Assembly: GCA_905178155.1 (NCBI GenBank) | Contig: CAJINV010000001.1 | Coordinates: 15,810,142-15,874,141 of the forward strand | Direction: 5' to 3' | DNA length: 64,000 bases | Source of the DNA: Amoebophrya sp. A120 | Lineage: Eukaryota; Protista; Dinoflagellata | Shown here: in pieces, positions 1 through 64,000 of the stretch | How the letters are laid out: the number at the start of each line of letters is the position of its first letter | How positions within the stretch are numbered: position 1 is the stretch's first letter | Position numbers and translations under genes: made by a program | Notes under the pieces: generated by a model | Database searches by the model: none | What the model was told of the DNA's origin: nothing | The model's input: the letters and a program-made list of their open reading frames with translations, nothing else

Positions 1-578
1 CGATGAATAGTCTGCTTCATACAATAGGTAAAATCTGATGTCTGTGTGTGATCTCAAGCTCGCTTGCGCATCGACATCGTCCGCCAGAGTAAAAATACTC
101 GTTCGAAAAGGAGGTTGCTCGGTATGGAAAACTGAATAAAACGACAAACCATAAAGGAAACGTACTACCTTTACGACCTGCGCTCCATCGGATTAACAAC
201 CTCACGCGACCTTTTGGAGACGAATATTGTTCTCGATAGAAACTGTGTATTGATAAGCCATAAAAAAACGGAATGAATTCTGATGTAGTTTTGCCATAAT
301 AATTTCACGTGAATCATGTTGCCGAACGATTCATTTATCGAATGGCAACGACCGGTCTGCTAAAAGAGATTGATAAACGAAACAGGTAGAAATTTTTACA
401 ACTTACATTTCAGCCCACCTCAGTGAGTCAGCTGATATGATAATGATTCTGTAAGGGGTTACTATTATAGTAAGCATAAGCTTATCAAACGACAGCTTTT
501 CACATAGCAATTTTAGGGGTTTTTGGTAGAGAGGTCTTCTGTCAAATGCGGGGGAGAATAAATGGTGGCGCACTGTGA

Positions 579-3500
579 TCAGGACTGCTCTTTTGTGCTG
601 GGCTCCTGTTCTGGGGGGACGTACTCTGTGTCAGCCACGTAGCCCAACGCGCCGAGAATATTGGACGAAAGCTGGGCTCGCGGGTCCGCCGGGTCTTGTA
701 TGCTCATTTCAACCGTCTTGATCTCGTCCATAAGCTTCGCCCGCTCCTCGCGCGTCTCCACCACAAATAGCATAATCTGTTGTGTTTTTTTTCGAAAAAC
801 GCATTGAAACTGATCTTGTTCTTCATCTTGATTCGTAACAATGCACTCTAGTTGTACTGAACGGATAAAAAAACACTATCACCATGACAACGAAGAGCAA
901 TCGCTTTACCTGTCTAAGCGCTCCCTGCACGACACCCACGAAGGAGAGCATGCCGTCGCTGTTGGTTTTCAGCTCCAGAAACTCTTTTTCTGCGTCGGTG
1001 AGTTCAAGGTCCTTTGATCGCTCCTTCTCCTCGGCGTCCATCATTTCGTATTGCAGCTCGTCGATGAATTTCTGTGCGTTCTCCTTGTCCAGCTTCAGTT
1101 TGTAGTCCGGATCGTACCTTTTCCAGTTGTCGATCGCGAGATTCACGACTTCGTCCTCGTTCTTCTGTGTGGAATCTTCGAACCCTTCGAGAATGACCGC
1201 GACCACCAGGTTGAAGACGACAAAGGTGATCAACATGGTGTAGGTAACCCAGTAAATGTAGCTCATCGCGGGCGCGCCGCACTGGATGGGGTTGTCGATG
1301 AGGCATTTGCCGTTCAACAAATCGTATGCGTCCTCCGTGGGCACATCGAAGTCCCCCACGCACGGACTGCCGTCCCACCGTCCAAACTCGTCCGCCGTCC
1401 TGCCCAGGTCGTGCATCAACTCGTTCCAGGCCTCACCCGTCATCGCGCGAACGAGCGTCATAAAGGCGCGGTAGAAGGAGCGGAAGTTCCCGCGCTCGTC
1501 GTGGGTCGAGCCGAACTGGACTTTTCCAAACATCTGCACCCCCATCACTGCGTAAAGGAACATGAGCAGAAACAGAATGCACGCGACGTTGAAAAGTTTG
1601 GGGATGGACAGGAGAAAAGCGTTGAAAATCTTGTTCAAACCTGTAGTGTAATGATGGTTTGAATTTGTATTTGATGAAAACATTGAAACTACTAGGAGAT
1701 GAGAGTGATCCCATTTAGCAATGCCAAGAACGGCCTGATACAGTCAGAGGCGATGTTTCTCTACTTGCTTCTTCGTCCTGCTTCGTGAAGAATCCATAAA
1801 AAGTAAGTCAAGAAACACTACATAAGCAGTGTTCTAACACAGTACCTTTCGCGAACCGCAGCAACCGCAGTAATCTTGCAATCCTGAAGAGCCGGATACT
1901 GCTCATTAATGCTCCGACCTTGATCTGGAAGACGAACTCCAGAATGATGCCCAACAGCGTTGCAGACACGCAGCTGAAATCAAACACGTTCCAGCCGTCG
2001 GAAAAGTACCAGAGCCTGTAGGCGTAGATCTTCAAAATCGCCTCGACCAGGAACATGGTGGCGAAGATGTAATTTACCACATCCAACGCGATTTCGTAGG
2101 CGAGCCAGTCGAAGTCCCCGCCGGAGGGGTCGTCCGGGAAGATCTTCATGGCCATGATCACCGCATTCAACACGATGCAGATCATGATCATGCCCTCGAA
2201 GCGATCGTCGTTGACGAAGAAGAACATGTTTCTCCGGTCCTTGTCGTAGTACTCCAGGTTTTTCAAGGACAAAAACATCCTCCGGGTCGCCAAGTTCTTC
2301 TGACTGTTGATCCACTTCTGCTGTGCCGGGGTCACGAGCAGGCTGGTGCCCGGGTTCACCTGGGCCTTCTTCATTTCGGCAAAGTTGTCCACGATCACAC
2401 CCACACACAGGTTCAGAATCAGGAAACAACCGACCAACATGAAGAAGACGAAGAACAGACCTGTGGTAGAAGAGAATTGTTACGGTAGATGTAGAACTAG
2501 AAGTAGCAACTCCATATTATCTACTGTTGCCATGCGATCGCTAGAGCGACACCAAAATTTTGCATACCCCATGATCAAAATGAAAATGACTGAAAAAGAA
2601 ACAAAAAGTATCTAATACTCCATATTTCCACTGCGTCTCGCTCCGGTTCTCGGTGAATTCCCCGTGCATCTACTGCAGCGTACATGACGTCAACCCATCC
2701 TTCTGTTGTACTGATCTCGAGCAAGGTAATCATGGCGAAGCCAATGTTGTCGAAGCTCTGTGATATGCTGGGAATCCACTTGTATTCCGCACCCGCTTGC
2801 GTGGACCCTTCCTCGATACAGAGGGCTGCATCTTCCGTCATGGCCTCGCAGTTGTCCTCGCAGGAGCAGGCTGCAGCGCACTCCGCGCGGCACGTTACGC
2901 ACTCGGGGCTGCTGGAGTCGTAGGGATCGGTGCAACTGTCTGCGCAGCTCCCAATCAGCTTCACATCCTCACAAAAATCGATGCACTGCTGCGAAATACT
3001 TGTGTCCGGGCAGTATCTGAAAGTTCGTTTCAAATTCATCAATTTTTTGGAAATGCGTAAGTGTAGGATAAAATGACAATCTTCAAACAACCTGATTGCG
3101 ATCACAAACCACGTTTTTCACCCAAGACCTCCTCGCTAGTTTTATTCCGACAAGAAGTTTATTGCTCTTGGGACGGGATGCGAAGATTTACTTCTCAGGT
3201 TTAATATTTCTACTGCGCGTGGTTGAATAAAGCAGAAGAATCTTTTACCTGTCTTTGCACTTGGTGCACTGCATGAGATTGTACTCCAGTGCTGACCTCC
3301 AGGAGTTTGGCATGGGGTGCGTCGCGTCAAACTCCGGCTTCACAATCGGCGCCGCGGCGGTAGAGCCGACCCCCGGAATGTTACACCTGTTGGGCAAGTC
3401 GCTGGTTGTCACGCCGTTCTCCTCCTTCGTCGGCTTGACCAGTGCTGGGTAGTTTCCGCAGACGCCATCTCCCGTCTCATCCAAAGGGCATTTCGCGATG

Positions 3501-6500
3501 CAGATGGGGTGGTCCGGTCGCATGCGCTTGTAGGCGGGACTTCCCGTTGGGCAGGTTCCGCCGAGCTGGCCAGCTGAGCCAGCTTTTATGAGTCGAACGC
3601 CCTGGGAGCATTGCTCTGCCGTGCTGCAATCGTATTCGCACATCTGGGCCGTTGGCACGTGACCTCCGGCCTCGTAGACGTCTCTACGCGCGTCGAGGAC
3701 GTTGAAGCTGTAGTAGCGATGATTTGGCGAAGTTTGATTATCTGCTCTTGATGTCGCATTGGTGTTGCGTTGGGCTTAAGGTTTGTCAAAACATCACATC
3801 CACTTTCAGTCTCATTTTTATCAAAGAAATCATGAAAATGTGTCAGAGCAAGTGAATAAACTTAAAGTTCTATACTCGCCACTCGCCAGGGACGTTCCGG
3901 TGCACATGGAGAAGGCGCCCTTCAAGTAGTTCAACGCCACGAGACCGACGATCAGGAAGAACAGCATCATGAGCACCATCAAGGTTCGGAGCTGTGGCAA
4001 GGAGGCGAAGATCGTGTTCACCACGAGCTTCAAATTCGGGTTTCGCGCGATCACGCGTAGGGGACGGAGGGCGCGGAGAATACGTAGGGTTTTCAGAAAC
4101 GAGATGTCCCCGCCGGCGCCGCTCCCCGCCCCGGTCTCGGCGATGATCCAGAAGATCAAATCGATTACGGACACCCACACCACTGCACCATCGAGGATGT
4201 TCCAGCCGTTGCTCCAATAATTTCGCACGCCCATGGCCACGTGCTTCATGGTCATTTCCGCGAAGAAGATCACGGTAAAGTAGACATTGAGGTAGGTGAG
4301 TCCGAGCTGCATGGGGTGGTCAGGGTAGAGCACTGGGTCGTCGAAAGCCATGCAGAGGGAGGACACAATGATCATGACGAGAATGAAGTTTTCGAACCAG
4401 TTGTGCTGGCAAATCAAGATGCAGTTCCTAACAAACGCGCCGGTGTTCGGGGTAATGTCCTTGTAGACACCCTTACCACGGTCGACTTGTCGTCTGCCTT
4501 TACCTCGTCTCTTGATTGGACGGCCCTGTGTGGTGGATTTAGCTTTAGATAGACTTTGATTCTAATTTTGAAACAAATGGAATCAAACTGCAAACGTATC
4601 TCCGCCTCGTCTCAACGTCTGGCACTAAGTATGCAAAATCGCCCCCCGCACGAGGCGTAGCTGGACAGCAGCATCCGCAGAGAGACATCAGACATTATCA
4701 GACTAAGATCGCACAAGATACCTGTGAGTCGACGCCACTGGTAACGCCCGAGAAGGGTGATAGCCCCTCGGGCTGGGCAGCGTTTTCGGCACCAGCGTCG
4801 GGAGTTGCTGTGTCGGCCGGCTTCTCGTTGTCCGTAGGAGAACCTCCTTTGTTCATGTAGACCGTGTCCACTTTCGTAATGCCCCGCTTTTTCTCGCCTC
4901 GCTCGATGTACGCCCCGACGAAGCCGCCGATCTTTTCATTGCTCTTGCTATTCGTCTCCATTTCGTCGCCCTCGACGATGCTGCCGCCACCCGGGGATTG
5001 TGGTCGGTCGTCGTTTACGTCGCCGTTTTCGCCTTCGCCGTTTTCCCCCTCTTCCTCGTCCTCCAGGTAGGCGTCGCCAAGCAGTTCCCGCTCCCGTCGG
5101 GCGTCCTCAGCTTCCCTGATCGCGTCAGACGCGTCTTGAAAATTCGCCATCAAGATCGCCAAAAACAGGTTGAAAATGATGCACATACCCAGAACCACCA
5201 TCGCGAAGAAAAAGAGGAAGTAGGCAAACCTGAGAGGTTGAGTCAGTTTTAATGATTCGAGATTCTTTTATCCACAGCGCTAGCGATTGTGTCCATGCAA
5301 TTGCATCATGACAGCAAGCAAAAACAACGCGACCCCATGAAGACATCGGCATCTACCACAAGCACAACCTCAAGTATCAAACAAAACGAAAAATGGTACC
5401 CGGCTCCGCGCATGCCGTCGTACATCACTGCGTTCCAGTTCTCACCGGTGAGGCATTGGAAAACGGTTACGATGGACCACAGGAAGTAGTCGAAGTGCGC
5501 TCTTCTGACACAACTGAAATCTGCGTCGCCCTTACCACCGGGGCAGGGCTTGTCCTCGGCGACCGGTTCGTCGGTGTCTGGGTCGAACTTGAACTTGTTC
5601 GCGAAAATCAAGCTGCCCATCAGGGCGAAGACGAACATCATCAGGACCAGCAGGATCGTGAAGTTGCCCATCGACATCACTGTGTGAATCACCGCTTGCA
5701 GCAACAAGCGGAAAGACGACCACTTCTTCGCCAACTTGATGATACGCAGCAATCGCAACGACTTCAGCGCACCGCCACCCTGGGCGCCGCCGGAAAGCTT
5801 CTCCGCGAGCTCGATCAGAGAGACCACGACGATGACACCATCGAGGAGGTGCCACCTCTCCTTCAGGTAGTTCCAGGGACCGATCGCGAGCAGGACGATG
5901 CACATCTCAATCCCGAAGATAATAGAGAAGACCGTGTCCATTATGTCCAGCACGCCGTCTGATGTGAGTTGAGTTGTAGTGTTTCATCAAGCGATTTCTT
6001 TGCTGAACAATCTGGAACAAGTACATGAGTCTGTATTTGGAACAGTACTCACTATGTATGTCCTCATTGTAATTGTAAATGGTTGACGCGTCCCCATGAA
6101 GATAATGTGAAAGAATAAGAAAAGTAATCTTGATGAAGCAGAAGCAAAAAAATCTGTACTCAGTGGTGGTTTTATCGGCGGATAGCTGTCCATCATCATG
6201 ATGATGATGTTCAGGATGATACAGGCCATGATAAAGTTCTGGAACTGCCAAGTCGACGCCAGATCGAAGAAGAACTGCGACTTCTTTTCGTCCTCGTAAA
6301 TCAGCAGCGCGCTGCTCCTTATTCGTCTCTTCTGCCGCGCCGGTCTTTCCCCCGTATTCGGGTCGACGGCCTGGTCTTCGGGGGCAACCTTCCCATCCGC
6401 AGCAGTGGCGGCGGCGGCAGAGTCTTCGCCACCCTGGTCATCCTCGTCGTTACCGAGCGCCGCTTCCATCTGCTCATCCAGATCGTCGTCTAGCTGGGCT

Positions 6501-9225
6501 TCGCTACTGAGTTCCTGGAACGCGTCCCACACGACGGCAAGAGCGACGTTGAGCAGGAAAAAGGAACCGGTGATCTGGGGTTGTGTTTTGTTTAACGGGT
6601 TGGTTCTTGTCTGAATATCAAACTTTCGAACTATGTATCGTGCTTGGGACCAATCTTCTGAATAGAAATTCAACAAACGATGAAAACACCGAACTGAACT
6701 AGTACATCAGAAAGACTCTTGCAGCTAACGATTCAACATGAATTCGTGTACAACAGCTTACCACAAGGAACAGGAAGTAGATGAAGGCGAAGTCGTTGCT
6801 GTGTGCGTCCTGGCCCATGTACATGATGTCTGTCCACCCTTCCAGCGTGATGCACTGGAATATGACGATCACGGAGTTCAGAAAGTTGTTGAAGTTCGTG
6901 ATGCCGTAGCCGAAATTGCCGTCGTTGGACTTTTTGTAGTCGTCCGACTCGAGAAGGGAGTTCTGGCACCACTTCCCGAATTTTGCGGCGTCGTACTTGT
7001 CCTTAAAGGTCTTTTGGATGCCCTGTTTTGTGATGACCGAGCCAGGGTATGATGGCTGAAAATCCTCCTCCAAGTCGAATACGGAGCTCGACCCGCAAAC
7101 CTTCTCGCCGAAGTAGCTGTAGTACACCGTGTCTTCGCACATGTACCGGCCCCCGCAGGGTCGGCCCAGCGGGCCGTCGTCGTTCGTGGCTAATGGCCAC
7201 TTCCAACGCCCCGGCTCATTGGTAGGGTCGTCGAAGGGGCAACCGGCTTCGGGCTGCGTTATCCAGACTACGTCCGCGGCGGTACGGCAGCGCCGTTCAA
7301 ACACGCCCATCCACAGATTGAGTCCGAGGATACCTGGATTGTTGTAAATGGGGAGATCGTGATGTGTTCCATGACTACAACATCAGGCAATAGTTTTCGT
7401 TTTGCTCTTTTCATAATTTTTATGTTTTCTGTTGTGCACAGTATCGGATAAAGAAAAAGTTAAAGTGACATAAAGAAAAACCGTAAGTACCAAATATGAC
7501 GAGCAGGAAGAGCGTCATGGAGAGCACGGATCCGAGCCTGGGAATCGACTGCAGCACTGTGTTCACTAGCACTTTGAGTTCTGGCAACGTGGTCAGCGAT
7601 CGCAGCGGACGCATCACGCGAAACACGCGGAGCATCTTGATGGTTGAACCCGCGTTCGACTCTCCATCATCGCCTCCCGTGGTTTCGAGCACGAAGGTGA
7701 TGATACCTGAAAGTTTAGTTTTCAGTGAGCGTGACTGAGGGTCCTGACGCTGACAGATAGTGACGATACAAATCATCCACAGATAGCACGGCTAACTCTT
7801 TTTTGGATTGCGAGGTCCAAAATATTGACACGATCTTCGGGACCTCCGGAACGAACCGGACGATCGACGCGCCACTGCTAAAAACAGGCTGTCTGCACCA
7901 CTGAAGAAGATAGACGACAACAACTACAAATGATCGTGCAATAACGCACTATACCTGTCAAAACGACAATGAAATCGAGCCAGTTCCAACTGTCCCTGAG
8001 GTAGGTCTTCTTCCCCTGAATAAGCCCGTAAGAGATGATTTTCAGCCCGCATTCCAGAATGAAGATGCACAAGAAGACCGGATCGGCGATGTCAATCAAC
8101 TTGTTCAAACTGTCCTCGTCCCGCCCGCAGCCGTAGGTCGTTGGGTCCTTGACGCATTCCTTATGACTCATCGGCTTGTTGTGCACTTCTCGGTGTCTGT
8201 AGGCGGCCATTGCCGCGGAGTTGAGGAGAATTAAGGCGAGAATGACTTTGTCAAAAATCGGCGTCTCCACGGTGTACAGACACCTTTGGCGAAAGCTCCC
8301 CTGGAGGTGAAACACGTTCAAACTCCACTCGATGAGGTCGTCTCCGTACTTCTTTTTCCGCGTGAAGTTCATGGCTATCGACTTCCTGCTCGATTCCGCG
8401 AAACTCCGCATCTGGTCGCTCGCCGCAGAGGACACGCTCTTTCTTCTGGGAGGTATACTCGGGGAGTCGCCGCCTACCCCGTCCGGGGAAAGAGGCGGCG
8501 GCTTTGGACTTTCGTCCGCATTCTCGATGGACGGGGAGGGAAGGGTGAGCTCCACCTCCTCCGCATACGAATTTATCGGGTTGCCGAGGGCGTCATCCTG
8601 TACCTGTGGGAGTTTTTTGACGACGGAGGTTCAACAAGACACGATTTCCTGCGACGTTTTATCGTACTAATAAACCATTCAGTCACATATCTATCTGGTG
8701 GAACTTGCTAGTCTAGTGCTACTACTAGCTACACGCGAGGACAGAAAAAATATGCATCCAAACAGCTGGACGCGTACGCAGAAAGTAGATTAAGATTTAC
8801 GTAAAAATAGGTTCAATTACCTCTTCCTCCTCTTCCGCCGCAGTGTGCACGCCTTCGCGAAGCAGCTGCATCCTTATTCTGTTTCTTGATCTCTTTTTCC
8901 GCCCTGCTGCAAACTCCTCCTCGTCTCCTGAGGAAGACACTTCGCGATCCACTTCTTGTGTGCCAGCGCCTCGCTCACTTCTAGTAAGCGCAGCAGCGGC
9001 ATCTTCGCCGTCAACTACAAGCTGTCCTCGTGCTCTCCAGTTACTGGAAGACGAGGATGCGGACGGACTCGTGCCCGTTCTTAACACCGCCGGAGCAAAT
9101 GGATGCTCCTGCTGCAGCTCCGATGATCTACTAGAAGACGACGAGCCGGCGCTGTCATCTTGATGCCCCTCCTCTGTTGCCGGGCGGCCGTTGCGTGAAC
9201 TACTTGACGACGGAAGATCGGTCAT
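579..9225 (-). CDS. Four-domain voltage-gated calcium channel alpha-1 subunit (Cav/Nav superfamily), 13 exons
   Basis: Four S1-S6 repeats with Arg/Lys-rich S4 segments (MLRVFRVMRPLRSL, LKSLRLLRIIKL, LKTLRILRALRPLRVI, IRLFRIARLLRLLR) and pore loops TLEGW, TGENW, TTEGW, TGEAW. The ORF pieces join in frame through GT-AG introns at ~8604-8820, 7707-7954, 7334-7490, 6575-6761, 5959-6159, 5230-5399, 4526-4721, 3708-3875, 3017-3248, 2461-2618, 1641-1845 and 777-909. The start ATG (9225) is tentative. Confidence 0.93.
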
Positions 9226-10038
9226 CGGAATTGACTCATGGTGTTTTCCAGCTCTGAAGGTTGATGGTGGCGTTGCATTGCGGAACAAGAACTGGGCAGT
9301 AATTTATTCCAGCCGGGGAAAGTGGCGGAAGTTATTTGCGAGGCCGTGAGGCTGGTGCCGTCGATCTTGTTGGGATGATATTGAAGCAGTGGTCCGATAG
9401 TAATGTTAATTGCTAGGCTGCGGTTGGTATTTCAAAAAATCTCCGCCGTCAGGTCGTGGGGGTCGCAGACTGTCTGATGTAGTTCTTCGTGCCGGGACGA
9501 GCGGAAACGGGGGTTCTTGTCCGCGACTACTTGTGTATCAAATCGTCGTAGCAAAAAAAAGTTCGTAAAAAAACACTACTCAGAATCCACTTCACCAACA
9601 TCTTGCCCGCCTATGAGTATTTGTTGTTGTTCCAGGACCAGATTGATGGTGTTCAGTTGCACTTGCACCTACTGTGCCAAAGAAAGTTGAGTGTGTACTG
9701 TAGAGGGGAAGGAGGAATAGAGTTGGGTAATTTGTCCTGGATGCAAGGAGATTGAAATGAAGTCACAGCGAGCGTAGAAGCAGTGCCCGGAACGAATAGC
9801 TTCGAATGCTTCTACGAACGAGCAACGATAGTGCGGGTACTCGACATCAAGACTCGTGGTCTCTCGATGACTTTTTCTTTTGGCTCGGGACGAACGAGGA
9901 ATCCGAGTCACAATGTGAACGCATAGCCTTTTTTTTCTCTCACGAGCTGTTCCACGTTTCGAATTCGAATCCAAATTGCACGAATGGCCACCGACCCAAT
10001 TACGACCGAAATATTGTTCTATTTCATCGAGGACAGAG

Positions 10039-11077
10039 AGTTGTAACGTGTTTATTTCATCGAGGACGATTTTGTATTGTATTTGATCCGCTCTTGTTTC
10101 AAACAGATGCGGCGCCCGCTCTTTAGCCCTGCTATACTTGCAGCAACCCGCCGGACAGCGAGGCTGTGGAGGCCCGGCGAAGCGTAACCCTCCTACGCAG
10201 TCGCCACATCAAGTGGCGAGAGCTGGAGGAGAACAGCGCGCTGGAGGTTTGTGGCCTTGGCAGACCGGCTCTTGCGCTCGTTCCGTATAGTAGCACCAAT
10301 CAGAGGGCGCACACCAGGTGGGCAACACAGATTGATTATACTACGGCGAAAGGATCCCGATTCGCGCTACCTGGGCGCGTCCTTTAATTGTCGTCTGACT
10401 CTAGGCCGGGCACTATCTGCGCGGGAAGGGCGCGGCCCTTCTCCGCCATGGGCGGCGCGCGGGTGCAGACAGTTTGCCCGCCAACGGCGCAACCGCAAGG
10501 GGCGCAGAGCCCTGCTGTGCGCCCTTCGTCAAGAAGAGCGGCGCCGGCCCCGCCAGGGGGCTGGGGGTGCCCGCCAATGCTTTCCCGAATAGCGCAGGCC
10601 CCACCGCTTCCTTCCATCCCCGGGAAGTGCCGCAAGCTGCTGCGCGCGCCGAGAGGGGCACACCATGCCGGGCCTCTTTGCACACGACGCGGCAACACAC
10701 CCGAGGGCCTTCCTCGGAGTGGTCGGGCAGGGTGTGGCGCTAGGCTGTTCAGGTTAAGCCGGCCGAAGCCCCACCACCATCTCACCCAAAAGAGACGGCG
10801 AGGCGCCTCGCCTGCTCACCAGGAGCCTGCAAGGCTCGCCCGCTTCCAGAGCGGGGCTCTTCTTCAAGAAGAGAACACCCACCAGGGGTAGGGGGATCGC
10901 GCGCAGGATTGCGGGCGCCGCCCTTCTTCACTCGCCAGGAGCAGCGGCGCATTGCCGCTTAGTTTGCGCGATTCGATGCGTCTACTTCTAGTAGCGCATC
11001 TGGGCACAAGGCCCCTGTCACGACTTCCCTTCCCACCAGGGGCGGGCAGTTGTAACGTGTTTATTTCATCGAGGACG
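10039..11077. repeat. 30-bp perfect direct repeat bounding a ~1-kb GC-rich insert (possible mobile element)
   Basis: AGTTGTAACGTGTTTATTTCATCGAGGACG occurs at 10039-10068 and 11048-11077, with a partial third copy TATTTCATCGAGGAC at 10020-10034. The interior is much more GC-rich than its flanks. Confidence 0.75.
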
Positions 11078-12138
11078 GTTAACGAACTGCTTTTGCACCA
11101 GGCGTATGTAGTACGAATAGTAGCTATTAAGGTGGAAAAACCGATGGTGATAGACCGACTCAAGTGATGCACACGTTGAGGTTGCACGGAGTAGATAAGC
11201 TTCTCATCTATTGGGTCTTGTATTAGCAGCTCTCCCACCAGATGCTGTAAGCGCTGCGAAACGAAAAATACTGGTACGAATACATCGTCCCCTTTATCAT
11301 CATCAACATTCTCATCAAGAACTCTAAAAACCTCCACAAAGAGCGAAACATCGTATTCATTTTTGTCCTTATCTTCTTGAAGCACATTATACTAGGTTCT
11401 TGCACTGAAAGATGAAAGGTAAAATCAGATAAAAAAGAACTACTCTACGGCACGGTAAAGTAATCGACTACATTTGGAGTTGAAATTCATTAGCGATTCC
11501 AAAGCTCTGGAAATTCATCTGTGAGGCAGTTGAAACACATAAAACAAAAAGCAAAGTTTTAGTAATACTCTCGCGTATCAACTGAAACGGTAACTGACCA
11601 AACCAACAGCTCAACGCTCGACATACCTCCGGTATGCGAGTTGTATCCATCATTTCCCCGATACAAAATGATACAGTATAGATACACAACAAAAGAAGCT
11701 CGTTGTCGAGATCTCCTTGTAGAAAGGTAAAACTCAAACTGGTTGCTGTCAGCAGTTGCTAGCAGCTATAAAAGTTCATTCGAAACGGAAACGAGAGTTC
11801 CGGTTCGCGTTGTTCTGTCAAAGGACAACAAAGAATTGCATTTTCTGAAACACTTGTAACACTATCGTATGAAAGAAAGAGCTGAAACAAGACTGAGTGG
11901 ACAAAAGCACAAAAAGTAAAAAAGTTCAAGTTCATTACTACCGCTTAGACTACTAGTAAAAGCGGTGGCAGTATTGCAAACAGCTCCTACTGAAGCCAAT
12001 CTTCATGTCTGTCGAGAATAAAGCATATTAGGCGCAGTTCAAGTTGTAAAAAGATTTTATTCTCGATCTTGATATCTGTCATTAGATCTTGTGAAACACC
12101 TTATTTCTTTAATCAAACAAAACTTCAATTCAGGCTTA

Positions 12139-15100
12139 CTACTCCTGCTCGGCCGGTGGCTCAGCGTTGTTACCTGTTGCTGGCACTGGCGGGGCGGTAT
12201 GCTCGCCGCCAAAACCAACAGCTATAACACGATCAGCGCGCTCGAGCACATAGTCCAGATGCGGCATCGCCTTCGCAAGCAACGGTAGCTCTTCCCTATG
12301 TGACCCACTCGAACCGTTGCCCAGCATGTCTTCGTCATCTTGTTCCTGGTGGTGGTTTAGAGTTCAATTTCTTTCTTGTGGTAATTAAGCAGCATCTCTG
12401 TTTGTATTTGTAATTCAGATGTTCTAAACAAGCAACATGAGGAAACCGTACCTCCTCAATGATATCCATCGGCTGCGCGCCGCAGTTCAGCTCCTGCGTC
12501 GAATTGTATGCGATAGAGCTCGCCCCTGACATGCGCACAGCTTCGATGCTGTTGTTGGCGTTCGTGACGCTTCCCCACAAATCTTCCCCGGGTGCGCAAC
12601 AGTCAGCATTATTTGAAGTAGACGTGGCAGCTGTATTAGGAGGGAACAGTGGTGGCGGAGGTAAGGTTCCGGCAGCTGTGCCAGTGACCGTTGTAGTAAT
12701 GCTGGAAGATAATTGCGGAGCCGCTGATGTCGCATTTGCCGCGATACCAGCACCTCCTCCCAACGCAGGTGCAGCAGACGCACTGCTAGTACCGTTCGCG
12801 GGCACCACCGTGACCGATCCCGTTAGTGGATCTACGACTTCCTGCGGCGCTGGGCAGCCAAACTCGGCACGGCAATTCGCGTCGGGCGTGAGCATGGCGT
12901 GTCCGCGCAGCCACCAGACCCCGATGGTGTTGTGCTGCAACTTGTCTGGGAGTAGTTTCAGAGCCAGTTCCGAGGTGACGTCCAACAACGCCGATGCGTT
13001 GCAGCGCACGCTGAGGTCGAGGAATACGTCCACGTTGCCAGCATGTAAATGGTCAAACAGAAACATTTCGCAGTCGCGCAGCAAAATTGCCTGGCAAAAC
13101 CGGTCCGCGAGCTGCAAAAGCTCAGAGGCAACTTCCACGGAACTGATCAACTCCGTGTCGAAGCTGTACACGTAGCGAATCCACGTCTGCATCAGGCTGG
13201 CCGGGATATCGGGGAAAGTAACCTCCATCGACTCGCGAAACTGGCTGTTCGTGCGCTGCAGGCCCTCTGCCGGCGTGGAGTAGCTGGGGGGTGGTCATAA
13301 TTTTTTAGAAGTTTGATATTGAAGACAGGAGGGATTTTGTTGAAGAAGGTTACTAGGGTTACGTACAGATTGTATGTAGCAAGCTCGATCCATTTCTCAC
13401 GTCCTTTCTTTTGACGAGAGGACATCAACATCATGCGAGTAAAAACGGGTAGGAAAATTGAAACGGTTTGTCAAACATCGCCTACCTGGGTGTCGGACCA
13501 AAGAGTCCTCGAAAATACGGAACGTAGGCGTACAGAACACACCGGTGCACGCGAAATTCTTGGCGCTCTTCTCCCGCGATGATGGAGAAGTCCGCCCAGC
13601 ATCCGTCCTCAAATAACTTCGCAAGCATTGGGTCGGGCTTCGCAAGCCCATGCGGCTTTCGCTCCGGGGGCAGGACCTTCACCTGTGTTTCCATCAATGA
13701 ACAAATCTTTAGTCGGGACACGACGCTACGAATTTTATCATTTCTCGTTTTCCATTACCGTAACTATTTGGAAGCGTTATCGAACAAATACACCAACCAG
13801 CCTAAGTACTAATCTTTAGAGCAAAATCGTTCTACCTGTCCCTTTCCCGGCCTGGACTGATGCAACGTGACTGGCAGTAGCATCGCGTTTCGCAAATACT
13901 CCACCAGCAAAGCGGCCGCAAAGTGCGCCACGCGCTGGCCCAACTTGGTTCCTAGACTCTTGACAAACGAAGCTTTGCTCTCGTACCCTTCCCGGATCAC
14001 ATTCACGATCACAGAGAGCAGTTTGAGCGAGTGCGCGTCCGGAATCAGCGTCCCCTTAGTGACCGTGCCGCCCTGTTCGGTGCACACATTGCCGAGGCAT
14101 TCGACAATGAGCATCCAAGAACTGGCAATGTGCGTGCATTCCTGCGGTGACAAAGGCGTGGACGGCTGCGACTTGCTTTTCGTGGTCGCTGACATCGGAC
14201 TGGTCAACGTTCTCGCTCCAGTCATTTTTCCACCGGCAGAGCAGCTCTTTTGCAAAAATGTTTCACCGGAGTCTCCGACCGTGCGGGATACCACTTCCAC
14301 ACTTGGCGCTCGCTTGTGAGACCACCAGGGAGAGCGCTTCGGGGACAAGTCCGCCGCATCGTCCACATGTTGATCCTGAGTCGTCGAGGAGGTGCCTCCG
14401 ACTTGCACCAACCTTTCGTCGTCGAAAAGCCTGGGCTGACTCGCGGTGCTGCCTGGCTCAAACAGAAGGGACGAGCCACATGTTGACGAACAATCTCCTG
14501 TGGTCGTTGTTGAATCTGTAACCACCAGCGAAGAGCTCGCACTAGTTGGCGCTGTCTCCGCTCCCGCTCTGGTGGTACTAGCGGTCCACCGCTTGACGGG
14601 TGATTGAGCACTGCAGCCGTGCTTTTTTCGGAAAGCTCCGGTGGCAAAGTCCATCAGCAACGCCAACGTCTCAAACAAGTTGTCGCAGATTTGCCCTTTC
14701 TCTTTGATGGCACGGCAAAAGGGACTGGTCAAATTCGGTCGATCGGCGTAGATCAATCGTGGACAACTCAAGAACGCTGCCAGCTGGCTGCACTGCATGA
14801 TCAAACTAAGGTTGAGGGCGACTGGAGTTGCGTTCTTTGGCAGTGTGTCTCCTCCATTTGCGAAGTTTGCAGTTGGCTGCGGTGACAGAGGATTGGAGTT
14901 CCCTGTGTCGTGCTTCATCATACCTTCACAAGTGCCGGCGGACAAAGTACTTGCCGTTGTAATCGGAAAAGTGCAACCGCGTGCTGCTCGGGCTAAGATC
15001 ATGGAGACTGCTGCAAAAGTTCCGGCAGTTAAAGTTTGTGCAAAGAGGCCCGGCGTGGGTCTGAGTGGCGTTAACGTTTGTTCCACATCCTGCTCTCCAT

Positions 15101-18100
15101 TAGGCTGTTCGTGGTGCGGAAAAATTGGCGGAAGCGGCGCGCCGTACAAATTTCTGCGTGCCCGCATTGCAGCAGGCCCGACAACGTTTCCACCCGCCGC
15201 TGCACCAGGAGCCCCCGGCGGAGGAGGCATCGCGAGACCCAGCTCTTGCAGCATCTGCTGGTGTTCAGCGAGTGCCGTGGGGTCGAACTCCCGGAGCCCG
15301 GCCTCGCCCGGTGCCGGCCAAGGCGGCGGCAGCGCGGGCCACAACAGGTTTGCGAACATCGGAGCCAAAGGCGGCGCGCCGGGTACAGCGTTCGCTCCGG
15401 GCCCGACGCCTGGGGGCATCATCGGCGCAGCTCCACCACCCAGCGGTCCAGCAGGCGGCGCTGGGTTATTTCCAAGCTGGTCAGCATTCACGCCCGCAAT
15501 ATTCTGTAGTGGTCCACCAACCTGCTGATGCAGCTCGCGTTGCTGCTCCTCTGGGCTACCCCCGCCATCAGCGTCGTGACGCGCAAGCCGACGTGGGTTG
15601 TTCCGCGGTATCGCGAGAAGAGGGTCTCGCTGTCCTGGTCTTAACCATGCACGATTTCGGTTGTCCACAACCTGCTGCTGCGCCGCGAGCTGGCCGTACG
15701 TGGGGCCGTTGGTTAGCCAGTGCGGCACACCCGCGAGCACGTTCGCCGGATCCGCGGATGCTGCGCCAGGTGCTGGCATCGAGCCTGCTGCAGTGTGACC
15801 TCCCGCGCTCGAGTTGTTCTCTGTGTTCTGTCCATCTCGTAGTTGACCGCCCGAAGGACCTCCTCCTGCTCCTGCTGGAATGTTGTAGTAGTGGTTGTCA
15901 AACATAACACTCCCCGCGCCGATAGCGGGCACGCCGCCCCGCTCTTGCCGGGTGCGTTCTATTTCCTGGAAGTGCTGCTCGAGCAGATTCAGTTCGCGAT
16001 GAACGAGAGAAGTGCTGGAGGACGAAGCGCCGGCGCCAGCAACTGCCGCAGGCTGCTCTTGTGCTGCTCCATTACTGATGCTCACGACCTGCTGCCCATG
16101 ACGAGTTGCACCAGAATGAGGTTCGGAAGCTACGTCGTCACCATGGGGGATTTGCCGCGCCGTCGGTGCCTGCGGTGTGTCAATTCGAGCTTGCCCTTGT
16201 GTTCGTGCCGCCGCATCTTCCTGTTGATCGAAAGCCGTGTTGTTGTACAGGTTCGCGCTGGCCGCCGCCGCGGCAATGAGTCCGTTCGCATGCTGCAGTG
16301 CCTCCTGCACGGACAGCGTCGGTCCCAGCAACCTCAATCTCGCGTCTTCCGTAGGCGAAGAGTTCACGCGCACCTGCCCCGTGGAATTTGCCGGAACGGA
16401 AATCCGTGCGGTGCCACTGCTCGAGGAAGACGAGGATGGGAAGGCTGAAGAAGATTGTTGCGCCGGTTGCTGGAAAACACAGTTTTGCAAATCGAGCGAC
16501 CACGGGGGGGAGGACTGTTGTGGCAATAGAGCGGATTGCAGCTCCGAAGATGCCTGCTCAGTTGTAACATCCGATCGCGGTCTCGTCGCTCCAGCCTGTG
16601 TAATACTAGGCACATTGTGAGATGAACTAGAAGCCGAAGCAGAGCCACTGGTCGCCATGCCGTTTCGCGTGGTGGCACGTGGTCGCTCGTAGAGCGCGGT
16701 GCGGTTTGGCGATGGTTCGCTGCCAACGGAGTGGTAGCGCTGGATAGATCGCCGCCTCCGCAGCGTCTTGGGGTCTAGCTGCTGCTCGTCCACCGGTTGC
16801 GCTTGCGAATCAGTTGTTCCAGGAAGAACTACAGCACCTGCTCCGGCTGCGGAAGATGATGTCGATTGCGTTTGCGCATGCGCGATAGTATTCACAACAT
16901 TTGGGATTGGGCCCCTTGCGCCAGCACTAGAATGATTTCCCGACGGCGAGGCCGCAGATGAGGATGATGTGGAGGAGTCATGAAATGAAACAACTCCACG
17001 AGAACGCTCTCTGTCGTTTGTCTGCAGTTCCGCCTCTGGTGCAGGAACTGCTTGCTCCAGTGGTGCTGCGCCGTTCCTCGACTCTACTGCGGAGCTACTT
17101 TCAACATTACCGCCTGGCGCAGGAGCTTCCGTGTGGTCTCCAATCTGCACTTGATCTTGCTCTCCGAACGGCTGTCCTTGTTCCGTATTACTGGTGCCAG
17201 TAGGCTGCTCACTGCTCTCGCCTCGCGCTCCCTCTTCCGGCACAGTTACCGTTTCGCCGCTGTTGTTGCGTCTCGGTACCAAAAGGGAATCGTCCAAGAG
17301 GGGCCCATTGTTCATCCGCGTAACGACTAAAGAGTCTGAACTGTGGTCATCCGATCCGTCGAGGTCCTGCCCACGCGCTCCCCCGTCGTTCAGTACAATC
17401 GTCTGCACCAAAGAATCGTCCATCCCGGGGTTGTAATTGTGGGTAGTTCCAGACGCCAACATGGATTCCGATCCCAGGCTGACGTTGCCGAAGATCTGCA
17501 CATGCTGATTCGACGCGCTCGCGACAAAGTCTCTCTGTTGAAAAAGGAGATTGGGTCTGTTGCCCGTAATTATGCCCGGTAAGGGTTGCAAGGCAGCAGC
17601 TCCTCCATCGTCGTGACTAGAGGAGGAGGAAGAGGAGCTGCTATCTAGACGCACGCTTTCCAAAAGGGTTTGGTTCCGTTCCTGTTGCGGTCGCGTCGCT
17701 GCGGGACGACGTTCTTCGTCCACGTGCTGACCTCCACTCCTCGGTCTGGTTGACGTCGCTGCTTGCGGAGGTACGGCAACATTCGGTCGGTCCTCTGGTG
17801 ACCCCGTTCTACCGGGAGTAGTTTCAGGCTCGCGCTCGGCCTGCCGGTCTTGCTGTGGTTCTTGACCTTGTCCATCCGCTGGTTCCTGTGGCCAGTCATT
17901 TTCGTACGGGTCGAAACCCTCTCCCTCTTCATGTATGTAGTTGTTGAAGCCTTCCAGGAACCAATTTTCCGGATTGTTCATGTTTGAGTCCATCGTGGAT
18001 GTGTTGCGGCGCAACAGCGCCCGGCTCGATTCCCCCGCACGCTCCTCCAGCTCCTGCTCCAAAACTGCCCGCGGAGCGGGTATCTGCACGGGTTCGTTCC

Positions 18101-21100
18101 CGTCGCGATTTTGGTTTTGCTGTGCTGGTTCCTCCGCAGTAGGAGCTCCGCCTGCAGTAGCGGCCACTGGCGCTGCTGTGACCTAAGGTGTAAAGAGCAA
18201 AGAAGTGAATCGCTCACTGCAAGTCGTGAGCAGAAGATCTTTCTAAGTCATCCTAGAGGTAGAGACGCTATGAGCACGCTGGCTATTGCTCCTTCTGCAT
18301 ACATAATTCAAATTCATCCGAATGTATGCCACTCAAAAATGGCAAGAGAAGCAGAGCCGAATCATCTTCGTAGTACCTGGTCCCGCTCATTCGCAAGAGG
18401 TGCGTGCGGATTAGAATGGTGCGCTAGCATCTCGTCCCGGGTGTAGCGGGCCGGAGGCACCTGCCCAGCCTGCACTGGCACGGGAGGCGGCGGAATGACC
18501 ACGTGGGTTGTCGCAGTGTCGTTCAAAACGCGCACTCCGCGCTGATTCTCCCCTCTCGTGGTCGGGTCTTCTCCCGCAGGCCGCCCAAAAAAACCTCCCG
18601 GTGGTGCACCAAAGAAGCCGCCCGGGTGTTCGCGCTGCTGCTGCTCACCGACGTGATTAAACAGGTGCGGATTGATGGCCACATTGGTCGGCGCTCCGTT
18701 CCGGTTGCGCGTCGAGCTTGGGAACATCATTTCCGACTGATTCATGTAGTTGGACGTGAAGGCTAATGTCCCCCGATCCAGCAAGGTCAAGATCAAAGCG
18801 TTCACTTCCAGCAAGCAGTTCTCCCAGCACTCCGACAACTTCGCGTCCGACGAAAAAAACGGCACCGCCAGCTTCCGCTGTTCGAATGGGTTCTCCACAG
18901 TGCCGTCGTTGTCCAGGAACCGAATTTCGGCTGGAAGGGGATTTTGGAGGCTGTGCTGCTTGCTCGAACGACCTCCTGCCTTCGAGGAACAAGATCCGGA
19001 AAAAGAGCCTGTTGCCGCGGTGCTCCGTTTTGTAGAATACGAAACAGATCCAGACGGTGTCGACTGCGGTTGCTGCGACATCGTCACGTCCTCAGGCGCC
19101 AAAGAGGAGGACCGCAGGTTGCTGGTGCTGTCATGAGCTGCACCTTCGGTCATGTCAAGCACTGCTGATGGCCCAGCATTAGCGAAGTTGCTGCTGTTGC
19201 CAGGAGCGCCGTCGTCTCGGATATCAAGTGAGACAGAAGTCTGGAGTTGCTCGTGTAGGTGCGCGCCCGGCGCTAGTAGTGCGGATTCCGTCGTGTCAAC
19301 AGTCAGCGACCGACCAACCTGATCCGTTGTGTTTTCCCCGCTTCTCTGCCGGCCATCTACTTGTTCGCCCGTCTGTTCGCCCGAAGAAGTGGCGCCACTG
19401 CTAGCTGCGTTCGTTTCTGACTGCTCCAGACTAATCGTCCCCAGGTTCCTTGACTGTCTCTTCTCCTGGTCGAGAACCATTTGGGAAACGGCGGCCGAGC
19501 TCGTCAAGTACTCGATGAGTACATCCAACCCACTCAAAATCGGAAGGTGCTGGCACCGCGTTATGGATAAATCAATGGCAGCACCAGTTGCGGGCGGAGC
19601 TACTGCTGGCGAAGACCCCGCAGCGCTTTTCGAGGAAGCTCCTGCGCCAGCACTGGTAGACGTTGAGGGTCCCGTCTCACAACTTTCAAATTGCTGGTCG
19701 GTGTAGTTTGAGTGGCCCGCTCCTGTCATCCATTGAGAGAAGGGGTCAGAATTTTGTGGGATATCAAAACCTCCAGCCCCCTGTTGCTCTCCGCCAACAA
19801 CCTCTTCGCCATCAAAAAAGGGCCCTTGGAATTGCGGCGGCGCCATCATCTGCGCTGGTGGTTGCGTCCATGCACGAGGCGCTAGCCGATTTGGGGCGCC
19901 ACTGCCTCCTCGCGTAGTTCCTCGATTGGACGGCGAAGAACGGCGCCCGTTGGAAGTGCGATTGGAGTTAAATGCTTCGTTGCTCGGAGCTGCAGCGTTT
20001 GCGCTTCCGACGTTGTTCCACGGCATTGTCTTGGATGTGACCAAGCCCAGCAAATCCGCGATACACTTCGCAGGTAGGTACGCGGTGTCCGAGAAGATCG
20101 TCAGCTCGCGGAAAAACTCCCGGAGGAAAGCCAGAATTTTTTCCACGAGGAACAGGTTTCTCACCGCAGCAAGGGAATATTCTCCGTCCTGCAAGAGTGA
20201 GTAGCAGACGCTTGCGTTCTTTGCGTAAGCCTCCAGGTACTGCAGCACGTCGATTCGCTCCTCCTCCGCGCCGTCAGTTCCGCCGTCGTGGTCCGCAAGT
20301 AGCATGTTGGTGTTGCTGCCATCTGTAGAAGTTGTTCCGTCGATCTCGTATCGCAAAGTCTTGCCGCGCGGCGCCGCGCCGTGGTTCGTGGAACGAAGCA
20401 GACCGCCGGTGCGGTCGGACTTTGTAGAAGAGCCCTTCATCCGCTTCTTGCCACTCGAAGTGGCGCCACCTGTGAGCGAGTTTGTGCTTTTGCGGTGCAC
20501 AGGATGATCTGCAGAGTCAAACCACTTCTCGTCTTCCATTTCCATAGGCTGCGCCATCAGTCCGCTATTTTGCTCCTCGTCACCGCTAACCTCTGTGCCA
20601 CTATCGAACTCATCTGCAGTTTCCGACATTGATCCGTGAATAGCACCGTCGCTGTGACTGACCTTGATGCCTCCAGATCCCGGTTCGTACAGAACCACCT
20701 GGCGCGGCCTACCACCTGGCGCGCCAGAGAGGTGGACAAGGTTACCGCTAGAAGACGGCCGGCGCCGCAAGCTTTCCCGTCTGGATGCTTGTGTTTCGTT
20801 CGCACGCGAGGCGTTTTTTTCCAGGAGTTCGCGAACGGACCGGAGCTTCATTTTCAGGACATACACCAAGTACCGCACGAGCCCCGTTTTGCAAATTGCC
20901 TCGCGGACAGTCCTGATGTTTATTTTCACACTCTGAAGAAACAGAAAGGAAATGAAAAACATAAAACATGCAAGGAGAAGTCCTTTTCAGACACCTCCAC
21001 GAAGACGAAGTTAAAACGACGAACTAAAGCCGCATTAATTCCGATTTTCTTCATCAATACCAGTCGCTCTTGAGGCGGTCTGTGAGGACGTCAAAAACCA

Positions 21101-22869
21101 CAAGAACGTGCTCGATCAGGATCCCGGGCACCAGATCCAACAAGTCTCGACTACACCGCAGGAAATCCGCCATCGTTTTCGGAATCAGGAGCGAGTTTTC
21201 GGGTGGCGCAGGAAGGCCAGGGGCGAGTTGTCGTGCTGTTCTTCTGCCATTTCTGCTTCGCGTTGGCCGCCCGTTTCCCTTGATATTACCCTCCGTCGCC
21301 GTCGTGCTTCCCATTCCTTGAAGTTGCAGTGGGTTTTGTTCTGCATTTGTAGGATTTCCAGGAACTACACAGGTGTTGGTGTACATCATCCCCGAACCGC
21401 TCATCACGTTGGTCGTGGCGCTAGTAGTTCCAGCCGCATGCGGCTTCCATTTCTGCAACACCTCGGCGGGGTCGCGCAAAAAGGCGTCTAGATCGAAAAG
21501 AGCAGCTCCGGTGGCTGCCGCAGCCTTTGCGTCCTGCTTTTCTGGTTTCGTTTCTGGAGAAAGTATTATCGCTGATGAGCTGGAGGAGCTGCTACTAGAA
21601 GCGTTCGACCCCGGAGCGATTATACTACTGCTCGGCGCTCCTGCCGCTGCCGGGGTGGCAAGTCCGACTTCTTCCTCGAGGCAAAGGGCCCACTGATCGA
21701 AGACCTGCAAAAGAACTAAGACCAGTTTCGATGAGTCGTGTTCCCGGAGCTTCTCCACTGCGCCACTCGATGATGAGGCTTCGGGAACGCTTGGTTTTGT
21801 GGTCTTGTTATTTGAGACGTCCGCAAAAAAAGACGTCGTTCCTGCGGCGCATGATGCTCTCGTGGCGCTACTTCTCGAGGATTGCTTCCGCACATTCCAC
21901 GAGCTCGAGGAAGCAGTTGCGGTTGCGGCGGTCGAAGAAGACGTTGACGACGTCTGCCGCGGCGGCGGCTGAAAACCACTATTCATCTTGCCATCTCCTG
22001 CCACAGACGAGGAGGTGCTTCTAGAAGATGTTGAGGACAACGGGCGTCCAAAACCATCAGATCCCTGCTGCCCGTTTTCTCCACATAACTCCTGCTGCCC
22101 GGCGGGGTCTACTTCACCCGTCAGCTGTACCTCGTCCGCATGGTCGGGGTCCCGGAGATACGTTTGACTGTTGTTCGTGAAAGCAGCACCACTGTGAGGA
22201 TCTTCCTCCTGCAGTTCTGGCACAGAATACTGTGATGCTTTGCTGCTCACGTGAGGTGCGTTGTTGGACCACAACCGGCTGCCCCAAGGGCTCCCGCCGG
22301 GCGTCGCCGTGGGACTGGGTTGCTTCGATATCGAAACAATGGTGCCTGGAGTCATTTATTTTGTTAATAAATTTCTCTTTTTGCATTTGCTCTTTACTGT
22401 ATTATAATATTGCCTTTGCGTACGAATCGGTCCCAAAGCAAACCCAAGCTAGTGTCTAAAAATAAATGATGAAGTGACAAACGCTGACATTGCATTTCCT
22501 CACAACACTTTTTTCGAATTCTGTACCTGGATACGAGTACTTGCTGCCATCGCTACTCGACTCGAAGGTGAACGCGCGTCCACGGCGGGCGTTGCGGTCT
22601 GGCGTCGTGTAGTCCCGCTCGGAATTTGAAAGCGACTCTCCCCCAAACGTGGTAACCGCCGCTGCAGGGCAGCTCACGCTTGTGGCGAGCGTGGAGGAGG
22701 ACGAGTTGCCGGCACTACTCGTCTGACCAGGTTGTGAAACCGCCTGGGGTTGAGCTGGTGGAGGCTGCGGTTCCTGCTGCTCGCTTGGTGTAGCTCGTTG
22801 GCTGTCCTCTCTGGCAGTAGTACTGCGATCGGATGGAGCATCGCGCTGCTGCTCATCGTGTGTTGGCAT
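12139..22869 (-). CDS. Very large (~3,250 aa) low-complexity protein with a C-terminal BTB/POZ(-BACK-like) domain, putative Cullin-3 adaptor, 7 exons
   Basis: BTB signature LFEDGCWADFSIIAGEERQEFRVHRCVLYAYVPYFRGLF...EVTFPDIPASLMQTWIRYVY...LLQLADRFCQAILLRDCEMFL. The long ORFs 22456-23067, 21054-22355, 18362-20962, 13809-18167, 13482-13721, 12335-13228 and 12139-12327 join in frame via six GT-AG introns. Confidence 0.8.
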
Positions 22870-23349
22870 TGTATGGCGAAGTACCAAAGTGGTACCAAAA
22901 ATGATCTGTATTCTCAAACAAAGTTCTAGCAGTACCAAGGCCTGGCGATGCGGCGCCCAGGCTGCTAAAGAAACAAAGAGAGCATTGACGATTTTCAAAA
23001 TTGAAAGGACAACCAAAAGCAAAACGTAGTACTCATTGTTTTGCATAGTACTCACTACCACCAACATTTGCGTCGACTTTTTTCCTCGCTCTGAATCGAA
23101 GTCTCTCCAGCAGGCAGGATGCTTTTGTAAATATGGTTCCGCTCACCTATGCTCGCTCAGACCAGCGCTCAGTTTCACCTCTTCGTGTCTTCATCCCATA
23201 CAAGCACTGTGGCAGGTCAAAAGCGAAAGGGGCACGGGGCGCGAAAGAAGAACAAGAAGATCAAAACGTTGATTGAACAAGAATTGTCGTGCTAAAATTT
23301 AAATTCGTCAACGGTACTACAACACAAGGCCGCGCGCATTTTAGTCGTC

Positions 23350-23835
23350 CTACAGAAATCGCTCAACAGTTCTCTGACACACAGGTCTCCTTCTTTCGAT
23401 TTTTTTTTTCTCTGTGGCACCAGGAGGCTTGACCGCTTGAAGGTCAGAAAATGGTGCCAGACGAGTAGGTGCAGGCGACACATTCAAGGACGCGACTGCC
23501 AAGCCGAATTCCGAGCAGAAGGCGCTGTGCTTCACGTCGAACTTTTCTTCAGTGATCGTCTTCAGTTCTGTCAGGTTTCCGTTGATTCGTTCGGCCAAAG
23601 CGTTCGCCTTGGGAAGGTTTGCGCTTTCCTCGGCCTCCGGAGTGTGGATGCTGGATTTCAAGCCCGCGAGTTCGGTTTTCAGTTCTTGGAGCGCTTGGTG
23701 TAATTTTTGCAGTTGGGTGTGGGGTGTTTCACAAGCAGAGAACATGGGTTCAAGCGTCTTTGCGAAGTCGAATTTCGCCACGGTCTCGACATTATTAGGT
23801 AGGACCTTGGCAGCGAAGCTTGTGGATGGCATCAT
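23350..23835 (-). CDS. Hypothetical protein with a predicted coiled-coil
   Basis: ~160-aa ORF on the common coding strand with heptad-like LQKLHQALQELKTELAGLK. No family recognised. Confidence 0.45.
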   Translation of the reverse strand: MMPSTSFAAKVLPNNVETVAKFDFAKTLEPMFSACETPHTQLQKLHQALQELKTELAGLKSSIHTPEAEESANLPKANALAERINGNLTELKTITEEKFDVKHSAFCSEFGLAVASLNVSPAPTRLAPFSDLQAVKPPGATEKKKIERRRPVCQRTVERFL

Positions 23836-24204
23836 GGATTTGTTCACTTAAGTAGCGCCAAGGCCCTGGCACGGGGATTCTCGTCTCCCACTTTCTAAAA
23901 AATTTTCTGGCTACAAACACTGCGTTGCAACGTCGCATGTGAGTAACGTATTAAATGCACCTGCGCAGTGGCTTCAGAGAGCTACTCTGTAAAAGTTCTG
24001 TTTCTTCGACACCCGATTGAGTTTTTGAAACAACTGCGACGCTTCCTTTCATGTGACGAGCAACTACAGAAGAGAGCATGCGCGTCGCTCATCCTTCTCT
24101 CTGCTTGCATTTCATCTCCCCCTGGCGCATCAACAAGCATCTCTACTCTGTGAAAGTTGATTTACTGTCGAAACGTAGGCGAGAATGTCTTCCCTCAATT
24201 ATCA

Positions 24205-26470
24205 TGTGGGCGTGGCTCCCCAAGCTTAACAGCGGCGCAGGATCCAGAACGTGAACAACGGTGAGAAGTCTAGTTGCCAGATTTCAGTTTGATCGTGGTA
24301 GCCATCAATATCCCTGCGCGCTGGCTACAACAGCCGAAAAGATACAGAATAGGACGGGCGGCGCCATAACAGCGTGAGAGAAAAGCGCCCAACGACGCTC
24401 GCCGCGGCGCCACGAGGATGATGATGATGATGTGCCCAACTGCGGGGGCTAAAGTGTAAGGCGCTGGGTGACGAAATTCGCTCGGAAGCACCGCCGGCGA
24501 CCGCGAATCGCCCAAAGGAGCCCGGCGGGCTCGAACAAGGGAGGGCGCACAAGAAACCCGAACAGCCCCAATGGGAGCGCGCAACGCGGCCCGGGCGGGC
24601 CAGGCCGCTGCGCCGCGTCTGCAATGCTTGCGCGCGCCACACCCGTCGCGGCGCTGACTTGAAAGAGCCCACGAAATCAGGGGGCCCCCAACAAAATGCG
24701 AAGAAGGGCGGCAATGCCGATCGGTCCAGCCGCGTCCTGCGGCTCCGCTTCCGCGACATCCTGCGGATCCGCCTCGTCCACATCTGCGGCACTACCTCCT
24801 CCGGCTCCGCAAGGGGGGCCGCTCTTTCATTCAACATCTCGCGCGCGATTGTATGTTTCCACCTGAGCAGGCGTCCCCCCCTGGCACCACAGGGGCCGGG
24901 GCCGGGGCATCGCTGGAGCCCCACGCCCGCCATGTTGTCTGCGGCAACTAACGCCCTCGCTGCCCGCGGCGAGACCGTTTCCACTGCCCACGTATCCAGG
25001 CCATTACGACGCCGCAATCGCCACGCGGCCTCGTCTGCAGTTCCACAGGCGTGGAGGCGCCCGCCTGCTCGACGAGTTCTACTGCTGCCGGACGTTTGTT
25101 CGGGAGCGCCATTTTTAGATCATGAAGCCGCGCATCAATCAGCAATGCCCAATATCAATCGCGCACCTTAATATGGATATGGCGCACAAATAAACATGCT
25201 GCTCTCATCTCTCAAAGCGACAGCATATCTCTGACACGAAACGAGTTCGGACCAACGAACGGATGTCGAGGGAAACAAAAACTTAGGTGATGGCACAAGT
25301 AGCCGTTGCTCTCCCCACTTCTCGTTCCTCTCTATGCCTCTACCTGCCTTCCCATGCGCTCTGTCATCAGCTGCAGGAACTCCAGGAACTCAAACTCTGC
25401 CAGTGCACTATAGTGGGAGCCCCCAAGCTTCATAGAGGCGCATAGATCCAGAACATGAACAGCGGTGAGAAGTCTAGCTGCCTGATTTGATCGTGGTAGA
25501 GCAAATGAACCCACGTCAATGCGCCTTGGCTACAACAGCCGAACAGATACACAACAGCACGGGCTGCGCCAGAACAGCGTGAGAGACAAGCGCCCAACGA
25601 ACCTCGCCACGCCAGGCAGGAGGGACGCCGGGCGCCAGGCATGATATACAAGGCGCCGGGCACCGAAGTTCGCTCGGAAACACCGCCGGCAACAAGCCGC
25701 CCAATGCAGCGCGACGGGGCCGAACTGGGGGGGGGGGGTGCAAGACGCCCGAACAGCCCGGCGGGGTGCGCGCAGCGCGGCCCGGGCGGGCAAGGGCAAT
25801 GCGCCGCGTCTGCTATGCCCGCGCGCGCCACGGCCGTCGCGGCGCTGGCTTGAAAGAGCCCACGAGATCCGGGAGCCCGCGACAAAACTCGGAGAAGGGC
25901 GGCGCCGCCGCCCTTTAGCTACTTCAACAGGCCCGCGCGAGGTTCTTTTCGTTGGTGCGTATGTGTTAGATACGCCAGGCGGCGCGCCGATCGTGGCGAC
26001 ACAGACGTCCGGCGTGGTCGATCGCGCTTGGTTCCATCGCCCGCGGAGCCAGGCCACTAAGACACCGCAAGCGCCACGAGGCGTCGTCTGCAATTCCCGA
26101 GGCGTGGCGCCCGCCTGCTCGACGAGTTCCACGTTTGTCGGAAGTTTCGGGCGCGCCATTCTTAGATCATGGAGCGCATCAATCAGCGATGCCCAAGACC
26201 AATCGGATGCTCGCATCTGATGGACATGGCGCACGAATAAAGATGCTGCTCTCAGTCTCATCTCTCAAAACGCCAACATATCTACTCTGAAGACACGACA
26301 CGAGTTCGGACTCACGCATGGAGGTCGAGGAGGGGCAGTCACTTACGTGATGGCCATGGCGCAAGTAGCCGTTGCTCTCCCCATTGCTCGTTCGTCTCTA
26401 TGCCTCCCCGCCGTCCGCTCTGTCATCAGGAGGAACTCTGCCAGTGCACTATAGCGCCAGCCCCGTTAAC
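24205..26470. repeat. Diverged GC-rich tandem duplication (two units, ~1.2 kb and ~1.06 kb)
   Basis: Unit 1 (~24205-25410) aligns colinearly with unit 2 (~25411-26470). Shared blocks include GATCCAGAAC.TGAACA.CGGTGAGAAGTCTAG, CTTGAAAGAGCCCACGA, GGCGCCCGCCTGCTCGACGAGTTC, CAAGTAGCCGTTGCTCTCCCCA and AACTCTGCCAGTGCACTATAG. Confidence 0.85.
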
Positions 26471-27174
26471 GTAACAGCAGGAAGCCGTTTTTCAGGGAGC
26501 GACGCCATCAGGAAAAATATATCAATTTTACAGTACAGTAACGCCATCTCAGTTCTCTTTGATTTCATTCTTCGGTACAAGTCAACGAATTTGAAACTTG
26601 CGAAAAAATTCGCTGCTCCATTGGGAAGAAGGATATTATACATAGTGAGTGGTTCGTAAAATTAAAACTTTGAGCTGTTGCTGTAATCCCCAGCATCGAA
26701 AAAAGTCCGCAGAAGAAACCATAGAGCTCCATCACTGCAAATTTATTAAATTCAAATGCGCTTCTTCGAAGGTGGGGAAGGACAAAAGCTATCCTACCTG
26801 ACATTCTGCTGGTACGGCTTTATACTTGGTATCAAACTGAGAAACCTTCTCCTCCACCTGTTCTCAGTCTGATTCGTTGTTGAAAGAGCCGAGTTCTTTT
26901 TCATTTCTGCAGTGAGACTTTCATAAGGATAAGTGTAACTTCTGCAAGGTGAGGTAAGTCAAAATTTTCAAATTCGCAAGCTGGTGTCACCTGACAAATC
27001 ATGAAACAAGTCTTTGGACGAAATCCATCGTATAATCATTCATTAATATCGGTTTACTTTACTTTTCTGATTCTCTATTTTTTCGCATTTTGTTGTCACA
27101 ATTTGGTTTTGCATTTTCAAGATGGATTCTTCAACTTGAGAAATCTACCCAGGCTCGGCTTTCCCGCCAAGAAT

Positions 27175-30100
27175 TCACTCGGGCGGTGGCTCGGTCTTCC
27201 TGGACTTGGCTTGCAAGCGGAACAGCGTCTCCTTGTGGACTTGACTCGGGTAATTGCGGTTGTAGATGGGCATGTTCACGATGGATACCATCATCGGCTC
27301 ATAGGGCGGCGCCAAGCTCACTTTCCGCTCTGTGTTCAATTTTTCGGGAAAGGCTAGATGCGGTTGATAAAAAGACGCACCACTTTCATTCGTACACATC
27401 ATCACGAAGAGAAGAGGAGTGCCTTTTTGATATAAGGCAAGCAAAAAAAAGCAGTACTTTTCGCCGCCACCCTCCACATGTTGCTGCCGTCATCCATGCT
27501 CTTGAGGGAGTTGGAAACCGGGGCTGCGTCCTCTTCAGCCAAAATCTCCTGTACGAGCCCACACAGCACCACGTCTGGCAGAGTACCATCGCCGTACACA
27601 CCCTTCTTCTTTCGCTTAGAAACTGCGGGCTCACGAGCTTTAGCCTTCGCCTTTGGCTTCGCTGCTGTTGAGAAGATATGAAGACAATGAAGATATTGAA
27701 ATTGATGTCATGATGTTTCAGCTTCGCATGCCATTGACAACATTCAACATCACAACGAACAAGTCAGCGAGTGGATCGCTGTGAACGTCTACGTCATCCT
27801 GTCGAACTCGAAGTTGAACAACATAAATTTACTTGCACCACAAGGCAACAATTGATTCAATAACACGTACATTTCGACTTGGCACCGCCACCGGCCGGCG
27901 CTGCGGCTTCGTGCTCACCCTCTAACAAAACTCCGTTCAATTCGTCCTCGTCCAGGTCATCTTCCTCGCTGCTAGCCTCGGACTCTTCGCTCTCTACATC
28001 CTCCTCCCCGGCTGCTGCCACGACGTAAGATGATGAGGATGACCCGCCGGTGGTTTCGTTTTGCTTTGCATATTACAATGAAAAATGCCCCCTCCCCATA
28101 TCAAAGCGGAAATCTGTGATGCAGATTTGTGGTCACAAATCAGCTTTGTGATGCTAGGAGGCAAAAGATGCGGACTGTAGTGCTGTCTAGTAGGGAAAGC
28201 CTTGCAGCTCCAGGATGACAGGAGGCAACTGGAAGTGGGAAACAGCATGACAGATTACCTGCAATTTAGGCCGCAGCTTCGTCTCGTGGCCTTCTAGCAA
28301 TACAAGTAGATTTGTGTACTCAAATACAGCATCACAAATTCGCGCATCTTTCGTTTCCGATATGGGGTGGGGGCTTTTTTCACTTTGATATTGCACTTGA
28401 TGATGATGCGGTAGCTGCTGCTTGCACAAAACTGGGCAGTTTCGTTCGATCTGCCATCTCTATCGCGCTAGAGCTAGAAGATGTTGCGTTGCTGGAGTGG
28501 TTTGCTAAAAATTCTAGGTCAACTTCCTCCGTTGCGTTCTTGGAACTGCCGGATGGACTGCTATCCGGACTGCTTGTGGCGTTGCTGGAATCTGGGGCGC
28601 TCGCTTTGTGTTGGCCCTCCCCTAACGCTTGGGTATCACCTGGTCCATCGACTGTATTGTAGAAACCAGAAGTAGGACCAATTTTTTTTTTTGCAATATC
28701 ATCGAAATGGAGATCAACCAATGGCAATGCCCCAATTAATTCATCACTTTGTTTCTGAGCACATTCCGTGCGGAAGCCTTTGCTTCTATCAATTTGACGA
28801 CATCTATCGTGTACGCGTAAGAATTCCTGTACCTCGTTTCATCTGCATGTGTCGCGCGATTGCCTCCTCGGCGTTTAAATTTTCGATCGGGGGCTGATCA
28901 CTGACCATCATTGCCGCGGGGTTTCGTCGGTACGTGCGCTTGTAGGTGGAAATGTCACTGTGCTTTTCCGGCCGGCCCTCGATCGAACGACGCACGTTCT
29001 CGACATAGTCTACCGTCCGGGCGTCTAGTGGCGTCAACTGGCACAACATGCCGTTCACGTCCACGATGAGAAGTGCCTGTTAGAAAGATGTTTTGTAACA
29101 TAGACGCGCAACACTTGGCTATTGAGGCCATTTTCGTAAACCAGGTTTTTCAAGTTCCCTCAAGCTAAACCAACCAATGGCCACTGTCTTTGTCATTTTT
29201 GCGCTTCGACTTTATTCAAATCGCCGTACCTGTTCCTCCGCCACTCCAAACGGCAGCTCCCCGGTGATCAGGTTCGGCAGGGGTCGTTCGAGCGAGTCGC
29301 CTCCGAGAAAGTTCATACCGGCACTCATGGTTTTGCTCATCATGCTGCTTTGCCCGGCCATGTACCGGGACCCTGCGCCGCCCGGCTGTCCCGGTTTGCC
29401 CTGATCCCGCTTCTGTCTTGCCGGCACCAGCTGGCAAATCCACGCCCGGTCACCGAGTTGCTTCAAGATGTCGTACTTGGTCTCGGTGGAGTAGGTCATG
29501 AAGGTTCCGAGGTCGCCTCGCAACATGTATCAAAATGAAAAATCCCCCCTCCCCATATTGAAACGGAAACTTCTGTTGCTTGATTTGTGTACACAAATCA
29601 GCCCTGTCTTGCAGCGAGGCACTACAGGCAAAGCCTCAGCCTGCGTAGGGGTGTTTTGTTGTAGGCTCTTGGCATACGAGAGGCCTGCCATGTAGGCGAA
29701 ACAGCATTACAAATCGCCTCCCTAAGGCGGCGGATTCTTTGGGTTTGCCTTCTTGCAAGACAGATGTGATTTGTGACCTCAAATCCGCAACACAAATTTT
29801 TGCAAACATACCTTTTCGATATGGGGAAGGTGGATTTTTCTTCTTAATAACATGTCGAAAATCATCATACAGAACACGGTCAAAATCGCGAGAATACCCA
29901 ACGCGTCGCCCAAACTTGACAGACCGACCTCCGCTACGGAGGTGAAAAGCAGAATCAGGTATCTGTCGTGGTGTGTTTACTTGAGTTCATTCTAATATGT
30001 TGATCATTTCTTGAACATGCAACCGAAAGTTTGCAAACAACGCCGTCTTCATCTGCGTCAATGAATTGAAAACTAAACTTCGAATTCGACATAGTATTGA

Positions 30101-31181
30101 TGTCTGAAAATAATACGTGCCAGCACGTAAAGAAGTACATTGATCGCAGCAGCAGGTCCACAACTCGGGTAAACCGGAACAGCACCGGGACGGAGAAAGC
30201 TTGCGCCACCCAGAGCGAAAAGCAGGACATGAAACACGTGTAGATGATCAACCCCAAGCTCTTCGAGAATGCGCAGACAAAGGTGATGTACATCAAAGCC
30301 TGAAATGGCGAATTGTACACGTGTCCCAGCTGAACCGCCTGGGCCAACGCAATGGCAGCGCAGTCGTCGCGCACGGTGGAGTGCACCACTTTGTCGTCGT
30401 TGAAGGTCACCGCTAGGACGGAGCTGTAACCTGGAATGCGATATTTCTATGATCGAGGACTGCAAAACATTTGATTTCGAAGTGGTTTACTTGCACTGAC
30501 CCTCGACTTTTTACAGGTTCTTTTGCAGCAGGATGCATATGGATATGTAGTTGCTCAACAAATAAGTGATAAAGTCGTCAACCTCCGCACAACTTACCTT
30601 GCCGCGCAGCCTCGAGTTGCAGCACGAGCTGTTGCATAATCCAGGTTCGCATGGGCAACACCGTCGCCTTGAACAGAAAGGGGTCCTTCTCCAGGTTTTC
30701 CGGATTATCGCAGACGTACTCTCGGTCGAAAAGGTCCACAAACCAAAAGTCAAACTGCTTCTCTACCCCGGCCAGGACCAACGCCCCCGTGATCGGGTTC
30801 CGTTCTACGAAACCATGGTAGTAACTGAAATGAATAGTTCGAAAAACAGACTGTGGAAGAAAATACTTAAATGGATCATCAGGATACCTGTTTCGAAGGA
30901 ACATCAACATCGATACACATGCAGCGACATGCAGATCCTGGTAGCTAAAAACATCAAAATTTAAAATTTCTTTACTCCGGCGGCAGCTGAATCGGTGCGA
31001 GAATGGTGATTCTGTATTTGTCTTTGTAGGCCTCGAAGTTTTCCATGATCCGGGGAAGCACCTGATTCCGATTGTCCCAACATTGGTCCGCGGACTTGCG
31101 AAAACGGAGTAACTCTTGCTCGAACTCTTTCTGCTTGTCCTGGTTCACCATGGAACACGACGAAAGCGACTTCTTCTCCAT
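27175..31181 (-). CDS. Hypothetical multi-pass membrane protein interrupted by two introner-like elements
   Basis: Exons join in frame through seven GT-AG introns plus removal of elements 29528-29849 and 28071-28390. Hydrophobic segments include ALMYITFVCAFSKSLGLIIYTCFMSCFSLWVA and GDALGILAILTVFCMMIF; the C-terminal region is acidic and Ser-rich. The true start may lie further upstream. Confidence 0.72.
28071..28390. mobile_element. Introner-like MITE, family A (320 bp, 5-bp direct repeat TTGCA)
   Basis: Left end TATTACAATGAAAAATGCCCCCTCCCCATATC versus reverse complement of the right end TATCAAAGTGAAAAAAGCCCCCACCCCATATC (27/32 identical). TTGCA lies at 28066-28070 and 28391-28395. Removal restores ...SSSSA|KQNETTGG... 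Confidence 0.9.
29528..29849. mobile_element. Introner-like MITE, family A (322 bp, 5-bp direct repeat ACATG)
   Basis: TIR TATCAAAATGAAAAATCCCCCCTCCCCATAT versus TATTAAGAAGAAAAATCCACCTTCCCCATAT (26/31). ACATG lies at 29523-29527 and 29850-29854. Removal restores ...FCMMIFDM|LRGDLGTF... Confidence 0.9.
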
Positions 31182-32522
31182 CTTGGGCGAGGGTGGAGCG
31201 GTGAGCTGGAACGCGAAAAATTACGAAGAAGTTCGTCTTTATTCACAAGAAGTCTCCTCTTGAGTGAAGCCCGTGGCGGGGTGCAGGACGTAGCACAATG
31301 AAGACTGACAATCAATAGGGCGTCGCCGTAGACGTTTTTCACGCGACGACTGAAGAGTAGGGTGTTTCTGCTTTGATGCCTAGAAGGAATCGTAATTTGC
31401 TCCAGAGGTATTCTTGGAATCGACGGAGACGAGTGCTGCAAAAGGACGGAGCCACTCACATCGTCATTTTATGGTTCTTCTAGTGCTGAGGTGTCACCAT
31501 TACTACTTAGGGTTGAGAAGCCACTCTATCCTCGGAACATGCATTCAATAAAATTGTCACATATCGTATGCACATGCAGGGTATCATACCGAATTCAAAT
31601 TTCTAAGGTAAGTGCGCACACTGTAGCCTTGCTGCTTTTCAATTTATTTCAATCAACGGGTGCTAGCGTCACACATAAATGTACTCGACACAAAAGCAAC
31701 TCTCTCACTTCGCCCTCGCTCGATTTTTTCGCAATTTGGATATCTTTTTGTTACGAAAGCGTCGTATCAATGTTCACTCCACATGCTCACAAAAATCGCT
31801 CGTCCAACGGTCGCTCGTCCCACGAAAGTCCTTAGCTCAGCTCTCACTCCTACAACTCGGTGTGATGCAAAGAAATGCGATGACTAGTCGTTCGGTTCGA
31901 GTATCGGTTTCGACAAGGACAATTTGATTCTCCTGTCATATAAGTACTGCGATTTCAGTCGAACGAAAAACACTTATGAAGAGGATGGACAATGTTAGAC
32001 TAGGGCAAACGAGCATAGCCTCCGAGTCCAAGTCGACAGACTTCTTTGACTTATGTCAATAGCATCATAAGGAGCGAATGGAGAATGATGTTCGTGTATG
32101 CTGATAAGTATTTTGCATTCTACTTGCAAGCGAGTTTGTTATGCCCCGGGCGTCTGGGATCAGAGCCTGTGATGAAACTGAACTATTGAAACTATGCATG
32201 GTGTCAAAATGCACTGATAAGATGATGGTCTCAGTTACAGTTCTGGCGTTCGTTCTTCCCCAATTATATTCGAGGTGCTTAAAAAGTAAAGAAAAAAGGC
32301 GCAACTTGAAAAAATGCTCAGGACCAAAAAAGTGTACATTTTCTGTGCAGATGTCTTGACGTACAGAGACGAACTAGGTAAAAACTTGTCGACATGGAAG
32401 TATACGTAAATTCAACTGCAACTGCTAATGCGCATGGGGTAGTTAGTACACATACATTAAAAAATCGTCACCATCGCGAAACGAGTGAACAACTTTTGTA
32501 CATTATCCTGGCGCAGCACTTC

Positions 32523-35500
32523 TTACCGTGCGTCGTTGTCAACGCGGCTCGTGACCGAGACAAAATCGCTCGGCTCTTCTTCGTCTCCCGATTCGAAAAT
32601 TAGAGTCCTGGCAGATGCCGAAGAACCTGCAGGAGCTCCGTCGTTGCGCAGTGTTAATGCCCCGCCGCCGCCCTGTGGTGTGTTCGAGGAAGACGCTATC
32701 GACGGACTGCGCCCCGGTTGTACAACTAGTGAGGATCCGCCAGTGGGTGTAGTATACGTCTCTTCCGTTTCTAGCTGCTCCATCGGCTGAATCTGGCTCA
32801 GTTTTCGATTTTTTCTTCTCGCTGGAGACGTAGAGGTACTAGGCCCGGTTTGCTGGCGCGGCAAAGACGCTGAAGAAGTAGTACCCGCGTTCACTGGGGT
32901 AGAGGTTGCGTTAGTTTTGCTTCCTGCGCCGCTTCTTGTGGACGACCAGAAGTTTTCCGAGGAAGAGGATAAGTTGGATGTCACCGCCAGAGAACTGGTC
33001 GAAGACCCGCCTGCAGTTCGCGGTCGCTGACTTGAGTGTGATGTCGCTCCTCCTGCTGGCTGTTGCTGCGAGTTATGTCCGACAAACGGTCCAGCCGCTC
33101 CGAAGAACTGTTCCATCAACGACTCCCCCTGCTCGCCGGTGCTTCCAGGATCGGAATCCCCCGGCAGAAGTCCTCCGTGGGGAGAAACTACGGACGAGTA
33201 CTTGCTTCCAGTACGTTCGTTGACCTCATTCGAATTATCTGTAGTCTCATGCGACGCTGTCGTTCTTGTGACGTTATCGCGTGCAGGTCGGGTTGTTGTA
33301 CTACTGCTACTGCTACTTCTAGCTCCGTCTACCTCCGACTCGCACTGCGGTATTTCGCCGTCGCGTTGCAGCCGATCACAAACCTTAGTGCCATGATGGT
33401 TGTTGCGAGAACTACCCTGAACAAGTTGTCTACTTCCGCTATCTGTATTTGCTCCCGTAGAACTTGAAGAACTACTGCTGGAGGAAAAAAAGGCGTTGTC
33501 AGTTGTGCTCGAGGACTCTCCTGCTGCTCCTACAGCCTGACCTGATCCTGAAAACGTACCCGCGATGGCCCGTGCCAAAGCGGCCTTTTTACTGCTCGAC
33601 GACGGAGTGGACGATACTTGTTGAAGCCCACTACCGTGGTCGTGCTTAGGTAGATATGGATGCGACGCTGCACTGATCAAGACTTCACTACCTCTTATGT
33701 CCTCCTGTAACCAATTGCACGGCAGCTTTCCTCCCTTACGTGGTGGTGGGGCAGTGCCAGCAGTCGCACTCTCTTGCAGAAGCTGTGTTGACGTTGTTGC
33801 AGGAAGGTCTATTAGCTGCGAGCCGCTCGTCCGAGATGCTGCTGGTTCTTCGGTGGCATGCGCTGCTGGATCTTCCTCTTGGCCGCCTGCAAGAACCGGG
33901 CCTGTTTCTACTACTGTTGTATCATCTACTTGCTCGTTGGCAGCTGCGATTCCACCGTCAGTGGTAGTTCCGTCGCTATTCAAGTCGGTAATCGCCCTTT
34001 GCTGCCTTGCAGCGATGAACTGTGGATCTCGCAGTGTGCGGCTTTCGATGCACCGTAGGAATTCTATGTCCGAGTCGCTCTCCTCAGGCAACCGCGGCCG
34101 CGTGTGAATACCGTGGTAGATGTCGCGCAAAACGTCCCCCGAACTCGCTTCATCCTGCCAAAAATCGTTAAGCGAAAGCGCCAGGCGAACGGGAGGAAAA
34201 GGTAACGAGAGTGGGCGTTGGTTTCCACCTGTTGTACTACTCATGGAATCTTTACTGTCTCTTTGCTCTACGGTAAAATCTGTCTCCGCATCGTTGTCGG
34301 AGGTACTATTTCCCCTTTGTCTACACGACCGCGTATTGAGGTTTTCGTCAACGTCGTCGAGATCGTGGCCAGAAGATCTACTTCCTCCAGATGCCTGGTT
34401 GACTGCCAGCATGTGACTCGGGCTGCACGCAGCTCCTCGACCATTTGGCGGGAAAGAACTGTTGGTCCTTTCAAGCTGGTGAAAAAAACCTGCGCTGCTT
34501 GTCCCTGTGTTGTCGTACAAGTCCTCACTTAAACCACTCGTCCACAGTCCGGTAAGAACCTCTTCGTGTTCAATCGTGGTGCTTCGCGACTGAATATTTG
34601 GGCCCGCGTTCCTCGGTACGTTCTCCCCTTGATCTAAAGTAGCAGCTCTGTTTCGCCGCGGCAGCACGTTCCCCGCCCAGTTTGCGATACAGGAGAGGCG
34701 CGTGGCGCGCGCCTGGCCAGGTTCGTCTTGATCGGTCGCTTGTAGTTGTTGTGCCCCAGCAATGTCGTTATTTCCGACCAGTTGCAGCCCGCCGCCTTGT
34801 TCGTCTACTTGTTGTACGCCGGCCTGGTGTCCTTGCGCCGCGCCAACACCCCCACCTCCATCTACAGGTAGCCTTCTGCGTGCAACGGTCGGTGACCGTG
34901 CGGGAGAAACAGGATTGGCGGTGTCAAAAATTCCGCCGCTGTTCACTGCACTGCTAGAGTTCTCTAAAACCGTCGGGCCATCCTGCGAGAGGACAGCAGC
35001 ACCACCACTAATACTTCCAGCACCCTGAAGATCTGTACTAGACGCGGAACCCGCTCCGTACAAACCGGAGAGTGTTTGCACCAAGCTCGGCGCGGAATTC
35101 GGCGTGATGCTCTTCAGCATTTTCGAACACTTCGCCAAAATCACCGACGTCCTGGTTGGGTACGATTTCGCGTAGGCCCGCTTGATTTCGTCTGTAATGT
35201 CGCAATACCGCAACAACTGCGTCGGGGACATCCGCGCCCACTCGTCCTCCGCGACGATCCCGAGCTCGTCGAACGCAAAATCGGTACTGAACACCGTGAA
35301 CGGCGTGATACTATTGACGCCCCGTGGCCAGAAGTACTTCATCGCTATGGCGTTCTCAAACGTTACATTCTCAACTGTTACATGATTTTGTGCTGCAAGA
35401 CTAGCACAGGTGAGAGGGAGAACCTTGCGCGTCTTGCATTACAGGTTTGATCCGGATTGCAGTGCTATTTAGCCTTCCGAGAATTTGTCATGCGAAGCAG

Positions 35501-38179
35501 CTTGATCGTCTGGCGGGTCATCGTCATTTTGCATGACAAATCATGTAACAGTTGAGAATGTAACATTTGAGGATCCCATAATCGTGGGCCAGAAGTTCGG
35601 CCACGCGTCCGACGTGGCGGCGCCGTTCGCGCGGGCGGAGAATATTACAATGAAAAATGCCCCCACCCCCGAACTTGAAAGCATTTGTATTGCAAACCTT
35701 TCCAAATGAAACATTCGCGCTTTTGCATCTATCAGCATCACAGGTTTTCAATCGTGAATAGCAAAAATTTGTATTGCAAAAGGGCCCAGAAAGAGCGGCA
35801 CTTGTCATGCAAGCGATGCGATATACGCCTAGACTCTGCATCAGAAAGATCCATACTCCTTCCATGCATGACAGAAAGTTTTCATTTGGAAACTTCGCAT
35901 CACAAACTTTGCACTTTCAGGGGTGGGGGGCACTTTTCACTGCAATAGAGAAGGCGACCAGGCCTAAGCCGAGCCGGAGCCTCAGCATGTCCTGGAAGGA
36001 CAGGGCCAGGGGCTGGGTCGTGAAGGTAAACATGCGAATTTGCCGGCAGGAACTGGAGATCAGGTCGCACAATTCCCTGACGTTATCCACAAGTTTTATC
36101 CGCCGGAGACGCAAGTGCAGCAACCGCTCCGGGTGGTCCAGTTGGGAAATCATGGTGCAGATGTCGCTCGCGGAAAGCGGAGGGAAGTCGTTGGAGGTCG
36201 CGTGACCCAGATTGCAACTGGCCAGCTGCACGCTCCGCAGCTTCGTGCTGCCGCACTTGAAAGAGATCTGCTTGCGTCCGTTGTCGGCGCGGAAAGCGAG
36301 AAACAAGTGCTTCAGGTTGTACGCATGAGTCAGATCGGGGAGCGTGGTTAGCGAGTCGACACACAGCTCCTCTAGCAAGCTGAGGTTGAGCCACTTGAAA
36401 AGGTTGTCGGTGGTAACCTGTTGGTAGTGTAGTTTTGTTGCACATGAAAAAATCGAAGAGAAAAACGTACTTAAAACAACTTTTAGAACATTCATGATGA
36501 TCCACGCAAAAACGAATCAGAATTATCAAGAACCGCAGTACCTCCGGCAGGATATTTTTGCGCAGCTTTTTGCTCATGTCGAGGTTGATTTTGAAGTGTC
36601 GGAGCTGGTGGAAGGGTCGGACGTCCATCACCAGATTGGTCAAACACAAGGAAACCACGTGCTGGCGGTTCTGTATCGGCATCCACTGGTCGAACTGATC
36701 CTTCGTAACTAAATTCGGTGCCAACCGCAAGTGCGCAATCCGCCTCTGCTCGTAGAACTCCTTGCAGGTCATCGCCAAGTGGATCGCATCTTTCAAGTCC
36801 AGAAACTCCGACAAATGGTAAAAAGGCAACTGCCACATCTCCGGACCCTTGGTTACCTCCTCGTCTCTAAATTCCTCATCGGAGGTTGTAGAGAGGAAAT
36901 CCTCCGACTCATCGTCGTAAAAATCTAAATCGTACTTCCCGTCCTCATAAGCCTCTGCTGCGCCGGCGGATAACATATTTTTGTTCTCAACGTGGTGCAG
37001 GTCATCCTCTTCTTCGCAACTGGAACTGGTTGCGGCAAGTCCAGAGAGCGTTCGCTCGAAGCTGTTTTCCTCGGGTCGATGCGCCGTGGCATCAAGGGCT
37101 CCGACGCCGCTGTTTCCTTCTATCTTTTGATCTTCTTTTTGTGCTGACAAGTTGTGACTCGTCACTGCCTTGTTTCCCTTGTTTGCCCTAGTAACTGCTG
37201 GAATATCAGCGAGCCGTAGTTCCGCACTACAAGAAGACGCAACACATGGACGATTGCAGTCGAATTTATTCTTTGCGCCTGCAACCGTGGTCGCGACACA
37301 GGAGGTTGTGCAGTGCTGCTGCTCCTCCTGTTGATCCGTTGTTATTATTTCGTTTTCGCCCACCCGACGTTCGTTATCAACTTCAGAACCAGTGGCATTT
37401 CTCCTTTGCTTCGACAGTCGTCGGCTCATTCGCCTGCTTCCTCCTGCGCCTGGAGGACGTCGACTTTCTCTGACCCTTACGTTGTCACCATTACTATTCT
37501 GGTCGGCCCGCTCCGGAGAGTCTACTTCTAAGCAGTCTTTCCGGCGCACACCCGTACTAACCCCGAACAAGCTCTTCGCTGTGCGCTGCAGGGAAAACGT
37601 GATCTTCCCCATCGTACGGGCAGAGGGCGGGCTCTCCAGCGGTTTCTTCATAGTACTGCCAAACAACCGATCGAAGAACTTCAACTTCCTCGGGGACTGG
37701 CTCGCGGCCTTTTGCTGCGCTCCCGCTCGCCTACTTCTGCTCCCACTACGCCTGTTGACCGCCCGAGGGGGCGGAGTTGTGAACAAGTGGTCTTCTGCCG
37801 CAATCAGCGGCTCAGGCGGAGGTGGGCCTCGACGGACGACTACTTGTGCTGTGGTTATTTCCTGTGGCAGAGAAGACGAGCGCTGTTGTAGCGGTGTGCT
37901 GTAGATCATATCGGCGACGGGCGAATGAAAATTTTGGCTCGGCGTGTGATTTCCGAAGTCATGTTGTCCTCTTTGACGAATGTCATCCGTTGGTGTACTC
38001 ACCGTCAGATCGAAGCTCGTCGAAGTCAGCACGAGCGCATTTGAAGGTGGCCGGTCGCTTGTTGAAAACATGCGCCGCTCTCCTGAACCGCGATCATCCT
38101 GCTCCCGGTTTTCTTCTACCGCGCCGTCAGCCGCGTAGCTCCCCTGCTCGTGGTCTTGTTCCACGAACATGGTACTCAT
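32523..38179 (-). CDS. F-box-like / leucine-rich-repeat-like protein with long Ser-rich disordered termini, interrupted by two introner-like elements
   Basis: F-box-like WQLPFYHLSEFLDLKDAIHLAMTCKEFY is followed by LRR-like LxxLxL units (LEELCV, LKHLFL, LRSVQL, LLHLRL). One GT-AG intron (36418-36541) plus removal of 35643-35947 and 35346-35580 joins the pieces to the 939-aa ORF 32523-35342. Confidence 0.7.
35346..35580. mobile_element. Introner-like MITE, family B (235 bp, 43-bp TIR, direct repeat ATCGC/ATCGT)
   Basis: TATGGCGTTCTCAAACGTTACATTCTCAACTGTTACATGATTT versus TATGGGATCCTCAAATGTTACATTCTCAACTGTTACATGATTT (39/43). Flanks are 35341-35345 and 35581-35585. Removal gives ...NFWPT|MKYFWPRG. 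Confidence 0.9.
35643..35947. mobile_element. Introner-like MITE, family A (305 bp, 5-bp direct repeat GAGAA)
   Basis: Left end TATTACAATGAAAAATGCCCCCACCCC (first 22 nt identical to the 28071 element); right end reverse complement TATTGCAGTGAAAAGTGCCCCCCACCCC. GAGAA lies at 35638-35642 and 35948-35952. Removal gives ...GLVAFS|ARANGAATS... Confidence 0.9.
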
Positions 38180-39708
38180 CTTCGGCACAGCCAAGTAGCT
38201 GTTTGTTCTATCTACGGCGTCGAAAAATTCATCCTTTCTCTAGCTCCCGGCTCCACCGGCAGAGGCGCAGGAGAAAACAGCTCTCCGCTGCGGCGCTTCA
38301 TTTTCTACACTAGCTACTTTCTGCCGCGGCCAAGCTCTTCTACATGTAGATATGGGTATACGTCACGGGAGGAAGCATTCGCGACACCGGGGCCGGGGGA
38401 TCACCTAGAAATAAACTTCTGAAGATGTAGGGTAGGCGTATATGAATTAAAGCCTTGCTTGCTAAATCGAGAAAACATAGGATTTCGCATTCGGGTTCCT
38501 GTGGGATCTGAAATAGAGATAACAGACAGTGAAAGTCATGGTAGTTTCGAATGAAAGAAGTACTGAGATGGTTATTTAGATGTCGGCTGAAAAAACGAAA
38601 AAAACCGAGGAGATGATGGCACGACCGAGGATGAGAGATGGCGATGCTGAACGATTGTGCCAGGAGAAGGACGACCTGCTGCCACGATAACCGACGGTTT
38701 TGTTATTTGCTTCATTGTTCTTGATGCTGCACGGACCGACGAATTCTGGTTTTGTATCTTTCTAATGTACGTGGCTAGTCGTTGAACGTGTACCTGTACG
38801 AGTACGGAAAAAAACGAACGAAGAAACGAAGATCCTTTACGAAAAAAAGAACGGACAAACACAGTACATTCAGTGGTCAACACTGTAGTTTCTCCGCGCA
38901 GGTGGTCCCGGACTCGGGTACTATCCGTGGGACTAGAGAGTAAAAAGATGTAGAAAGTAGCGTGGTCGGAAACAATGGTTTGTACAAAGCATCCCTCATC
39001 CTCGCGTAGCTGCGTTCCGTCCGTGCTTCCTACTACCGTCTGATGCTCTGTCTAATATCCCTAGTATTGTAAAGTCCTATTTTTTTGTACACGTGCATTT
39101 TGAAAACCTTAGAAACAATATCGTCGGAGCACTCTCGTCGGTCCGGTAATTTTTCAATTTTAGCGCGTGGTGCTCGTCTTCTTGGTTCTGTGCAAGGTCT
39201 GTGGATAGGAAATTTCTGGTCCATAGTGTCTATGATCCTGCTCGGTAGACACGACTGTTTTGCGAACAAGAGGTGTTAAAGCGTCAAGATTTTTACCAGG
39301 TTTTACTAGTGTACTAAAAAGTCTGATGATGAAACGGTGATGAAACATGAACAGCCTGCTGTGATATCTGCTAAAAATGGGTCAATTACAGACTAACACC
39401 AATGCAACCTCGTCACGGTGCTAAAACTGCTATATCTGGATTACAACGAGCTGCGGTCTGATTGTCTGATTAAAAGGTTGTCAACAAGATTCAAAATTCA
39501 GAGGAACGTCAACTGCTAAACGGTTGTTATAATGAAGTCATAGTCATCCATAAACAAGAAAGTCAAGAAAGTGTGTAAAGACGGGTGCTCTGGTACCAAT
39601 AGTTTCGCCCTCCGCCAATTATGCTCCTCCTTGTTGCGCCCGGAGAACGGTGGAGAAACTTGACAAAAGGTTCAACATTTTTCTCCCTGCTGAAGCTGTA
39701 GAAACAAC

Positions 39709-40477
39709 TTACTTCTTCTTCATCGGGGTGGCGCCACGCTTGGGGGTCTTGCCCTTGGCTCCCTTCACGAAGACGGGCTTGTTGCCGGTCTTCACGACGT
39801 AGGCAACCAACAAGGTCAACACAACCTGGGTCATAGTGTATTTTGTTTTACATCATGTTCCACGTGAGGTAACCATTATAACACAATAAAATTGTACTTG
39901 CTCGTAGTCGTACTGTAGAATCCAGTTCATAAATCATTCTATATTCTCATTGCATGACGCGTGGGAACCAAAAATTACCTGGATGCCGGTCTGCACTTTC
40001 ATCATGAGGGTGTTGCCCTCCGGCATCGTCAGCGCATGAACGAACATGGCCAAGAACAGAGTGTTCGTGAACAAGATCTGCTTCATGAAGGACATCAAAG
40101 GCACATCGAAGAACTTCGGACCTGTATGTTGCGATTTGTTTCTGCGTGACAATGAATCCACGAGCGCAGACACAGTGCATGAAAAAAAAAAAGAAAACAC
40201 GGTAACTTCTTCTTGGAAGAAATTCCAAACCCATTGGGATCGGCACATATCAGAATCCAATAAGCTGCAACTTCTTACCAGCCAGCAGCGTCAGGTTGGC
40301 GATCCCGGCACCGCGGGCCCACCAGTCGCCCATGGGCGGCAGGGGCTTGGTCCAGTAGATCATCATGCCGCCCGGAGAGTAGGGTCCGAAGAAGTAATCT
40401 GCGCTGTACATCATCTGCAGTGAGAACATGCCGAACATGACGCACATGAACGTGTACAATTTCTGCCCGAGATCCAT
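39709..40477 (-). CDS. Small (~150 aa) multi-pass membrane protein with a basic C-terminal tail, 3 exons
   Basis: MDLGQKLYTFMCVMFGMFSLQ...ANLTLLAG|PKFFDVPLMS...TGIQ|VVLTLLVAYVVKTG...PMKKK*. Two GT-AG introns and strong G/C third-position bias. Confidence 0.75.
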
Positions 40478-41843
40478 CTTGGCGAATTTTTTGTTGATAA
40501 AGCTTACCAACAAAAGGTGTGCTGTTCTCCCTTATTTCTTTCCCTTTCGGGCTTTCTTGTCTTTTCCCCTAGTTTGTTTTGGTGCAGAAGCGCGATTTCG
40601 GCTGCAAGATGTTAAAGATGTTCCGAAAAGGTTGCGAAAAAAAAAAGATTGCGCGTTAGAGTTGGTGGTGATTGATTGAGAAGGTAGTTTTTGGTGCTCG
40701 GTACTAGTAGTACCTTGTTGATGGGCTACGTTTGTGCTTTCAACGACTATGCTTTTGTAAACCGCCTCCCGGGGGGATAACAGCTGCAGTCCTGCGATGA
40801 TTATTTTTTGCACTTGTTCCTTCTGTGTGCTGACGAGTCTCTATCAACGAGGCGATGTGTGTGGGTACGATGAACGGGGTAGGTCTATCTCACCAGCTCA
40901 ATTGGATAGTCGTGATAGTTCAAAATCCACCCTACGTATCTATGATGAGAATGGGATTATGGTAGGAGTGGCACGTAGACGCCCCGTCTTTCTCTCACGT
41001 CTATTGTTCGCAAAAAAAGAAGACCGACACCCATACGTTTTTCACTCAACGATGTAGCCGCGCATTTGGCCATAGAGTTCAGATATCTGCAGCTGTATAC
41101 ATTTCTGCAGCGACAGCGTTATAGTGAGTTACTAATTTACAGCCGACGTGTCATATTGAAAAGCTTCAGAGTCTTCATTCGAAAATCGCTCTGCGTGAAC
41201 ACTTAAGGCAGGTTTTCACAACATCTGCAGTACATTTCAGAATGAATTTCTTCCCGACTTTCGCTTATTTTCGTTGTTTTTTCATACTTGATCCACTCAC
41301 TGTATCTCAACTTCTGGTCGACGCTTAATGCAGCCTGTCAGAACGCGGTAGGTTCTTTCTTTCAATTTCCATTTTCTTCAGACGACTACTTACTTCCAGG
41401 ATCCATTCCTCGTAAGCAAGTATCAAATGTCATCTTCTCAACTGCACGCAAGAGTCCTGCCAGCGGTGTCAGTTCTGAAAGACAGTCGGCGACTGACAGA
41501 AGGGCTGCTTCGCGTCACAGGTAGGAAGTCAGCTGCTGCGACGAGCGTGGTGATATCGCTCTTTACGATGGAGCAAGCTGCGATCGGCAGGTCCGGCCTT
41601 GGAACCAGCTATATAATATTGGATATCACCAAGTACTGCCTGCTGCTGCTTCTCCTCATCCTCAAACAATATCTGTCGTGACTGCAAGTCAGGACGTGCA
41701 GCCAGTCGCCCAGGCAAAACGCCCTGCATCTCTGATCCAGTCTTAGTCCTCTTTTTGCAGGTGGGGGAGGAGGTAGAGTGTGCGGCGCAGCTCCGCCGCA
41801 GTAAGTAGCTTCCAAAGACTCTATTGCAGCTGCTCGAAGAGCA

Positions 41844-42110
41844 CTATTCACTCGGACGCCCCAGATCGAAGGGATATGTGAGTGGAAAAAGTAAAACAAC
41901 GCGTGCGATGCTAGAATCGAAATTCGCTGCGTGATTTCCTGGCCGCGGGGCTACCGCAGTAACTACAGCTCGCACTTCTTCGTCGAATATTCCGTGGCCC
42001 GCTTTGACATTGAAGGGATCCCGTTCCTGGCGCATGTTGGAACGCCCGCGGAAGATATCTTCACCTTCGTCGTCTAGAGGGGGGGCATCATCCGAGAAAT
42101 GAAGTCGCAT
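41844..42110 (-). CDS. Possible first exon of a short hypothetical gene
   Basis: ATG-initiated 88-aa ORF on the coding strand (MRLHFSDDAPPLDDEGEDIF...). Downstream exons could not be resolved. Confidence 0.3.
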   Translation of the reverse strand: MRLHFSDDAPPLDDEGEDIFRGRSNMRQERDPFNVKAGHGIFDEEVRAVVTAVAPRPGNHAANFDSSIARVVLLFPLTYPFDLGRPSE

Positions 42111-42228
42111 CGTAGCTGCCAGGAGATCAAATCATCAAGACCCATGCACCGCGTAATATCATGTGCAGATAATTGAAAAAGTCGCTGAAGAAAGGATGGT
42201 CGTGGACATCAAAGCACGTGGTTTCGTT

Positions 42229-44049
42229 TTAGAACACGAGCGTGCCGAGCATGGTGCCGAGGATTTCGAGCACATTTGTCGCGATTAACGACTCGGATTC
42301 CAGCTCTAGTCGCTTCTTCGCGTCGACTTTTCCCACGTTTTTCACGGCGATTTCGGTGGCGGTGAGCGTAAGTTCGTCCCGGATGGTCTCGTTGTAAGCC
42401 TTGGACAGCTTCGCGGTATCCTCCAGGCTCTTATCCGTTCGGTCGTGCTGGTCCGAGAATTTCCTGTGCGGATGGCGGATGAACGGTGGAGATAAATTTT
42501 ATTACAATATGGCCAGCAGATATCATAGGCACCAGTACTTATCTAAATCGACTGATGAAAGGGAGAGAAACCAGGACAAAAGCAAAACCAAAAGGCTGCG
42601 CAAGCAAAAAATATACTCGACTCTGAGCCCTTCGGTCCAGTCCTTCTTGCCTATGTGCAGCAGCATTTTCTGCTCCAAGTCGTTTTTTCGGTAGTTGATG
42701 CACAGGGAATAGTAATGCCTATTCAGCCCGTGGATAATCGCACTTATGCTGGGCTTGTTCAGGTGACCTGATACGAAGGGTTTGCTTCATATGCAACTCG
42801 GCCCGAAAGAGATTTCGTGATTCTGGTTTTCAAACTAAAAGTTTTCATGCACATGAAATACACTTTATCATCAACATCTTCATCCAAACTGAAAATAAAT
42901 GGTCGTTGCCGTTTGGCCTATACCAACGTTGCTCGTGGTTTGTCGCGGCTCTTGTCCGAGCATGAGCAGTTGCGGATTTATGAGTCGGAAGCAATCGATG
43001 ACGACCTGCAGTTGTGATTGGGTTCATGTCCGAAGTAAGGACAAATTTTGTTTGACGAAGACGACCAACTACCTGAGTAAGCACTTACTTACTTTCCACA
43101 CCCATGCAACATGCGCATGCGCTTGTTTTTGTTTTTCTGTGTTGCTATCACAAACACGTATTGATTTATCCTTCCGTTTACCTTCCCTCGCACGGACTGT
43201 ACTGGATCAACGACAATGCCGACCGCACGCGCATTCAGCTGTTCAAAACTCTGCTGCGTGTTGATGTCCGTTCCAGAAAACCAGCACCCGAAACCTGGGT
43301 GACTATGGTACCACCCGACGACCTGAAGTTGAGTGTTTTATTTCGCATCATAACGTCGTTGCGCCGCAGTTTCGGTTTATTCTTCTTGTGTCGTGGCAGC
43401 GTCATCAACCAAAGATTAAATAAAAAACCTGTCATGATTCTATCTGGAAAACGAGACCGTAATCTTTTTTTTTTGAACTTCTTTCTGAAAAATGAAAATG
43501 ATCCATCAGCATGACATAGATATTACCATTTCTTGTCGTCCGGTCTGCTTTAGCATGTCCAACATTTTTGTCTGGAAAACTGGGTCGACTGCTTCTACCG
43601 TCACACTGTTTCCGCTCTGAGGCATGGAGAAGACGTCTACTATTCTCACTGTGTAGTCGTCCACGAACTCACCCAGCATCAGACCCATCACCTAGATGAT
43701 TTTTTATTTTTACTCTAAATCTAACTCTTTAGCATGGTGCATAAGCAAGAAAGGATTTCAGATTTTCATTCTGCAAGTATCAGTTCCAGTTGCGTATACG
43801 CACGCGAAAACCTATCAATGAACCGTACTGCTCTGCTTGAAAATAAGTGATTTTTCCACTCACCTCCATTGGTATGCCCGCGCGACCGTGTCGGAGCATT
43901 TTCAAGAGTGCGAGACTACTGACGTACACCTGTTCGCTTGTATCTGGCTTCGAGACCGCTTCCTGTTGGGGCGCACCACCGCCTCCTCCGCCGCCCTGCA
44001 TCTGCCCCAGCAGTTGCTGCAGGTTAAAGCCGCCGCCTTGGCCTGCCAT
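42229..44049 (-). CDS. RPN11: 26S proteasome lid deubiquitinase RPN11/PSMD14 (JAMM/MPN+), 6 exons
   Basis: [83 protein letters not shown] (JAMM HxH...D), [12 protein letters not shown] and [21 protein letters not shown]. Five GT-AG introns. Confidence 0.96.
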
Positions 44050-45467
44050 GATGCTCTGACTTTGTCGCTAGGGGCTATGAATCAATTTGCTTCGATGGCG
44101 GTGATTTCTCGTGAATAAATTCTACTTTCAAAAAACAGGTAGATGACCACGTGGTACAAAGGCGAAGCTCAGCATCTTATTTTTAGGTTCTTTTTCTTTA
44201 TCGCGAATCATCAAAGTAAGTTTCAAAATTTCTATACGAGGTGGTGTCGCTGAAACGGAGAATCAAGCTATTTAGTCAGTCTTACTGTTACTCCCTACTA
44301 GCCTACAACAACGCTACTACATGCGCTACAGCTATTTAAAGTCTGGCTCTGGCACGAACATAGCTAGGCCATAAACTACCGGCTGATAAGATCGTCTCCG
44401 CTTTCTTGCTCTTCATCTGCCTGACAAACGATACTACTAGAAAAGATCTCCGTCTTCAGTCATACTCGTTATTCGTGGATCCTTCTGATTCGCAACTAAT
44501 ATCACGCTGCGCAGACACGCAGCCTTGCTAACAACGCCGAGAACATATTTTCCTTCTAGGGGTTGCAAGCTCCTGCTCAATCTGCAGAGAGAGCAGCGCA
44601 GCGCAGTGACGCTCTCGTAGTTGTCTTTTTTTTGCTTATGATTTTGATTTCTTTATCTTTGGTTCTTTTTGATACAACCTTCCCCGATGCAGTGTGAGGT
44701 TCAAGAATGGATAGTTTGTTGCCTGGTGCCAAAGGACTGAGCTCGAACGTCGAGCGAATCCCGAAAGCAGTTATGTTGAATAAAGTTCACTTCTACTTAT
44801 TCATTGCGATCCGACCAACGATCATCTTCCTCCCCCTTCCAGATTGACATCCACTGAAATTGTTGCCTGCGGCTCCGCAGAGTATCAGGATCACTGGTGC
44901 TGTACTTGAGTACTGCTTTGTTGATGTAGACTTGCAGAAGTGCGCCGGGACGCACGATCTGCAAGTGTAGAGAGAATCTGACAATTTTTGATGCGTGCCC
45001 GATGTGTACTACAGGACTGCCGTGGTAGTGCAGCTAAAAGTTGTTCCAATGTCCCAGAAGTTGTTCTTAGCTCGTTGTCCGAAGTAACGGCCAGTCAAGT
45101 TTTCTTTTTCTGCTGAAGCCAGAAGAAAGCCACAAGCTGTTATTTTCATTTTGTGAAGAAGGAAAAGCGACGTAGGAAGCAGAAGTCGGTCCGGTGGACT
45201 CCCAGAGAGACTGCCCTCGGCATTGCTAGAAATCCGAAGCTGTGGTCCGGAGGCGACCAGGCGGCTCGATTGCTCTTGAATGTAGTGTCATGATGAACGA
45301 GACGAATCCAGTTCCAAAGGCGCTGTGTCGTGGCGCGTTTACCTGTATGTAGAGTTTTTACAAAAAGGATTTATATCGCACCACCCAGAAACAGCGACAA
45401 ACTGTGAGTATCAATGTCACGCTTACGGCTTCTCATAAAAGTAAAATGTGTCTAAGTAAAGCCATTT

Positions 45468-46107
<640 letters not shown>

Positions 46108-47254
46108 TTACTAGACGGTCCTGTCTAGTAACAACTACCGAGAGAACCAGAACTTGATTTGACAATACGTAGATCTTTATTCCTGGTGGAAACTACAAAG
46201 TCGTGCTGTTCTAATCAGTATCTTTTCTGTGAAAATCGAATACAATTACAACCTAGTCAAAGCTCAACATCAACGTGCAAATATTTCTTCGATTCCTAAT
46301 CCTATTGGAGTTGGAATTAACAGTAAAAATGCGAAACAGGTTATGGAGCTCCTTCTTTATTCTTTAGTACACAACGATAGATCGTCTGCGAATAGTACAA
46401 AATCTTCCAGGATTAAATCATAGTAATCAGGTGCGTGAGAATGAGTATGAGATGAATGAGTTTCCTGCAGGTGATTACAACAGATTGAAGCTTCGTTGGA
46501 CCACTTGGGTCGACACTCCGTGAGAAAAAAACGAACCAGTCCGACCTCCACCTCGTTAGTTTCTTTCATGTTAAATTCTTGATTTCAATTTCTTAAATTC
46601 GGCGCGGTCATTCGTCATAACTTATGTTTCAGCTCCTCTAACTATATGGTGGATATCTGGCTCTTCTAATGGATTCAGAATTGTTTTGTGGATTTTAGTT
46701 GTTGAGAGTGGATCTCTATTCATGTCTCGCTGCATTTTCAGCCTTGAAATCGATTTTTTTTGATTTAATCGTGGACTTTTATTTCGTGTGGGTCAACCTC
46801 GAAAGGCTGAGTGGTCGCATTGTCCGCACAAAAAACACCGAAGCCGATTACAATTTGAATCTCGAACATGCTTCTACTTCAAGTGTACTGGAGTGGGTGC
46901 AGCATTTTCATTTTCATGCCTTTGCGTGCCTGTGTTTGATACTATTTACATGGGAATTATCAATTCCGTGCTGGTGCGTGGTCTGAAAAAATGCCCGATG
47001 AGTGTGTGTGTGAGTCCATTGAAAAGTTCTTTGAACATTACTCCACCAGGGACAGGAACAAAGGTGAGGGAATGGATACTTTTACAACTATGAGCATCAT
47101 GCTGATGTTGTCGCGTGTACATTCAAAACTAGAAAATGGGGGAGATGAGATCATACAAAAAACCGCTTCAGTGACAAAGATAATCCGGATCCGCCTTCCT
47201 TATTTACAAAAGTCTACAGCGGTCCGAAAGACGATATATATCGACGAAATCGTC

Positions 47255-48635
47255 CTATTTGTATTCCTCTTCGATAGCAAGTATTTTCGCCCTGGAGTCT
47301 TGCAAAGCTTCCAAGCCGTCTGTCCTTGCAAAGAGCGTGTTCGTTGTTGCCCGGTTGTTGAACCCTCGCTGCTTGTCCGGCCCGAAAACGGTCCCCCGTG
47401 GCCGCCAGGGCCGCGTTTCGGTTTCATCGGGAAACATCGACACATAGGGCACACCGTATGCTCCTGGACCTGTTTTTCAATTTCACAAGACGACAGTGCT
47501 GCATTAACGAAAAATTTTCTCCGATGCACTTTCTTTCATCAATCTATACACTTCCGCACACCAGCACTCCTCAAAAAAGAAACTGCTCAGCATCGCATGT
47601 CGATGTACATGTAGACTAGATGTAGCATCTACATCTTCATATGGTCGGAAAAATAATAAGCTGCATCGATAAACAGATGCATTTAAGTACTTACCAGGTC
47701 TCCAGTCGAAGCCCGATTTTCCTTTCCACCTCTCGTCCATGGTAAACCCAACGGACGACGCGAGGCGAAACTTCGACACGGGTTCTTTCACTCTCTTCGG
47801 GTCGATCTCCCCAATCCGCTCCACATTGTACCGCCCCGGACCTGTTTGTCATTGACATTGTCGACAGTTGATCCTGCGAAAAACACGATCCAGATCCTCG
47901 AACTCCCACTATATATCTCTATTACACTCAAACTCATAGCATCCAAGAAAGTGAAAGATTTGACTCATGCACACATTGGCACCGTTGTATTCCAAAAAGT
48001 TACTGAGTCCACTGAAGATGAAACATGAATACCAACGAGCGGCGGCATCTCGCTGCCCTCGTGGATCGGCTTCCGGTGGTTCAGGGACATGAAGTCGCCT
48101 CGGAATCGCCTCCCCTTGCGTCTCTTTGGAACTTGACTCGCGTCGAAGCCGGCGAAAACGTCAAATTTTTCCAATACCAAACCCGGCGTTGATGCGGGCT
48201 GCGGAACCGAACGGTTTCGTGCTACGTGCTTGTTGCTCTTCACGTCCAGCTGTAAAATAATTCGAGAGCGGAAAATTGCTAAAGTGGAACTAGTGCAGCT
48301 TGGTGTGAAGCGTACTAGTCTATTTGCTTTTGCTCAAAGATCATATAGAACCGTCTAAAGAACAGGAAGTAGAAGGAGCGAATTCGAATGCACCCTCTGC
48401 GCTATCAAAATCTCAAAAATCACAATCAGATAGAAAACTACTTTACCCATGTCCCCCAGGTTTCTATCGCGCTGAGTAGTGGCTTGGTTTCACCTGGATT
48501 CCTCGTTCTGGTTGTAGTGGCTAACCTGGCCATCCTTTTTTTGATTTTTTCATCTGCCTCGCCTTCCTTGTTTTTCGCCGGGGAGAGGTGAAAGGAGATC
48601 AGCTGCTCCGTTTCCCGAGAAGGACGAGATGTCAT
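47255..48635 (-). CDS. SHIPPO1/ODF3-like PGP-repeat protein (probably flagellar), 4 exons
   Basis: Spliced product contains PLVGPGRYNV and RPGPGAYGV, which match the PGPGxY sperm-tail repeat. Three GT-AG introns keep the frame. Start is tentative. Confidence 0.65.
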
Positions 48636-49518
48636 CTTCTTGTTTCAGCTTTCGAATCCGAAGAACGTTGCGAATCTTTGACGTCGTGTGTTGACAAACG
48701 GGAAAAGTCAAAGCTTTTTCAGGTAGCAATGGCACGGCAGAGCAGAACTATTTCGGAAATAGGTTAGTGGCAGTACTTATTCTCGCTAGAAGAAGTACCA
48801 TCAATCTTCAGTGGGTTCCTGTTGTATGACATTCAAGGTCAAGTACAATGAAGAATGCTAGTACGGTTAAAGCGACGATCCGAACGAATGTATGAGTGAG
48901 AGAAGCAACATGATGTTCCCCGACCGTAAACGACCTGAACGAGTGTCAATCCCCATGAACTACTTGTTGGTGATGTTGAACGATTTTCTTTTTCGGAGAC
49001 AGCGAACGTCCGCTTCTCTTGACTGTGTACGATTCACGAGGTTTTTCGATTCCAGACTAGGCGATTAGCGGAACACATGTGAAGCTGTGGAGCGACCGAT
49101 GCAGTACACGCACTTGCTTCTGATGCGGGATTGATAAAATCCTTCTTCTCGTTTCTTCAGTGATGAGAATGACACTCACACGACAAACAAGCATACATTC
49201 GGTTTCTAAACTGCCTATTAATTACTTAGGTACTACTTACGTCACCTGCGCCGCTCAGTGGTGAAGTCGTAACTTATGCATGTACAGTTCGTTGTGTCTC
49301 TCTCAGTGGTTAAGTACGACCGATTGATTCATGCAGCATCACATAAAATTTTCCTGGCGAGTCAAACTCAGAGCCATCAACAAAGATTGGATACAGTGAA
49401 AGCATCTAGCAAGCTGCAACATAGCTTGTCTCAAACTACAGTTTATCTTTTTAGAAACTTGCATCAACACACGACGTGCTGCTCGTGCTCTCCCAAATGG
49501 CGTCCGACTAACTATAGT

Positions 49519-51565
49519 CTATAACGCCCGTAGGTGCTGCACGCGGGTCGGGGAGAACAGCCGGCCCTTGATGGGCACCCCTTTCAAATGCTGGAACTGA
49601 CTCCGGTACAGAATGGCGTCGCATTCGTGCGCGGAAAAGTGATTCGATCGCAGCACCTTTCGCGCCAGCAGTTTCACGTGCGCCATGCACTCGTTTTGCG
49701 GCAGGGGGACAAAGTATTCGCCAATGTTTTTGATGCTCTTCAGGAGGCGGTGGTTGGCTGGATTATCCAGACTGTCTGGGGTATTTTCTTGTTCGTTGCC
49801 TGCCCCGCCCTCCTGCCCAGTGGTGCTGGTTCCCGCGCCTTGCGCAAATGCTGCTGACGTCCCCGATGCAGAGGTGCCGGTGGCTGGGGACAGCTGGTTC
49901 TGCTGATTTCCATCGACAGAGAAGCCACCGTCGGGCTTTACTTTGCTGTTCGAACGGCGGAAAAAGAGCGAAGTTTCCCCGCAGAACACGCAGTCCAAGC
50001 CCGTGACGCGGAGCAGTGGCAGGACGACCGGGCGAAAGATAAATTTTCCCCACATTACACTCAGAGTGCCTTCCTCCTCCGACGGCTCGGCCAATATGCG
50101 AATCAGCGTCTCGCGCAGCTCATTTGTGGCCCGGTGTACCGACTTCTTCAAGCTTCGCAGCAACGAATCGTGGCGCAGATCGTTCTCGCCATGATCGCCA
50201 GAAGTACTATCCTGCTCCGTGGACAATGGATCGTCCGGATTCACGAAGTCCAGCACTGGCCGCAGCACCTCGTGTAAAGCTGCCGACACCGCAAGAAACA
50301 CCGAGGTCCAGCTTCCGTCGGATTGTACGCGCTCTTTAGAAGGAGCTCCTGCTGATGTCGTAGTACTTCCAGTAGGGGTTGCAGTTTTCGCGTTTATCTT
50401 CCCGTCGGCTATTCCCCCACTCGACGCTAATCCTGCAAGCTCACCGTCCTCGGTGCCGGAAGAAGTAGCACTACTAGAGGCAGAACTACCCGCTTTGTTA
50501 TTTTTCCCGCTATTGTTCCCACCCTGCTTGGAGTCTTTCCCCTTCTTCTTCGAGGTATTGTTATTCTTTTTGTCTTGCTTGGTCGATGCCACGGCGGCGA
50601 CCGCTGCTACGTCGTCGGTCTCGGTTGCGCTGGACGCGGTTCCGTCGGCGTCCGACGCGGAGGTTGAGTGATTTTCGGGATAGATTTTCTCAAAATCTAT
50701 CAACGCTGCGGTCTTCGATGTAGCAGTCGATTTGGAGGAATTCACTTGAAGCGAAGACAACGGTAGGCGCAACAGCAAATCCCGGCACGCTCTGATTCCA
50801 TACTCGTTGTTCCAGTAAAGCCCGACAAGTTCGGCTCTTTGCTTGTCGGTCAACGCACGAATCACCTGCTCCAGCTCCGACGCCATGCCGTCGACCTGAA
50901 TTCATTTCATTCCAACATTCAGTCTACAATTCAGTGCGCTGCCGCTGCCGAAATGCTAGCTTCTGCTAACTGAAAATAAAAGCTACACAAAAACTTCTGA
51001 GTGGATTTTCCGTTTTCGATTTCATTCTTTCATCAAGCATAGAAGTTGAAGTACATCAAGGACAATCTACCAAGCAAAGCATCGTACGAAAAAATATGCT
51101 GAAGACTACTAGTACCTCTTCCTGCGGAAACGGCATGTCCAACAGATTGATCTCTTTTGCGTGAAGACAGAGAATCCGGTCGAGCCGCGCTTGGTTGCGG
51201 TCCACCTGAGAACCCCCTCCCGTGCCGAACACCGCCGCATCCTTGCTCGCGAGTTCTTCCGGCGACAGCCGGTACTCGTGTATCAATTGATCGGCCTTGT
51301 CCGTCTCCCCAGCCGCCTGCGGGGACTCGCGCAGCTTCTTCAGGCGGCGTTTCCTCAACTTCCGCCACAGCTTCGACGAGTCTAGCAGGCTGGCCTCAGA
51401 GGAACCCTGTTGTTCCGCATTCAAAGCTTGCGCTTCGGCCTGCTGGGACGCAAGCAGGTAATCCTCTAGGTACACCGAGACCGTGAAAATGATTGCCAGC
51501 AGAATAAACATCCACCCGATCCAGCTGTGCGGCCAAGAATTGAACAACCACGCGATCACGTTCAT
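49519..51565 (-). CDS. Hypothetical protein with an N-terminal transmembrane anchor, 2 exons
   Basis: MNVIAWLF...WMFILLAIIFTVSVYL; the exon ending PFPQEE joins VDGMASELEQ of the 455-aa ORF via a GT-AG intron. Confidence 0.7.
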
Positions 51566-51724
51566 GATTTCGTTCGAAGTGAGCAAGCGAGAAACCGAAG
51601 CAAAAAAACCCAAACAGAGAAAGAAAAAAAAGCCTGGAAAAAGCGACTTTTTGTTTTTTAAATAACGCTAGATTTGTTGCTTTGTACCCTACGGTGTATT
51701 AAGGTCGCGCCCGGAGGGCGATAT

Positions 51725-53015
51725 TGGTAACCAAATGCGTGCGCGAAAATCTAACCAGCGCGAAGGCCCACCAACCTTTTTCTAACATCGCCGCGGCCCG
51801 CGCCGCGAAAGCGCGGCCCTGCGGGCCGCGCTTTCGCCGCGCAGCCGCCGCCAGAAACGAGAAAAAGCACCATTTATTTTTAGTTTCTAGATTCCCACTT
51901 CTTCTTCTTGGGCGGACAACTACTGTCGCCCGCGGCGGCCCGCAGGCTCCTGCGATAAGCATTGAAGGCGAAATCCGGTCTGCTATTGCGCAGCGGGGCA
52001 TCCTTTCTCGCCCCCTGCATGACAAACTGGCCACCTGGCCAGGAAGATATGTGGCCGGGGGGGGGCAAGCCCCCCCCGGACCCCCCCCATCCTCCTTCGC
52101 AGCGGGGCATCCTTTCGATGCCCCCTGANNNNNNNNNNNNNNNNNNNNNNNNNNNNNNNNNNNNNNNNNNNNNNNNNNNNNNNNNNNNNNNNNNNNNNNN
52201 NNNNNNNNNNNNNNNNNNNNNNNNNNNNAACAAGGTAGCCTTTTCTGAGGGCCACTATGCCGTCCCGCATAACGTTCTGCACGAGGGCACGCTGGCCAGG
52301 TAAAATGCATGAATTTCAAAAAGTGACGCGCTTCTGTTTATTTCCGGCTGGCCTTTTGGGCCACCCAGATCGGGCTTTTCCAAGCGGGAGAAGGGTTCCA
52401 GTTTGCGACCTCAGAGAGGTCGAAAACCGTGCCCGTGTGACACACCTCCACAGGCTTGATAATTGTTTTTTCTTCGCCCAATCCCGGTGGTATGGGCCTG
52501 CGGAAAATTTTGCGAACCCCTTTTGAGCGGCAATTTTCAAGCGGCTTTTGCTTTTTCACAAAAAAGTGACATTTTCAATTACCAAGCGGCTTCCTAGGAC
52601 TGGAGAAAATCGGTAAATTTTGTCGGCCGCTTGTATGCTGCGAAAAATTGCATTTTTTCAACGCTTTTTTTCAATTTTCAAGCGGCTGGAGCTGCCCGGA
52701 GGTGACGCGTTTTCCGCTAGAAAACCCTTCACACCATCGGCCCTAGCCGAAAACGCCGCGCTCTTTTTTCAGATTCAGACCGGGCGGAGCTGCAAAAGTG
52801 CTCTTTTTTACCCTTTTCCCACTTGATAATTGCTGTTTTGGCTGCTTTCGATGAAATTCCCAGAAATTCTGCCCGATTCGCTTTCTGAAGGCAAAACACA
52901 CTTGATAATGCCCGATTTTTCCACCGATTGCATACCCCCGAGTTCCTCCCATATGGTAACGGCAAAGCCTTCGCGCTGCAGCCTTCGCGAGCGCTTGCGC
53001 ACGCTTTGGTTACCA
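51725..53015. mobile_element. Putative non-autonomous DNA transposon bounded by TIRs and spanning an assembly gap
   Basis: Left TGGTAACCAAATGCGTGCGC...CAGCGCGAAGGC versus right end reverse complement TGGTAACCAAAGCGTGCGC...CAGCGCGAAGGC. Internal direct repeats at 51989-52007/52098-52116 and 52531-52546/52672-52687. No clear target-site duplication. Confidence 0.6.
52129..52228. other. Assembly gap (100 N)
   Basis: Run of exactly 100 N, typical of a placeholder for a gap of unknown size. Confidence 0.99.
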
Positions 53016-53102
53016 GATGACTAGGATCTTATTGACGACGCGGCAGTGACTTACTGTACGGAATCAGAAGTTAGTACGATTTGCCTTTGAGTCCATGTTG
53101 AT

Positions 53103-53169
53103 CACGCGAACATATTCTTTCTTTCCATTCATCACACGCGAACATATTCTTTCTTTCTTTCTTTCTTTC
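53103..53169. repeat. Short local duplication plus TTTC microsatellite
   Basis: CACGCGAACATATTCTTTCTTTC occurs twice (53103-53125 and 53135-53157) and runs on into (TTTC)n. Confidence 0.7.
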
Positions 53170-53478
53170 TGTTCGTGCCAGGGCTTGGCGTCAAAGGTTC
53201 AAGGCCCTAAAAAATCCTCTTGGTCCACATTTCAGATTTTTCTCTTGATCATCGAACATATTCACATCACCGACATTGATTACAGTTGCGAAATATTGCT
53301 TCAAATTCTTTACAACGTGCGCCAACGCGGAACAACGTGCGCATCATCCTCTTCGCTTGTTTTTGTCGAAGCGACAGCTCTCGGAGTGCCAGCGCACAGC
53401 CGGACAAAAACAATAGCTATAGCAGGTTGTCTTTCTTTCCCTACAACATAGTGCTCAACTGCCTCGAAGATAATCCGT

Positions 53479-54081
53479 TCAAGTCATCCGCATTTCTGCC
53501 TTCACTGGTTTCAACCGTTCGACCGTATCAGCGTAGACCTGCCTCCGGTCAATGTTTCTGGGTAGTATCAGTTCGTTGTAAATAACTTCGGGCGTCCTGG
53601 GCTCCGCCCCCGCGTACCAGTGCCGACCGGATTCCAGCAGGTAATTGGTTGTGTCGATGCCGTTGTAGTCCCGCGGCTGCACGGAATTCCAGACCACCTG
53701 CTGGTCACTCGCGTTCACCGGGCCCCCGAAGGGGTGCGAGGCGTCCGCAAGTAACAAGCTGCCCATCGGTCCGCCCTTACCGTTCTGGTTCCAGGGATGG
53801 TTGATGGAAAAAGCGGGGTCTCGCGTCCGGAAAGCCTGGTTCCACATCCCGACCTGGTCGTACTCCGGAATCAACGCCGCCGCCGACTTTCTCGCCTCCT
53901 TTCCGCTACTTATGAGAAAACTCGTTCCTCTCGCTGCATGGTGTTGCGTTCGGCGAGGACACCCGCCGGGGTTTCTACTTCGGGGTGCTGGTCCCGGTAA
54001 GGACGCTGATTTTGCAGAAAAAACGAATTGGTCGTCATTCGGAGACAACCAGCTTGTCAGAAGCTGTGATATGTGGCCCAT
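53479..54081 (-). CDS. Hypothetical protein (200 aa)
   Basis: ATG-initiated, GC3-rich single-exon ORF on the coding strand. No family recognised. Confidence 0.6.
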   Translation of the reverse strand: MGHISQLLTSWLSPNDDQFVFSAKSASLPGPAPRSRNPGGCPRRTQHHAARGTSFLISSGKEARKSAAALIPEYDQVGMWNQAFRTRDPAFSINHPWNQNGKGGPMGSLLLADASHPFGGPVNASDQQVVWNSVQPRDYNGIDTTNYLLESGRHWYAGAEPRTPEVIYNELILPRNIDRRQVYADTVERLKPVKAEMRMT

Positions 54082-54909
54082 GCTTGAAAGTTGAAACTAC
54101 GCTTACTTTCGGCAACCCTTTATCGCGAGGAATCCGCGTCCAAGGAAGTAATAGCTGCAGGAGCAGGTGTGAATAAAGCACCTTTTCTTAATCTTCTAGC
54201 CCTGTTCACACAAAAATCCTGGTTACAGGCCTAGTGTGGTCGTCCGCACGGCGCGTTGCGATTACTACGTAAACCTTTTTCGAATTCGCAGCCAAACGGC
54301 ACTAGTGAATGAAAGCAAGGTACTGCGTAAAAAGCGATGTCGATTGTACGTCAGCGACGACTTAACAATGCAGTTGCGACAACGACAAGTAGCGGAGCGA
54401 AGGAGCAGTCAAACGAAAGGCGAAAACTTCGACTTTCGAAATTCTTCGACGACGGCACAAAAAAATCGAAGAAGAGCGAAACATACAAGAACGATGATGA
54501 ATGCATAGAAATAACTACGACCTGCCACATTTATAGCTGCGGAACACCCAACGCCTCTCCCTCTACGTGCCGCCCGTGTCGCGGTCAGTGCGTACTGTTG
54601 AAACTCTCATCTGCGCTTCGTTTCCTTCCGCGAACTCAGTCACTTGTTCATTTGAGGCGTCGCTGTTTAGATAGAGGGAAAAACATTCATTCAGAGCGGT
54701 TTTTTGTGATATAGAGATTACAGATTCATTTTGGTGGAAATGAAGGAAAATAACAAACCCCAGAAGAACTGTAGGCACAACAGCCAGGAAGAACTAAAAC
54801 ATCCGCTGCGGCATTCATCGCTTTCGAGAACGACAAGTGCTTTAATTCAAGTATGGAGAATCGGAGGGTCATCGTCGCCTTCCAAAAGCGCGAAGACCCC
54901 TCTGCGCAG

Positions 54910-56074
54910 TCACTCCTCTGGGCCGTACCATACTGCGTAGAGCGCAAACCCCAGAAACACGAACCCACTGCCCAGCGTGACTTGTCGCTCCGAGATGTGC
55001 TTTGCGAGCATTTTTCCCCCCGCTATTGCAACGGAGGTGCAGACCGCGTGGCCGAGTATCTGATGAAAATTAGATTCTTCCAATTAGCAGCACACCCAGA
55101 CAACAATAGACGTAGTTCTTTTGGGTGAAAGACATCGAGCAGGTGCAAAATCTGTTTCAACAAAAACAAGTAGACTTCCAGGACAACAAATTCAGTACCG
55201 CTCCAACGACGATGCCCCCGAAGTCGCGAGCCGCGCCCATGGCGACGGTTGATACTTGCGATTTGTCACCCCACTCCGCTAGAAAAGTCATCGCGAATAT
55301 TGCACCCACTACTTGCAAGACGCTTTTTTTCTGTGTTGAGATTTGCAGATCAATTCAACAACAACACTAGTAAAGCATCGCAAACCCGACAAGTAGAAGG
55401 AAAGAGCGTCGGTCCTTGAAACGATCTTTGCTCGCAGAACACAAACCAAGATACGCCAAACCAACTAGTATTTCTTACCTGCTTGAGTGTCTTGTCCTCC
55501 TTAAGTTCCTTTTCGGTCTCTGCCAATTCCTCCGAAACTCCCACACCCTCGCCCTTCGCATACATGTCCAAGGCATCCTTTATGGCGCTCCCGCCAAAAA
55601 AAACGAAGAGTAGTATCGCGCCCCAGTGTGATAGTGTTGGAGAAAGTAGGGTAGGTACCAGAAGCCCGATGGCAGCTGTCGTGGAGTGTAATGGCGTTCT
55701 TTTGATCTTCCGGATGAATGTACGTAGCATTCGGATGAATGGCCGTGACTTTCGTCGAAATAGAGCAAAAAACTTTAGCACCAGGCAGCACGTAGCATCT
55801 AGAAATTTCAGATAGTACATACGGAAACGAAACGACTCGAAATCGTACAAATTACACAACCTGTACCTGATAGTATCGTCATAGTAGCAAGCGCTCCCCA
55901 GCAGCCTGCGAACACGTGTATGGCCTTCTTTGATATTGACAGAATTGCGGCGATAAAAAACGTGCGATCGCCGATTTCCGTTGCCCCAACCATTACTAAT
56001 GAATGCAGAAACGCGCTCCAGAAGTGCCCTTCATGGGGCTCCGCAAACACGTGTGGTTCCACTGTACCGCCCAT
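54910..56074 (-). CDS. GDT1: GDT1/TMEM165 (UPF0016) Ca2+/Mn2+:H+ antiporter, 4 exons
   Basis: Both family motifs are present: ATEIGDRTFFIAAILS and FLAEWGDKSQVSTVAM, followed by ILGHAVCTSVAIAGGKMLAKHISERQV. Three GT-AG introns. Confidence 0.92.
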
Positions 56075-56979
56075 TGTTTCTGAATGCTATGTGAGAAAGA
56101 ACTTATTTCACTTGTATGTTGCGTATGGTGCCGCGCACTTGTTATTTAAAAAAATTCACTTTTTTCCGAATTTTTATTTTTTCAGCAGGCCTTACATAAT
56201 CCGAGGGGTAATCGAGTTTAAACTTTTTGCAAATTCAGAGCTGCTACAACCTACTATATTTGGGCTGATGCTGACGCGCGTGTCCCAGACTGCGGAGCGA
56301 AATTCAATTTTTTTTCGAAACTATGAAACAGAAACACTCGCCAATGAAAATTTGTTCGTGAGAGCTACTAATGTGTCGCCTAGTAGTTCTTTGTACTTTA
56401 GAGCTACTACCATATACAAGCCAGGGTCACAACTTTTGACGCCAACTTTCTGTGAGTCTTTCTGTTTGCCCATATTGTGCCGCTGAATTTTTATTTTTCG
56501 AAAAATACCTGTTCGCGAAGAATCAAGAGGGACAGACACACAATCGAGGAACGCAACGCAACGGCAAAAATCAAAAATGAAAAGCGCTTTGACATGTTTG
56601 ATCCATGCACGTTCGACCGTCAAGTTTCATGTTTATCTCGTGGTCAATCAAGAAATTCATCAAATTTGATTTGAACACGATCCACGACCTCGCCTGAAAT
56701 CTACAAGACCAATCACTCACTAAGAAGCTGGTTGCAGTGAGTGGCGGGACAAGGACTCGCAATAAATTGCGTTCGAAACACTTGAGACGTCATCTGTTTC
56801 GAGTCACTTTATGATTCATACATTTTCAGTTCGGTGGAACCATAAAGTTTAGCATCCATTTGTTCTTTCCGGTGGTTGCAGGATGAAGTTCATTTTCACG
56901 GCGAAACAATAAAGAACTTCCATTCTTTTCAAAATCAAATTCCAGCACCAGGTACTAGACAAGATGATCCACCAGAAAA

Positions 56980-58729
56980 CTAGAGACCCGCTTCCCTGAG
57001 GGACCTTGGGTTCATATGTTCGACTTCGTCCTCGTCGGTGCTGTCGTCGCCGTGCTGCAAGTGCTCTTCTGGCCCCAGCGTCCCGTGGTCCCGGCTGCGT
57101 TTTTCGTCGTCAATGTTTTCCAACACCTTGCGGCGATAGTAGGCCAGAAAGATGAGGAAGGCCATGATGCAGAGAATGGCCAAAACCAAGCACGTCCAAT
57201 TATCCACAGAAAAAAACCCATCCACATCCATTTTTTGCATGACAAACACGTGATAATCACGTGTTTGTCATGCAAAAAATGGATGTGGATGGGTTTTTTT
57301 CTGTGGATACCAATCCACGATCTCCTCCATTAGGCTCACTTTGTGCAGTTTCAGCCGCGTCTCCCCGGGTCGCAGCCCCAGTCGCTTCTCGAGTTCCGAC
57401 CCCGGCCGCTTTCTCCAGTCCACGGTCCACGTTATGAGAGTGCACAACTACGCCTTCCTGCTTTGAAGGACATGGACAGCAAGACAAGCAAGGGCAGAAA
57501 TTTTTGAAATGTGGTTTTCTCTATCATGGAATGAGAAATCTACGTGTGAATTTTTGAGGTGTTTTCAATTTGTCACGCTGACCGTCTTTCAAGCCAATGT
57601 GTAGCTGTGGACCTCGACCCGGGCTGTCGGTGATGGTGTTCGTGTTGGAAATGACATTCGCATTTTGCATTACATTCAAAACTGGTCGCGAGTGGTGCAT
57701 TCTCATACACTCTTCTTCCGTGCCATTTGTACGGTTCCTGCGAGGTGGACCAAGAGGTGTCTGCCGGGGAGGCACGCCGGGGGCAGAGTCATCGTTTTCC
57801 CCGGCACTGTCCCACGGTTTTACGATCTCCTCGTCACCCTTTCCTTTTCCTTTTCCGATGATGGGATGATCGGGACCTCCATAACCGTCACAGCACGACG
57901 ACGAGGACGACACACTACCGGTGGGCGCAGATGAATTCTCGGAATCTCCTGGTTCTGCTTTTGGATTTGACTCCCGTGGTTTTTCGTGATACAACGGACG
58001 GAAATAACCTCTTTCTGCTGCTCCTCCTTCCTTATTACCTGCTTCCAGCGGATGATTTTGTTCACTAGACGAGGTACTCATCATGATGTTTTCGACGGCG
58101 TTGGAAATGGCGGCTCCTTGGTCGGCTTGTTTTTCGGTCGTTGAGTTATCCGTAGAAGTACTTCTAGAGCCTGTTGCTCGCCCGCTTGTACTACTGGCAC
58201 CACTCTGTGGTGCCTCCTCCAGCACAGCTTTTGCCTGTTGTAGCTGCTTCGGCCTTCTCGGCTCTTCCTCCTGTGCAGTCTGGTGCAGTGCATCTCCTGC
58301 GCCTTCTGGCTCATGCGCATGCTCCATCTCCTCGAGGAAAACACGACCTGTTCGCTGCTTGCGTTGGGTAGATCTCTCTATCGGGCCTCTTGCGGACGCG
58401 CCTCCAGAAATTTTGTCCACGTCGGCTGTAGAATCCACGACGAACGCGACCGGGGATTCTTCAGTTGCCGCAACATCTTTGGAGGGAAGATGAGCGCTGG
58501 TTCCAACGGTTTCGAAAGCTGGTAACTGCCGTATCGCTGCTACATTTAACGCTTCAGTGTTGTCTCCCGGCTGATCTTCATGTGCGTCTGTACTCGTAGT
58601 GCCTCCGGGTTCCACTTTGGAGATCATTCGTGGTATGTTTACCTCTTGGGAATTCCCCGCTGCTGCTACCACAAGCGCGTACAGGATGGGCCTTGCAACG
58701 AGAAGCGACTGTTGAGGCGGTGCCATCAT
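56980..58729 (-). CDS. Putative type I membrane protein with a low-complexity ectodomain, interrupted by a palindromic introner
   Basis: N-terminal hydrophobic ILYALVVAAAG and a long disordered region, probable GT-AG intron at ~57448-57674, then ...SLMEEIVDW|TCLVLAILCIMAFLIFLAYYRRK after removing 57201-57309 plus one CCAAT. Confidence 0.65.
57201..57309. mobile_element. Introner-like element, family C: perfect 109-bp palindrome with 5-bp direct repeat CCAAT
   Basis: The 54-bp arm at 57201-57254 is the exact reverse complement of 57256-57309, separated by a 1-nt spacer. Ends are TAT...ATA. CCAAT lies at 57196-57200 and 57310-57314. Confidence 0.93.
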
Positions 58730-59344
58730 GATGGAGACGCGCCCGTGCCTTCTTCTGCTGCTGGTACGAGCGCACTTGTTTTTCTTTCGCAAGTCTGCCT
58801 ACAATATCGGCGCTTTGCCTAAATGACGCAAAATTACACTCATGTACTTATCCTATCGCCCCTCCGTGTCTTGTTCCGTCTCGTCTCAATGTCTTATCGA
58901 TTTTTCTTCCTCTTCGCAAAGTTGTTTCATTGATCTGCACGACGACTGACAAGAGAAGTACGAGGCACAAAACGACGAGCGTCAGCAATGCCAAAATGGC
59001 CACGACGAAGGAGCGAATATTTCTGTGCGATCTCTCAACTGCTGCGCTCGCGGTCACGACTCTTGTTCTCTGCGTGTCCATGCGACATTTCGAAATCACG
59101 CATAAACGAAACAACAGCTTGAATTCATTTACAGTTCCACGATGCAGGTGCACCACGACATAGTACTAGAACACAGTTACTAGCTACACCACACGAGCTG
59201 GTCGTCACATCGATCAGCTGCTCGTGTTGATGAATGAATACGGTAGCGCGAGAGAGCGTGTCTTCGTCGATACAGTCATGGGCTAAGCGTCAAAAAGAGC
59301 AAGCACAAACGAACCTATGCTGTAAAAGCACAAGTAGATCACAT

Positions 59345-60412
59345 TCACAAATCCTCGCGATACAAGAGGCGATCAGCGCGTTCCTCCCTTTTCCGCTGCC
59401 GTGCCTGTGTGTACTCCAGTGCCCGTTCCGCTTTCTTCGCTTTGTTATTTCCGACCACAACGATATCCTCCTGCTTCTGCAATCGATGCATGCTAGTAAA
59501 CAACTTCACGACACCCCGCGTCGCCAGACTCCTCAGGCTTCGCTCGAAAGTCTGTTGTGTGGTTTGAAGTTGATCTTGATGCAGGTTGTTATTTTCAAGA
59601 CGAATTATCAACGCGCTGCACGTTCGCATCGCCTCACGAAGGAACCATTTACATTTAGTTTGACATGCATAACATAGTAGTACTTAGCTACATTCATCTT
59701 CTCGTATACATATTCGAAGAATCACAAATTCTTGTACCTGATCCTTGACAACGTCTGGCTTGGTGTGTATGCCCCTCGCCTCCAGACTTTCGTTCGCTTT
59801 CAGCTGTCTCGCCAGTCGCTTTTCTTGATTCTTTTTTACCGCTTCTGCCTCGACTTTCTTCTCGATCTCGGCGAGGGGTCGGGCGGACTTCTTTGTTTTC
59901 TTCTTCGTCTTGGCCTCGTCAATCAAACGATTTGCCTCAGCCTCCGCATTCTTGTTGGCTCCCGCGGTTTCGTCAGCATCGGTTTCGCCCAGCACAAGCG
60001 GTTTCTTTTTCTCGGCACTTTCGTCTTTTGCAAAGATGCGCTGAAACGCTGTCGCAAGACCTTTCAAGCCGCCACCCGCCGGCTGTGCGGCGTTCTGCTT
60101 CTTTCGTGAAGAACCGGCGGGGCTCTCATCGTCGTCAGAAGACTCTGAATCGTCATCGCCGAGCGACTCTACTTCACTGTCGGTAATACTAATATCTTCC
60201 CGCTCCTGGTCGGCCATAGCGACGTCGTCACCCGCCCGTTCCTCCTCGTCATCTTCCGTTGCATTTATTTTGCCGCTTGGTGTTCGTGACTCTTCCTTGA
60301 CTGTTGTATAATCAGCGTTTTCACTACTTTTCTCTCCAGGAGCTGCTGCTGCCATATCAGCCACGGACTTCGTCGCGGTCGTCTTTCGCTTCTTTGTCGC
60401 TGGCGGTCCCAT
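59345..60412 (-). CDS. RRP15: RRP15-like pre-60S ribosome biogenesis protein, 2 exons
   Basis: Acidic N-terminus, GLATAFQRIF, KPLVL and the hallmark KPD...ERSLRSLATRGVVKLF. One GT-AG intron. Confidence 0.85.
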
Positions 60413-61566
60413 GGTTGTGTGCCTCCTAGTAGGTTGTCAGGGTCAATAAAATCTGTTCAACTCTAACGAGACTGCCGATGAAAGAATTCCACGCAACAAA
60501 CCAGAAACTAGATTTATTCCAACGCAATAGCAATTAGGGTCGCTTAAGTAGTAGAAAATCGCTCCTCAATTTCCACTGAGCTGTTCTTGATGTCCTTGAT
60601 GTGACGAGGGACACTAAACGATTCGGCGGCCATAGGCATAGCACTCAGAGAAGATCACAGCATGATTTTTCCTTTGTGATCCTGCATCTTCCGATCCTCG
60701 AGAGCATTGACTCAACCATCGACACGGATCGATTATTTCATAATTATCTTTGCAAGATCAGGAAATGCAAGTATTGATCATGTCGCAGACAACTCCAAGA
60801 ATTTTGGATCTACTTTAATTTCTGTAGCTAGGGTGATCCGAAAGGACCTTCATCTTTTTCGTCTATTTTTGGTTGGCAAATTCAGCAACAAAACCCGCCA
60901 GCGCTTTGTCTATGTTTGACGATACTAACATCTGTTGTTGAACAAGGCACACTATTTTTGAAGGGTTGAAAAGTCGCAGTGACGGTGAGGAGGTCTAGTC
61001 CCTGAAGTTCAGATTTTTCTTTTTCCATGCGAGGCAAGAATAAAAACGTGATACGACTTTTTCTTTGTCTCGGTCTTCATTTGTGAAACAAACAAAAACA
61101 ATGCAAAAACTTCTTTGATATCTTTGATGATAAGTAAGTGCGTCTTCGTAAATTTTGGGCCAAATGCTAAATAGGCCCGCAGAAATGCGGAGTTGTTCGT
61201 TGTAAAGCAAAAAAAAAGATAAAACGTAAGAATACACCTCCGCTTTCTTACGCGGTCGTGCTCGCTTCGATCCAAGATAGATATGGGGTAATGCTAGGTG
61301 ATGATAGCACGTCGGGGAAATAGGAAGAAAGTCGATACTGATATTGTACTTAATTACTCCGTCAGTGGATGCATACTCATACATAGAATAGATGCAACAA
61401 CAATGAGATTTTCGGGTTTTTTGAATACCAATACACTTTCCTCGGTTGGTTTTTTCGGAACGTCTTCTCTTGCCGTCACGACAAAATGCTCATCTAAGAT
61501 AGAAGTTGCTCGTTCACGACTTTTCTCCTGTTCGCTGTGTAGTAGTTCCGGGGGTTTTTCTCCTCT

Positions 61567-62560
61567 TCACTTGTGTTCCTGATCCGGGTTGATTTGGCGG
61601 GGCGCTTTCGGCTGGCGTTTCCGGCGGTTCCGCTTGGGTTGCGCGTAGGGCCCCGCCGCGAAGTCCTTCTTTTGCAGGGCAGCGGCCTTGTCGGTCGTGG
61701 CAGCATCGGTGTCACGGAACGTCGGCCTCGTTGAAACGTAGCGCTCCTCCCCCGATTTTTTCTCCTCCACCTTCTCGAGCAGCGCGACCGGCTCAGGGTT
61801 GTTGGTCTGTTCCGCGCCTTCGGCCGCCTTGGCGTTGTGCTGCTGGTCTTGTTCGATAAACGGGTGCTCGATCACACCTGCTCCCTCCTCGGCTTTGTGA
61901 TGACAGTGCGGCCCCGTGCAGGCTCCTTTGCGGAACTCCTCCACCTCCTTGCGCAAGGGGAGGCCATCCTCATCCACGTCCCAGTGCTTCTTCTCCTGCT
62001 GCAGCTCCTTCTCGATGGCGGCATCCGAGGCGGATCCTTGGGATGAATGTGTGGACCAGATGGGAATCACGCGTCGCAAGTCGATCTGGTCCCACAAGTC
62101 CCCGCGCACGCCCAGGGGGTCCACGCGGAACAGCACACAACTGACGAACACCAGCAAAAAGAACACGATGCAGAAGTGCAGGAAGTGGGCGCAGAAGTCG
62201 CAACATCCGACCCCTTTTTGCGCTAACATCCGCGCCTCCGCCCTCCACCACTTCACGATGCGGCTCTTCGTGGAGTTGTGGAGATGAAGATGACCGTGGG
62301 TAGAAGTTGTGCTGTGTTCTACCTCGGTTTGGCTCCGTTCGTCACTGGAGTGTTTGAAGGCACTCGGCCGGTCAAACATTTCCGATTCGTCGTCCGCTTG
62401 ATTGCCGGCCCCTGGCTTGGCCACCCGGCTGGGCACGTTCAGGTCCGATTCCGTGCCGCTCGAACTGGCCCCGCTGGTATCATGATGCTCCCCGTTTAGC
62501 GCGGCATCCCACTCCTCCAGGGTAATGCCGGAATTCATTATCGTGCGAAACTTCCGCATG
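61567..62560 (-). CDS. Hypothetical single-pass membrane protein
   Basis: GC3-rich ORF with a Cys-rich juxtamembrane segment GCCDFC and TM FLHFCIVFFLLVFVSCVLF. Start is uncertain (62560 or 62538). Confidence 0.65.
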
Positions 62561-63866
62561 ATGTTGATGTTTGAATTTGATATTCGAGACGAATTTGCGC
62601 TAGTTATTGGATGAAGCGCTTCTAGGAGGAAAAACTTGCGAAAAGAAACTGGTTGAATGCGACTCAGAAGATCAGTCTTCTTGTAGATGAAAAACGAAGC
62701 TGGCGGGGATGCGTACAACGTAAAAACCACGAGCAGACGAAGCTAATTCAGGGGGGGGCGAAAAACGGCTTAAATAATTCTTGGCTCTACTTCTCCTATT
62801 AGACCTGGCTGTGGAAAGGCAAAGTCAATGACAGAGCTTGTTCGGAGAACGAGGACGAGCTTTTTGACTTTGAGATGTTACCTTCTGAGCGCCTATCTGC
62901 CCAGAAAGGTAGACTCGAAACTGAAGCCACGCACTCGCAACTCCAACCTCGGTCGTAAAATAGTGTGTTTGCATTTCGCGTCGGATATAACCATTTTTCA
63001 GCAGACAACAGAACTGAGAGACTTGGGGACCCTTGGTAAAACTATAAGAGGTTGGAGATCGTTGTGTATTTCGAAAAAACTAGAAAACTTTTTTTACTAT
63101 AAAACTTGGGAATCGCTGTACTGGATTAAAACTTGGAGCTTAGTTTATTGGTAAAGTTCCAGATTTTTGCAGATATTTTCCTTAAAATCTTAACCTTCAT
63201 TCGCACGGAATGTCCACCATAGCATGGGGACAAGGCGCGCTGTTTGGACTAACAAAGATACAGAAAAATGAGCCACAGCATCGGCGTTTGGTGTGCTGTT
63301 TTTGAGTAAAAGTTCTGTCGTCGAAAAATAGAGTCGCAAACCCGCCGACCTGAGTACGCGTCTTTTACATCGCCGCCCATACAAAAACGTCGGAATTTCC
63401 GATTTAGCTCGGCGGAACTAGGACAGCAAATAGAACTCCCTCAAAAGCTTGAAGCACGTAAATACTGCAAAGAGAGCATGGTCGGTCGCTGGAGCTGGCT
63501 TGCTCTACTATATTTGTCGGTAGCAACTACGATTTTCACGATAAGCAGCACGAAAGAACGCACGACTTCGGGCACGAAATGCACTGCAACAGTCTCGTGA
63601 CTGAGACCGACGTCGAATGACAAAAATAGCCGTTACGACTCCAAAATAAGCACCGAAACAACCAGACGAGCTATCTTGCTCGTCTTAGGTAACTTTTGAC
63701 CGATGCCATTTTTCTGTTGGTTTCTCAGTACGTCGCATACAACAAGCCGAGTCTGTGAAACCAAGCTGGTCAAGTTAGTAGTAAGCATAGTAGGGACCGT
63801 AACCGAGGGAGTCGAGATTCAGATTGTGGACGAAACGCAGCAAAAACTAAGGTCGTAGAGGCATTC

Positions 63867-63958
63867 ACTCAAAAGTAAAACAGTCCTCCTCCTCATTCAA
63901 GGCAAAAATGGGCCGCCTCCCGAGGCCGTTGAAGCGCTGTACTTGATTCTCAAAGTTT
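63867..63958 (-). CDS. Possible terminal exon of a gene that starts beyond the window
   Basis: After an ATCAG acceptor the minus strand reads NFENQVQRFNGLGRRPIFALNEEEDCFTFE*. Confidence 0.3.
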
Positions 63959-64000
63959 CTGATAACATTGGTTCGTTCTTTTGGGTTTCTTTCTTTTGTT

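Follow-up and report, generated by a model that had tools for sequence, protein, structure and literature searches.

The closest described counterparts of the elements examined in this study are the introner elements of Amoebophrya sp. A120, of which 29,850 copies in 1,954 families have been counted, with no internal transposase (PMC7789003). As described in the text of Farhat et al. 2021, these introners resemble the present elements in having inverted repeats that start with TAT, seven variable bases and an A-run, in being bounded by direct repeats of 3-5 nt, in forming a hairpin, and in acting as RNA-supported non-canonical introns (PMC7789003). The same text leaves the border position unknown, detects no family-specific motifs in the inverted repeats, reports no transposase in A120, and names as open questions both the GT-AG-free removal of tens of thousands of introns and the identity of their mover; its main text, figures aside, contains no match for GCATGAC, subterminal or lariat (PMC7789003). 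Gozashti et al. 2025 assigned A120 families mostly to 'TIR DNA, unknown superfamily', with family lengths (~106, 150, 209, 234, 260, 278, 305 and 320 nt) similar to those found here; that paper treats families separately and gives automated target site duplication (TSD) calls of 2-11 nt, and the resemblance to the present elements is one of length and description (PMC12130899). A120 family 38 (~808 nt) is labelled there 'Ginger, 5-bp TSD, TA/TA termini', with Copia/Gypsy-like ORFs (supplementary file 8), while the available text of the paper has Ginger termini and TSDs absent (PMC12130899); this family is a candidate for the transposon class already in print.

Among described transposons, TA..TA ends mark IS3EU/GingerRoot and TNT..AYA ends mark IS481EU (PMC10045372). 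Both groups have terminal inverted repeats (TIRs) and integrase-like DDE enzymes, and both kinds of ends fit the present elements, but the TSD is usually 6 bp in IS3EU/GingerRoot, which for GingerRoot falls in favoured GC-rich targets, and ~4, 15 or 25 bp in IS481EU, compared to 5 bp here; unlike the present elements, none of the three is mentioned as behaving like an intron in the available text of these papers (PMC10045372, PMC6839031). The non-conventional introns of euglenids and the non-canonical introns of Fritillaria are, like the elements here, transposon-derived and without GT-AG (PMC11282704; PMC13326754). The euglenid introns also share pairing ends and TSD-like repeats with them (PMC11282704), and the Fritillaria introns are excised by an adapted spliceosome (PMC13326754). 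Both have a junction consensus of their own (Y|R; AG-AC/AT), whereas both junctions of the present elements lie within a duplication of arbitrary sequence (PMC11282704; PMC13326754).

What is seen at this locus is the introner phenomenon described by Farhat et al., and a sequence-only reading of the DNA was right to call it not new: the TAT start, A-run, 3-5-nt repeats and hairpin are all published for A120 (PMC7789003). A shared internal motif and a strand-specific constraint on the terminal letters, both unmentioned in the Farhat text (PMC7789003), are additions for which no match was found in the literature searched. The elements are repeated, transposase-less fold-back A120 introners with 5-bp duplications, and four of them are absent from mRNA along with one duplication copy. 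In the account that we judge moderately probable, a single integrase-like transposase of the cut-and-paste type would have spread them, and the host spliceosome would remove them through a relaxed N|TA donor with the aid of the hairpin.

Elements and host genes

The window, the whole stretch of 64,000 nucleotides analyzed, holds six elements in three genes, all on the minus strand. Host gene 1 (26543..31622) contains six GT-AG introns together with E1 (28071-28390, 320 nt; 28066..28395 with both TTGCA copies, 325 nt removed) and E2 (29528-29849, 322 nt; 29523..29854 with both ACATG copies, 327 nt removed), and has a 739-codon open frame as spliced by the RNA joints; two of its exon ORFs gave no Pfam match, and a profile-free search with an exon returned one weak match. 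Host gene 2 (32067..38239) contains E3 (35346-35580, 235 nt; 35341..35585 with the 5-mers ATCGC/ATCGT, 240 nt removed) and E4 (35643-35947, 305 nt; 35638..35952 with both GAGAA copies, 310 nt removed), and corresponds to the deposited A120 protein P0001 (1660 aa), with the A25 homologue P0002. Host gene 3 (56960..58798, outer limits approximate) contains E5 (57201-57309; 57196..57314 with both CCAAT copies), a 109-nt near-perfect palindrome where the deposited gene model removes 114 nt, and E6 (57433-57707; 57428..57712 with the 5-mers CACGT/CACTC), a 275-nt TAT...ATA element where the model removes 280 nt. Its deposited A120 protein, P0003 (451 aa), has a hydrophobic stretch close to the C-terminus. 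Deposited proteins named Amoebophrya sp. A120 match two of the host ORFs with 100% identity.

The coordinates, TAT starts and ATA ends that the sequence-only reading had given for E1-E5 were all verified, as were their repeat flanks, identical in four of the five; E6, in the same gene as E5, had been overlooked. Over all six elements the 5-mers are exact in four, with one mismatch in E3 and two in E6. The ungapped terminal arms measure 33 nt at 85% identity in E1, 39 at 82% in E2, 43 at 91% in E3 and 54 at 100% in E5; those of E4 match at 79% over 71 gapped columns, and the fold-back of E1 and E2 extends for ~100 nt or more. When the transcript strand was folded, z was -7.2 for E1, -9.0 for E3 and -6.6 for E4, with no shuffle equally good. 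The start pattern (TAT, seven variable bases, at least three A) is matched strictly in 4/6 elements (E1, E2, E4 and E5); in E3 the AAA is shifted two places inward, and in E6 the A-run is broken. Transib transposons have CAC..GTG termini and a 5-bp TSD, and the TAT..ATA ends found here agree with the earlier exclusion of that group. Rfam gave no matches within the window.

The claim that no register of E1-E5 gives GT-AG held for every equivalent register, and a canonical U2 intron was rejected, GT/GC...AG ends being found in 0/6 window elements. Half-signals do occur among the registers (GT..TG in E5; GT..AT and AT..AC in E2; CG..AG in E3; GC..AT in E1). The only U12-type AT-AC ends among the window elements belong to one register of E2, and minor snRNAs are reported absent in A120 (PMC7789003); a U12 intron was likewise rejected.

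Absence from transcripts and presence in DNA

The transcript evidence consists of assembled contigs from three runs (X3, X5 and X6), representing two samples of one study; the raw reads of run X9 end at 27988, short of E1, no reads of X10 or X11 aligned, and the element skips come from the contigs. These contigs match exactly the deletions of 325, 327, 240 and 310 nt predicted from the sequence for E1-E4, with joints at 28065>28391 for E1 (seen in X3, X5 and X6), 29521>29849 for E2 (7 ambiguous letters), 35340>35581 for E3 (4 ambiguous letters, other letters none listed) and 35637>35948 for E4. Contigs that skip elements exactly also splice CT..AC (GT-AG) introns. Removal of E3 retains the transcript-upstream base at the mismatched 5-mer position, and P0001 agrees with this form and not with the alternative one. 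Depth in the E2 bin of run X3 was 79.6, which equals the exon share alone (39/284 x 579.4), and there was therefore no E2-retaining contig in X3 at 99% identity. For E5 and E6 the evidence is the deposited gene model: both are missing from P0003. The protein equals the translation without both, and it fits removal of E6 only when bases 1 and 2 of the transcript-upstream copy stay in place. A 10-nt microexon at 27871-27880 was considered and ruled out, 27871-28065 being contiguous by the length of the X6 record.

E1-E4 behave as non-canonical introns that are precisely absent from transcript contigs. As the sequence-only reading had proposed from the reading frames, removal of each element plus 5 nt lengthens its host frame; retention of any element shortens the frame, even in the case of the three elements with a length divisible by 3. 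At the protein level, the A25 homologue is colinear and gap-free across the E3 and E4 sites.

In the DNA-like run X1, intron-retaining single-copy contigs enter the elements (records ending 28097, 28364-29555, 29798-35368, and from 35921), and 29, 52, 123 and 63 contigs depart exactly at the termini of E1-E4 into unrelated flanks. It is very improbable that the elements are cut from DNA in an expressing life stage, like the internal eliminated sequences of ciliates. Although X1 is the sole DNA-like run and its skips were judged from 15 joints, with 78 more outside the listing, none of these 15 skips an element, and single-copy X1 contigs hold the element junctions at an ordinary depth of 21-28. 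To our knowledge, separate germline and somatic nuclei do not occur in the Amoebophrya lineage.

A hairpin with short repeats is also the signature of reverse-transcriptase template-switch artefacts. The skips could in principle be such switches across repeat-flanked hairpins, with ribosomes hopping the insert in the cell, an idea to which we attach almost no credence. All of the transcript evidence for the elements comes from cDNA contigs, the reads of X9 carry a 24-nt deletion between GGC repeats (27881-27904) that X3, X5 and X6 do not have, and any 5-nt duplication contains a complete in-frame codon on which a ribosome might take off and land. Against it stand the absence of an E2-retaining contig in X3, the mismatched take-off and landing codons of E3 and E6, and the several elements carried by Rpb1. 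Hopping was rejected on the pattern of mismatches in duplications, which do not avoid the shared codon (of the mismatches at codon positions 1-2, 12 lie inside it and 9 outside, against an expected share of 0.6; p 0.83). The elements are very probably RNA-level introns of transposon origin.

Copies and families

Copies were sought in 627 kb of loci from another assembly, which yielded 384 elements in 87 clusters; the best Rpb1 match of these loci is 86%, and they may not be A120. The element detector returned 190 raw matches in the real loci versus none in 257 kb of block-shuffled loci. Of the 308 TIR candidates whose 5-bp repeat is exact, 288 start with TAT; these 288 belong to a total of 584 TAT-start candidates, none of which carries an exact repeat of 6 bp (duplication lengths were scanned up to 10). 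When ends were located without using positions 1-3, 860/902 read TAT and 3 read TGT; Ginger1 and Ginger2, which require TGTNR termini, were rejected on this basis. Deletion of the element plus 5 nt left an open stretch of 200 nt or more on each side at 173/383 sites, compared to 87-103 for deletions of +3, +4, +6 and +7. Several elements lie in Rpb1, where removal restores invariant stretches of the protein, including for a 972-nt copy.

Relatives of E1-E5 are present in the loci at 79-96% identity, with none full-length for E6; the clustered families of E1 (n=20) and E2 (n=34) have their closest copies at 95.6% and 96.3%, respectively. Elements of the 17 families tested insert in both orientations (smallest p 0.052), and mismatches along the five positions of the duplication number 12, 7, 8, 7 and 14, a distribution that is not clearly uneven. 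TIRs, a TSD of fixed length, many copies and no coding capacity are features that the elements share with MITEs and other non-autonomous TIR DNA transposons. A 3,779-nt candidate in one of the loci was dropped as a false pairing.

Internal motif and transposase

A repeated internal motif of the TGTNDTGCW / GCATGACA type is carried by 377/384 elements in the loci and by all six window elements, and the GCATGACA 8-mer is present in 74/87 clusters of the loci. The density of the motif is 12.0 per kb inside elements, compared to 1.6 in other sequence and ~0.2 in shuffles. E1 provides an example (28115..28336), with three inward-pointing copies per end at 45, 77 and 106 nt and at 55, 87 and 139 nt. 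Motif copies cluster 33-34, 41-45 and 72-78 nt from element ends, a spacing that resembles repeated DNA-binding sites.

The view that the families are otherwise dissimilar, taken from the sequence alone, is contradicted by the internal motif in all six elements and by an exact 14-mer common to E3 and E5. Its companion claim, that one transposase mobilizes several families, gains indirect support from the shared ends and shared internal motif, while no enzyme was found. One transposase is favoured because the families share the internal GCATGACA motif. Pfam searches detected no transposase domain: 83 ORFs of long elements gave two sub-threshold matches, and 186 long ORFs from the loci matched host-type domains alone. 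The 627 kb of loci contained no autonomous element with the same ends, and viral contigs scanned with three TIR patterns gave no matches. The transposase behind the elements is likely integrase/IS3EU-like. On balance, a single IS3EU/GingerRoot/Ginger-type DDE enzyme seems somewhat more likely than not; it would bind both the GCATGACA repeats and the TAT-N7-AAAA ends, and its cut would have a 5-nt stagger. The shared motif could help to identify the transposase or a binding protein.

Terminal letters and splice register

Among 349 oriented elements, changes at positions 1-3 of the 5' end numbered 0, 2 and 9, and those at positions -3, -2 and -1 of the 3' end numbered 1, 4 and 6: few of them affect the T and A of the 5' end or, at the 3' end, the A at -3, and the other terminal TAT positions drift. 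In the 960-end set, the contrast between positions 1 and 3 gave a Fisher p value of 0.0006 for the 785 ends whose orientation came from their locus and of 0.0003 for the set of 861 oriented ends. The test was post hoc, on the other assembly, with 14 changes counted at the 5' end and 21 at the 3' end, and the asymmetry was not significant when orientation was judged most strictly (332 ends, 10 changes; p 0.33). The A-tract at 11-15 had no pooled asymmetry (p 0.51), and of 27 tests those at positions 9, 11, 15 and 23 reached nominal p values of 0.008-0.05, with directions that were mixed. The earlier proposal that the hairpin, rather than terminal dinucleotides, defines excision lacks support in that form: GT or AG is indeed dispensable (any GT/GC-AG register is present in 16/249 oriented elements of the loci), but the strand-specific conservation of terminal letters partly contradicts it.

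The conserved 5' T and A correspond to positions +2 and +3 of canonical donors, of which all 14 unambiguous ones begin GTA; a further Rpb1 intron is not counted among them. Given that ordinary donors begin this way, it is likely that the host spliceosome reads N|TA and removes the elements through this relaxed donor, the hairpin helping. The cut would lie between the fourth and fifth bases of the upstream duplication, giving an intron that begins N-T-A-T, like the host GTAT/GTAC donors; at its other end the intron would stop, with no AG, four bases into the downstream copy. The candidate branch point is the conserved A located three bases in from the element end, at a distance that the hairpin may set. 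This detailed register is about evenly poised between true and false. Strand-specific conservation would turn the unknown border into a sharp prediction at mismatched duplications, where upstream base 1 is kept in E3 and bases 1-2 in E6. The would-be +1 base has no preference for G (0.30-0.32). By A/T-versus-G/C direction, the upstream copy in mismatched duplications leans towards being the free one (28:13; 49:34, p 0.12), which counts against the proposed N|TA register. If the register holds, the spliceosome would be operating without its two most conserved intron letters, which would explain the low-cost invasion of coding exons, even those of Rpb1, by transposons. Still more tentative is a combined claim that one undescribed integrase-like superfamily, with TAT ends, 5-bp duplications and sub-terminal GCATGACA repeats, lies behind the many introner families of A120 and is paired with a spliceosome that dispenses with the +1 G and the final AG. 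Such a spliceosome would read U+2 and A+3, both provided by the transposon end, and a branch A located three bases in from the opposite end, and the hairpin would fix the cut four bases into the duplication. If this is true, an insertion in either orientation would be a perfect intron at once.

The terminal letters also bear on excision by structure alone, in which an endonuclease and a ligase, as in tRNA splicing or as might operate in euglenids, would cut at fixed distances from the hairpin base without a spliceosome, and terminal letters would matter for folding only. We consider this unlikely, although several observations would suit it: the strong fold-back of E1, E3 and E4, the lack of a GT/AG preference in every register, the insertion in both orientations across the families tested, the TIRs and TSD-like repeats of euglenid non-conventional introns (PMC11282704), and the failure to detect U1 in A120 as reported in the available text (PMC7789003). 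However, pairing alone appears insufficient for the conserved A at -3, because a G there would still pair (U-G), and the paired 5' T changes freely. The match of the conserved 5' T and A to donor positions also weighs against such excision, as does the presence in A120 of nearly all spliceosomal proteins and of U2, U4, U5 and U6 (PMC7789003).

Spliceosomal removal in another or a variable register, with a start exactly at TAT or a cut in mid-duplication, and with GCATGACA acting as a splicing signal bound in the RNA, whether or not it is also a transposase site, appears improbable. E3 and E6 require just that at least one and at least two upstream bases, respectively, be kept, and the legend of Fig. 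3 in Farhat et al. has sites variable relative to the hairpin (PMC7789003). The motif changes less than the remaining interior (0.018 versus 0.029 private changes per site), as a splicing signal might; against this, it has no sense-strand bias (259 versus 235, p 0.30), the 8-mer is rare in canonical introns (1/17 candidates), and its copies are clustered by distance from the ends in a manner suggestive of DNA-binding sites. For the N|TA register with a branch A at -3, the corresponding A, at position -7 of canonical introns, is a weak feature (9/16, p 0.038 uncorrected, with -4 equal). In one further intron of Rpb1, the sequence suggests a GTAT donor.

Elements in the window and their host genes

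The five elements proposed by the sequence-only reading were borne out at their coordinates, with E1 (28071-28390) and E2 (29528-29849) in host gene 1, E3 (35346-35580) and E4 (35643-35947) in host gene 2 and E5 (57201-57309) in host gene 3, all on the minus strand, and each begins with TAT and ends with ATA. The 5-mer repeat said to flank them is exact in four, while the copies at E3 differ at one base. Ungapped terminal arms measure 33-54 nt (gapped alignment gives longer arms), and the three elements folded, as transcript strands, had z-scores of -6.6 to -9.0 relative to shuffles. A BLAST match to a locus fetched from another assembly revealed a sixth element, E6 (57433-57707, host gene 3), whose 5-mers have two mismatches. 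For two host genes, the exon ORFs match deposited Amoebophrya sp. A120 proteins at 100% identity, and a deposited 451-aa protein is the host gene 3 translation without both E5 and E6. No TAT element was called at 823-8630, where Ion_trans matches in many exons suggest a multi-domain voltage-gated cation channel gene.

The window elements belong to the published A120 introner set, because the strain is the same and the repeats are as described in passages of Farhat et al. (2021, PMC7789003): inverted repeats made up of TAT, seven variable bases and then three or more A, with direct repeats of 3-5 nt. The same passages put the total at 29,850 copies, grouped into 1,954 families, and report that neither a transposase nor U1 snRNA was found. 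The system is thus real and already known; the present analysis adds two new, testable clues to its open mechanism, an internal motif and an end asymmetry, neither of which was found in a literature search or a word search of the main text, figures aside, of Farhat et al.

Elements in a larger sample

Scanning a metagenome collection with the end pattern of E1, E2 and E4 returned 84 partly overlapping loci (627,600 bases), and all 80 listed of the 84 carry the record prefix JACKZZ01; their assembly may differ from A120, with elements at up to 96% identity and a best Rpb1 match of 86%. An unbiased scan of the loci gave 308 TIR candidates whose 5-bp repeat was exact, 288 of which started with TAT, and a dedicated detector called 385 elements versus none in 257 kb of shuffled loci; one of the 385 was dropped as a false pairing. 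The 64-kb window has just six elements, whereas the fetched loci, which were selected for holding one, average about one element every 1.6 kb. Coding-like frames host 323 of 383 locus elements, and removing the element plus one duplication copy (element+5) opened frames better than removing +3, +4, +6 or +7 and restored invariant Rpb1 stretches. The Rpb1 gene at L006 has a 972-nt element (3546-4517) within an invariant stretch, removable in frame, and another (5043-5609) nested inside a GT-AG intron. Orientation bias relative to the transcript was absent from the 17 families tested. Another locus, L035, contains two ORFs (1290-2618) matching RNA 2'-phosphotransferase (Tpt1/KptA), a tRNA-type splicing enzyme; these are probably an ordinary host gene.

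Removal of elements from RNA

Contigs of runs X3, X5 and X6 skip 325, 327, 240 and 310 nt at E1-E4, the lengths predicted for removal of each element with one repeat; X3 and X5 represent one sample and X6 another, all from a single study. These runs are RNA, because GT-AG introns are missing from their contigs, and the E1-E4 skips and CT..AC intron loss occur within the same contig records. X3 depth in the bin over E2 equals the exon share alone, and therefore no contig retains E2 at 99% identity, within the limit that contigs lose rare forms. As for excision at the DNA level, which is unlikely, single-copy contigs extend into the elements in X1, a DNA-like run retaining ordinary introns, and an element-skipping joint occurs in none of the 15 X1 joints listed (78 further joints exist); 29-123 X1 contigs depart at four of the element termini into unrelated flanks. 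Reverse-transcriptase skipping plus ribosome hopping conflicts with the mismatches that fall inside the shared codon. The homologue in A25, another Amoebophrya strain, aligns gap-free across E3 and E4 (protein alignment, 54% identity, residues 447-897).

One GT-AG intron has two acceptors 12 nt apart (28640-28652), with X3 and X6 sharing one and X5 using the other. Run X9 has about 550 raw reads with an in-frame 24-nt deletion at 27881-27904, between GGC repeats, which is either an allele or a reverse-transcriptase slip. In the ordinary GT-AG introns at 29076-29229, 30429-30597 and 28638-28832, the two borders share a repeat of 4-6 letters, a feature also reported from introns of dinoflagellates. 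The gene at 45471-46063 encodes a ubiquitin-conjugating enzyme and contains a GT-AG intron.

Terminal letters and the proposed position of the cut

GT-AG is absent from every equivalent cut register of the window elements, as the sequence-only reading had stated. Its further proposal, that the hairpin rather than terminal dinucleotides defines excision, was not supported as worded: a GT/GC-AG register is possible in just 16 of 249 oriented locus elements, but end letters are constrained in a strand-dependent manner; structure-only cutting, reading the hairpin rather than letters, fits the former and not the latter, and is doubtful. Duplications in the loci have the base make-up of the flanking exon, with G in excess at no position. 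When ends were located without their first three bases, TAT was present in 860 of 902. Across 349 complete oriented elements, changes numbered 0, 2 and 9 at 5' positions 1, 2 and 3, and 1, 4 and 6 at 3' positions -3, -2 and -1, and these rare changes vary with transcript strand. The end contrast, a post hoc comparison of 960 ends, had p values of 0.0006 and 0.0003 when elements were oriented by either of two rules, and 0.33 by the strictest rule, where 10 changes remain. This asymmetry is most simply read as selection on RNA letters: transposition takes no account of transcript strand, a lone strand-specific mutation bias would move both positions in the same direction, and G at -3 would still pair within the stem.

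A cut one base before the element would give an intron starting N-T-A-T, matching canonical donors, which start with GTA in 14 of 14 unambiguous cases and have a loose fourth base. Upstream duplication bases kept at E3 (base 1, in mRNA, from transcript contigs) and E6 (bases 1-2, per annotation) fit this cut. The A/T-versus-G/C direction in mismatched duplications (49:34, p 0.12) leans against the proposed register, and another or variable register is improbable. An A at -7 in 9 of 16 ordinary introns lends weak support to a branch A.

Mobilization and candidate transposon class

Clustering of 390 elements (384 from loci, six from the window) gave 87 clusters, all with TAT-N7-A-rich ends, in which TAT was a search condition. 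The 8-mer GCATGACA is present in 74 of the 87, and a looser internal motif, derived post hoc from window elements, in 377 of 384 elements, at 12.0 per kb compared with 1.6 per kb in sequence beyond the elements and about 0.2 per kb after shuffling. Its copies concentrate 33-34, 41-45 and 72-78 nt from element ends, lack sense-strand bias and may be transposase binding repeats. The shared ends and motif indirectly favour a single transposase mobilizing the several families, as the sequence-only reading proposed.

According to passages of PMC10045372, integrase-like IS3EU/GingerRoot transposons share TA..TA ends with these elements but usually have 6-bp rather than 5-bp duplications, whereas IS481EU has fitting TNT..AYA ends but duplications of about 4, 15 or 25 bp. 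Ginger requires TGTNR termini, in contrast to TAT here. A120 family 38 is entered by Gozashti et al. (2025, PMC12130899) as "Ginger, 5-bp TSD, TA/TA termini", and its ORFs are Copia/Gypsy-like. The ends thus point to IS3EU/GingerRoot (TA..TA) and IS481EU (TNT..AYA) as candidate superfamilies only, because no transposase was found in ORFs of long elements or long ORFs of fetched loci. At 51725-53015, an intergenic block across a 100-N gap has GC-rich hairpins, no clear duplication, one copy of the shared motif and imperfect inverted repeats of about 45 nt starting with TGG, not TAT; it could be a longer element.
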